DNA of 64,000 nt from Octopus sinensis. Lineage: Eukaryota. The notes beneath the pieces are model-generated. The model ran no database searches. It was not told the DNA's origin and was given only the letters and a program-made list of their open reading frames with translations. This document shows, in pieces, positions 1 through 64,000 of the stretch. The first letter of the stretch is position 1, and each line of letters opens with the position of its first letter. The DNA is taken from assembly GCF_006345805.1 (NCBI RefSeq), contig NC_043006.1, positions 28,396,001 to 28,460,000 on the forward strand, given 5' to 3'. A program made the position numbers and the translations under genes.

Positions 1-125
1 GGATCTTTTATCCGGCTTCCAGAAATTACTTTTCTTCGTGTAATTTTCATCTTATAAACATTATACTGCATACACGGTAGGGTATGATATATTTCAAGAT
101 TTTTTAGTGGATTAATAGATATGTG

Positions 126-550
126 GGATCTTTTCGGTTTGAACGGCAGTTTTTTCTAGCGGTGTCATATGAAACTGTCACCCATAATTATGACCCTAGT
201 ATCGATCTATTGCATTTCAATCTGTTTTAGGGTTAGGGTTAGGGTTAGGGTTAGGGGTGGGGGAAGGGTATTTTTTTTTCTTCACAAATGTAAATAAACC
301 CAATCTGTTTCTTAAACGAGGGACATATCCATACGGCACAGAATGTTTTTCACCTTTTTTACACGTCAGTGATTGGTTGAAATTGCAGAAAAAGAAAAAA
401 AACAACAAATATCTTACAAACTATAGAATTTTTCAATAAAGCCAAGAGAAAAAGATGTTTTATAAACACATTCTACCAGTATACAAAGTTTGAATTTTTT
501 TAGTTACCTAGAAATTATGTTAAAAACTGCCGTTCAAACCGAAAAGATCC
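126..550. mobile_element. MITE with 29-bp perfect TIRs and 8-bp TSD, carrying (TTAGGG)5
   Basis: GGATCTTTTCGGTTTGAACGGCAGTTTTT at 126-154 and its exact reverse complement at 522-550. GATATGTG duplicated at 118-125 and 551-558. TTAGGG x5 at 227-256. Confidence 0.9.
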
Positions 551-683
551 GATATGTGTAATGATTATTGCAGCATTTCGTAGAGAAGGTATGTAGTTCC
601 TCAGAAGATTACCAAATTGTGATGGTTATATGCACGTGTTGGCATCACCAAAATTACAACGATTAATATGTAGCAAATAAAAC

Positions 684-789
684 TTTCGGGGTCGATAAAA
701 TAAGTACCAGTTGACCATTAGGTTCGGTGTAATCGACTTGCCCCCTCTCCCGAAATTGTTGGCCTTGTGCCAAAAATTTGAAACCAATA
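684..789 (+). mobile_element. SINE family B, 3' fragment
   Basis: ctttcggggtcgataaaataagtaccagt...taatcgactt core shared with the full copy at 15846. Confidence 0.75.
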
Positions 790-1360
790 TAGCAAATAAA
801 TGAGAGGAAGAAAAATAACAATTATAATGTCCCTTTATTTTATTGTGACAAAGGAATATCTAACTTCGTTGAGTTGTTGTTATACACATTACTTGCAGTT
901 CTGTCATCCATTCTGAAGGTAGTTAACTTAATCTGTGAATGACTGCTAGAAGATGGATGGAAAAAAGGAGAGGAAAAAAAGAGTAAGCGAGTCAACCTCT
1001 CCGTGTTGACAAGTAGAGAAGGTAAAAGTTATATAGTTGCTCTGAAGTGAGAGATATACAAATATGCTCTTCTAGCGAGGGGCCAAGTGGAAGATGTAGA
1101 ATCGATTTGGGGTTCTGTATTTATATTATTTCTAACTAAATTAGGTCAGGCTAAACAAAGAAATTTTTGTCTCTTATCTGCTTTGACCTAAGTTTCGCTC
1201 GAAAAGTTACGGGTTAACAGTTAACATTCATGAACGTCCTGCGGAAAAAGTTGAGATCAATAGGAAGAGAACTAGTAGAAAAATTTAGATGCGGTTTCAA
1301 ATCTTAGCTTAGAATTTTGGAAGCTATTTGTTACATATCAAATACCCAGCTTTAGAAGTA

Positions 1361-2376
1361 TACTAGCATTATGACCCGTCGTTGCCGGGTCATAGTGCTA
1401 GTGCATGTATATATATGTGTACATATTACATGTACATCTACATATATATATACATCTACACATAAAATACAAAATACAAAGTTATATCTTGATATCGCTA
1501 GTGATAACAATACTCAAAATATATAGCAGACTGGAATTGTAAGCCCGTCTCTTGCAATTTCGATTAATTGTATCTTGTCCTCCCTCTTGTATAGAAATGT
1601 GGCTACAATCCAGCCTACCTCTACTGCTGGGGAGGGGGACATTTTTAATTTTTATCCGGGACGTCCTACGTCCCAGATATAAAGGTAATAATAAAATATT
1701 TCCACTTTGCAAGTTCGAGTCGAGTACTCCGTTGACTCGAACATTGCTTCTATTGTGGCGAATTTACCGCCTCTGGTTAGATATCTTTCATAGTCGCACC
1801 AAGACACTTTTCGATGGTGCTTTCCTCCAGGTGTTCAAATCTTTTTCTCTACATTGTATACTTTATAGACAATAGTCTTTACTTTAATTTAATTTTTTTA
1901 TTATCCATCTGGACTATTCCATTTCTGCATGCTAATTTTATTTTTAATTTATTCCCATTCATGTGAAACCACTTACTCAAGTTCAAGTCATTGATGCAAT
2001 TTTATATCAATTGCTATTTTTAATTTTGTTATGTTACGATTATATTATACTTTAGTTTGATTTTAATTATTACTTACTACATATAATTCAATTGTTATTA
2101 TTATCTCTAATTTTTATTGTTAAAGTGAAAGTATCTGACATAAGATAGAGAAATGTTTTTGTTTCACTTTTAACATGTAATACTGAAATAGTGGAGAAGA
2201 TATGATATTGCTATGGGCTCGCCCTAGGCAAGAAGTTGAAGTTCTTTTTGCCCATGAAACTACATGGACCCTAAGTAAGGCATGTGTAAAATTTGAATGA
2301 AATTGGTTGTGTAGTTCTCAAGTTTTAGGGAAACACACAGACAGACAGACACACATTCTCAGTTTTATATATAGAT
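1361..2376 (+). mobile_element. Helentron-associated non-autonomous element (HINE/DINE-1-like)
   Basis: 5' TACTAGCA...ACCCG-TCGTTGC-CGGGT hairpin (1362-1402). 3' aaatttgaatgaaattggttgtgtagtt...acagacagacaga...ttttatatatagat end typical of these elements. Confidence 0.6.
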
Positions 2377-2508
2377 TAGCCTGAATCTGTTAAATACAGT
2401 TTAGTTCTTTCCTTAATAGAAAGATTTACACCTAGAATAAGAGTGTTTCTGGGCTTCCACCCAATAATTATCTAAACAAAGTGTGTGTAATTTTAATTTA
2501 TTATAGTA

Positions 2509-2670
2509 GGGGCAAGCGTGGTTGTATGGTAAAAAGTTTGCTTCCCAACTACATGGTTTCAGGTTCAGTCCCACTGCTTGGCACCTCGGGCAAGTGTCTT
2601 CTACTATAGCCTCGGGCTGACCAAAGCCTTTCGTGTGGATTTGGTAGGTGGAAACTGAAAGAAGCCCATC

Positions 2671-2729
<59 letters not shown>

Positions 2730-3040
2730 TTGGTTGTATGTTTTTCTGGGATTGGTCAAATTGATGTAGACATCTCTGATGAAAATCCAATAGGATTCGA
2801 AAATCGATTAATGCTGTTTATCATTCTTTTCAGTCTACGGAGAAACGGCTAAATTATCCCTGTTTATATAGGTACTATATAGGTTACGCACGCGTGCGTC
2901 TTTCTATTGCTGTTTGTCCTCTACCACCGCTTGATAACCAATGCGGTGTGATTACATTCCTGTAACTTAACGGTTCAGTAAGAGAGATTGATAGAATAAG
3001 TATCAGTTTTTCAAAAAATAAGTACTGAGGTCGATTTGTT
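2509..3040 (+). mobile_element. tRNA-derived SINE family A, interrupted after its (TA)n
   Basis: Head with box B-like GGTTCAGTCCC, body ggaaactgaaagaagccc, (TA)n; 3' body resumes near 2890. Confidence 0.8.
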
Positions 3041-4501
3041 CATCACCGTCGTCGTCGTCGTCGTCATCGTCGTCATCATCATCCTTGCTATGACCATCAT
3101 AATTACTGCAACTGAATGCGTGCAACCTGCCCACAGATAAACTTTAAAACTGAAAGTATAGTCTATCACATGAGATGCAACTACAGTCAACCACCTCACA
3201 CAAACACGGTTATTTTTAATGTTGACAACAGTAAAAACAAGCAAATAAATATAAGCTGTAGCATGACAATAGTTCACACTCCACATGACATGAGACTTGG
3301 CAACATAGCATTCAAGAAAAAAAATCATTTGGAGAATTTAAAATCAATGAGAAGAACACAGAAAAAAAGTGCGTTGAAAGATTTCTGGGAAGACAACCCA
3401 CCGCCCCAAAAGAGGCTGTTTGGCAGCCACTTTTCAATTTCTTCAGTTTTGTTCCAATTGATTTCATATTTGGTGTAATGATGTAGTTTTGTATGGTAAT
3501 TATTGTCATGAAATTTATTTTTGGTTATAAATCAATAAATAAAAAAGTTTGCAAAGTTTGGGTAATTTTAGTCAATCGAAAGACACAGACATATAGGTGC
3601 CCGTTTCCATAGTAACAAGTCAAGCGGTTACCAAGCTGCTTGCCCCTCTGTTGCTGTCCTGTCTACAACGTGGTCATTTTTCGCTTATTAACACATGAGG
3701 TATGAGGTGGTCCTGAGGTGTGCTAAAAATAACGGGTAAATAAACCTTAAATTACACACCAGTTTTTTGTTTTTGTATAATCGTATGAATTCCCGTGTGC
3801 AGAATACAAATTAGGAAGAATTTTCTGAAAATTCCAAAACTTTAAAAGGGTACGTAGATTTATATGGCGTGCGTAAAGCAGAATTCCGCCAATATTTCAT
3901 TTGTTTACAGTTTGATATTAAAACACGCAGTGTTGACAACACGTGCAGTCAAGCACAAAATGACAGCTTCCAAATCCTGTTTTCTGACTGGGTAAAAATA
4001 TCAAACTTTAAACTTCTGTAACTTTTAAAAGAAATTTTCTGGAACAAGTGAATTAGGCCATGAGATTCAGCGTGAAAAATTATACCAATACACCAAATTT
4101 GAAAAATTTCATTTAATTTTAAAATTTCAAACAATGCAGCCAAACAAAAGATGCAAATAAAGTGATCAGTAAATGTTGAGTGTGCCAAAAGACTTTATCA
4201 GTATAAATCCATCTATACATGACAGTATCAGTTTCAGCACATAATCTCGAATCGAAATTCTAGGAATTTAGAAAATGATGTATATATGTACGATTATGTA
4301 TTTATTTTGCAAGATATTTTATGTGAGAACGTCTATCGAAACAGATATTGTTATACTTGGGGATGGTAATCTTTTGCTGAAAATGGAATAAGCAGAGCAA
4401 GAGGAGAGACATAGGACAAAGAGTTGTTGAAGAGGTCACAAAATGTGTGACGAAAGACTTGGCAAGAAATGGAAACAGAATTGCAAGAAGCTGCTAATGA
4501 A

Positions 4502-4554
<53 letters not shown>

Positions 4555-4567
4555 TAACAACAACAAC

Positions 4568-4603
<36 letters not shown>

Positions 4604-4627
4604 ATAATAATAATAATAATAATAATA

Positions 4628-4713
<86 letters not shown>
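4502..4713. repeat. (AAT)n microsatellite
   Basis: About 210 bp of AAT with a few AAC units. Confidence 0.97.
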
Positions 4714-4985
4714 TGTTAACCCAGCAGTTGTAGGGCTACTTGGAGCACTAACCATCAAGTTCTAGAAATATGACGGAGAAACTGGAATTGTCACGAGGAC
4801 AGAGCAGGCTCTAAAGTCTGCTCTATTAGGGACAGCTAGGATTTTGAGATTGGTGCTTGGGTGTTGAGTGTCTTCCACGATAAGTTAACATTCAGGTGCC
4901 AAAGCTTATAATTTGCATCAACCAGAGCAGGTAAGACCGAGAACTCTGGGAAGTAATATAAACGATAATAAAACTAAAGTGACGA
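4714..4985 (+). mobile_element. 5'-truncated R4/Dong-clade non-LTR retrotransposon, 3' end
   Basis: Reads VNPAVVGLLGALT...ALKSALLGTARILRLVLG*, the R4/Dong C-terminal pattern (VIGALG...KTALLGTARILR). Confidence 0.75.
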
Positions 4986-5014
4986 TCAAATAAAAATAAT
5001 GTGTGTATATATAT

Positions 5015-5112
5015 AGGTGCAGGCATGGTTGTGTGGTAAGAAGCTTGCTAGGACCAAACAATACTTGTGAGTGGATTTGATAGACAGAAGCTGAAAGAAG
5101 CCCTTCTTATAT

Positions 5113-5166
<54 letters not shown>
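5015..5166 (+). mobile_element. SINE family A head plus (TA)n, hosting the Tigger insertion
   Basis: ggtgcaggcatggttgtgtggtaagaagc...gaagctgaaagaagccc followed by (TA)n. Confidence 0.7.
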
Positions 5167-5170
<4 letters not shown>

Positions 5171-7775
5171 CATACTTCGACTTAAGTCGTTTCGATTTAA
5201 GTCGTTTGCGATTATACGTCGGTTTTCAAAAATAATAATTAGGAAAGATAAAAATCAAGTTAAGTCATTTTACTCGACTTTACGTCTCTCCACCACAAAT
5301 AATGGAATCGTAAAATCACTAGAAAACCGTTAAAAGCACATAAAATCATGTTACTAGAAATAAATAAGAATAAAAGCATATAAAATCATATTAATATACG
5401 TAAAGTAAATGTTAAGATACACACCATAAAGTAGTGTAGCTTAGTGAACGTAATCATGAAATCAGTTGTGTTGTCTTATTTATCGGTTTTTCGGAGCTCA
5501 TATTGCACTGTAGTTCCAATATCTACCGTTAGGCGTCGTTGTCACTTGTGAATCCCGCGATTGTTTTGAATTGAGATTTGTTTACGTCTGTTTATCGGCT
5601 ACTTTCTCATTCTCATTCATTTGTGACTTTATTTTTTGCCTCTATGACTCCTACAAAAAGTCATAGTGTAAGTGCTAAGCGTCATGCTATAACGCTGGAA
5701 GATAAACTGGCTGTGATAAAATGCCATGAAAAAGGTGAAAAAGTGGTAGCAATTGCACGATCTTTTGGGATGAGTCGGACAACTGTATCAACGATTGTAC
5801 ATAATAAATACAAGATTTAGCACATATCAAATCTGAAGCCCCAAGGATGAAGAACACTGTCATCAATAAGAAAAGAGGCAAAATCTATGAAGAAATAGAA
5901 AGTCTTCTTTCTCTTTGGATTGTTAGGTTGAATCGTCAGCGTGCTACTATTAGTCAAGAAATCATTCAAGAGAAAGCGTTGTTTTTGTTTGAGGACCTGA
6001 AGAAAACAATATCCAGGTGAAAAAAGATGTAGAGTTCAAGGCAAGTCAAGGATGATTCATGAGATTTAAGGAGCGAAGAAGTGATCACTCCATTAAGAAG
6101 CAAGGTGAAGTGCATCAGCTGACGAACAAGCAGCAGCGGAATTTTTTAATGCATTAAAGAAAATCATCGAAGAAAACGGTTTTCTTCTCGAACAAATTTT
6201 TAACATAGACGAAACTGGATTGTATTGGAAAAAAATGCCAAACATTCATTTCCAAAGAGGAGAAAACTATTCCAGGCTACAAGGTCTCAAAAAAACGTGT
6301 GACCATTATGTTGGGAGGTAATTGTGCAGGAGATTTTAAGTTAAAGCCATTGCTTGTGTATCATGTACACAACCCCCGTGCCCTGAAGAACATACCCAAA
6401 GCATCTCTCCCTGTTATATGGATGGCTAATTCAAAAGCCTGGGTTACTGTTGTTTTTGAATATTGGTTCTTCAATCATTTTATCCCATCAGCAGAGAAGT
6501 ATAGTAAGGAGAGGGGAATTCCTTTTAAGGTTTTACTTATCTTCGATAATGCTCCTGAGCACTCGCAAAACACCGTAAATTTTGACCCCAATGTTACTAT
6601 CGTATACTTCCCTCCGAACGCCACATCTCTTCTGCAGTCAATGGATCAGGGAATAATTGCTGTCTTCAAGTGTTACTATATGAAACGTACGCTGCGGCAA
6701 GCAATTGTCGCAACTGATTTTGATGAGTCCATCACACTTCGTGACTTTTGGAAGAGATACGATATCTACAAAGCTGTACAGAACATAGCAGTGGCATGGA
6801 ATGATGTACAGAACACGGCTATGAATGGTGTATGGAAGAAGCTTTGCCCGCAATTCGTGAATGATTTTCAGGGGTTTGATAATGTTGCCATCAACAAAAC
6901 GTTGGTGATTACGAGCAAAGAACTGGAAATGGATTTGGAGGAGGATTTCACAGATTTATTTGAAAAAGCCAAGCAGCCCCTGACGAACGATGATTTGAGA
7001 GAGCTTCACGAGCAGCAAAATAAAAAAAGAAGAGGAAGTCGAACCTGAGCCACGTCACTTTACCAGTAAGCAAATTCAGCAAGCATTTGCATATATCGAA
7101 AAAGGTGTTTCTATATTCGAGGATATGGAAACAAATGCTCAACGCTTTTCTAAGATTATGGAGGCTTGTCACGAAGCTTTTGCTCCTTATAATGTAACCC
7201 TTGAGGAAAAGAAGACAGTTCAAAGAACTCTCAGTCGATCTTTTAAGCGCATCGAACAAGAACAGCAAGACTCAGCTGTTGATCTTGACGATCCACAGCC
7301 ATCAACATCCGCGATGTAAGCCACCAAATTGTATGTACGTATTGATAAATTAAACATTTTTTAGTTTTTTTTTTTTACTGCTGCAAAATAATGATAACAA
7401 TAATAAATCTCTGAATTACTGAATTTGTTTTTTAAGCTTAAAAAAGGTTTTTATTTTACCATGTCTTATTGCAAACCGCATTCTTAAATAAAGCGTTCGT
7501 GATATACAGTAAACACCGCCAAATTGTATTTGTAAATTTAGATTACTTTTTTAATTTTTACTGCTCTGTATTAAAAAATAACAATTATTTGTTTGCACGC
7601 TTAAAATAGGTTTCTATTAACCATGTATTATTGACAATGCATTCGTAAATAAAGTACAAAACTGAGGATGGTTATTATCGGTTTAGCCTGGAGGCAAGTT
7701 AATTCGACTTAAGTCGTTTTTCGATTGAGTTCTGTCTCCTGGAACCAATTAACGACGTAGGGTGAGGTATGCCTA
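5167..7775 (+). mobile_element. pogo/Tigger DNA transposon, about 2.6 kb, decayed
   Basis: TA then CAGACATACTTCGACTTAAGTCG at left, degenerate inverted counterpart (cgacgtagggtgaggtatgcct) at right, internal transposase. Confidence 0.85.
5644..7319 (+). pseudogene. Tigger-type transposase (CENP-B HTH + DDE_1), disrupted
   Basis: ITLEDKLAVIK...IARSFGMSRTTVSTI HTH; KLKPLLVY, WMANSKAWVT, LLIFDNAPEH, PPNATSLLQSMDQGII. Stops and frameshifts present. Confidence 0.9.
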
Positions 7776-8495
7776 CACACACACACAAACACACACATAT
7801 GGCAAATGAAAGACCGTAGATGGAATATACGAGTATTTATTATTAATCACGACAATATCCGTCTTTCATTTGCCATGTACATAACAATCACCGTTAAAGT
7901 GACCGTGCTTTACCCAGTGAGCTACCACGTGTAAACCCTTCGTTTCAATATCCAATACATACATACATACATACATACATACATACATACATACATACAT
8001 ACATACATACATGGATAGGTTGTTGTTGAGTCACCTAATGTGACTCACTCAAAAGGTTGTAATCTCATTTGGTGGTAGAACCGGATGAAAAATAAACAAG
8101 GTAGTAACTTTAAATACGTTTATTGTGGCCGAACGTATATACACAACGGAATGATTGGTGCGTAGAGGCCATGGTCTTCTGTGACATGCTCCTATCTGCA
8201 AGCTGGCGTGTGGTATGAGAGAAAGCCAGTCAGGTTGCGTCTTCACAGCTCGCGTCCCAGTACAAAAAGAGAAAGAGATGAGTATTTGAACCTTAATGTT
8301 CCGTAAGGCCCTCTATATGTTCAATTTGTTTAACCCACTGTCAGGGGGGTGGGGGCAACTGCGCCTACAGAAGACCGCTCTTAGACCGGAAGCAATCGAT
8401 TAATAATAGTGTAGGCGGAGTGTGCACTAGGAGGGTACAGAAGAACGAACCATGGCAAAAACAGTTGTATGAACAATTGAAATTGACAAAAAATT

Positions 8496-8892
8496 AGGAG
8501 TGGCTGTGTGGTAAGTAGCTTGTTTACCAACTACATGGTTCCGGGTTCAGTCCCATTGCGTGGCACCTTGGGCAAATGTCTTCTACTATAGCCTCGGGCC
8601 GACCAAAGCCTTGTGAGTGGATTTGGTAGACGGAAACTGAAAGAAGCCCGTCGTATATATGTATATATACATATGTATGTGTGTGTGTTTGTGTGTCTGT
8701 GTTTGTCCCTCTGGCATTGCTTGACAACCGATGCTGGTGTGTTTATGTCCCCATCACTTAGCGGTTCGGCAAAACAGACCGATAGAATAAGTACTGGGCT
8801 TACAAAGAATAAGTGCCGGGGTCGGGTTGCTCGATTAAAGGCGGTGCTCCAGCATGGCCGCAGTCAAATGATTGAAACAAATAAAAAGAGTA
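8496..8892 (+). mobile_element. SINE family A, full length
   Basis: Box A TGGCTGTGTGG, box B GGTTCAGTCCC, central TA/TG repeat, 3' ggcggtgctccagcatggccgcagtc, (AG)n tail. Confidence 0.9.
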
Positions 8893-8959
<67 letters not shown>

Positions 8960-8961
8960 AG

Positions 8962-9520
8962 TAAGTCGTGGTAACCGGTAGAAACATCGCATAGAATGGT
9001 TCCTTTTGAAAAAGGCAGAGGCAGGTTTCAAACTTGCAGCAGGAAAACTGTGGTGAAAAGACGTCCAGGGAGTCCAAGGAGGGTTGGTCAGTAGTCATAG
9101 CAACCAAATCAATCGAAGCAGGAGACGACAATGCGCCGATAGGCAGGCGAGATAAGGCGTCGGCGGGGATGTCGTCAGTGCCAGCTATGTGGCGAATGTC
9201 ACTTATGAACTGTGATATGTAGTCCAAGTGTCTTGTTTCTCTGGGCGAGTACCGGTCCGTTTTAGCAAAGAGAGCGGTTTGTGGTCGGTGAAAATCGTGA
9301 AATCTCTACCTTCGAGAAGATATGAGAAAAGGTTCACCGCCAGGTAAATTGCTAAGAGTTCTTTACCAAACACACTATATCTCATTTCAGCACACATTTC
9401 AGCTAGCGCGAGAAGAAGGCTAATGGCTGGCTTCGGCTGTTGACAGGTTGCTCTAAAACTGCGCCTATAGCAGATGATGACATCAATAGTAAGTGATAAT
9501 TTTGCATCCGGAACAGGATG
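8962..9520 (-). mobile_element. Ty3/Gypsy pol fragment (RT connection, RNase H, start of integrase)
   Basis: QAFESVKSDLAQASFLAHP; RYSVFGKELLAIYLAV...LEGRDFTIFTDHKPL; YISQFISDIRHIAGTDDIPADALSR. Confidence 0.85.
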
Positions 9521-10444
9521 AGCGAGGAAGGATGCTTGAGCAAGGTCAGATTTGACAGATTCAAAAGCTTGGATGGCTGTAGGAGACAACGTTATCTGGG
9601 CGTCTTTCTTTTGCTGATCTTAATACTCATTAAGTACTGGAAATCACCAACGAGTGAAAAATACGTAAACACACGAGAGATAAGTACAGGACAAAATACT
9701 AAAAGAAGATAACTCTTCATCAGTTGTCGACCGTTTTACTACTCCCTATTTAATGCTTTACTACTCCCTATTTCGTGCTTTCAACAAGGAACCAGCCTTG
9801 TCACACACTGTATCACATTATTTCTGTCAAGAAAGCACGTTAAAGAAGCGCGTGTCGGCGGAATGCTCAGCTACTTACAAATGAATTTAGCGAGTCGGGA
9901 GTTCAGTTGGTCGAACAATTTGATTGATCTCCGTCGACGCAGACGGAAAATCCCTACGCTCATTTTTCAAATTTATACGTGTGTGTGTGAGTGTGTGTAC
10001 GTGGTTTAGTTTGTATCAATGTTAGGACATTGTCCCAGTAATGTAATTTCTTGGTCACACTAATCTAAGGAGTTGATTGAACTCGAGAAGAATAATTGGG
10101 CTTAGTATGGGGTTTGAAGGTGGTGGACTGACACAATTTGGCTGACAAAGGGAGAAGATACGAGTGGTTAGGCGCGTAAGGAGGTGACACGCGAACATAC
10201 AGCGTGAAGGACAGGCGTCATTATAGTAGCAGTAAGAAGATCAGAGGGAGGAAACCGCAAGTGTGTAGGCCAGAGGTGTATTGGTGAAAGACCCCATGCC
10301 AATTAATGGGTCTTTCATTTATTTTTATTATTAATTATTTTAGATGTTGTCTAAGTATGTGGCGTAGCCCTGTCCCAGACGTAGAAACAGTATTTCCATT
10401 GTTAAGATTCGAATTTTACAATAAAAGCAGTTCCAGATTAATAT

Positions 10445-10626
10445 ATTTCTGCTATTAGCACAAGGCCTGGAATTTTAGGGGAGGGAACTAAACGATCACA
10501 TCGTCCCCAGTGCTTAACTGGTACTTATTTTATCGATCCCGAAAGGATGAATGGCAAAGTCAGCCTCGGTGGAATTTGAACTCAAAATGTAAAATTGGAC
10601 GAAGTACCTATAAGCATTTTGCCCGG
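10445..10626 (-). mobile_element. SINE family B, partial
   Basis: Reverse complement of the box B gagttcaaattcc and cggggtcgataaaataagtacc core. Confidence 0.75.
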
Positions 10627-10888
10627 TTCTAGATAAATATCACTGACGCATTTATATTGCAGAAAAGCCAGCAGTTGAAGAGTTTGTCTGGGAAAAGGTC
10701 CCTTTATAGACGTATTATGTTAAAAAGACAACATATTTCAGAGCTAGACGAAAAGAAATTGCGTCGGAAGCGACCGTGAGAGTGACGGCTGCTGTTTTAA
10801 AGGCTTGTCAGTGTCACGCACTCGAGTCGCCTCTGATACAAAATCGTCCCGGCCAGTCTGAAGTATAGAGACTCTTTTCTACGATATA

Positions 10889-11401
10889 CCATAAATCCTC
10901 GAATATAATCCGCATTTTTCCCCCAAAATTTAAAGGTCAAAATCCCTGGTGCGTACTATATACGAGGTTAAAAATGAAAAATATTTTCTAAGCAATGTCC
11001 GAGTCTCTATTTGCTGTCCGTCAATGTTTATTCAAACGCATTTTGTGAAGTCGGGTGCGAAAATACCTTAAGCTAAGCCTGAAAGCAATGAAGTCATAAA
11101 AGAATCATCCATAACTTGCAGTAAGCAACATTTATTAAACGTTATTACTGTTATTTCCTTATTTTCTGCAAACAAAATGCACAAAAAAAGCAATACGTTT
11201 GCATTATGTTATATATACAATAATAATAAAGGACGTTACCGTATACATTTTTACAAGCCAAGAACGTTATATAGACCTCCTTGACTCAAGTTAGAGAAGG
11301 GGTGCGTATTATATACAAGGTTTAGGTTTTTCAGGGGTACAGAACCCTAAAAATCCCCTGCGTATTATACTCAAGGGCGGACTATACTCGAGTATTTACT
11401 G
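10889..11401. mobile_element. pogo-type MITE, copy 1
   Basis: TA TSD; TIRs CCATAAATCCTCGAATATAATCCGC / GCGGACTATACTCGAGTATTTACTG. Near-identical copy at 29894. Confidence 0.88.
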
Positions 11402-12661
11402 TACATACGTTAAGTATGTCATATAGATAAAGATTTCCAGTGTTAGTTTCTTTTGAAATTCTTGTGCATCATCGCAAAGACCCATGGAATAGAATACGGC
11501 TTAGCTGTTCGGGGACCGCAAATAAGAATGTATAAGCAGTTAACATAAACAGGATGTTGGGTGGTAGAGGTGCCTGCATTGTTGTGTCAACTTACAACTA
11601 CACCAAAAGACAGAGGAATGCGCATGTAGGAGGCTTCATCAAAAATAATAGACACCAAGAAAAACAGTAGCAAAATTTGTAGTTGCCACTCGCATTATAA
11701 TCACCATCATAACCAAATTCACCTGCACCATTATTACACCTCAGCCACCACCCCACCACCATCAGCACCAATGACAGCGACAGCAACAACAACGACAGCA
11801 GTCAACATCGTTGCTACTGGACAGTTGTAGATGGGAGTAACACTTTCGTCCTCTATGTCAGCACTCTCTCAGACCTGGGTCATTTCGAATAGTTCGGTAG
11901 CTCCTCCTCCTTCTCCTTCTCCCCCTGTTACTTTCATTTTGTTCCTTTCTATCGCTCCTGATGGCGCTTTCTCCTCTCTATCTACCCCTTAACCATTACT
12001 GTAAACGTAGCTTTACTTTTGGTTTCCTGACACCTCAATAAATTATCAATTTATCTTTTCTTCCTTCCATCACCCCACCTCTCTCTTTCTCTCTCTTTCT
12101 CTCTCTCTATACTTTTTAAATACATGTCTGTTACTTATTTTTTTTATTACAGATTTGCATACTACCCCTCTCTGTTTCCCTCTTGCTCTCCCGCATTCCA
12201 CCTTACTGCATTTCTATTTTATTCTGCCTTGCTTTCTCTTATTCATTGTCCTTACTGTCTCCTCGTCCACCTCCCTTTGAATTAAATTACCAAATGAGAT
12301 TATTTAGACTGGAAGACATTCCTCGCCGAATCAATCTATCTATCAAACTATCAGTGCTGAAGACGAAACCTAACTTTTACTGAAAGAACGCGGTCGGAAT
12401 TCTCATTCTTTGAACGTGCCACGAATTAGTGGGAGTGTATGTATGAGCATACGTGCACTTATATATATGTGTGTATATACATGCATATGTGTGTGTGAAG
12501 CTACTGACTGGGCAATTTACTAATTTCACATATACTTGGAATGTGTCATGGTGGAAGCGTGTACAAAATCAGAAGCCTGTTGAATCCACATTCGCAGTGA
12601 TTTGTATTCTGGTGTTACTTAGCAAGTTAGCAGTCGCAAGAAACAGTTCTGATCTTTCAGC

Positions 12662-13898
12662 ATGGCAGACCACGATAATAATCGTTCAGAGAGTGGCAGC
12701 CAACGTTCTACAAGTGGAAACCCAACGGAACCCCGGAGTCCAGATGAAACTCCTTTCCAGCATACTGGTTATGCATCAACCAACGAAACCAGTCAATTTG
12801 AAAGTGATTTAGCGTTGACTGATTTTGACAGTGAAGTAGGCGGTGAAGACGATAAGAATTACGACATCGATGGTGTAGACGTAGACCAGACGACTTACAG
12901 AGAAACTCGTTCTTTTATGGAAGAAATTGAAGAAATTCCCGTCGATGGTAGAATTAGCGGTCAATATTCCAACCAAGCTCGCATGGAGTCTCCAGAAGAG
13001 ATAACTTTCCATGGTAGTGAATGGAGTAAAGCAACGTCTAAAATAATGTCGGAAAAATCTCCGTCCCCCACTTCTGGAGATACTTCGGATACAACATTTT
13101 TAGGAAGTAATGAAAAGAGAGGTTATCAAATGTCTGGTTTAAGTGAAGGGTCAAGCTACAGTGAAATTGTTAGTGGTTCGGGTGGGTTTGGAAATGTCGG
13201 TGGATTTGAAAGAAGGGAACTGAAGACTGTCGAAGACAAAGATGAGGTTACTCATGAGAAAAGTGACTTGCTGAGCTCTACTGGAATGTCAGACACTGCC
13301 TCTAGTAACATTGCCGAAGATATTGAAGCAACCGCAGAGACAACAACTGCGGTGAGTGAATCGATGGGAGATGATAGTGTTCTTGAGGATGTGGAAAGTA
13401 ACGAAAAGCTGTCGATTAGTAGTCCCGTTTACATTGTTGATGTGGAACATATAAATGTGGAGAGAGAAGAGGAGGATGAAGAAGAGGATGAAGAGGATGA
13501 AGATGAAGAGGATGGAGATGCGGAAGAAGAGGAAGAAGAAGAGGAAGAAGAGGAAATCGAGGAAAGGGATGAAAGAAGAGTTAGCGAAGAAAAAGAAGTC
13601 AGAGGCTTTGCCACCTACACTCAAGTTACTGTGGAAACCAGTTATGACACAAAAGGGCCACATAAGACGGAAACTCTGTTAGATAGCACAGTTTGTGAAA
13701 CAGAGATAGTCAGTGAACCAAACAAGTTTTATGAATCCCTTTCAAGTGGTATCACTGAATACACGGTGAGAATACTGCCCGGAGGTATCGTTGAAAAGTC
13801 TGTGGAAAGCAGAGATCAAATCGTTGAAGAGAGAATGGAAGATATCCCCGAGGAGCAATATGAAAAATTGAGTCCCGAGAGAAAGAGGCAGAAACAAA
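12662..13898 (+). CDS. Large acidic, probably disordered coding exon (412 codons + 1 nt); candidate alternative N-terminal exon of AGL
   Basis: Stop-free non-repeat 420-aa ORF in good start context (cagcATGG), E/D/S/T-rich with a poly-E/D tract. Strong donor CAAA|GTAAGT at 13898/13899, phase 1. An acceptor-like tctttcAG ends at 12660. Coding status is well supported; the link to AGL is inference from phase. Confidence 0.8.
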
Positions 13899-15622
13899 GT
13901 AAGTGCTCTTATTATCGCCCTTGATATAAATGTTTAACATACCGCTTTTTTTTTTCTGCTTCATGTGCCACCGTAGAACAACCTTTTTACTTTAGCTCTA
14001 ACCATAACGGTAAACTTTAAAGTCACAGTTGTCACACATTAATATTAGAACGGGGTTTATGTTAAGATAGCAGGAGGGAGAGGGATGAAAAATAGACTTT
14101 TAACTCTTATTTTTCCAGTTCATACGAGTTCGATATAAATACCGGTACTAATAGTTAAAGGACAAGTATCGGCCTGGAGTAAAAAAAGGGGGGGGGGAGG
14201 AACTGGTGGTACTCAGGTTTTCTTTATTTTCTCGTGGAATTCAATCTGTTCAATAACCGAAGAATTGATCACTTGATTTCATTTTTAAAGTCCATTTTCC
14301 AACAAGGTGTTCCATAGACATATTCTGTTAACTTCCATAAAGCATTTTCTAATGATACTTTTGAACTATAATCTGTTTTATATAGAAATACTACTTTGAG
14401 AACATAGCTTTCTTGTCAGCATTAAACTTTTTCTCAGTCTTGCACACAGCCTGTTTATTGACAAATATATCAACTTAAGCCAGAGCCATACCCTGTCGAC
14501 AACAGTGTTCTGGTTGAAATGTCAGTCTCAAAGGAAGAATAATACCATTTTTATTTTCTATATTTGTTCTTTCATGACCTTTATATTATTGCAGCTAGTT
14601 TTTCATAACGAATTTTATCGTTATAACTTAAAACGATCTATTCCAAACTATTGCTCGTCTTTGCATTAGCTTTACAAAATACCAACGAACTAGATTAAAT
14701 ACCAGTGTATTTTGATTTATTCGAACACTAGTGGATGTTTGAGTGTGCGTGTGTGTGTGCATATGCATGTATGCATGCATGCGTGTGTGCACGCGCGCGC
14801 GTACATATTGCTGGCAGGTAGGTTTAATCGCAATAATAATGATGATGTTTCTAACAGGCAAGGGGCCTGGAATTTGGGGGAAGAGGAATAATATAGTCCA
14901 CAGTGTTTCACTGGCACTTTATTTTATTGATCCCAAAAGAGTAAAATGTTCTTAGCGAGATTTGAATTCAGAATGTAAAGACTTGGAAGAAATGTTCTTT
15001 CCTTGCTAAGTCCTAATCTATTCACAGACATGACCAGGTGGCCAGCTATGCTGGCACTTCCACGTGAAAACAGAGAAGTTTTAGTATAAACATATAATAA
15101 ACATAATATGTGACAATGATGACCTGGATGCATAATCTAGGACATTCCTGTTCACGAATGAAAAGATCAAAACAAACTGACCAGATAGAATTTTCAATAG
15201 AATGAAAATGTATTTTGATAGATGCCTCATATCTCTGGCCAAAACATTGTTTAAAAAAAAAGGGGGGAGAAATTGTCTAAGTACAGGAAATATATTCTGT
15301 TCAATTTAAAATAAATACAATAGAAGTATTAAGTCAAATTAAATATATCTTTATAAAATATAATTTTTTATTGTCTATTTCGAATGCTTCAACGGATCTT
15401 TGATCCGTTTTCGATCCAATCGAACGGTGACAGTGATTCACTGTGATATTTACTTTTTGACAACATCTGTAAATCTATTCACTTCCGCTATATTATAATA
15501 AGCTACATACATAAATATTCATGCTAATTATTCAATTATTTTTCTGTAGTACTTGTTGATTTTGGCAGGATTTTGGAATAAGCACACCTACATGTAACAT
15601 TTTTTCGAAAGACTTTTCAGAA

Positions 15623-15688
15623 TTCCTATTTTTAACATTCAGGATTCCCAGGTTTTCGCCTGGGAAGCCCGATTGTTAAAAATAGGAA
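15623..15688. other. 66-nt hairpin, 30-bp stem (27/30 paired), 6-nt loop
   Basis: TTCCTATTTTTAACATTCAGGATTCCCAGG-ttttcg-CCTGGGAAGCCCGATTGTTAAAAATAGGAA. Confidence 0.85.
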
Positions 15689-15845
15689 CAATGTCTGGGA
15701 ATTCCATGTGAAAAATAGCAATTGTTGTTCGTGTTATTTATTTTATGCTATCATTGTTATAGCCGTTCTTGCTTAATAGTGTGATCGTATTAGAGCGTTT
15801 TAATATTTGTTTTCCATGCTGATATAGGCTCGATGGTTTGACCAA

Positions 15846-16076
15846 GGCGGCGAGCTGGCAGAAACATTAGCATGCCGGGCGAAATGCATAGCCGTATTTC
15901 GTCTGCCGTTACGTTCTGAGTTCAAATTCCGCCGAGGTCGACTTTACCTTTCATCCTTTCGGGGTCGATTAAATAAGTACCAGTTACGCACTGGAGTCGA
16001 TGTAATCGACTTAATACCTATGTCTGTCCTTGTTTGTCCCCTCTATGTTTAGCCCCTTGTGGGTAATAAAGAAATA
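15846..16076 (+). mobile_element. tRNA-derived SINE family B, full length, CpGs intact
   Basis: GGCGGCGAGCTGGCAGAA head, box B GAGTTCAAATTCC, core cggggtcgat...aagtaccagt, tail gggtaataaagaaata. Confidence 0.9.
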
Positions 16077-16321
16077 CGTATTAGAGCGTTTAGTTGTTGC
16101 TGTTGTTTGAAATAGAAGAGAGCATCTGCACCGATTTCTAGCATATCAAACGACTGAGTTATAAAGTGATGAAGACATTCACTGCTGCTGTTCAAAGGAA
16201 ATCGATCGTTTCCTCTATCATTTGATCAAACATGTCATTCTGTTTAATTACAGTTTTTGTTCAAAGCAAATCCTCATGAGCGTAACAAATTCATATTTCT
16301 ATTGAAATATCTTTTCTTAAT

Positions 16322-17050
16322 ATAGGCGTAAAACCTGAAATTTTGGGCAATGGGTAGTCGATTACATTGACCCTAGTACTTGACTGGTACTTATTCTGTT
16401 GACCTCGGTGGGATTTGAACTCAGAACGCAAAGAGCCAGAAACATTTTATCCGTCTCGGTAGCTCACCGATCTTGGCAGCATTTGAACTTAGAATGTAAA
16501 GACGGACGAGAGCATTTTGTCCGACGCGGTAACAATTCTGTCAGCTCGCCGCCTATCTAGTGGATAATATTGGTTTCATATTTTGGCGGAAGGCCAACAA
16601 GTTTGAGGGAAAGGGGTAAGTCGATTCATCGACCTTAATGCTCAACTGGTACTTATTTATAAATCCCAAAAGGATGAAATGGAAAGTTGATCTCCGAGGA
16701 ATATGAACTCAGAGCGTAAAAACAGACTAAATGCCGCTAGACATTTCGCCCGGCGTGCTAACGATTCTGCCAGCTCGCCGCTTTATTTCTAGTGGATAAT
16801 ATTAGAAAAACAAAAATGGTGGTTACTCTAAGCAGATCCTGATTTCAAGGTTTGTCACCAGGCCAGCAATTTCGTGGGGAGGGAGTAAGTCGATTACATC
16901 GACCTCAGTACTCAACTGGTCATTATTTTATCGACGACGAAAGAATGAAAGGGTAAGTCGACCTCGGTGGAATTTGAACTCAGAGTGTAAAGATGGACGA
17001 AATACCGGTAAGCATTTTGCCCAGTGTGCTATTGATTCTGCCAGCTCACC
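16322..17050 (-). mobile_element. Cluster of 3-4 SINE family B copies; one (16572-16787) has a 16-bp TSD
   Basis: Repeated gaatttgaactcagaa...ctgccagctcgccgcc. TCTAGTGGATAATATT at 16556-16571 and 16788-16803. Confidence 0.85.
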
Positions 17051-17360
17051 GAATATATTGATGTATTAGTCGTTACTTTACCGTAGCTTACAAAAGTAGT
17101 TGCATTTAGAAAGGAATATCTCACAGATAAATCAATTTAAATTTCCGTCAATTTCTTCTTGGTCTTTATGCTCTGATTTCGAGGTCCGCCAAGGTCGACT
17201 GTGGTTTTTATCCTTTCTCAGTTGATGAAGTACGTACGTGTCAAGTACTGGGGTAGTTGGTTATCCCCTTCCTCCATATTGCTGGCCTTGTACCAAAATT
17301 TCCACTCCTTTACTTATTTATGTTTCTAAAATTTTCGTTGCGTTTTGCAACCTTTTCAAT

Positions 17361-17775
17361 AGGCGCAGGAGTGGCTGTGTGGTAAGTAGCTTGCTTACCA
17401 ACCACATGGTTCCGGGTTCAGTCCCACTGCGTGGCACCTTGGGCAAGTGGCTTCAACTATAGCCTCGGGCCGACCAAAGTCTTGTGAGTGGATTTGGAAG
17501 ACAGAAACTAAAAGAAGCCCGTCGTATATATGTATATATATTTGTGTGTGTTTGTGTGTCTATGTTTGTCCCCACCCCAACATCACTTGACAACCGATGC
17601 TGGTGTGTTTATGTCCCCCATAACTTAGCGGTTCGGCAAAAGAGCCCGATAGAATAAGTACTAGGCTTACAAAGAATAAGTCCTGTAGGTCGATTTCTTC
17701 GACTAAAGGCGGTGCTCCAGCATGGCCGCAGTCAAGTGACTGAAACAAGTAAAAGAGTAAGAAGAGTAAAGAGTA
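17361..17775 (+). mobile_element. SINE family A, full length
   Basis: Same head, body and tail as the copy at 8496. Confidence 0.9.
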
Positions 17776-17809
17776 GTTGACTCTGTCCGTTATCCACGCT
17801 GCGTTCTTG

Positions 17810-17851
17810 TTGTTTGTTTGTGCGCATGTGTGAGGGTCAGTGTGTGCGCGC

Positions 17852-17882
<31 letters not shown>

Positions 17883-18163
17883 TGTATGTATGTATGTATG
17901 TATGTATGCATGTGTGTGTTTATGTATGTATGTATGTATGTATGTATGTATGTATGTATGTATGTTTGTATGTATGTATGCATGTATGTATGCATGTAAG
18001 CGTGTGTATGCATGTATGTATCTGTGTGTGTGTACATATGTAAATATGCATGTGTATGTGTACATTTGTATGTATGTAGTCTGCGTATTCATGTGTTTGT
18101 GTGTTTGTACGTTCGTGTTTGTATGTTTCTATGTGCATGTCTGAGTGTGCGTGTGTGTGTGTG

Positions 18164-18210
<47 letters not shown>

Positions 18211-18400
18211 GGTTTTTGTGACTATGTGCTGTGTCTGTATGTATTGTTGTGTGGATGTGTGTCTCCATATGTGTCCTTGCGTGAAGTGAAATGTGTGTGT
18301 ATATGGTCATGTGTTTCAGTCTTCATTTGCATATGTATGTGCGTATGTGTGCTTGTCTGTTCATATTATCTATGTACCTAGCCGTTTGTATGTCTATTTG
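17810..18400. repeat. Compound (TATG)n/(TG)n microsatellite
   Basis: Visible directly. Confidence 0.95.
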
Positions 18401-18406
18401 TTTATT

Positions 18407-21400
18407 TTCATATCCATTTGCCTACATACATGCGCATATACATATACCTGCACACACAGACACACACACACATACATCTACATAACAGTCCACCAACTAT
18501 TCTACCAGTATATAAATATAAACAGTGGGTAGGGGTATGATTACCTACTACGTATGTTTTCTATTTAGTACTGAGAATGTTTCAATTATGAGGACGTACT
18601 CTTGCATTTGTCTGAGGGTTGGGTCCTTTGGGTGCTTGGATAAAATGCGGATGTCAAGTTGACCCAGGTTGCCTCCATGTTGATCCCTGGCATGCTGGTT
18701 GCGTATGGAGGACTGTTTTTTTGTCGTCATATTGCCTAACAATAGCGATGTTGATGACAACAATAATAGTGGCAATAACAATAACAAAAATGATAACCAC
18801 AACATTCCCACTCATACAACTATGACAACAATAACACAAGCATACGAAACCGAAACAACTATTATAATAACAGTAATAACGGTGATAATAGCAACAGCAA
18901 CAATGACAACAAGATCCCCCACACAGACAACAATACCAACCACATCATCCACGCCACTAATAACAACACCACCCACATCAACACCAACAGCAACACCACC
19001 CACAACAACAACAACAATGGGCACAACACAACCACCACCACCACCAATAGCAACAACAATGCCAGCAACTATAACAACAACAACCACAACGATAATAACA
19101 CTGTACACTCGGTCTTCTATAACCCTAACAACAAATCTTATGACATGACAAGGATCTACCCCCACAGACTTACCCTTCAACAAAAGGGTATGCATCCCAC
19201 CCGAAATTGACAGTGAAACAGAAGCAAAGCTCTCCTTAGCTAGAAATAGGCTCCGACACATCTTAGACCGGTTCAACAAATCCACTAAAAAGCATGAGGA
19301 GGAGGGGACCCACCAACTGTTGTCAAAGGCCTACAAAACTGAATCAGCGAATTAGGAACAGGGAATTAGTGTGCCTTCCTACAGACAAGTCTGGTAGACT
19401 GGCAATAGACATCCCACAGAACTATGTCCAGACCATGCAACAACACATCAGTAGCATGAGAGAAGTTACACCACAAGAATATGAAAGAGTGGAAAAACTC
19501 CTCAATGCACACATGGGAATGTGATGCAACCTACTCCAACCTAAGAAACGGACTGCACACAATTTCCAAGCATCCAACAATGATGTTCCTACATTATACG
19601 GGTTACGCATACACCCTAATAAACCTTGCAATGGGGCCCCCAACCCGACCAGTTCGCGGAGCGAATATCTCCAGCAATTATAGAATGTCCTACTTCATCT
19701 CACAGGTATTACGATCCCCAGATGTTTGTGTGAGCACGGAAGATCTCAGTAAAATCAGTACTTGCAACCACTCCAACGACCTCACAGGTTGTGTAGTGGG
19801 TAGTATGGATGTGATTTCACTCTACCCATCTATAGACATAGATTTTGCTGTGGAAAAATGCATTGAGATAATCTGTGAGAGTGAAAGAGAGTTCCGTGGA
19901 GTCAACACGGGGGAACTGGGCCTCCTCTTTAGACTAAGGTGTGACAGTGACTATTTAGACGACCGTGACCTCAATAGATTCTACCCCACCAGGTCACAGA
20001 GGGGAAAATCACCCACCATCACCTCAGCAGTGAAGAAAAGCACCGCAGAGCTGGAGTGGCTGGACCGTACCCACCCAAGACCCTGAGAACAACAATCAGG
20101 TGAAAGGAATGATTGCACATGCAATAGGAGCTAGTGTAAGAACCACCTTGAAGAACCACATGGTAAAGTTTAACAAGAAACTATACATGCAGGTTCAAGT
20201 TGCAGCCATTGGTGTCTGTGTAGCTGCAGATGTGGCCGGCCTCTTCATGACCCGGTGGGGCAGAAAACTTAAGCAATCTTTAGCAGAACAGTCCACAACT
20301 CTTCTACTTTACAGTAGGTATGTAGACGACATTAATATCCTTGTTAAGACCAACTCTAGCAACGGTAGTGTAGAAACTGAGAGGAACATAATGGAGAGCA
20401 TCCAGCAAGTAGCTAACTCCATCCACCAAAGTATCAAGGTAACTATAGATTACCCAACTAAGTACCACAAAATAGACTCCCCGTCCTTGATACTGAACTT
20501 TGGTTAGATACTGTGAGTGCAGCTCCTCCACTCCTATTACATGAAACCCATAGCTTCGCAATATGTTGTTCACAAGAACTCAGCTTTGTCACATAACATG
20601 AAAATTAACATACTGATAGCAGACTTAGTTAGGATAATGAACAACGTGTCCCCTCTATGCAAACTCTATGTAACGAAGAAACATGTACAGAACTTCATGC
20701 ACCTCATGCAATTCTCTGAATATGATCAGAAAGATAGGGTTCGAGTATACAAGGGTGCTAGAAAGAAGTTAGATAACATTATATGTAATGAAACCAGTGG
20801 TACCTGCCCTAGATATAGAAGTAAGGACTGGAATAGGATACAAAGAGCTTAGGACAAAGCAAACAGGGTGAACACGTGGTATAAAACCGACAAATATCAA
20901 GGTGTGATGTTTGTAGAGGCCGCAGCCCATGGAGAACTAGCCCGTAGATTTAGGAAAGCTCTGAAGGAGACCGAGCTCAACATTAAGCTTGTTGAAAAGC
21001 CAGAGAACTCCATCAGATCACAACTATATAGGACGTACCCCTTTGAGAATACCATATGCACCAATGATAATTGCATGGTATGTAGGATTAGCCCTGGCAT
21101 TAACTGTAGAACTAGAAATGCAGTCCACAGCATAAGATGTATAGAAGGTGCAAGTAAAGACATGAACATGACATACATAAGGGAGACATCTACGAGCATT
21201 GCGGAAAGACTAAATGAACATTTGAAACATGACGACACAAAACAGTCCTCCATACCTAACCAACATGCCAAGGACCAACATGGAAGCTATCTGGGGTAAC
21301 TTGACATCCGCATTTTATCCAAGCACCCAAAGGACCCAACCCTCAGACAAATATAGGAGTACATCCTCATCAATGAAACATCCTCAGTACTAAATAGGAA

Positions 21401-21494
21401 ATATACTTAGCAGGTAATCATATCCCCAAATCAACAGTTTATATTTATATACAGGTAGAATAGTTAGTGGGGTGTTATGTAGATGTATGTATGC

Positions 21495-21553
<59 letters not shown>

Positions 21554-21578
21554 TGTATGTAGGCAAATAGATATGAAA
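18407..21578 (+). mobile_element. Penelope-like retroelement (RT + GIY-YIG) with an inverted copy of its 3' end at the 5' side
   Basis: RT motifs VGSMDVISLYPSID and LYSRYVDDI. GIY-YIG-like CRTRNAVHSIRC...YIRETSTSIAERLNEH. 18407-18731 is the reverse complement of 21229-21578. Frameshifted. Confidence 0.85.
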
Positions 21579-21975
21579 GTCCTCGTCTTCTAATAGTAAT
21601 TACCCAACTTTCTGGGCTCTTCTCACAGCTATCCCACGTTCAAAAATTATACGGGTATTTTTTAAAATTTTCATCCAATAAATAATATTTTTACATTACG
21701 TACACATTAATAGCGAATTAAAACTTAAAAGAGAAAGTGAGAGACTTTGCAAATGAAAATGGAATACTCCGCAGTGAATGCAGTGAATATTTAAATTTAC
21801 GAAAAATTGGAGTTAAAAAAATTCAATAAACTTGAGAAATCGAAATTATAGGACATTTCTTAGGACATGAATTTATAAAAATATTTCCAGACGGTCAACC
21901 CTTTAATAATTGCTTTCTTTTAGTACTTTTGGTAATTGTTACATCCCTAATTAATAAGCAGCTTTTTCCATTACA

Positions 21976-22030
<55 letters not shown>

Positions 22031-22033
<3 letters not shown>

Positions 22034-22410
22034 TAGCAGTATCGCCCGGCGTTGCTCGGGTTTGTAAGGGAAATAACTATATAAGCAATTTTAGAGATGT
22101 AAAGTATAATAGCCATCTCAATATGGCTAACCACAAAGGGGGGTGTTACTGTAGCTTTTTACGTTCTGAGATTTAATGATACATTTTTAGAGAGTTACTT
22201 CCCTTATATATGCCAAAAATGCATTAAAAATGGGAAAAAATGATGGTAATTTTTTTTTTAATCGTAGACTCATCGTAGACGCGCGCTAATACCCAGAAGG
22301 GCTCGATATGAATCACGACTATAAGATACCCGCTTTTGGTTAAACTGCACTACAAAATGTGGGAGTAGTTAGGAATCTAAATCGTAGGAGACAGGCACCA
22401 CACAACCTCA

Positions 22411-22415
<5 letters not shown>
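22031..22415 (+). mobile_element. Helentron-associated non-autonomous element
   Basis: TACTAGCAGTATCGCCCGGCGTTGCTCGGG start; ends cacaacctcacttttatatata; embedded in (TA)n. Confidence 0.7.
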
Positions 22416-22486
<71 letters not shown>

Positions 22487-22520
22487 TGTATGTATGTATA
22501 TATATATATATATATCCCAC

Positions 22521-22589
<69 letters not shown>

Positions 22590-23424
22590 TTAAGCTGTCT
22601 TGTAGGGATATACTTATCTAAGTATACAGAATACACTTATACCATAATATAAAAGGGCTAGTTGATTGTTGGCTCTATCATACTCCACGCCACCCACCGT
22701 CATCTCATACCGACATCTGGTCAAGTCCGTTTTTCCAGACACCGTTTGCTGCGGTCACCAATAAGTGAAAATACCCAGTCATATTAGAATTACTCATTTA
22801 TCTTGTTAGTACATTGCAATTTTCCAGTCGATGCGATACAGATGTAATTGTAATTGATTAATTATTAGTACAACTGCTGACTGAAACAGCACCTAGGTTA
22901 CCTGGAAAAGGAATGAACATGTGATGTTGATGGTGGTAGTGGTGATAGAGGTGGTGGTCGTGGTAGGACTTGGAGGGACGTATGAAACTAGTAATTGAAA
23001 AAGAAACGACGTTGTGCATTTAATGTCACCAGTAAAGGAGTTCCTATGTGAGTTAATGAGGGAGGCACTGGCGTAATCACTCGACCTGTGAGAATCAGTA
23101 ACCAAATTCCACTAACATCACACCCTACCATCTGTAACAAAAAAAGAAAAAGCAAGAAAGAAATGATAAAAAGGAAAACACATTGGGTGATATAAGTTTA
23201 GCTACAACAAACTAGAAAAAAATGATGTAACAGGTGGTGTTGATTGGACAGAGATGTCTGGATTGGTATAAAATTGTAGAGTGAAGTTTGTGAAGATTGT
23301 GTAAATTCATATGGCTTGGTGATAAAGGCCTTCTCTTTATCTAAGAGAGAGAATGAATTGTAAAGAATATTATCTCTCTCTCTCTCTCTCTCTCTATCTG
23401 TCTGTCTGTCTCTCTCTCTCTGTA

Positions 23425-23488
<64 letters not shown>

Positions 23489-23490
23489 GT

Positions 23491-24000
23491 GTTAGGATTA
23501 GGGTTAGCGTTTCGGGTTATGGCGAGGGTTTACAGTTAGGGTTTAAAGTTTAGGATTAGAGTTTAGGATTAGGGTTTACGGTTAGGTTTAAAGTTAGAGC
23601 ATAAGAGTCAAGGTTAGACTGCACGCTAAAGTGCAAACAGTCAGGTAGACTGCACGATTAAGTGGAACCGGATAAATTTCAGTAAAGATCTGAGTTGAAT
23701 TGCATTTCTTAATACACGGAATATTTGCATTCTTTTCGAAAATTTTTTTTTGCAAACCTGAAAGAACGGAAAGACTTCCGTTCATCCCCCGCCACCATTT
23801 TCTCCCAAATTTGCTTATTTTTCCAATATTTTTTTGCCAAAACCCCCGTTCCGGAAAATTGCCAAAGATCGACATTGTTAAATTTTCCCCACTTCCCCCC
23901 AAATTCTTCAATTTTGACTTTTTCCCCCAACACTAACCCTAACCCTAACCCTAAAACTCTAACCCTAACCATAAAACTCTAACCCTAACCCTAACCGTAA
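23491..24000. repeat. Degenerate telomere-like tracts: G-rich 23491-23610, C-rich 23933-24000
   Basis: TTAGGG/TTAGGA variants on the left, CCCTAA repeats on the right, about 320 bp apart. Confidence 0.8.
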
Positions 24001-25164
24001 CTACAGAAATGTTTTGAAATTTTTGTCCGAATCATAATGTCCGTATTTTTCCGCATATTTAGAAAAAAAAATTCTTAAAAAAAAGTTTACAAAAATGTTT
24101 ATAAATTTTTCTCAGAATCATAATCTCCGTATTTTTCTGCGTGTTTTGAAAATGAAATTCTGAAAAAAGTAAGAAATGAAGGAAATAGGGGTGGGGGTAA
24201 TTTAAAAATGCCGATTTTTGCCAATTTTTTTGGCAGATTCGTATTCCCCGTAGCCGAAAAGGGTGGGGGGTTGTGTCGAAAAAAAATTTTTTTTTTAAGG
24301 GTAGTTTTTGGGTGGAGATGGGCGGAAGTCTTGCCGAAAGGACTGCTTGAATTGATTACCGCACTGGTCGTCACTTAAACACATTCTTTGTGTTGTAGAA
24401 ACAGCGATGATCTTCGTATTTATTTCACACAAGTTTATAATCAAATCTGTTACACATTACGTTGCAAAGTTTAAATTCTTTTGGGCTTCCTCTATATACA
24501 AGCGTCATGTTGCAGTGGGGAACAAAGAATTCGGCGCTTAAGATATTAGACCTCTCCTTAGATAAATTCTGGTCACTGAATCTAAATATGTCTTCAGTTT
24601 TTCTCTGTCAGCTCTGATTATCGAGATACGCTATACATGCAACTAATCAGGCACAAAGACTGATGATGACAAATCATTATTGTTGCCCCTTGGATAAAAA
24701 AAAAATGGCTTTATACAATATGTTTAAATGACAACCATAGAATCAGATAACAGTAAAACAAGTCAAGAAAGTTATCATTGATGCAATATTCATTTTGTCA
24801 GACGCCTCACGAAAGCAGCATTTCAGAGACTTCCTGTGATGAACTGCTCAAGGCAATCACGTTGCATTATCTCAAAAACTAGAGCTGTTAGACACAAATG
24901 AAGGTCATATTCTTATTCAGTGGCGTAAATGTACCTGGAATCGGGTCTAAAATCTGTGGCATCAAAAAAGCTTTTTAAAATTTGTTCCCCAGTGTTATCA
25001 TTTGATGGCTGTTCCTGTATTTTTTTCAGTGTAATCTTTGTTTCAATGTTCAAATATCATGGATAAGGGACAAAATCATGCTAAGATCTCATGAACTTTC
25101 TAGGTCTGGCCTTTGTCAACTTAAGAGTATTTTAGCTTTGATAATCATAATTTCAAATGTTAGC

Positions 25165-25490
25165 ACAAGGATAATTATTCTAAAAGGAGGGGCAGTCGAG
25201 TACATGGACCTCCGTGCCCAACTGGTACTATTATTTATAGATCCCGAAAGGATGAAATTGAAAGTCGATCTCGGTGGAATTTGAACTCAAAACGTACAGA
25301 GTGGGAAGAAATGTGGCTACGTTCGGCACAAGGCTTGCAGTTTTGGAGAAGGGTATAGTCTATAACGTCAACTCCCCACACCCCGTAATCAACTGATACT
25401 TGTTTCATCGATCCTGAAAGAATTGAAAGGCAAAGTCGACTTTGGCGGCATTTGAACTCAGAAGAATGTAAAGAACGAAATACCGCTAAG
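25165..25490 (-). mobile_element. Two SINE family B copies
   Basis: gatcccgaaaggatgaaa...gtcgatctcggtggaatttgaactc pattern occurs twice. Confidence 0.75.
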
Positions 25491-25658
25491 CTTCGACAGC
25501 AAATATAGGTGGTCCCACCTATATTAGTGGGAGGCTCGGGGTTCAGGTATTCACCGCGAGCTTTTCATCCATATTTACTATTATTCGATCGAAGATTATT
25601 GTACATGTTACGTGTACGGGTGGCATGATTATCTTTAGAATTGTGAGATATATATATA

Positions 25659-25900
25659 CTAGCAGAGATACCCGGCCTTGCTCGAGATTAAAATGGCATA
25701 GTTTTTTTTTTTTGTTTTACTTGTTTCAGTCATGTGTCTGCAGCCATGCTGCAGTACCTCAATTGGTCGAAAAAATCGACTACACGATTTATTCTTTGTA
25801 AGTCTAGTACTCATTCTATCAGTGTTCTTTGCCGAATCACTAAGTTATGGGGACGTAAACACAGCAACATCGGTTGTCAAGCAATGTGGGAGGGTACAAA
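25659..25900. mobile_element. Helentron-type 5' end followed by an inverted SINE A 3' fragment
   Basis: tactagcagagatacccggccttgctcgag, then the reverse complement of the SINE A tail (gccatgctgcagtacc...gtaagtctagtactc). Confidence 0.6.
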
Positions 25901-26026
25901 CACAGAACCAGACACAGACACACACACACACAAATATACACATATATACAACAGTCTTCTTTCTTCACACACATATATACATATATATATATATATACAT
26001 GCATACATGTATACATATATATATGT

Positions 26027-26084
<58 letters not shown>

Positions 26085-26234
26085 TATATATATATAATAT
26101 ATATATATATACATATATATACATATATATACACACACACATATATACACACACACATATATACACACATATACACACAAATATATATATACACATGCAC
26201 ACACACATATATATATATACATATATACATATAT

Positions 26235-26400
26235 TAATATGTGGAACAAATATAGTATTATTGGACGCTCAGGAAAGAAGGAAAGAAGGAGGGTTTAACG
26301 TTTCGAGCGGAGCTCTTCGTCGGAAACATAGGAGAAGGAAAGATCCAGAGAAGGGAAGACAGAGGAAAAAAAATCGCCAACGGTACACACGCGGTCATAC
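26235..26400 (-). mobile_element. Penelope-like terminal repeat (solo), copy 1
   Basis: Nearly identical to 32555-32712, which sits at the 3' end of a Penelope-like RT remnant. Confidence 0.75.
26293..26327 (-). ncRNA. Minimal type I hammerhead ribozyme-like motif (U4C variant)
   Basis: Minus strand GUUU-CCGACGA-A-GAGC-UCC-GCUC-GAAAC-GUU-AAAC: stem I GUUU/AAAC, stem II GAGC/GCUC, loopless palindromic stem III (AACGUU). Confidence 0.55.
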
Positions 26401-27930
26401 ATATATATATATGGAAAGGTTATCCAGGCCTGTTTGAAATTCTCTTACATTTTTTGTGAAATCTGGAAAATATTTTTTTATATTTTTAATCTAGTTTGAC
26501 AACAAAGGTACAAGATACTGATGTTAATTTGTTTTTATGTGGAGCGTTATGAAAGAAGCGCTTTTAATGAGTGGAAAATAAAACCGCGTGGATTTTTCTA
26601 TCTTTTCTATTTTTAAAGTCACTGCGCATGCACATGACATAATATCGGTATTTGACCATATATTGTACTTTTGCTCATTTCCGGAATTTTATTTTTTTAC
26701 ATTGAATTATTAATGATTCAATTTACATTGAAACATTAAAATAAAATTAGTAATTTATTTTTACTTTCATTAATTTTTCATTTATTGTTATTTACTTTTT
26801 CTATGCCGAAAAGAACATGTACATTTACGAAGAACTTTAAAAGGATTACCCTTTATATCATAAAATTTTCTATAAATATTTAGGTTAAAATGTGATTCGT
26901 TTCCATAGTTTTCCGTGGGGTATTGAAGTAGATGGGATAACAAAGCTTATTTGCAATAGCAAAATCACAGGTAAGAGATTTGTCTAGCACGCATAAAATG
27001 TAAAGCTGCAATATTTAATATAATTGCAACAATGGATACATTTGAGCTTGTTAAAGACTAAACTTGTGATAATTCCTACATATAAGTGGATGTTTAAATT
27101 ATTCAAATAATACCATGTATACAATATTCCCACTCAGGAACAAAGTGAATACAAGTGAAATTTAAATAATTTAAATATGTAAACCATTCCAGATGAGATA
27201 TTTCAAGTCATGACTGACACCTTAATCACTGTTAATAATGATGTATACACTTATTTTAACACGTTCCTACGCATTATAACGTAAATGGAATTCGCTGCGG
27301 CGCTTTGTTTCGGCGAACGGATTTCTTCTTATAGACTTTTTGTCTTAATATTTTGTTTGCTGTTTTCTATTTAAAATCAAAAGTTCTTGTCAAGCGCCAA
27401 GTGACTTGAGGCGGCATCTACCACCGAGGAAGCGAAATTATGCCGAAACACCGGCTTCCAATTGTCGGCTGATGCCGTTTGGATCTTGACATCTAGACGC
27501 ACAAAGTTTACAGGAAGAAATTCGTTCTTTAAGTCAAAATCTCGCAGTGAATGCCATTTGCAAAAGCGTGTCAAAACTCAATGTGCACATCTTATTCTTC
27601 CTCACACACATATACAGATATGGATATGGAGATATAACCCCACCCCACACACACACACAGATATCTATAAAAGGAAATTGTAATAAAAGAGGTACTAATA
27701 GCGAGAGCAGCAAAAGAAAAATATGTCCATTGAAGCCAACATACAATGTTGTTTGCATGTCTGCTATATATCAAGATCTATCTCTTCCTTCTTATACAGC
27801 ACATTTACATCTTTATCTACGAAATGTGAAAGATCAGAAATAGACAAATATCTTAACAGGAGGTTCTCATACCAAACATGGTGAAAGGTTTTGTTTATGT
27901 GAAAGACAGCAACTGTGTGTTCTGATATAT

Positions 27931-28018
<88 letters not shown>

Positions 28019-28871
28019 AGGAGAGAGAGAGAGAGATTATTTCTGTCATGTATTGGATGTTGAAGTTGAGGGTGATAAGTCGTTAGTCAATAGATCCAGA
28101 GAAGTTCCCCTTTTGGGGAAAATAATGCACTGTCGTATGTGACCAAAATTTGGACAGAATGTGAAGAGATAGATAGGGAGAAAGAGAGAGAGATTCAGGT
28201 GATGAAGAAAACTGATTAAAAAGCATTTCTAATCTATCAAACCGATCTATTTACTCCCACATTAACCTTCACTTCACCCTATTAAGTTTATTTGCCATCT
28301 TCGAAGCCAGATTTATGCCTTCCATCGCATTGAAAATAGACGAGGAGGCGTCATTCCTTATAACAAATCCGAGCTATTCGATAATTTTTGTAATTAACCA
28401 GAAAATCAAGAAAATCCATTTAACCAATCATTGATTGATTAACATTTGTTACTAACTTCTACTGAGGCGTTATGCGCCAGCATTGATATCTAATTATTTT
28501 TAACAGATATAATTTTCTGAACGAATTACTCTTGCTTCGACATTCCATTTTTCATTCGGAAAGTAATGCAACCTTACCCTGTTATAAGAAGCGTTAATAA
28601 TTATTTGAGTCAGAACAGTTTTACTATAACTGATATTTATATCATTCCTTTCTATTTTTATATATGTATAGAGTTATAAAATCCACCAACTTATTTTACA
28701 CGCCTGGTTAGAATGTAAACTATTCAAAATACCCTTCATACTGAGAGAATGAACCGTACTAGAGCTGGTTCTAGATTAAATGATCATCTTAAACCATTTA
28801 GTTTCGTATGTCGAGAGAAACATCGTTATCAAACATCAACCCAATTGTGTCTGAAAGACTCGTTGTCAGCC

Positions 28872-28908
28872 ATGCGACCGAGGAAGCGCCGTGGTATTTA
28901 TTCAAAAG
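28872..28908 (+). CDS. Candidate short alternative first coding exon (MRPRKRRGIYSK, GC-AG intron)
   Basis: gccATG start, 37 nt (phase 1), then AAG|GCAAGT, the consensus GC donor. Joins in frame to the AGL exon at 62083. Confidence 0.4.
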
Positions 28909-29893
28909 GCAAGTTTATTTTTAAATGTGGAAAGCAACTTGAAAAATAATTTGAAACTTTTTTTATGCATGCATAATTTTGCTTGATTTTTTTTTCCCCA
29001 ATGTTAGTCTAGACATTTAAATAATGACTTAAAATAGGATATACGCTATCATTGGGAATTTACGTGTTGCTTCAAATAGTTCGTTTTGGTGATTTTAATT
29101 GAGCTCAATAATCCCCCTCCGCAACTAATTAGAAAGATTACAAAACTCGATAGGACAGGTTTTTTCTTCTTTTTTTCTTAGATATAATTCGACCTTTGTA
29201 TCAAATGACTTTTATAAGAGTTTAACTTTAACTCGGCCCGCTAACTCTCTGACTCAAAAGTTTAAAAACAAGACAATAAAAACAAAAATACAAAATGACA
29301 CCTAATTCACGAAATTAGTGACTAATTAGATATGTGAGGGACACAGTCATTCATTGCAGTCTATGTCCACCCAAAACAGCTCATACAAATATATTTATTT
29401 AGTGGTCAGCGGAGGCAGGACAGTGATCAAGTGGTTTTTAATTAGATTGTCAGATAGGAATAATCAATTAACGTTAGTGAGATTAATGTTTGGTTTTTGT
29501 TGCTACATTCCAATACAGTGTTTGGAGACTAATGAGGGTTTTGAGGCTGCTATTTTCGCGTGTGTGATTTAGCGCGCGCTACATGCTTACTAAGTGGGAG
29601 GAACAGTGGGGGTCTTTTGTCAATGTAGTTGTAGTTGTTGTTGCTTAGCTCCAGGCTAGCACTGGACATTCCCATTTCCCCACTCCTTCGCAAAATATTT
29701 TGTACTCCTTCTTCGAGAGTAGCAAACAATCACCCCCGGGAGTTTTCTTTTTCCCACTTTCAATTCCTTTAGAATGATGCTTGTGTACGTTATTCGGTAC
29801 ATCACCATCTACCCAAATACACTAGCCCGAATCAATCACCAAGAAGCGTAGTCGCTGTGTGAGTTTTAAAGATGCAGGTCTAACGGCAACATA

Positions 29894-30389
29894 CCGTAAA
29901 TCCTCGAGTATAATCCGCATTTTTTCCCCCAAATTTAAAGGTCAAACTCCCTGGTGCGTACTATATACGAGGTTAAAAGGGAAAATTATTTTCTAAGCAA
30001 TGTCCGAGTCTCTATTTGCTGTCCGGCAATGTTTATTCCGACGCATTTTGTGATGTCGGGTGCGACAATACATTAAGCTAATCCTGAAAGCAATGAAGTT
30101 ATAACTTGCAGTAAGCAACATTTCTTAAACGTTATTACTGTTATTTCTTTATTTTCTGCTAACAAAATGCACAAAAAGCTACACGTTTGCATTATGTTAT
30201 ATATACAATAATAATAAAGGACGTTACCGTATACATTTTTACAAACCAAGGACATTATATAGACCTCCTTGACTCAAGTTAGAGAAGGGGTGCGTATTAT
30301 ACACGAGGTTTAGGTTTTTCAGGGATACAGCCCCCTAAAAATCCCCTGCGTATCATACTCAAGGGCGGACTATACTCGAGGATTTACGG
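29894..30389. mobile_element. pogo-type MITE, copy 2
   Basis: TA TSD; near-perfect TIR CCGTAAATCCTCGAGTATA(A/G)TCCGC at both ends. Confidence 0.9.
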
Positions 30390-30504
30390 TATTCGGAGCT
30401 GTGAACATGACAAAAGTGTTTGAGAATGAGTGAACAGGTTGCAGCAGGGAGCGTAGTTTCGAATTTATTGCAGTAACAAAGTATAATCGTCGATTACTGA
30501 GCTT

Positions 30505-30729
30505 TCTTTTATCTTTTTCTTTTACTGATTTCAATCATTAGACTGTGGCCATGCTGGGGCACCGCCTTGAAGAATTTTAGTCCAATGAATCGACCCCAGT
30601 ACTATATTTTTTTTACTAAGCCTAGTACTTATTCTATCAATTTCTTTTGCCGAACCGCTAATTTGGCGGAGACGTAATATACCAACACCGGTTGTCAAGC
30701 GGTTGTAGGGGAACACACACGCACGCGCG

Positions 30730-30774
<45 letters not shown>

Positions 30775-31290
30775 GACGGGCTTCTTTTAGTTTTCTCCTA
30801 CCAAATCCACTCACAAGACATTGGCTGGCTCGAGGTTGTAGCAGAAGGAACTTGCCCAAGGTGCTTGTGAAATTTTGTTTCAAGGTGCAAGCCGAATATG
30901 TCACAAGCCGCGATCAACTTTGAAAAAATATCCCTATTATAAAAATGTTTTAAAATAAGGGTTTTTTTTCTTGCTTCAGTCATTGAACCGCCGCCATGTT
31001 AGGGGAACACCTTGAAGGGTTTTAGTCGAACAAATCAACCCCAGTACTCGTTTTTAAAGTGGGTACTTATTCTATTGGTCTTCTTTGTTGAACCACGAAG
31101 GGACGCAAACAAATCGATATTGGTTGTCAAGTAGTGGTGGGGCGGACAAAGACACACACAAAATATATACATATACGACGGGCTTGTTTCAATTTCCACC
31201 CACCATATCAGCTCACAAGGCTTTGGTGGGCCAGAGGTTATGGAACTGAACCCCAAATCACATGGTTGAGAAGCAAGCTTCTTAACTTTT
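30505..31290 (-). mobile_element. Two SINE family A copies, partial
   Basis: Reverse complements of ggcggtgccccagcatggcc and gaagcccgtcgtatat...gtggatttggtag. Confidence 0.75.
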
Positions 31291-31769
31291 CAGCCATTAT
31301 TCTTATTAAAGAAATACGAATTATACCGTCCGCTATCTCTGGTGAAGGCGATGTGTTAGTGTATTCTGTGTGAATCTATGAGGAAGATTCCCGTTTTGTG
31401 ATTTTGAAATTTGTCATGGAGAGATTCACAGTTCTGCCGCAACAGTCAAATTAATATCTAATACCTATCGGACTTCTTATCTGGTTCCAGAAATTCGAAA
31501 AAAATGTACAGTAACGTGCAATATACTCAACCCCATATTAAGTAAACAGACCCTGTTTTTGAAGTTGGTTAATTTGCTGGTTGAACTAAAGGTTCTTCAA
31601 CGACATTAAAAGACCTTGGAACTAATGTTCGCTGCGGTCATTCTTTGATCACTCGATGTTTTTCTCTGGCTCTATTATCCCACATACATAAAAAGCATGG
31701 ATATTTGGTGTATCCAGTTTCTTGCACTCTTCTACAGCCATCCACCCATCTTTTCTGCCCACTGTTCTT

Positions 31770-32110
31770 GGAGGATCGTGGGGGTAGAGTCTGCAGACAC
31801 TTAAGCAACCGTCATTAAACCTTCAGGCTGGACTCCCAAGTGTGACTAAATGAGACTATGGGTTTTATCCAATCATCTGGTTATTGGTATACCCCTAGGT
31901 CTCCTACTAACTTGAAGAATCCACCTTGCGATTCTCTCCTGCGGCATTCTAATCATATTCCCGTAGTACCGGAGCTGTGACCTCTCAAGTAGCAGGTGGA
32001 CTTGAAGAGGTTCCATGATCTCTGAGCGGCGCGCCCTCTCGAGTAGCGTTACACTAAAGATCCTTCGGAGGAACCGCATTTCGGCCGCTTGTATTCGCGA
32101 TTGTACTCTT
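31770..32110 (-). mobile_element. RTE-clade LINE, 3' fragment
   Basis: RIQAAEMRFLRRI...RSQLRYYGNMIRMPQERIAR...RRPRG, the RTE C-terminal pattern. Confidence 0.8.
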
Positions 32111-32119
32111 CCGGTCTTT

Positions 32120-32430
32120 CGGTCTTTCTATTTTAAAAACTAAATTTAGCAGGTATTAATCTCTTGTTACAATACCCTTCGACTGCATTGGAAACCTCGA
32201 TGTAGCATGGATATCTGCATTTACTAACTTCTTTGTTATCCGATTGTTATGGACGCTAGACTGCTTCTTGAACTTTTCAAATCGCCCGTAAACAATAAAT
32301 GCTTGAATGACTTCCCTACATTCTTGTTTCAACTACTTAAATAGATTCAACGTATTTAATATGTAACAGTTTAGAATGATTAGGTATTATTTTCTTTAAC
32401 CCGGGCAACGCCGGGTATTTCAGCTAATAT
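32120..32430 (-). mobile_element. Helentron-associated element fragment
   Basis: cccgggcaacgccgggtatttcagctaatat is the reverse complement of the Helentron-type 5' end. Confidence 0.55.
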
Positions 32431-32445
32431 ATATGTGTATGTGTG

Positions 32446-32504
<59 letters not shown>

Positions 32505-32511
<7 letters not shown>

Positions 32512-34620
32512 TAATTCAAACATGAAAACACAATGAGAAAACAACAACGTGGACGTGGAACAAATATAGTATTATTGGATGATCAGGAAGGAAGGGAAGA
32601 AGGAGGGTTTTAAGTTTCGAGCGGAGCTATTCGTCTGGAACATAGGAAAAGGAAAGATCCAGAGAAGGGAAGACGGAGGAAAAAAATCGCCAACGGTGCA
32701 CACGCGGTCACATATAATTCCAATAAAGTTAGAGGTTGTGAATCCAACCCACTGAGGGATAATATCTATCCAATATACTGCTGGTAGAATACCTAATTAT
32801 TAATACACAAGTGTTTTTATTGCATTGCAATTACATTACCTAGTGTATCTACATCCATAAGCATATATAATATTCAGTTATTACTAATATTATTAATATT
32901 AGATGCAATCTGTTATTCACAATAGATGATATATAGAATATAATATATAAATAGATATTTTTGAAAGTTATAAGGATAGTAATTTTATAATCAATATATC
33001 AATATGTCATACAGTTATTACAGTTATGTCAAAACTAATCTGCATACACATGAAGAACGTATATATGCATATGCACACATACATATACGCACAAGCATAT
33101 ATATACATATAAATATTTTTTTCCATTTAAACATACTAATATATACATACATATTATATGTTTTGGAATGTAGGATAATTCGCAGACTAATTTATATTTA
33201 TATATCGAGAGAAAAACGTGGTAAACTTCCTTCTCCGTTGTTTATTATTATTGCAATAGTTTAAATCTTACAGGAAGTGGGGAGGGATTATTTTTTATCA
33301 TTTACTTAATCTAATTGATTAACAATTTTTTTGAATTACTTTGCCTCCGTTACGGTTGGTTAATTGATAACCGATGAAATAAAACAAATTGTAAATAGAA
33401 CAAAAATAGTTGAAAATGTGAATTCATATGTATTTATATATATTGAAAATATCTTTTACTATGTTATTTTTTATCTGCATAACGAAAGGGATTATTAACC
33501 ATAAAGTATCTATCTCATTATTTTCCTTATAAGGGTTTCTTATATTATGTGTAAATTCACTGTTGTTATTCTTATTTTTATATTTAATAGTATTCTTTTT
33601 GTTATAATTATTTCTATTTTTACTAAAGATTTCATTATTTTTATTTGTTATCATAATTGTTGTTGTTGTTATTCTGTCTATAATTATTATTATCATTATC
33701 ATTATTTATTATGGGTTGTCCAATCTTATTTATAATATTTCTATTTCTATTTTTATTATTATTGTTGTTATTTTTATTTTTATTTGTGGTAATGTTATAT
33801 TTGTCTATATTAAGTGTGTTTGGTGTCGTTATTCCATCCTGAGTATTAAAGTTAATATTATTGGGGAGATATTTGATTTTACCCTTATATCCTGCATTTT
33901 GTAATGCTATATTGTATTGTCCTTATGTTTATTAAATATCTCTTCGATAGATGATAGGTTAGAAATTCTTTTACTTATATTTAGTAGTAGGGCTTTTTTT
34001 TTATTTGGGGTGGGGTTACTAGAGTTGTTTATATATCTTAGATTAGAATTTTGTTTTACATAAGACTCATAGAGTCCAATATGAATGTTACAATTTACAT
34101 CTAAATAATTTATAGAATAATTTTCATTTTCTATAGTTATGGATAGGCCAAATCTATTAAAGAATTTATGTAAACGCTTTTTAAGGATTTCGAGACGTCT
34201 ATTCGAAATCTTCTTAACTAGGAATATTGCATCGTCTCTATATAGACCTCCAGTTAATTCAGGGAATTCCCTACCTATATTGTCTAATAAATAAGGACCT
34301 ACCAGGTCAGTCGTTTCTGCCGAGTCTGGCGATCCCATTGTAATATCAAAGAGGTCTGGTGTGTCTTTTCTTGCCCATAGTTTGTTATCAAATTCAATAA
34401 CAGTTTTGCGGGCAGTAAGTATTACTTTTTTTCTCTCATACTAAGATTAGTGTATCTCTTTGCAAAGATTAGAGCACTATTAAGTTCTACAAGGTTTATA
34501 GATGCATAATAATTCTGTATATCAATTTGAATTAATTTTTGGTAATTCCCACTACCTATTTTTATACTGGAAAACCCGTCTAATGCACCTTGTGTGTTTT
34601 TCCATTGTAAATTATTGTAA
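32505..34620 (-). mobile_element. Penelope-like retroelement remnant (RT) with terminal repeat
   Basis: ORF 33907-34338: MGSPDSAETTDLVGPYLL...GLYRDDAIFL...INYLDV. Terminal repeat 32555-32712 has a decayed hammerhead core (CAGACGA...CGAAAC). Confidence 0.8.
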
Positions 34621-34704
34621 TTAATAGTGAATAAATAAATAAGTTAACATGATATAATGTCTAAAAGTTGATGAACCACATATTGATCTCCTCCATTTTC
34701 TTAT

Positions 34705-34769
<65 letters not shown>

Positions 34770-35184
34770 TATATGTATATGGCGATCTTACGATAATAGT
34801 CATACGACTGTCATTATAAACCAGGTGTGTTCATTTACATTTGTAAAGATGTTTCCGTAAATTTTTTTTCGTTCTTTACATATGGGGTTAGGGGGAAAAG
34901 GGTTCTTTTGAAGTCAGCGTGAAAGCAAAAGATCACAGAGAGCGTGATTGTATGAGGGAAATTCTTTGAAGTTGGCGTGAAGCCAAAGAATTTGAGTGCG
35001 TGCGTGCGTGTGTGTGTGTGTGTGTGCGTGTGCGTGCGTGTGCATGTGTGTGTGTGTGTGTGTATGTGTGTGTGTGTGTGTGCATGTGTGTTTGGTGGGG
35101 TGTGCGAGACAAAGTGTGGTGTTTATGTGAAGTGCTTTTGTTAGTGTGTGTGAAGAGACAGAGAGTAATGTTGGTGGTGTGTGT

Positions 35185-35228
<44 letters not shown>

Positions 35229-35244
35229 GAAAGAAAGAGAGAGA

Positions 35245-35415
35245 CAGGCTGGAGTGGCTGTGTGGTATGTAGCTTGCTTACCAGCCACATGGTTCCGGGT
35301 TCAGTCCCAATGCGTGGCACCTTGGGCAAGTGTCTTCTACTATAGCCTCGGGCCGACCAATGCCTTGTCAGTGGATTTGGTAGACGAAAACTGAAAGAAG
35401 CCCGTCGTATATATG

Positions 35416-35479
<64 letters not shown>

Positions 35480-35695
35480 CGCGCCTGTGTTTGTCCACCC
35501 CAACATCGCTTGACAACCGATGCTGGTGTGTTTGCGTCCTCGTAACTTAGCGGTTCGGCAAAAGAGCCCGATAGAATAAGTACTAGGCTTACAAAGAATA
35601 AGTCCTGGGGTCGATTTGCTTGACTAAAGGCGGTGCTCCAGCATGGCCGCAGTCAAATTACTGAAACAAGTAAAAGAGTAAAAGAGTATGAATGG
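35245..35695 (+). mobile_element. SINE family A, full length
   Basis: Same head, body and tail as 8496 and 17361. Confidence 0.9.
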
Positions 35696-35760
35696 CTTCA
35701 GTGACACACACACACGCAGGTTGTTATGTATGTATGTATGTATGTATATAAACATAGATG

Positions 35761-35816
<56 letters not shown>

Positions 35817-36029
35817 ATATAAACGTAGATGTATATATATATATGAATATACATACACACATTTATATACACATTATATATACATCGATATATATATATA
35901 TACACACATATATACACATCTATATACGCATTATATATATACATCTTTGTATATATATATATATACATATAAACATGCATATACACAAATATATATGCAT
36001 CTATGTCTATATCTATGTATGTGTATATA

Positions 36030-36070
<41 letters not shown>

Positions 36071-36077
<7 letters not shown>

Positions 36078-38415
36078 CGTCCACTCGTGACCGAGGAAGA
36101 CCATTGCCGACCTTCAGGAACATTGTGCGTTCTCGAACTAACTTATATTTTGCTTTTGCGGCTCCGTTGGTGGCTAATGAGCCCTGCTCTTGACAAGCAT
36201 ACACGACTGTAAACATTGCAGACCAAGCTTTCCCCATTCACTATACGAGCCGTGCGCTTTCGTGCAGCTCGCTTAAGTTCTTCATGCTGGATACGAGCTC
36301 TCTCAAAAGTGTCGATCCCCTCCTTAACCTGCTTTCTCCATCTGTGGCGATGACAGGCATTGTTCTCCCAGTCAGTGTCCTGCATATTACAGGCCTTTAA
36401 TGAGGAATTGACACAGTCCTTAAATCGCAGCCTTGGTTTCTGTCGGAGTCCTTCCATTCACAAGTTCTCCATAGAGCATCTGCTTAGGAATCCTGCTATC
36501 CTTCCTTCTAATAAGATGTCCACTCCAACGTAACCGGTGCTTGTGCACAATCGCCCCAATATTCAAGATATCAGCTGTCCTCAAGACCTGTGTGTCTGGA
36601 ATTTTTGAGGTCCAGCCAACATTGAGAATGTGTCTGAGACATCTCTGATGAAAGCGTTCAAGGACCCTTACCTGACGTTTGTACAGAGTACATGTCTCAC
36701 ATGAGTAGAGGAGCGATGTCAGTACACAAGCACAGTACACAGCAACTTTTGTTCTCCTTGCGATGCCATGTTGGGACCAGACACAAGACTGAAGAGACCG
36801 GAAGGAATTAGTTGCCCTCTGCAACCTGAAAGATATTTCCTCATCCAAGGAGCAAGAATGGCTGAGTGTGCTGCCCAGGTAGACAAACTTGTCTACTACC
36901 TTCAGAAGTGTTCCTTCAACCAAGATAGCTGGTTCTATATATGGATTTCCTGGTGCAGGCTGGAACATTACAACAGTCTTGTCCAGGCTAATGCTGAATC
37001 CAAATGCCCTGCAAGAAGCAGATATGCAATTCATGAGTACTTGCATGTCATCCACTGTATGAGTGACTAAGTCACAGTCATCTGCATAAAGGAGGTCACG
37101 AATAATAGACTGGGAAACCTTTGAATTGGCAGCAAATCGGCGAAGATTAAAGAGGCGGCCAGAAGATCGATATCTGACATATATTCCCAGAGAGCTAACC
37201 TTAGCAAAAGCATGAATAAAAGCAGCAGCAAAGTACAAAGAAAAGAGAGTTGGGGCAAGGATGTCACCCTGCTTGACACCATTCTCTACAGGAATGGGTC
37301 CCGCCATGGCACCACCAACATTGACCCAAGCCTCCATCCCATCACGAAATGATTTAATTATAGATACAAAGTGATCCGGACATCCAAGTTTGCCAAGTAT
37401 TTTCCATAGAAAGGCCTTATTTACAGTATCAAAGGCCTTTGTTAAATCAATGAATACCTGGACAAGATCCATATTCTGCTCATAGCACTTCTCTTGCATC
37501 TGTCTTGCTGTGAAAATCATATCCATTGTCCCTCTACCAGATCAGAAACCACATTGAGATTCAGATAGGACACCATTTACGAGACACCCATTCAGACGGG
37601 TAAGAAGAATATTTGCCAGAACCTTGCCAGCAGCTGATAGTAGAGCAATACCTCTGTAGTTTCCACACACTGTTCTGGCTCCTTTTCCTTTATATAGAGG
37701 AAGAATAATTGCATCCTTCCAGTCCTTAGGAATTGCACCATCCCTCCAGACTGCACTAATAAGTTCATGAAGGGACTGTGTGATGTAACTACCACCAAAT
37801 CGCAAGACCTCAGCACAAATTCCATCCTTTCCAGGTGCCCTACCAAGATTCAATTTACTTATTGATGTCATTACTTCATCTATTGAGGGCGAGGAGTATG
37901 GTTTAGGAGTTCAGAGAAGTGTTCGATCCAGCGACCTGTGATTTCTGTTGATTTAGTAAACAGAGTGGAAGACTCCTTGGAAAGCAAAGGAGCTGATGTG
38001 GAGCTCTTGGGTCCATAAGCTCGCTTCATAAGATGGTAAAGCTTCTTGCTGTCATTTGCATCAGCAGCAGCCTGAACATCACGAGCAAGATCCTCCCACC
38101 AAGTGTTCTGCATCTTCCTGAGAGATCGCTGCAGTAGTGATTTTACACTGTTATAGTGGGCAAGTGCTAGACTTCGCTGCACAGTAGACAGTTCTCTGTG
38201 CAGCAACACACTGTAGGCATGGCGCTTTACCACTAATAATCGCTGAATTTCGGCATCATTCTCATCAAACCAGTCTCTGTGTCTGGCAGTAACATACCCC
38301 AGTGTTTCGGCTGCACATCGAACAACCTGGTCTCGAAAATCTTCTCATGCTGCTGCAGTTTTAATGCTGGACAAGCGAGTCTGAAGCTCTTTCCTAACCA
38401 CAACATCATGTTGCA
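36071..38415 (-). mobile_element. RTE-BovB-like LINE, 3' portion (RT domain), disrupted
   Basis: GRAPGKDGI, WKDAIILPLYKGKG...NYRGIALLS, FIDLTKAFDTV, GVKQGDILAPTLF, LLYADD, RLRWSGHL. Confidence 0.92.
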
Positions 38416-40025
38416 TGGTCGGGTCGTCGGCGACTAAACCGGCAACCCTACCAAACTTGCTTGGTGAGGAGGGTGTTTATTGGACACCCTGCGGGATGAA
38501 AAACAAAACCCGTCAAAGGGCAGAGGACCTCTTGAGAGTCAACGGCTATCCAATAAATGTTAGCATGGGTACGCAGAAATTCCGGGATGGTTTCCGGCGT
38601 GCCGAAAGACCACTGGGAGTGAGACGCCCCTCAGCTTTTGTTAAAGCATGTCTCTAGGAGAAGGTCACTTTGATATAAAACCAGATATTCAGGGAATGGC
38701 ATTGGACATTTTGGGGATCTTTGGTTTGCGCTAGAGATCACGGCGCTCCCACATTCCTGAGCCTGCGACTGGATATGTGCATTTTTCCCCCTCTATATAT
38801 ATTTATCTTATTTTTAGTATATATTTTATTCTTTTTTAGTACATATTTTTATTTTTTTATTCAAAAGTCCTGCGGCGATGGGAAGGTGGTAAAGTATGCA
38901 GACCTGACGGGTTGGAAGCATGTAGTCAGCAACCTGCAGGTAGGCGGCCCATGCTAGATATAAAGTCATCTCCTTGTCGCCCAAGACAGCGGTAGGATTC
39001 GGTTGCTGCATGGGTGTCTGAGCAGCTCCATTTGGAGAGGGCACTGCTCCCCGGAAACCGGGGAGGTTCTAGAAAAGGTGAACCATAAATTGCCTGTCTT
39101 TCCATATCTGGTCAGTTTAGCGCGACTGACGGATATCCACCCTGCGCTCGAAAAACAAAGAGGCTTTTATCTATAAAATCTGGACGGAACTTAAACATTT
39201 CATGTTGGAATGTGCGCACTCTGTTGGACAACAAGAGTGATTGCAGGCCTGAAAGACGCACTGCACTTGTTGCTCGTGAGCTGAACCGCTATAAAATTGA
39301 TATAGCTGCACTCTCAGAGACTCGTATAGAAGGTGATGGTCAGCTTGAGGAAGTAGGAGGTGGATACACCTTTTTTTTTTGGAAAGCAAGGCAGAAGGAG
39401 GAGCGCAGAGAGGCTGGTGTTGGTTTTGCAGTCCGATCTGATATCCTTAAGAAGTTAGAAGAGCTCCCTGTTCCTATAAATGAACGTATAATGACGCTAC
39501 GTTTGCACTTGAAAGGTAAGCGGTTTGCTACTCTAATAAGTGCCTATGCACTTACTTTGACTAGCTGTGATGAAAATAAAACAATCTTTTATACCCAGCT
39601 GTGAGAGCCATACTTAGAAAAATCCCCAATTCTGATAAAGTCATTCTACTGGGGGATTTTAATGCCAGGGTTGGAACAGACTGGCAAACATGGAACTCTC
39701 CAGGACGTTTTGGAGTAGGGAAACTGAATAGCAATGGTCTCATGCTACTGGAGCTTTGCGAAGAACATGGGCTTTACATTGCAAGCACTCATTTTGTGCA
39801 CAAAGGTGATCACACAACAACATGGATGCATCCAAGGTCCAAAGTTTGGCACTTGCTGGATTATGTCATCATCCGCAAGCGCGACATTTTATGACATTTG
39901 TAATGTCAAGTCCTTGCATGGATCAGAATGCTGGACAGACCACAGTCTGGTGCGAGCAATGGTGATTAGGTGCGAAAGAGAGAAAAGGACCAGTCAGCAT
40001 TCTTCGCCGTCTAAATGTCCACAAG
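38416..40025 (+). mobile_element. RTE-BovB-like LINE, 5' portion (5'UTR + APE endonuclease), inverted relative to its RT
   Basis: WNVRTLLD...RRTALVARELNRYKIDIAALSETR, ILLGDFNARVG, TTWMHPRSKVWHLLDYVI, CWTDHSLVR. Ends RRLNVHK, where the minus-strand part resumes with QHDVVVRKELQ. Confidence 0.9.
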
Positions 40026-40029
40026 GTAT

Positions 40030-40061
<32 letters not shown>

Positions 40062-40144
40062 TTTACTGAATGCGACAATCTTCTTAAGAAACATAAACAA
40101 ATACATTTGACAAATATGGTACTCATATCGAAATTAAGCCATAC

Positions 40145-40200
<56 letters not shown>

Positions 40201-40203
<3 letters not shown>

Positions 40204-40508
40204 CGTGATTACCGTGACCGACCAGGCTATCAGATGTTGCTACACATCGCTGGTCACAATGCGCTTCGCATTGTTTTCGCCTTCAAATGACGCCACCCCG
40301 CTGGCTAAGCGAGCAGGCCAACAGAAGAAAGAGTGGGAGAAAGTTGTGGCGAAAGAGTACAGCAGGGATTGCCACCATCCCCTGCCGGAGCCTCGTGCAG
40401 CTTTATGTGTTTTCGTTCAAAAACACTCACAACGCCCGGTCTGGGAATCGAAACCGCGATCCTACAACTGCGAGTCCACTGCTCTAACCACTGGGCCATT
40501 GCGCCTCC
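40201..40508 (-). mobile_element. tRNA-derived SINE, third family (tRNA-Arg-like head)
   Basis: Minus strand GGAGGCGCAATGGCCCAGTGGTTAGAGCAGTGGACTCGCAG...GGTTTCGATTCCC with box A/B, then a non-tRNA body. Confidence 0.8.
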
Positions 40509-40778
40509 ACTTTTTCTTAAAGAGTCAGCAGAAGTCTACCGGAGCCGCGTTTATGTGTGCGTGTATACACACAACACACACATACATTCTGAGGGCGATA
40601 TTTTCAACCGAGACGTTACAATCGTATTTGGTTCCTCAATGTTTACTAAACTTATGTGTATATACGTCTACACATAGGTATGTATGTATGTATGTATGTA
40701 TGTATGTATGTATGTATGTATGTATGTATGTATGTATATATATATGTATGTATGTGTGTGTGTGTGTATCTATGTATG

Positions 40779-40809
<31 letters not shown>

Positions 40810-42379
40810 TACTTGCTGACGCGGATGTCGACTTGTGTATATACGTGTATAAATGTATGTATGCGAGTCTTGTGAGTTTTCGAATGAGAACGCCGGAGCG
40901 GCGATATCAAATTTATTTGTATCATATTTGATGTTTCATGTCTTCCCTTCTCACAATATGCGGTAAGTTTTTTTTTCCAGTTGAACGTTAGTTAAATATC
41001 CCTATCCAGTCATACTGAGGTGATTACAGAAGTAATTGTGTTCCCAGATGGTGTCCTAATTATTGCTGTGTATCAACCTACTACACCAAACTTATTCAAC
41101 CAACTGCCTTTACTGTTGTGCAATCCGGTGGGGGTGGGGGGTGGCAATGAAGGTCTCAATGTATCGCTGGACATGCCAGAAAGAGCAGCCAAATATTCGT
41201 AAACTTGCAACCCAGTCTTAAAAAAACAAAAAGGAGGGTACCGTACATTGAATAATGCATTCCTTGACAAACTATGTCTGAGAATAACGAAACAGGAATG
41301 TCTCTTTTGACCATAGGTCTGCTCGATCGAGGTTTAGCTGAGGTTAAACAACAACAGCAATTAATCCACTAAATGAAATGCAGGATTTGAAGAATGTAAA
41401 AGGTTGTTGAGCAAAGCCAGCAGAAAGCTAACAGAAGAAAACCGAACCCAGTCAAAAGTACAGATGAACGCATTATCGGGTCAACGACGAGTAATAATAT
41501 GAGGGGTCTTTAAAATAGCCGAGCTGGTAAATGTACGCGATATAAGACAACTTTTAAAAACAGTTGGACCACAATTCTCGCCAGAACATGTCTAGAAAGA
41601 TACTCTATGCAAAATCCGAGAATCGTCTAGTTTTTTTATGGTCACCCTAACCAACGTTGAGCCACGGAGAGGAAATCTATTTTATCTGAAAACTGAATAG
41701 TTTTCAATACAGGCTTCATTCATTATAAGCAATTTGGTAAAAAGGAATTTCTTGGAACCACAAACAGTAAACTTTTCAGAGTAATTGTTGCAGCGGCCGA
41801 GGTATTATATATGTGTGACCATGAAACATCAAATACCGTCACTTCCGTAGTTCCCACAGTGAAGGACACACAGTGGATATAACATAAAGTTGGGTGTGTC
41901 GCGATTTTCCAGTCGCCCGAGTGACTACGTCTGACGATGCTTCTGTGCTCTGTCTAAGAAATGGTTTGTACTCACAGCTGCCTGTTTATGAGCTGGTGTA
42001 TCGTATTCCGTTCTGTTATTTAAAAAAAATATACAGTAATTTAACTATTCCATTAATAGGACACCAAGCGAAATAATGAGGGTTGTTATGATCGACGTAT
42101 AATCCTTGAAGGTTATCTACAGCATAATAATAATAATTGCTTCTAGTTTAGGTACAAAGCTAGTCATTTTGAGGTGTTTGTAGCTAGTCAAACCCATCGA
42201 ACCCAGCATTTGCTGTTACTTAATTTTATCGATGGCAGGTGAGGTTATCCTCGGTGGGTAGATCAAGATTCTTCGCTGATTGTGTGAATGCTCGAAATAG
42301 CTAGTAATTCGTCGGTATTATAATTGATATTTACACTTGGATATTATTTTGACACTCAACTATTTATATACATAAAGTC

Positions 42380-42789
42380 GGTAATTGTTCAGTTTACGTT
42401 CGTTAAATCAAAACGTATTGTTGACAATATAACTTTGATTTTACTTTCAGTTTTTGTTTTTTCTCAGTTCTTGTTTATTTTATATCATTTTTGAGGCGTA
42501 CTTTTAGCTGCAAGTCTGTTTTATGAAAGGAAAGAAGAAAGCAGTAAGAAATAATAGCTAGATAACCAGTCAGAAATACAGATTATGTGTGAGAGATACA
42601 AATAGATAGTTTTATAATTCGAGTAAATAATAATTTTCTCCAAAGCTAGAACTCAGTTGTAAATAACAGATAAAGACGATGAGGGACAACAAGAGTGAGT
42701 AAAGTATCAGATAACATACTTTAGTGTATTTAGTTATCCTTTTACTTGTTTTTTTTTGTTTTTTTACGAACGTAAACTGAACAATTACC
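42380..42789. mobile_element. MITE with 24-bp TIRs (GGTAATTGTTCAGTTTACGTTCGT)
   Basis: 42380-42403 versus 42766-42789, inverted. Flanking 8-mers ATAAAGTC / CTAAAGGC match 6/8 (decayed TSD). Confidence 0.75.
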
Positions 42790-42949
42790 CTAAAGGCATT
42801 GGTAACGACTGCAATCACAGAGTAACTACCTACCATCTAAGTCTAGCTAAACATTGTTATAGACATCGTTTCAGATTTAAATATCTCGCATTTAATAAAC
42901 AGCAACTTCTATTTTGAAATGTATTTCAGTTTAGACGTTTTAAATTATA

Positions 42950-43131
42950 TTATAGAATATTTATTATTATCGCTACTGTTATTTTGTTAGTAATTTCAAA
43001 TAAATTTTCGCATCAAATGTTGTTTTGTCATTCGTCCTTCACCGTTTGTCCTTCATCAAACAGCTGAGGCCTTGACATTGTTGTTGCGTCACACTCTTAT
43101 TTAGTCGGACTTTTAACGATTTAAAGTCGTG
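42950..43131 (+). promoter_or_regulatory. Candidate constitutive promoter / non-coding first exon of AGL
   Basis: CpG-retaining non-repeat segment ending in GTG|GTGAGT (GT at 43132-43133), about 1 kb before the CpG-depletion boundary. Start approximate. Confidence 0.4.
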
Positions 43132-44496
43132 GTGAGTCCCCTCTTCATTATTTCATTTGTTATTATCTGTATTGTTGTTTTCCTCTTAATATGCAGAGAA
43201 GGAACTTGACAAGATTCTCGTTATCGGGATGCTTATTTTGATTCTCCGCGATGTTGTGTTATTTTGGGTTTACAGTAGCTCTTACAAATGTCTTTACTAG
43301 TTAAGTCTATCTTACATTGCCTTCTAAATATGAAATTATTATTGCTGATGGATTATATTGAATTTAATTAAATCATCATTTGTTTTGTTATTGAAGCCAT
43401 ACAATCATTTATTACCCCGCGACAACGACCACCTACATCTAAATCGGATGTCTTATGTAAAGGAATCGATATATTCTGTTGTTGTTTAATCCTGTCAACC
43501 TCACCGAGCAAGACCTGATCAAAAGTATTCCAACCATTGCCACATCGTTTCTTTTTTATCTTTTTAAATATAGTACATCTTGTTGTACACATCCTATTTG
43601 TTTATAAGGGAGTGTTTGGGGTGATTTGGCTGCTGTTTCTTGCAGGTTGATCGACACAGACTCGTATATTGTACAAGCAGAATGATATATTGTTTAAACA
43701 ACCTTTATAATGATATATTACTGATTTGCATTGTTCAAGTAATGATGAAAGTCACTTTGCATAAATGATTTAACTACAGTGGCAGTGCCAAGGTTACACA
43801 TATATACTATCATTGCATTTTACTCGTTGCGCTGCGGCTGTTCAGGATGACAACTTTAAAGGGTTTTAGTCGATATCAATCGTAATAATTATTTTTGCGA
43901 AGTATATTCATCCAGTCGCTAATATTTTTGATACAACACATGCAATGGCATTGACAGACAGACACACGCCCACACGCAGCAGTTTAGTTTAAATGTTGCT
44001 CTACACCTTGTATTGAGAACTCTCTCCCTCTTGACGAAGAGCACCTGGCAAGACTCCCCCCCCCAAAAAAAACAAATACAGGCGGAGGCCTTTCCAAATA
44101 AACCAAAAGTATTGCCCATATATGTTGATATTTAAAAACATTTCACCCAAGTCTACGTTCTATACACATATAAAACTTACAGAACACAAACACATTGCGA
44201 CACAACTATTTTGCCTCAACCAGTCCTATTTTACTAAATATTCCAAAACAAATCAAGGAAGAAAAACAACCCCGTAACATTTATACATTATTTGGAAAAA
44301 ATTCTCTAGAGACTATCAAACAAACTGCCTGGGTACATTTTGGTCAACAACAGCTTCTTACTTGAGTAGGCAATATTGACACAGAACAGGACTTAATCAT
44401 GACTTTACTAGGTCGTGCTGTTAAGATAAGCAGTTTGGCCCAGTACTCAAAGAAATGTCTAATTTTAGGTTTGTATATAAAGATAAAAAAATACAT

Positions 44497-44541
<45 letters not shown>

Positions 44542-44899
44542 AAATTCAATTAGAGGTGTGTAAACCTCATGAGGGAATAGTTTCATCCAAAGAAATACTG
44601 GTTCAATACCTAGTATTTTGGGGGGAATGAATTTCTTTAAAATAATAGGTATATATAAAAACGTAGTTTATATTCATTTAAAAGAAGAAAAGAAAATGGA
44701 GATTAGAAATTTAATAATTGTTTATTATTAACAGCAAATTGGTCATCTTCACTTACAGCTGTTTCAATTAATGCTCAAAAACATTAAATTTACATTAATG
44801 TGAAGAAGATGTGCATTTGGATGTTATATGTGTGCTTATGAATTCTTTAGCAGAAAGGAACGGATTTATTGTTGTGAGAATATGGTAGTGGGGAGTAAT

Positions 44900-46840
44900 C
44901 TCACCACTACATTCTTATAAATGGCGTAGGACAATGAAGTAGTGTAAGAAATTAATGTGAAAGAGAGAGAGAGAGAGAGAGTAGAAAAGTGATAGATGTG
45001 TAGAGGGTGGATCCCTCACTATCCCATATTAAAAGGGATAAATATGGGCAGAAGGTGAGGCAGGGAAAGAGATAAGAGTAATGAAGATCTGGAGATGTCA
45101 ATGTTAGTGGGACATTGTAGATTAAGAGTGTAGTGGGTGTGTGTCATGGAGGAGGAGTCAGAAAGGAAGAGAAAGGTCATAAGATTGTATGGAAACCTTG
45201 ATGTTGGTGTAAGAAAGAGGGACAGTTGGTTAGGGGATTACTGGGAGAATGCAGTGAGAGAAAAGCTAGAGGAAATTAAGGAGGTGATAGGGTCGGGAAG
45301 AGCAGAAGGTGAATGCAGTTAAAGCATCCTGAGAGAAAGGGAAGCAGGGAGAGAGCAGCAGGCTGGTTCATCAAGAGAACCCCAGGCTGAAAGAGTGGGT
45401 TTCTCCAGCACATTCATTGTTCTTTGTCATCACTTTTGTGAGGTTCAGTATCTTGAGATCAGTTCACACCATTTTGTTCCATGTTATCCTAAGGTTTTCC
45501 TCTTCCACAGGCCCCAACAACTTTGAGCCTATTGCACTTCTTTAAGCAGTTGTCGTTAGACATAAACATCACATACCCACAAACCCAACAATTCTGACTG
45601 CCCCATTGTCTCTACCTGTACATGATACTAACAATAACCTCCTCCCCTGGTTGCCTCTGCCTTCTTTTCACCATGGACTTCAACATTTTATATACTGTCA
45701 TTCCTCTGAATACTCAATCTCCACATTACTCTTTATCTTAAAACCTCTTCAATCCTCCATTTAACTCAATTTGTTCGCATTACCCATTGATGAAATTAAT
45801 GTACAGTTCTCTGGGGCGGCCATGGATACAAGACTGGTACTCAAATATGCCAACTTATTTGTTGGCTACATTGAGTCCTATATCATTTTCCAGTTCTCTC
45901 ATGACAAGCTCTTACATTCTCTTACTCATCTCCTTTCATCCCTCTCTTCATTTCATCTCTGTCTCTGACACTTCCCTCAATTTTCTTGCCATTACTGTCT
46001 CTATCAACCATCCCATCCTCACTCTCTCCATTTCTGTTTTCTTCAAACCTACTGACTTCTACTCTACTCTCAGTTCTTCTGTTTTCACTGCCTCTGTAGC
46101 CATAACCATAACTTTGAGACTCAGACTCAAAACATGGCTGAACTATTATCCACTTATCCAATCTGCATTATCCATGCCCTGCCATTAACTATGCCTTGAC
46201 TCTTACACCTCATGTCCAAAATCCAACCTACTACACCCACTTTCTCCTTTCCTATAATTTTGCCTCCCTGCCCTTCCACTGCACAATCCTCCACCTCTTC
46301 TGTCACCACCAGTCTGACCCTGCCACCTCTCATTTTCCCCTAATACACTCCTTCTTTTAAGCGTACCTGTTACCTAGACAGCCTTTTTGCTCTTGGTTCC
46401 TCTACACTTCCTCCTAGATCCCTTTTCTGCTTCCATCCCAACTGCTACACCTGCCCTTTAGTTTCCAGCATCACCACCCTCACTGGATCCAATTATTGCG
46501 CCTTTTACAGGAAGGAATTCTTCTGATGCACCTCCAGCAACTTCATATATGCACTCTAATATTCTCTCAGTGATTTGATCTAAATTGAGTAAACTGGCCA
46601 GGAATTGTCTGATGAGTTTGTAGAGCACGTCAGTGACATCTGACTTGTGAATGGATTGCTTGCCTTTTAACATTTCTGCTCCTTTGATCATTCTGTCCAA
46701 CACCTCTTAGTCTTTGGCTTGGACTCCAACACTGGATCTCTTACCATTTGCTTCCAGAATGAACAAAAATTCATCTTCTTTCTCAAAACTTACTCACCTT
46801 TTGGTTTAAATGCATCCTCTTATATTTTCTGACTTGCACT
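44900..46840 (+). mobile_element. Old Penelope-like element (RT + GIY-YIG on +), preceded by an inverted related 3'-end segment (about 44900-45420)
   Basis: FTMDFNILYTVIP, SGAAMDTRLVLKYANLFVGYIES; decayed CYTCP...TSSNFIYAL...GQELSDEFVEH endonuclease region. Confidence 0.65.
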
Positions 46841-46914
46841 AATCCATTCATGGTCCAAAATTACATACCTTATCCTTCTACTCTCCCCTCTCTTCCCTTC
46901 TTTCCTGCAGCCTC

Positions 46915-47290
46915 ACCTTGTAAAGCAACTGTGGTCTGGGATATGCCATTACACACAAGCAGGGAAATCAAGGATAATACACCAGATATGGGTTGTCAAA
47001 GACCTCCAGGAAAAGTAATGGAAAAATTATCTAGATATAAAGATCTTAAAATAGAGGTAACCTAGATGCGGGGCCTGAAAGCAGAAACAATCACTGTGAT
47101 AATAGGTGTTTTTGAGAATATTCTGAAAAGTTCAAACCCTTGTACTTACAAATATATGTAACACACAGAAAACAGCACTGCTAGGCACCACACACATTGC
47201 ATAGAGGACTTTCAATACAGTAAAAATAATAAGACTAGAATAAAACACTGCACATATCTAATGCACAGAGTTTTGTCCGGTAATTAATGA
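46915..47290 (+). mobile_element. R4/Dong 3' fragment
   Basis: TVVWDMPLHTSREIKDNTPD...EKLSRYKDLKIEVT...QKTALLGT; followed by (ACT)n/(AAC)n. Confidence 0.75.
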
Positions 47291-47369
47291 GAGCACACAA
47301 TGAAAATAAGCCTACTACTACTACTACTACTACTGCTGCTGCTACTACTACTAACAACAACAACAACCC

Positions 47370-47580
47370 CTTTCTGTTATAGGCACAAGGCCTGAAATTT
47401 TGAGTGGGGAGGGCTAGTTGTTTACATTGACTCCAGTGCTCTACTAGTTCTTATTTCATCAATCCCAAAGGGATGAAATGTAATGTTGACCGTGGCAGAA
47501 TTTGAACTCGGAATTTAAAGACAGACATAATGCCACTAAGCATTTCAGCTGTCATGCTAACTATTCTGCCAGAGCCCAAC
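47370..47580 (-). mobile_element. SINE family B, CpG-decayed
   Basis: atcaatcccaaagggatgaaa...gaatttgaactc...attctgccag. Confidence 0.7.
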
Positions 47581-47849
47581 GCCTAAACAACAACAACAAT
47601 AATAATTTTCAGCCACAAGGACTTAAAAACATATTTAGGACAATACAAAGAACAGTGGAGATTTACTTGTACACATTTGAACAATAAAGCAATAGCAGTT
47701 AACCACAAAATTAATATCGAAATTCCCAGGGCAACTAAAGAACCCTACTGATCCTGGATCATAGTGACTGCCAAGGGCACCAGAAAGAGGTGCTCTTCTC
47801 CCATCTGTGCTCTCCAGCCTACAAGCACAAGCTCACAGTAGTCCCAATT

Positions 47850-48120
47850 ACTTGGGCACCTCCTTACAATAAATTCGATACTAGAATCAAGAAAAAGGGA
47901 AAAGAAAAAGTAGAGTATCATACCATCTTGAAGTATGAAATTCTCAAATGTTGGGACAAATTTAACAAGGTCATGATTGTTCTTGTTATCATAAGGACTT
48001 TGGGAAGTGTAATGTAGAATTTGAGAGCACACTTAGGCCTTTATCTAGGAGTGGATGCAGTGCAGAAAAACCTGTTCATTTTGTGCTGTAAGACTTATCC
48101 AGAAAGTCTTCAATACAAAG
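47850..48120 (+). mobile_element. R4/Dong 3' fragment
   Basis: KFDTRIKKKGKEKVEYHTILKYEILKCW...VLVIIRTLG. Confidence 0.65.
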
Positions 48121-49870
48121 TATGGACAAGTATGAACTGCAGGAAAAATTTTTTATAGAAGGGACAAAAGAAAAAAAAGACTGCATCCTTATCTTAGACC
48201 ACAGATTGTGGTCTAATAGGAGGCATAATTAAACTAGTTACATCAATATTAATGAGTAGCAGCAGCATCGGTAGTAGTAGTAGTAGTTAGAGAAGAGGTG
48301 TGAAGGGCCAGAAACCATTAAGTGTTAGACAAAATAATATTGTATTTTATATTTATTTTCGTTATTTTTATTATTCACATCCTTTATTTCACCCCCAATT
48401 ACCCACCAGATTGATTAAATAAAAACCTGTGTTATAGTGAAGTCAATTAGGTAAATAACAGTTATGTAGCAAGGTTGATACAATTGCTCTATTTACACCA
48501 CACAAATTTAGATTTTAAGAAGAAATCTTGTTACTGTAGCAAAGAAGATGGCAGATCATCAGAATATTTATCCTGTAACGCCAGAATTAAAACACAGAGA
48601 AAGCTTTTCTAGACTGCGATCAAGAGATAGTGAGTATTAACCATTGAAAAGTGGAATACATTGGTTTACCACAAAACAGAAGTAAAGTCTATCATTTTAG
48701 GCAAATCTCTTTGTCATACAATCTGGAATTTTATGTATACTTCCTCTCTGATGAAGGATCCTGTCTGAAGCGTTAAACTTTTCTTCTTCACAGAAAACCG
48801 TTTTATTTGACTTTTTAAGTAAACGTCTTGTTACAGTATTTAGTATTATGCTTTCTTATACTGGTTTCAGATCCCATTTGAATCAAATTTGTCTTTCATC
48901 TGTCTAATGTTAGTACAAAATTTGTATGAGAGTACATTTAGTCAATTGCACTCCTTTTCTACAAATGTGAGACAACTTTGAGCCAATGCAAAGGGAATCA
49001 TTGTTTTGACAGAGGATGTGTTATAGTATGTTGTGTTTTTGTCATGATTAGTCTGTTTGACTGTTTCAGTCTTTAGTTGGAATCATGGCAAAGATTCAGA
49101 CTTCACACAAACCTCCCTCTCATTGTTCTCCAGTAACTCAGCTAACAAAATGATTATTGTTAAACACTAACATTATATTTTGTAACTAGATTGAATCACC
49201 AGTAAATAATTTGTTTGCTGATTCTTATAAACAAGAGCATCTGCTCTTGTGAGAGTCATCTGTCTAGCAGAATAGCTTTGTCTGAGGAAACCCACAATTA
49301 GGTTGAAACATTGCAGTTTCTCAAAGACCTCTTACACTGGTGAACCGTGTGTGTTATGAACATGCATCAACTAATGAGAAGAGGTCAGATATGTTTGAAT
49401 CTGCCAGAACATATTAAAAATGTATAGATATGATATTGTTTAGATTCTTGCTGTTCTGTGTGCATCCCATGCATTATTTGTCTGGCAAACATCAGTATGC
49501 ACCAGCAAATAATTTGCTGATTCCTATAAGCAAGCTATAAACAGGCTCTTGTTAGAATCATTAGTTTAATGGACTAAATACACAATAAAGTCAAAATATT
49601 ATGGTGTCTCAAAGTCCTCTTATGTCAGCAAACTAAGCGTGTTATGAATGTACATCATCTAAAGGATGGAGATGTTCTCCAAGGATGAAAAATAACAGTG
49701 ATCAAATATTCACTTTCAAAGCTAACAGACATATTAAGAATGAATAGCTACATCTATGTTAAGATTTAGCTGTTGTTCTAAATCTAAGTTATTATGAGTC
49801 ACTAACATATTTTGTTACTAAATTAAGATTTAAAAGTTCCATATCTAAGTTATTATTTGACACTAACATA

Positions 49871-51228
49871 CACTGCATCCCACATTATTAGGCAAATCAA
49901 CCTTCTCTCAATAAATAAATGTATATTGTTCAAAACCAGTTGTTTTCCCACTGACTGTTGGTAACACCTATCTGTGCACATTCTCTTAAAATACACTGGA
50001 TCTGTGCAAACACAAACAAATGACGGTCACTATCGTGTAGCAGCAACATTTCTGTTGTCCCAAATTATTAGGTAGGTGCCCAATTTAAGTGTCATTATGG
50101 GCCAGAAACATGATCTTACTTCAAATGAGAAGTCTACCATTGGGTCAGAGCTTGGAAAAAGAAAACCAACCAGAGACATATCAAAAATACTGCGAAGAAA
50201 TCACTGAACAGTAAAGAAATTTGTGTAGTCTCCCATTTCTGTCTGGTCAAGGGCAGATAAGGGTAAGTCAAGAGTTGCTTCAAATTGTACATTGTCACAT
50301 GTGAAAATGGAAGTTGTTCGGAACCCATGTCTGACAAGTAGAGAAGTCTTCAAACATTGTGGCAGGGAAGATGTGTCAAAAACTACCAGGTGTCACCTTT
50401 TGAAGCAGGTAGCCAGGAATGTTAAACTCGTTACAAGAACCCCTCTGAAGGCTATTCATAAACAGAAGAGACTGAAACAGGCAGAAGAATACATGAAGAT
50501 AGATTTTTCAACAGTTTTGTTCACTGACAAATGCCGTGCTATCCTTGACAGATCAGATGACTGGAGTAAAGGTTGGGTATCAATCAGTGGGAACTGTCCT
50601 CATCGTTTGAGATACAACAGTGGGGAGGTGAGGTCATGTTTTGGGCTGGCATCGTTGGTTGTATGAGGTCAGGCTGTGGAAAGTCCCAGATGGCATTAAG
50701 ATGACATCAAAAACATATGTTACTTTCTTAAAGCACAATTTCCAACTATGGTTCAAAAAGCAAAAACTTTCATTCAAGAGAAAGCTGGTCTTCATGCAAG
50801 ATAATGCTCCATCTCATGCAGTGAAGAATTCTAATAGGCTTCTCTGGAGGTTGTTTGATGGAGTGGTCACCTTGTTCCCCTGACTTAAACCTGTGGAGTG
50901 TCCTGAAGAAGCGCGTATACCAAGATGGACAGCAGTTTTCAAGTAAGGTTGCCCCCTGGGATGCTATTGTAGTTACTGTTCAAAACATGACACAAGGATA
51001 TCATCACCTTGACAAATTCAATGGATCAGCACGTAAGAAAGGTTATTGCATGTGGAAGATCATACATCAAACATTAAGAGCTGTATGACATCATGGTCCC
51101 ATGATTATTTCATTCAAACATATTGTTTACCATTAAGTCCTTTATGAAGAATTTTTTTGTTAAACCTTTACTGTTGAATTAAATAAATTATAATTTTTAT
51201 TATACTTGCCTAATAATTTGTGACAATG
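49871..51228 (+). mobile_element. Tc1-family transposon, decayed
   Basis: TA+CACTGCATCCCACATTATTAGGCA left TIR, tgcctaataatttgtgacaatg right TIR. Transposase from ATG 50097 with VLFTD, FMQDNAPSHA, WSPCSPDLN. Confidence 0.85.
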
Positions 51229-51649
51229 AAAATGTTTCCCAATCACAAAATTGGCCGCCATATGTTGGCATCTGCGCACATCTGATTTATTTCAACTGAA
51301 TGTGTGCAGGTAGGTGTTGCCAAAAACCAGTGGAAAAACAAATGGTTTTGAATGAATACACATTTATCTATTATGAGAATGTTGATTTGCTTAATAATGT
51401 GGGATGCTGTGCATATAGGTGCAGGTGTGGCTGTATGGTTGAGAAGCAACCAAACAGGTTTAGGCCTACTGTGTGACGCTTTGAACAAGTGTCTTTTATT
51501 ATAACTCCAAATGTAATCACAAAGCTTTGGTTGGCCTGGGACTGAGCCTGAGACCACATTGTTGGGAAGCAAGCTTCTCGACCAAACAGCCACATCTGCA
51601 TCTATGCCATGTCTAGATACTAACATTATCTTTTGTTACTAAATTTAAA

Positions 51650-53250
51650 TTTACCTGTTCTTTATCCCAAGTACTTTAAAGTCAGAACTATTCAACATAT
51701 TTGCTTTAGAGCCAGATTTTTTTTACCATTTAACCTTCATTCCAAACAAGTGCTTGCTTTATGTTACATTTCCACTGTTACTCAAACAGACTGAAACACA
51801 GCTGAAATATGACATGGCAATGCTTGGCAGGTTGGCTGCCACTTACCGCAAAGTGTCACATGTGGCTCAGTACTCGTAGAGAGAAGGTGTCCTTTTGCTG
51901 TTTGCTGTCTTCATGTTGTTTATTGTGACTTTGTATATAATTTACCCTGAAAATGTCAAAAAGAACAGCAGATACCCAAATGGATAACAGTGAGAAAAAG
52001 AAAAGAAAACATCATTATCAATAACGCAGTAAGTGGAGTTACTAAAGAAACTTGATTGTGACGTGTCTGTGCAGTAATTTACTGAAGAATATGGTGTTGG
52101 AACTAGCACTGTGTATGACTTAAAGAAACAAAAAGACAAATTACTGAAGTTTTAAAGTGAAAGTGATGATCACAAACTAGTGAAAAATAGAAAAACACTA
52201 CATAAGGTGGAAAATGAAAACCTTGACCATGTAATGATAGAATGGGTTTGACAAAGAAGAAGGAAACATATGCCACTGAATGGTTTGTTGGTCATGAAAC
52301 AAATGAGAGTATATTATAAAGAATTTAACATTGAAGGAGAGTGTCAATATTCAGAAGGTTGACTGCAGAAATTTAAGAAATGTCATGATGTGAAATATCA
52401 GAAAATCTATGGTGAAAAAGCTTCTGCTGATTATGAAGCTGCAGAAAATTACATAAACAAATTTGCCAAGATTGCATCTGATGAAAACCTTTCCCCTGAA
52501 CAAATTTACAATGCTAATGAAACAGCTTTGTACTGGTTCCATGTTCCAAGAAAAATCTTAACAACAGCAGATGAAACAACACTGGCAGGTTTTAAGAATG
52601 CTAAGGAAAGGTTGACTATTGTTGGAAATGTTAATGCAGCAGGCACACACAGGTGAAGTTGGCAGTCATTGGAAAAAACCAACATCCGGGGTGACTGAAA
52701 GGTGTAGTTAATTTACCTGTGCATTATTATGCAGACAAGAAAGCATGGGTAACCCAAGAAATATTTTCTCATTGGTTCAGTAATCACTTTGTACCAGTAG
52801 CACGAGCTCATTACAGGCAAACTGGACTGGAAGAAAACTGTAAAATTTTATTGTTCCTAGACAACTGCCCTGCACATCTCCCCTGCCGAACTTCTTGTGA
52901 AAAGCAATGTCTTCAGCATTTACTTGCCTCCCAATGTGATATCCGCTTTACAGCCTCGAAGAGCATCTATGAAAATAATTTTATTATCCTACTATATGCA
53001 TTTTAATATTTGTGATCTTAATTATTTTGCTATTTCATTTACCAGTATATTACTCTATAAATATTTATTTTTCTCACTGATTATGAGTATATTTGCATGT
53101 GCTTTTGTTACCATTGTAGGAAGTCTGTTTTAATGTCTAGTTTACAGTTTGTGGCAGTTGGCTTTTGTTCTGAAATAAAAAAAAATTCCAAATTCAGAAC
53201 ACAATTGTCCCCAAGGGTTCCAGATAAAGGATTGTGTACCAACACTGCTA
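51650..53250 (+). mobile_element. Tigger/Jerky-like pogo transposon, decayed
   Basis: KLLTEEYGVGTSTVYDLKKQK-type HTH near 52050; LSPEQIYNANETALYW, KERLTIVGNVNAAGTH, KAWVTQEIFSHWF, ILLFLDNCPAH. Boundaries approximate. Confidence 0.8.
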
Positions 53251-53571
53251 AGTTGAAATTATAATCAAATGATCTTACAAGGTGAAGGCATTCGATACTT
53301 ACTGCAGATGCCTCAGTCATGAAAAGCTACCAAAGCTATTGCACTAACAATTAAAACAGCCTGGATGTTTACAAACTTCACTTGTGGTAACCAGCAAGAG
53401 AAATAATGGGTACTCCCTTAACAAACAGCTGATATCTGTGCAATGAGTCACACTCAAAGGAGCTTAAGGGGTTCAGGCTATATTATCAGGTTTTGGTATT
53501 TGGGCATGACTGTGATATGTTGAACTTGTTGCTACCTTCATTTTCAAGTTTCAGTATAGTCAGTAAGTTAA

Positions 53572-53785
53572 GGCAGTAAACTGGCAGAATAGTTGGCACA
53601 CCAGGCAAAATGCTTAGTGGAATTTCGTCTATCTTCATGTTCTGAGTTCAAATTCTGCTGAGATCGACTTTGCTTTTTATCCTTTTGGAGTCAATAAAAT
53701 AAGTACAGTTGAGCACTGGGGTCAATGTAATTGACTTAACTCCTCTCCTGAAATTGCTGGCCTTGTGCAAAAATTTGAAACCAGT
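53572..53785 (+). mobile_element. SINE family B, full length, nearly all CpGs mutated to TpG/CpA
   Basis: Aligns by eye to 15846: ggcggcgag>ggcagtaaa, ccgccgag>ctgctgag, gtcgat>gtcaat, atcgac>attgac. Confidence 0.85.
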
Positions 53786-55560
53786 GTAATCAGTAAGTAG
53801 GTAAAGTATGCATGTAGCAATGTGCAACCAGTCTACTTCCAAACTGTTTTTCCTAATATTCATGCTCTGACAGTCTCCCTCTCTCTTAGTCACCAAATCA
53901 TCTCACTTTCTTTGCCATCATATGTCTCTCTCTCTCTCCCCATGCACTTCACCTGCTTCTCTCTCTTCCTCACACACTTTTGCAACGTACCTAACCATTT
54001 GTCATCTCTCTCTCTCTCTCTTCCTCTCTCATCTTTCCCCTGTTTACTATATCATCATTGCTCTTCTGCTATGCTTCATTCACATCACACCCCACGCTCA
54101 CTCCTTACTCATCATCCACCTCCTCAACCCTACCCACTCTACTCTTGTCACCTATTCTTCCTTTTCAGTATCCCCTACTTATCACTTGTTCTTCATTTAT
54201 TATATTCACTGCCTCACCAATTCCCCACCTCTCACTCCCCTCATGCACTCTCACAATCTCTTCCCACCTACACTCCTGATTCTTCTGTCCCCATTCACTT
54301 CTACTCATCTTGTACCTTAAGGGTACACACACATGCACACACATATGGCTTATCACTGCTATTTTGTCTCTACCCTGCTCCACTCCAGTTATTCCCCACC
54401 CTCTCTTCCAAGATATCAACAGCTATGTAACACCTCTACAGCAAGAACTTGTTCTGCTGTTGTCCCTTCTCTTTATGCTCTAACCCCTCATTTCCTTGCA
54501 TAAAGCTGTCTCTCTTGAAGTTCATAGTCTTACAAGCTGCATGTCAACCGGACTAGTGCTGGTGGCATGAAAAGAAGCACCCAGTACACAAACCAAAATT
54601 AACATTAAAATATCCATATATAGAAACCATGCCAAAGTAGACAGTGGAGCACAATGCAGTTCTATGACCTGTTGCATTCTGCCAAATTATGTAACCCATA
54701 TCAGCATGAAACAAGGGTATTAAATAATATTGATAATAATGACATGCAATGTTCATTATTTTGTTTATCAACACAACAATGAATACAGATTACTCTGTGC
54801 TTCAAAGCATTCGGGTATAAAATGGAGGATGGTAAGCCAATAATAAATGACATTAACACGTCTATGTTTACTGCAATTTGCCTAAACTGATGCCTGCTGG
54901 AAATTCTTTTTCTCTGTTTGTGTGTCTAGTTGTATGTCAAACAACAACAGACACAGATTGCTCCATGTTTCAATGTACTGCCAACAATGAGGTACTATCA
55001 CCTATACTAAGATATAGTTTTTTCAAGGGTTTTATGGTGTTAAGTGCCACATAGTGAGTTGATCCTAATATAAGGGCCTCTCACTTAATCTTTATGGTGC
55101 TGCTCACCAAAGAAGTCTATAGGTATCACCATCAGTTATTAAAGGCCAGTTGCAATTCGTGAATATTAGTCTGATAAGAACTCAGGCTGGGTGTCTCTTA
55201 TCAACAGATTATAAGAGGTATCATCCAAGATCCAATGGGCCTCATGTTTTGAGATGAAACTAAAATTGCTACTGAGATATTGTTCAACTCTGTTAGTCCC
55301 CAGGACAACTTATTAAGATAGGTAGGCTCTGTCCTGCCCAGTTATCTCCAGTTTACAATGGGGGAGTCACTAAAAATAGGATTGATCATATATGATTTCT
55401 ATACTTCAGGTTTTGACATTTGGCCCTAACATGGATAGACCAAATCAGTTTGGTTGGTGCTGTTATGGGCCTACTGTAGTCATAGGCACATATTCTCTTA
55501 CTACATTATAATTACTCTTGTCATTTATCCAAAGGAGTTTATTTTGAAACACTGCCTCTC

Positions 55561-55860
55561 TACACAGATGTATTGTTTAAAGTATTACTTTAAACATATA
55601 TTAATTTCAAGTTACTTCTTATACAGAACTATAGTTTAAAGTACTACTTTAAACAGATATATTTTTTTAAGAATTTCTTTAAAAAAATATAACATTTAAA
55701 GTATCACATTAAACAGGAGTACTCTTTCAAGTCTACTTTAAGCAGATATATTATTTAAAGTACCCCTTTAAGCAGAAATAGTATTTAAAGTACCTCTTTA
55801 AGCAGAAATATAATTTAAAGTACCAATCTAAGCAGAAATGGTATTTAAAGTACTACTTTA
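55561..55860. repeat. 30-bp minisatellite, 10 units, palindromic core TTTAAAGTAnTACTTTAAA
   Basis: Unit close to agcagaaatagtatttaaagtacctcttta, repeating every 30 nt. Confidence 0.9.
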
Positions 55861-56693
55861 TTTAGTAAGCTTAAGCATGATATAACAGAGAGTTGAAACA
55901 GATCTGATTTATCTAGAAGTAATACATCTTAAGTTTTGTTACTGTTTCACAGAAAACAGGATAATTTACAACTTGTGTGTATGTGTGAGTGAGAGAGAGA
56001 AAGAGTGTGTGTGTGTAAGAGTATTTCTTTATCAAAACAAAGAAGCAGAATAGTTGGCTTTTGTTTGTTGTTTTTTTGTTTTTGTTTGTGTCAGTACTAA
56101 GTTTAGATGTTAACTGATTATAACTAGTTTGTTAGAGCAAATACATATTCAGTGCCACCTGTAAGCTATAGCATAAATATGCATGAAGTGTAGAAGCTAT
56201 GCAGATCACTTTACATGTATGCATCACTGTGTACTTTTATAGATAGTGAATATCAGACTAGGAGGAGAGTAACCTTGTGATCTACTTTTCTTGCTTTCTG
56301 TTGAAGAGATAAGCTAAATATTTGGCCAAGCATATCGTATAGTATTTTTCAAAAACAAAGTCTGTTTTAGCTGCAGACAGGAACTGAATGTGATTTGAAG
56401 GAAAGAGTATTCAGATTTTTTTGTAAGTTATTTTAAATACATTATTTTTCCTTTGAATACATTATTTTTCCTCAAAATAGTGGTGATTTGATGAAACAAC
56501 TTCATATTTCTTCAATAGTAATAATAACTATTCAATTAAACATTCCAAGATTTCATCAAATCACTTTTACATGAAATGCTGAGTAGCATCAGGCATAGCT
56601 GTGTGATTGAGAAGTTCTTTTCTCAATCATAAGTTGTTATGGTAGATGGAAACTGAAAGAAGCCTGCTGCATGCTTGCACACACTGTGTGTAT

Positions 56694-56736
<43 letters not shown>

Positions 56737-57219
56737 CGTGTGTGTGTGTGTATTTGTGTACATTTGTACTTCTCCAAAAATTGCTAACCAATGAGTGTTG
56801 AAGTTGTCATTTGTCAACAAATTATCCACTGGTTTTTGCTTTTGAAGGTGCTTGGAATAGGAGACACCTTACTTGAAAAACAGTTAAGGGTGGTTATTGA
56901 CAGCAGATGCATCTGGCTGTACAACAATACATTGATAATATATCCATCTAACTCATGCTTAGATGGAAAAAAATAGACGTAAAATTAATGAATGAACTAA
57001 GGTGCTCCATCAAATAATTATTGTAGAAGAAACCTCACAATTTTCCCCATTTGCTACTTATTTGACAAAATATTCAGCATTCCCCTCTCTACTTGTTATT
57101 AGCTCACTATTCCTCATCCTTCCTTCTAGTTATGAGATCAAGCAACTTACTATTCCCCCCCTTTACTACATATTAAATCAAAACAACCCAGTATTTCTCC
57201 TGTAGTAGTAGTAGTAGTT

Positions 57220-57396
57220 ATTAGGTGTAACATCGTGGTGTGTCTTCTCTAAAACAAGCAAACAGCTTACATTAGCTTCAGTGAGCAGCAGTACAACAGC
57301 TCTTTGTTATCTTTCTGTAAGTTTCAGACCTGTTTCTATCTGTACAAAAACAAAAATTATCATTTAAAAAGATTTTTACATGATAAATTTGTACAG
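57220..57396 (+). promoter_or_regulatory. Candidate proximal 5'UTR exon of AGL
   Basis: Perfect donor CAG|GTAAGT at 57396/57397 after non-repeat sequence, 4.7 kb upstream of the ATG exon. Start approximate. Confidence 0.35.
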
Positions 57397-58340
57397 GTAA
57401 GTAAATTTTTGATATTGTATTGGTAAATGAATTATTGATATGTGATTAAGTAATGCAATTCTATATTTGAGAGATGAGGAATTATTTACATTATTTACAA
57501 TTGACTGATAACAACATAGAAAAATGCCTTAGGAATGAGAACCCAGGTTCGAAATTTCTCCAAGACACCGAAATGTTGTGTTAACAACAAAGACAAGGAC
57601 AAATATCTGTCAATTGTAAATAATGTAGGTAATGCAAGTTTAAAACTTACAATATGTTTTTTTTTTTTTTAAGATTTCTCAATATTTAACCAATTCCAAA
57701 TAATTAACAAATTTATTTGGAGTATTTTTACTTCACTCCTATTTCTGTTAAATTGTTGTTTGACAGCAGATTTAGGATCAAAGGTGTTTTAGCTATGATC
57801 AGACAATATTTTTTCCTTTTTTTTTAAGACATTGTATGTAGGACTACATTATCCAGTGTGTCCTTCCTTCTTGTATGGCTGTAGAATATGATTTTTAGGG
57901 AAATTTAACTGCTTATTCTAGTGGATAGAGCAACCACTCAAAGATTATTCTTTGGCTCAGTTGTGAAGTTGTTGTTACTGCTTCCACACGCAGATGACAG
58001 TGATGGTTGTGTTGGGTGTAGTGGTGGCAGTCAGTGTCAAGAGGGAAAGGTAGCAATAATCATGCTGTTTCTTCAGTCCAACTTGTCACCAGAGCAGCAA
58101 CATAGTCTTAGTTTTAGTCTTCTATTAGGTTGCATCACTTTTATGCTACTACAATGGTCTCTGCTCTTCTGATTTTGTCTTGTCTGTCATCACTCATATT
58201 GTGTTTCTCCACATTAATCAGTCTTTTCACCCTAGAAAAATCATCCCTCTGGATTCCTTCCCTAATCTTTCTTTCTTGGCAATTGTTAAAAAAAACTATC
58301 AATCATACCATTTCAGATGGCCTATGGACATCATGGTCTC

Positions 58341-58480
58341 AGCCCACTTCTATCTGAGGACCTATGAACACTGATCACAGCCCCTTTCACTAGAGGGCTT
58401 GTGAATATTATAGCCCTAGCCCCTTCCACTAGAGAGTCTGTGAATGCTATAGTCACAGATCCTTTCACCTGATCAAAGTG
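58341..58480. repeat. About 39-bp degenerate tandem repeat, 3-4 units
   Basis: agcccctttcactagagggcttgtgaatattatagccct-like units at 58341, 58379, 58418, 58457. Confidence 0.7.
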
Positions 58481-59661
58481 TTCAAAAACATTACTAGCTG
58501 TACTCAATTGCATGATGTGTACTTCACTGTCAAATCTATAGATTACCTTAATTTCTTCATTGTTTAACCCACAACAATACCTCCTTCACTTCTCCACTCT
58601 CAGACAAATGGCGAGGCTTCCAAAACAATAAATTTTTTGCTCCTCATATAAGTTAAACTTACTGAACTATTCTAGGAACTCCACTATGGAATAATTGTTA
58701 CTAATTCAGAATGCTAGTGTGGCATGACTAAAGTTCTGAAAGAATAACATGTATGTACACAACTAAGTTTGTGGATGCATGTGTATGCACTCTAGGCACA
58801 CAACTGGACCCCTCACCCAGTGCTCTGTCAGTTTTACAACTCCTTGTTCTTTCTTTCCTGTTCTCCTTTCCCCCACCCACACAAATAGGTCCTTCCCTGG
58901 AACCACTTCCTATTGATATTCTTCTTTTATTCTCCCTCCCCATATTCCCATCATTTTTATAATTGTCCACTGCACCCTGTTTTATCCATCTCTTTCTCTC
59001 TCTCTCTCTCTCTCTCCTCTCCCTCTCTCTCTCTCTCTTTCTCTCCCTCTCTTCATCACTCTTGCAGTCTTTAACTATGACCTTTATCTTCCTAACAGTA
59101 AATCTCTCCATCACTCTCCAGTTAAATGTATTATTATGTTGCTGTAATTAATGAAATTAGAACCTGTTACTACAAACCATTTCATATCATCTTTTACATA
59201 CTGCAAGTCACAACTCTCTCTCTTCTGACCCATTCTCAGTGGACATCTATTCATCATTCTTGTCATTGTCCTACTAATTTTTGCCATCAATTATACCCCA
59301 CTCCTGTTCACCATTCATCACATGAACCTCCTATATGCATCTGACCCCCTTTATCTATATTAATATCCATCTCACTTTCCTCTAACACTCTTGCAACCTT
59401 TAACCTGCCCCTCATCTCCTTATCACTCGATCCCTTCATTACTCTCTTATCTACTGAATTATTCTGATGCTGCTAAGTAATGAAATCAGAACTTGTTACT
59501 AGATGCCATTTAATACCTCCATTTGTATTCTTCCAGTCACCTCTCCCTTTCTTCTAAGCTACTCCCACTTGACATCTGTCCATCACTTTTCTTGTCTCCT
59601 CCAATCATATTTACTTTGATCATCCCATCTCCTGTTCACCATTCTTCAAATTCACCTCCTA

Positions 59662-60830
59662 CAGGTTCTGGCAGATAAATTGAGACAATTTCTAGGAGCA
59701 TAAAACTGGTTATAAATAGTGAAATAATGGTAGTAGGCAGATATGATTTTAATGTAACATTTATTACAACAAAAACATTTATCACTCAATTGGCTGACCT
59801 TTTGGGCAATTACTGCCTCCACATGAGAACAAAATTTTTTTGCAGCTGCCACAACCTCCAACCTTTTGATTTTGCTTGTCACACACAGAATGCAGATCTT
59901 TAAACTGTTGACACTTGAGTGTGGTGAAGCAGTGGTCCTTGGTTGAAGTATTCCCCATAAAAAGTAATTAAGAAGGTTGAAATCTGGGCTATTACTGGGC
60001 CAGATGTTGGCCCTCACAAAAAATGGCACCTTCTCACCAAGGAAGGCTTGTGTTGCTTTTGACCAATGGCATGGTGCAGAATCCTGGATAAGCACCACAT
60101 TATCAAGCCCAAACTTCTGCTCCATCCAAGGTAACAGAGAGTTCCTCAGGGTATCCAGATACTCTTTTGTGCCGATCTTCAAGCCTGACTCAATGAAGTG
60201 TGGATCCATGACACTTCTATCACTTGTCATGGCTCCAAATACCACCACAGAGGCAGGATTCTTAGTCACAAACACAGTGGGGACATTTGAAGGGTTCTAT
60301 GCAATCACTCGAGAATTTCTGCAATTCACTTCAGTGTCCACAGTGAACTTCTTCTCATCCACAAACATGAGAGTTTTTCCTTCACCTTGGTGCTTGATGA
60401 TTGACAGAAGCTTTGGGCATCTTGGCTCTGATTGCTTTGGCCTTGGTTGATAGGATGTGACAGCATCATCAAACAAAGCTAGTCATGCTAAGTTTCCTGT
60501 TCACAGCTCTAGACACCATGGAAAGGGACATGTTGCATTTCTTTGCAAGAGTTGTCATGGATGTTGATGGGTTGGCTTCAATCAAGCATTTGAGACCAGT
60601 GAGAAACATTGGATTGCACTTGGAATCACTTCAAGTCTTGTATTCTTTTCTATGTTTTCCCCTCTTCTTTAAATTGTTTATACACATGATAAACTGTTGC
60701 TTTTGGAAGTTTTGTCAACTTAACAATTTTATTGGCAGTGTACCTGGCACATGCCAGAACAGCAATGGCAGAATGATTCTGTTGTTCCATGACTTTCTTT
60801 AGTCAAGTCAGTTTGCTATTTACCTGAAAA
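59662..60830 (-). mobile_element. maT (DD37D) Tc1/mariner transposon, decayed
   Basis: QDSAPCH-x-WPSNSPDFNLLNY with 37 residues between the second D and the third catalytic position (now N). Terminus TA+CAGGTTCTGGCAGATAAATTGAGAC. Confidence 0.8.
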
Positions 60831-60879
60831 ATAAAGAGGGGGTTTAGATTTTCAAGCAAGGACAGAATGGGGGAGTGAG

Positions 60880-61795
60880 AGGTAGGCATAGTGCATGAGA
60901 GGGGAAGGAGTCTACATCACCTTGTCCAGATCAACCAGGGCCCTCTTTGCTACGAGAAGTGTGGAGGATGATCCTTGTTGCAAGACCTCTGACATAGCAG
61001 TGCAAGTTGATCTCAGTTCCAGAACAGGTGTCAGGTATCTCCACAAACTTGGTTACTATGGCAGAGCAGGAAGAAGGAAGCCACATCTTTGACCAGCCAA
61101 TATGAAGTGGAGAAAAGATTGGGCCAGTGAGATGGTGGAGATGCCACTAGCGTTTTGGGACACTGTCATATTCTCTGATGAGTCCAGATTTGCTGTATTT
61201 CCTAACAGTGGTCGAGTATGCGTCTGGAGACTCTGTGATCAAAAATTTGATGTGAAAAGATTGCAACCAGCAATGAAACACAGCAGCTATTCTGTGATGG
61301 TCTGGGGAACAATTTAGAGCAATGGTTGATCAGAGCTGGTGAAGTGAGGGAAAGATAAACTCAAATAAATATGTGTCCATATTGCAGACAGGACACCTTC
61401 CAAACTTTTCCAGTGGTGAAATGATTAAAGAAGACTCTATTTATGGAAGATGGGATTCCTTGTCACATGGTTAAAATGACCCAAGATTTGTTGGAAAAGA
61501 ATGGCATTAGAAAGCTTCCACAGCCAAGCCAGTCACCAGATATTAACCCTATAGAATATCTCTGGGGAATAATGGACAGGACATTTCATAAACTGAACAA
61601 GAAAGCATCTTCAAAGCCAGATCTTTTGAGATTATTGCATGAAACTTAGCAAGAGAATATTCACCATCTGATCAGTAGCATGCCTAATAGGGCCCTTGCA
61701 TTAAAAAATGCAAAGAGCATGTCTGAATGTATAATTTCAGATTTAAATAAATTTTAATGATTACAAGGGTGTCTATTTACTTCTTTCATGTGTGT
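60880..61795 (+). mobile_element. Tc1 (DD34E) transposon fragment
   Basis: VIFSDESRF, SVMVWG, EDGIPCH-x-PSQSPDINPIE with 34-residue spacing. Confidence 0.85.
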
Positions 61796-62082
61796 CTCTG
61801 TGTGTGTGTCTGTGTATACCTTATACATTTACTATCTTGTACTAATGTAAAGAAATTTATATCAGTTGTTAGCAAACAAAGTGATGGCTGTAATGAAGAC
61901 TAGGATGCTAAACTAACTGCCTTAAGGTAACTACTTGGATATATCACAGCCTTCTGTTGAAATATCCTCAGGTTTACTGTTCTTCATTAGTCTAAGTGTG
62001 ATAAATTAAGTACCTGAAATATATTATGGTTAAGTCAATTGATTGTATCAGGACTGATAATTATCCTCCTTTCTTTTTCTAG

Positions 62083-62202
62083 GTCAGTGCAAACATCTGG
62101 TTAACCTTGAGCATAGAACCATGAAGAAGCATTTGCAGATACGGACTTTGACGATCCATAAGGGAGAAAATACGGAGACCACCCTATTCCGTCTGGAGAA
62201 AG
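62083..62202 (+). CDS. AGL: Glycogen debranching enzyme, exon carrying the canonical start (ATG 62121)
   Basis: Polypyrimidine acceptor (cctttctttttctAG, 62081-62082) and donor AAG|GTAAGT. From ATG 62121 it reads MKKHLQIRTLTIHKGENTETTLFRLEK, matching the AGL N-terminal pattern (human [28 protein letters not shown], recalled). 82 coding nt, phase 1. The 38 nt before the ATG are open in frame. Confidence 0.93.
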
Positions 62203-62764
62203 GTAAGTTGAACAGTTTTGAATATGTTTGAACATGACTGGAAGTATTCATAGAAAGTTCTGGCTGTTTAGCTAAATATGTATATATATAATATAGAATA
62301 AAGAGAGGTGTTCTCTGTTGATGGAAAACAACTGTGATTAGATTTCACATTTGAATCTGTCTGAACACATTATAAGAATGGGCATGTTATTAATTATGAG
62401 ACTTTTTTTTTTTAGAAAGTCTCAGTGATATTGAGCAGAGAATCAGAAATGATGTGGTGCAAAGAATAAGTTGTTAGCTTTTTGGATAAAACATCTTCAT
62501 TTCATAATACATCAGTTATTGATATTATGGCTGACATTTCTCAGTAGAAATAGCAACCAAATCTCCCTTGAATCAGATCCTGATGTCTTTAAAAAAGATG
62601 GACATGTTGAAAAATGCAATCCTAAACATACAAAGAGATAAGATGGTCACAGTTGGATTGCCTTTTAGCATAAGTCTTCTCAATCAACAGCAGGACTAAA
62701 TATCCTCCAGATGAGTAAAGTTTAATGACATCACAGACTAAATGAATATTGATTTCAAATTTTG

Positions 62765-62950
62765 GCACTGAGCCCACGATTTTAGAGAAGGGGTAAGTCA
62801 GTTATATCAACTCCAGTATTCAACTGATACTTACTTTATCAACCCTGAAGGGATGAAAGGTAAAGTCAGCCTTGGCCAAATTTGAACTCACGATGTGAAG
62901 ATGAAGAAAATGCTGGTTTGCCAACAATTCTGCCAGCTTGCTACCTTGAC
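62765..62950 (-). mobile_element. SINE family B, CpG-decayed
   Basis: tatcaaccctgaagggatgaaagg...aaatttgaactc...ttctgccagcttgctacc. Confidence 0.75.
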
Positions 62951-63089
62951 AATGAATTTTGAAGTTTAATGATGTAAAGAATTAATTCTTTACTTAAAAA
63001 CAAATGAATGAATGAAGAGAGTAGGAGCCAAAAAAATATTAGTGTGGTGGCTTTACCATTATCTTATTACCTTTTTTTTTGTCTTACAG

Positions 63090-63312
63090 ACTGGATTCTT
63101 CGTTTTGTACTCGGGCCATCATTACACGCCGATGTGGTTAGAATTTTTACTAACCACCCAGAAAATGAAAAAGACGCTTTTAAACGAGATCAGTACCATG
63201 AGCTGCAATGGGAGAGCCCGTGTAGCACCAAAAGTGATCGTCATGACGCTTATGTGGATGTTCACATTGTGCTACCTGGCTCTTTTAATTATTACTTCAC
63301 AATTGACAGCAG
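63090..63312 (+). CDS. AGL: Glycogen debranching enzyme, next coding exon
   Basis: Acceptor tttttttgtcttacAG (63088-63089), donor CAG|GTGAGT. Continues in phase: DWILRFVLGPSLHADVVRIFTNHP...YHELQWESP...PGSFNYYFTID, comparable to AGL LQFRLGPTL...VYTNYP...LDWENP...SGSFQYYF. Confidence 0.93.
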
Positions 63313-63450
63313 GTGAGTTTAAGTGTCTGTTCAGTTTTATTTATACTTGATGATCAATGAACTCATATTATCAATGGCAAATGCATAGTAAAACAATACA
63401 TGCATGTGTGAATGTACTTATATATATATATATATAATATATATATATAT

Positions 63451-63497
<47 letters not shown>

Positions 63498-63498
63498 T

Positions 63499-63541
<43 letters not shown>

Positions 63542-64000
63542 CAGGGGTTGGACAAAATAATGGAAACACCTTAAAATTTCAGACAAATTAATTTTAATAT
63601 GGGGTAGGACTGCCTTTGGCAGTAATTACAGCTTGAATTCTATAAGGTATGGACTCGTACAAAGTTTGAATTGTTTCCAAAGGAATTTTCGACCATTCTT
63701 CAGCTGAAACAGTCTCCAGTTCCTGTAGTGATGATAGTAGAGGATATCGACTCCTTACTTGTTTTTCTAAAATGCACCATAAATGTTCAATAATATTGAC
63801 ATCTGAGGACTGTGATGGCCAAATAAGATGTTCGACTTTACTAGAATGTTCCTCGTGCCATTCAGTAACAATTTTAGCTGTATGAATTGTTGCATTATCA
63901 TCCTGAAAGATTGCGTTTCCCTCCTAAAACAGTTCCATAACTATAGGATGAATTTGATCAGATAAAATGCTTAAATAGTCTTGACTGTTAATTCTGCCAT
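63542..64000 (-). mobile_element. Tc1 transposon 3' end in an AGL intron, cut by the window edge
   Basis: TA+CAGGGGTTGGACAAAATAATGGAAACACC terminus. Minus strand IFQDDNATIHTAK...WPSQSSDVNIIEHLW...RIQAVITAKG. Confidence 0.85.

What the first reader, a model, noticed from the sequence alone, without database searches (positions are those of the whole stretch)
43000..64000. Sharp CpG-depletion boundary near 44 kb: a fossil gene-body methylation edge marking a housekeeping promoter
Seen (approximate by-eye CpG counts per 600 bp): about 15 at 28201-28800, 17 at 42901-43500, 15 at 43501-44100, then 5 at 44101-44700, 3 at 44701-45300, 3 at 48001-48600 and 0 at 55201-55800. SINE B copies keep their CpGs upstream (15846) but show systematic CG>TG/CA changes downstream (47370, 53572, 62765). 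Known: molluscs methylate the bodies of broadly expressed genes, and 5mC deaminates. Inference: the constitutive AGL transcript starts near 43 kb (donor at 43131), while the upstream 43 kb belongs only to a restricted isoform and is unmethylated in the germline.
Basis: partly seen in the sequence, partly recalled or inferred. Interest (0 to 1): 0.7.

Follow-up and report, generated by a model that had tools for sequence, protein, structure and literature searches.

The report
Methylation-footprint edge inside octopus AGL intron
The CpG-loss boundary near 44 kb is real and is best read as the edge of a long-methylated gene body of the octopus glycogen debranching enzyme gene, an ordinary invertebrate pattern that here hints at an unannotated internal promoter.

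Summary
CpG observed/expected is 0.79 across 1-44,199 and 0.12 across 44,200-62,083. There is one change-point, at 44.2-44.3 kb (support 44.09-44.99 kb). Its likelihood gain is 192.8, against a maximum of 16.6 in 200 shuffles. G+C is the same on both sides; only CpG falls and TpG/CpA rise.

Upstream SINE-B copies keep 58% of consensus CpGs and downstream copies keep 6% (p=2e-8). Non-CpG divergence is equal (19.3% vs 18.4%).

The window is Octopus sinensis CM016868.1:28,396,001-28,460,000. The canonical AGL start codon is at 62,121, in an internal exon. The public gene model (1961 aa) also joins an upstream exon (12,662-13,898) to it. The boundary therefore lies inside an annotated 48-kb intron: the first 30 kb is not depleted and the last 18 kb is.

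My best reading is germline methylation of a transcription unit that starts at about 42-44 kb. The exact start site, the donor at 43,131, and the "housekeeping" and "restricted isoform" claims are untested. The phenomenon itself is well known in Ciona, oyster and octopus.

The parts
1..44090 (.). CpG-replete domain (o/e about 0.79). It includes exon A and the first 30 kb of the annotated 48-kb intron.
   Evidence: SINE copies here keep 58% of consensus CpGs.
44090..44990 (.). Transition zone. Best change-point is at 44,200-44,280 (CM016868.1: about 28,440,200-28,440,280).
44991..64000 (.). CpG-depleted domain (o/e 0.03-0.23 in 2-kb windows). It continues to the end of the window. No 300-bp stretch between 44.3 and 61.8 kb holds more than five CpGs.
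43000..43131 (+). Candidate non-coding first exon of the short AGL transcript. The 5' end is unknown. The donor is GTG|GTGAGT, with GT at 43,132. This is inferred, not shown.
   Evidence: sequence; donor 5.9 bits, 99.4th percentile, not unique; one ATG only, at 43,017.
62083..62202 (+). AGL exon holding the canonical ATG (62,121). Acceptor is ...ctttctttttctag|G; donor GT is at 62,203.
63090..63312 (+). Next AGL coding exon (hGDE_N domain).
12662..13898 (+). "Exon A", the start of the annotated 1961-aa AGL product. It adds 412 codons plus 1 nt, with donor AAA|GTAAGT. Its phase fits the exon at 62,083.
   Evidence: A conserved homologue is P0003.
47381..47600 (-). SINE-B copy inside the depleted domain: 0 of 12 consensus CpGs kept.
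53549..53770 (+). SINE-B copy inside the depleted domain: 2 of 12 kept.
62763..62950 (-). SINE-B copy inside the depleted domain: 0 of 11 kept.
15822..16044 (+). SINE-B copy in the replete domain: 11 of 12 kept. It is one of 11 upstream copies or fragments used as the control.
56632..56793 (+). SINE-A fragment inside the depleted domain: 0 of 3 consensus CpGs kept, all now TG/CA. Fragments at 51,416-51,604 show the same (0 of 3).

Best explanation
The 44.2-kb step is the left edge of a block of DNA that has been CpG-methylated in the germline for a long time. The block is the body of the AGL transcription unit as it is used in germ cells.

Proposed mechanism: methylated cytosines in CpG mutate to T several times faster than unmethylated ones. 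Everything inside the block, including passenger SINEs and DNA transposons, has therefore drifted to about 0.12 of the expected CpG content, while DNA to the left has not.

In animals with mosaic methylation, the promoter and roughly the first kilobase after the start site stay unmethylated, and methylation then rises sharply. The edge therefore places the germline start site of AGL about 1 kb upstream, at roughly 42-44 kb. From there a non-coding first exon would be spliced across about 19 kb to the ATG exon at 62,083. The stretch ending at the donor at 43,131 is one candidate for that exon.

The annotated upstream exon A (12,662-13,898) would then be either a promoter not used in germ cells or a separate gene merged into the AGL model.

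Shown: the CpG-specific, position-dependent decay; the AGL exons; the internal-exon nature of the ATG exon; and the position of the annotated start.

Inferred: the methylation itself, its tie to transcription, the position of the start site, and the expression breadth.
For: - CpG o/e is 0.79 against 0.12, with one change-point at 44.2-44.3 kb. The gain is 192.8, against at most 16.6 in 200 shuffles.
- G+C is 37.4% against 37.0%. Of the dinucleotide ratios, the clearest shift is CG falling from 0.785 to 0.124. TG/CA rise from 1.137 to 1.325.
- Recognised transposons (0.158) and the remaining DNA (0.105) are both depleted.
- SINE-B copies keep 57/98 CpGs upstream and 2/35 downstream (p=2e-8). 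Non-CpG divergence is 19.3% vs 18.4% (p=0.70). Non-CpG C/G transitions are 16.4% vs 16.4% when the consensus is built from upstream copies only.
- SINE-A fragments downstream keep 0/6 CpGs. Upstream copies of similar divergence keep 21/48.
- The loss-rate ratio from the SINEs is ln(0.056)/ln(0.598), about 5.6. This matches the ratio of CpG levels, 0.785/0.124, about 6.3. My arithmetic on these figures suggests a domain near equilibrium.
- The spliced product of 62,121-62,202 and 63,090-63,312 matches hGDE_N (E=4.4e-15). It aligns residue 5 to residue 5 of glycogen debranching enzyme 8zeq_A.
- The acceptor at 62,081-62,082 ranks in the top 3 of 3931 AG sites.
- No CpG-retaining island lies between 44.3 and 61.8 kb.
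- The window is identical to O. sinensis CM016868.1, where the AGL gene call begins at window 12,662.
[quoted passage not shown] In oyster, methylation "increased sharply after the TSS" (PMC4378273). In Ciona sperm, domains are about 0% or about 100% methylated with sharp boundaries (PMC3827831).
Against: - No transcript, CAGE or methylation data could be consulted.
- The donor at 43,132 is not unique. Stronger ones lie at 42,239, 45,055, 50,628 and 57,397.
- The 42-44 kb stretch is not distinguishable as a promoter by sequence. Its CpG o/e is 0.97, against an upstream median of 0.83.
- Octopus has a class of 6545 transcripts with an unmethylated first third (MP3) and 5482 with methylated promoters (MP1). 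An internal edge therefore need not mark a start site.
- The two AGL exons keep CpG at o/e 0.80, which is higher than one would naively expect in a heavily methylated body.
- Only three SINE-B copies and three SINE-A fragments (41 sites) lie downstream.
Confidence: 0.65

Rival explanations
1. There is one long transcription unit and no internal promoter. AGL is transcribed from about 12.6 kb, as annotated. The first 30 kb of its giant intron simply stays unmethylated, as in the octopus MP3 class (first third of the gene unmethylated), for reasons unrelated to a start site. One such reason could be a broad 5' chromatin domain.
For: The annotated 1961-aa product starts at window 12,662. Exon A fits the phase of the exon at 62,083, and the 38 nt before the ATG are open in frame. 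Exon A and its donor region are conserved in another cephalopod-like contig. The MP3 class holds 6545 transcripts.
Against: The edge is narrow (under 1 kb) and lies 30 kb into an intron, with nothing else to define it. Phase fit and an open 12-codon stretch are weak evidence, with chance of about 1/3 x 0.56. The canonical Met aligns with residue 1-5 of solved AGL, so a 425-aa extension is not the ancestral form. MP3 itself may largely reflect downstream promoters or merged models.
Confidence: 0.15
2. The methylated block is not defined by the AGL start site. AGL starts somewhere inside the depleted domain from a methylated promoter (MP1-like). Alternatively, the 44-62 kb block belongs to another, unannotated transcript on either strand whose end happens to lie at 44.2 kb.
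For: 5482 octopus genes have methylated promoters. Good donor sites exist inside the domain at 45,055, 50,628 and 57,397.
Against: Every ORF with a family match in 44-62 kb is transposon-derived: Tc1/mariner DDE_3 or pogo DDE_1. The other ORFs tested there had no Pfam match. There is no host exon and no CpG island there. Depletion continues unbroken through the AGL exons' introns.
Confidence: 0.12
3. This is a composition or age artefact. The downstream DNA is made of older or intrinsically CpG-poor repeats, or it belongs to a different isochore or mutational regime.
For: Upstream retroelements are partly CpG-poor on their own: 0.38 at 18.4-21.5 kb and 0.48 at 36.4-39.9 kb. Elements therefore do differ.
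Against: G+C is equal on both sides. The same SINE families behave oppositely on the two sides at equal non-CpG divergence. Transposon and non-transposon DNA are equally depleted. Every 2-kb window downstream is below every window upstream.
Confidence: 0.02
4. This is an assembly join. Two unrelated pieces of genome, one from a methylated gene body and one not, were joined near 44.2 kb.
For: None specific. It cannot be excluded without reads.
Against: The window has no N run. The sequence across 44.0-44.4 kb reads as ordinary unique DNA. The decline is graded over about 1 kb, which a join would not produce.
Confidence: 0.02

Closest known systems
Mosaic methylated and unmethylated domains of Ciona intestinalis (Suzuki et al.; PMC3827831)
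   Same: There are blocks of near-complete germline (sperm) methylation over transcription units, unmethylated promoters and intergenic DNA, and sharp boundaries. Transposons are not targeted as such. The boundary aligns with the 5' end of the gene and not with the first methionine. Here the edge lies 18 kb before the ATG.
   Different: In Ciona, methylation was measured directly. Here only its mutational footprint is seen. Ciona introns are short, whereas here the edge sits in a 48-kb annotated intron.
Gene-body methylation profile of the Pacific oyster (PMC4378273)
   Same: It is a mollusc with a mosaic pattern. Methylation rises sharply just after the start site and plateaus along the body. 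It prefers conserved genes with housekeeping-type functions.
   Different: Oyster SINEs and young repeats are reported as methylation targets in their own right. In this window, SINE decay depends on position and not on family.
Octopus bimaculoides methylation patterns MP1-MP4 (Macchi et al. 2022, PMC9476566)
   Same: Same genus. [quoted passage not shown] MP2 has an unmethylated start site and a methylated body. MP3 has an unmethylated first third. Measured from a start at about 43 kb, this locus looks like MP2. Measured from the annotated start at 12.6 kb, it looks like MP3.
   Different: That work used brain and hatchling DNA of another species and did not analyse CpG decay. AGL is not named in its text-held supplements.
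Alternative first exons and promoters of vertebrate AGL
   Same: From my own recollection, not checked here: human AGL has several 5' isoforms, one widely expressed and others muscle-restricted, that differ in first exons. This parallels a long and a short octopus form.
   Different: As I recall, the human isoforms differ mostly in untranslated or very short N-terminal sequence. They do not differ by a 425-residue extension. No homology between exon A and any vertebrate AGL exon was found (no Pfam match; only P0003 and a weak 170-aa hit, P0004).

Membership tests
Footprint of an invertebrate germline-methylated domain (gene-body methylation) | CpG-specific depletion with a reciprocal TpG/CpA excess, at unchanged base composition | tested here: met
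   CG ratio 0.785 to 0.124. TG/CA 1.137 to 1.325. G+C 37.4% vs 37.0%.
Footprint of an invertebrate germline-methylated domain (gene-body methylation) | Faster decay at CpG sites only, in interspersed repeats, set by position and not by repeat family or age | tested here: met
   SINE-B copies keep 58% vs 6% of CpGs (p=2e-8). Non-CpG divergence is 19.3% vs 18.4%, and non-CpG C/G transitions are 16.4% vs 16.4%. SINE-A fragments keep 0/6 vs 21/48.
Footprint of an invertebrate germline-methylated domain (gene-body methylation) | Domain coincides with a transcription unit and begins shortly after its start site | tested here: inconclusive
   The domain runs into AGL exons 62,083-62,202 and 63,090-63,312. 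The ATG exon is internal. No start site could be mapped, and the donor at 43,132 is not unique.
Footprint of an invertebrate germline-methylated domain (gene-body methylation) | 5-methylcytosine actually present on the domain in germ cells | not testable with these tools
   No methylation data are available. Octopus gene-body methylation is documented only for O. bimaculoides brain and hatchling (PMC9476566).
Footprint of an invertebrate germline-methylated domain (gene-body methylation) | Gene is broadly or constitutively expressed | not testable with these tools
   No expression data are available. AGL was not found in the text-held supplements of PMC9476566.
Glycogen debranching enzyme gene (AGL) | N-terminal hGDE_N domain encoded by the exons in the window | tested here: met
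   PF14699 at E=4.4e-15. 8zeq_A residues 5-96 at E=8.4e-16.
Glycogen debranching enzyme gene (AGL) | Full domain set: hGDE_N, hDGE_amylase, hGDE_central, GDE_C | tested here: met
   The gene call that starts at window 12,662 in CM016868.1 carries all four Pfam families. The exons themselves lie beyond the window.
Vertebrate-type CpG-island promoter | A short G+C-rich, CpG-rich island standing out from depleted DNA on both sides | tested here: not met
   42.0-44.1 kb has G+C 33% and o/e 0.97. The whole 44 kb to its left is equally undepleted. This is an edge, not an island.

The most novel reading that the evidence does not exclude
The edge reveals an unannotated internal promoter at about 42-44 kb that drives the canonical 1536-aa enzyme in germ cells and most tissues. 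On this reading the annotated 425-residue N-terminal extension is a genuine, tissue-restricted, cephalopod-specific long form of glycogen debranching enzyme. That extension is exon A, which is acidic and Ser-rich and carries the conserved motif YESLSSGITEYTVRILPGGIVEK. If so, CpG-decay edges inside annotated introns could be used genome-wide in octopus to separate germline-active promoters from tissue-restricted ones, and to explain the MP3 methylation class.
Probability: 0.3. Interest if true: 0.45.

Novelty: new member of a known kind. Interest (0 to 1): 0.3.

Why it matters
On its own this is a textbook example of mosaic invertebrate methylation read from sequence alone. Its practical value is local.

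First, it argues that the public 1961-aa AGL model of O. sinensis does not describe the transcript used in germ cells, and it points to a start site about 30 kb downstream of the annotated one.

Second, it shows that in octopus the same SINE families decay about 5-6 times faster at CpG inside the block than outside. Methylation therefore follows position (the transcription unit) and not repeat identity.

Third, it suggests a cheap sequence-only way to flag merged gene models or alternative promoters behind the "first third unmethylated" gene class reported for octopus.

Tried and rejected
- A homology search with the AGL exon returned only two distant fragments, P0001 and P0002. Their contigs L001-L004 come from other, more compact genomes and were not comparable.
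- A search with the 423-aa ORF gave one hit in each protein database. Its contig L005 holds the orthologue of exon A. It does not reach AGL and shares nothing with 41.5-45 kb except microsatellites.
- An exact look-up of the ORF alone found nothing on record.
- The O. bimaculoides Tigger locus L007 is a paralogous copy and not the orthologous locus.
- A metagenome scan for the 5' end of the ATG exon gave 0 hits.
- Rfam and tRNA scans of the window found nothing.
- A literature search for the SINE sequence, and for AGL in the octopus methylome supplements, found nothing.
- A donor-site weight matrix did not single out 43,132.
- Strand asymmetry gave no usable direction-of-transcription signal. 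TG vs CA is 1360 vs 1402 downstream, and the GC/AT skews are small and probably driven by transposons.
- The isochore, repeat-age and repeat-composition explanations were tested and rejected.


Full report
**1.

The window has 1315 CpGs. CpG o/e in 1-kb bins is 0.31-1.26 up to 44 kb. It then falls to 0.36 at 44-45 kb and to 0.03-0.26 from 45 to 63 kb. Pooled values are 0.79 for 1-44,199 and 0.12 for 44,200-62,083.

A Poisson change-point model puts the break at 44,200 (100- or 200-bp bins) or 44,280 (10-bp steps). The support interval is 44,090-44,990. The likelihood gain is 192.8, and 200 shuffles of the bins never exceeded 16.6. With a threshold set above that null, no second boundary is called in the window.

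Every 2-kb window upstream (minimum 0.38) exceeds every 2-kb window between 45 and 62 kb (maximum 0.23). The fall is steep but graded over about 1 kb: 0.97, then 0.36, then 0.08.

**2. The loss is specific to CpG and is not an effect of composition or age**

G+C is 37.4% upstream and 37.0% downstream. Among the symmetrised dinucleotide ratios, CG drops from 0.785 to 0.124 and TG/CA rise from 1.137 to 1.325. Recognised transposon pieces (0.158) and the rest of the domain (0.105) are both depleted.

A profile of the ~225-bp tRNA-derived "SINE B" finds 11 copies or fragments upstream and 3 downstream. Results at the 12 consensus CpG sites:

| | Upstream copies | Downstream copies |
|---|---|---|
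| Consensus CpGs kept | 57/98 (58%) | 2/35 (6%) |
| Sites now TG or CA | not tallied here | 28/35 |
| Non-CpG divergence | 19.3% | 18.4% |

The difference in CpG retention gives Fisher p=2e-8, and the non-CpG divergence does not differ (p=0.70). When the consensus is rebuilt from upstream copies only, retention is 60% vs 5.6%, and non-CpG C/G transitions are 16.4% vs 16.4%.

A second family, "SINE A" (~430 bp), agrees. Its downstream fragments keep 0 of 6 CpGs. Upstream copies of similar divergence keep 21 of 48.

The implied ratio of CpG loss rates is about 5.6. This matches the ratio of CpG levels, about 6.3, which suggests the domain is close to equilibrium. That last step is my own arithmetic on these numbers.

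**3. What the window is, and where the genes are**

The Tigger-like ORF at 6,209-7,045 has its best matches in Octopus sinensis and O. bimaculoides. The O. sinensis locus fetched through the top hit is 100% identical to window 1-17,319. The window is therefore GCA_006345805.1, chromosome CM016868.1, 28,396,001-28,460,000.

Two AGL exons lie at the right end:
- 62,083-62,202, with the ATG at 62,121.
- 63,090-63,312.

Their spliced product matches Pfam hGDE_N (E=4.4e-15). It aligns from residue 5 to residue 5 of the solved 1532-aa glycogen debranching enzyme 8zeq_A. The ATG at 62,121 is therefore the canonical start.

The ATG exon is preceded by one of the three best pyrimidine-tract acceptors among 3931 AG sites, 38 nt before the ATG. 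At least one exon must therefore lie upstream.

In the public record, the gene call carrying all four AGL Pfam domains has a 1961-aa product and begins at window 12,662. That position is the ATG of a 423-codon open frame. Its donor, AAA|GTAAGT at 13,899, leaves phase 1, which fits the exon at 62,083. The 38 nt before the canonical ATG are open in frame. The arithmetic is 425 residues plus 1536, which equals 1961.

This "exon A" has no Pfam match. It does have one real homologue, P0003, at about 35% identity, with the shared motif YESLSSGITEYTVRILPGGIVEK. A block about 78-81% identical at the DNA level lies just before its ATG. Both are on a 531-kb ENA contig from another, more distant species.

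**4. Consequence: the boundary sits inside the annotated 48-kb intron (13.9-62.1 kb)**

The first 30 kb of that intron has normal CpG content, and so do exon A (o/e 0.80) and everything to its left. The last 18 kb is depleted.

Between 44.3 and 61.8 kb, every ORF that matches a family is transposon-derived (Tc1/mariner or pogo). No 300-bp stretch there holds more than five CpGs, against an upstream mean of 8.3. There is therefore no sign of an unmethylated promoter island between the edge and the ATG exon.

**5. Mechanism**

Three established findings are relevant:
- In Ciona sperm, DNA is either about 100% or about 0% methylated, in blocks with sharp boundaries that follow transcription units. 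Transposons are not targets as such (PMC3827831).
- In oyster, methylation rises sharply just after the start site (PMC4378273).
[quoted passage not shown] A large class of genes has a methylated body and an unmethylated start site (PMC9476566).

Methylated CpGs mutate to TpG/CpA faster than unmethylated ones. The pattern here is what a long-standing methylated block would leave. The fact that identical SINE families decay differently by position fits block-wise targeting rather than repeat-wise targeting.

I therefore read the edge as the 5' limit of the methylated body of the AGL unit as transcribed in germ cells. Its start site would lie about 1 kb to the left, at 42-44 kb.

It is not singled out by sequence, however. 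About 20 donors in the window score as well or better, including one at 42,239.

Methylation itself, its tie to transcription, the start site and expression breadth are all inferred.

**6. Rivals**

- **(a) One long unit, no internal promoter.** Transcription would run from about 12.6 kb with a 30-kb unmethylated 5' zone. This corresponds to the octopus "first third unmethylated" class, so an internal edge is not proof of a promoter.
- **(b) A different unit or a methylated promoter.** AGL would start inside the block from a methylated promoter, or another unannotated transcript would own the block.
- **(c) Composition or age.** Tested and rejected, as described in section 2.
- **(d) An assembly join.** Unlikely, given the graded decline and ordinary sequence across the site.

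Whether exon A is a true long isoform or a separate gene merged by the annotation pipeline cannot be decided here. Both options are compatible with a start site near 43 kb.

**7. Comparison and novelty**

The phenomenon is well described. It is not a vertebrate-style CpG island, because 42-44.1 kb has 33% G+C and is no richer in CpG than the 40 kb to its left.

What is specific to this locus is that the footprint contradicts the annotated 5' end of AGL and offers a concrete, cheap prediction of an internal promoter.

I rate it a new member of a known kind, of modest interest.

**8. A loose end**

The two AGL exons keep 13 CpGs (o/e 0.80). About 2 would be expected at the flanking intron rate (Poisson P=2e-7). 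Eight of the 13 have a synonymous decay route.

Purifying selection and a lower exonic mutation rate can explain part of this. With only 343 nt, the value is also not clearly above the ~0.5 that coding sequence might hold at equilibrium. It needs the rest of the gene to judge.

It also warns that CpG o/e computed on coding sequence alone could misclass this gene as unmethylated.

Noticed in passing
window 62083-62202 and 63090-63312: The two AGL coding exons keep CpG at o/e 0.80 (13 CpGs), while the introns around them are at 0.09-0.12. Eight of the 13 could decay synonymously. A CpG o/e computed from coding sequence alone would misclass this gene.
   Followed up: partly
window 12662-13898: This large, acidic, Ser/Glu-rich coding exon is annotated as the N-terminus of a 1961-aa AGL. 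It has no Pfam match. It has one homologue (P0003, about 35% identity, motif YESLSSGITEYTVRILPGGIVEK). It may be a long isoform or a separate gene merged into the model.
   Followed up: partly
window 12367-12669; L005 9771-10008: A non-coding block just before the exon A ATG is 78-81% identical to the distant homologous contig. That is far better conserved than the protein itself (about 35%). It is probably a conserved 5' UTR or promoter.
   Followed up: partly
window 18436-21524 and 36400-39900: Two retroelements in the otherwise CpG-replete region are partly CpG-poor (o/e 0.38 and 0.48). The first has RT-like ORFs between 300-bp inverted repeats (18436-18733 / 21226-21524, 85% identical). 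The second is a rearranged LINE, with RT on the minus strand and endonuclease on the plus strand.
   Followed up: partly
window 49868-51414: A Tc1/mariner-like element with ~205-bp inverted ends (49868-50072 / 51209-51414, 77% identical) lies inside the depleted domain. It has slightly more CpG than its surroundings (about 0.22), as expected of a later insert still decaying. The mariner fragment at 63597-63923 keeps 6 CpGs.
   Followed up: partly
window 227-269 and 23925-24001: Short interstitial telomere-like repeats: TTAGGG x5, and CCCTAA-like x12.
   Followed up: no
window 55564-55860: An AT-rich minisatellite with a 30/60-bp unit and about 9.6 copies.
   Followed up: no
window 6308-7319: The Tigger/pogo transposase remnant is annotated in the public record as a spliced host gene (P0005, "tigger transposable element-derived protein 1-like"). 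A paralogous copy, 84% identical at the DNA level, exists in O. bimaculoides (L007).
   Followed up: yes
window 12662-13898 and 63090-63312 (database behaviour): Neither protein search returned the 1961-aa O. sinensis AGL, although other proteins of the same chromosome are in the database. The absence of Octopus AGL hits is therefore a search limitation, not biology.
   Followed up: partly
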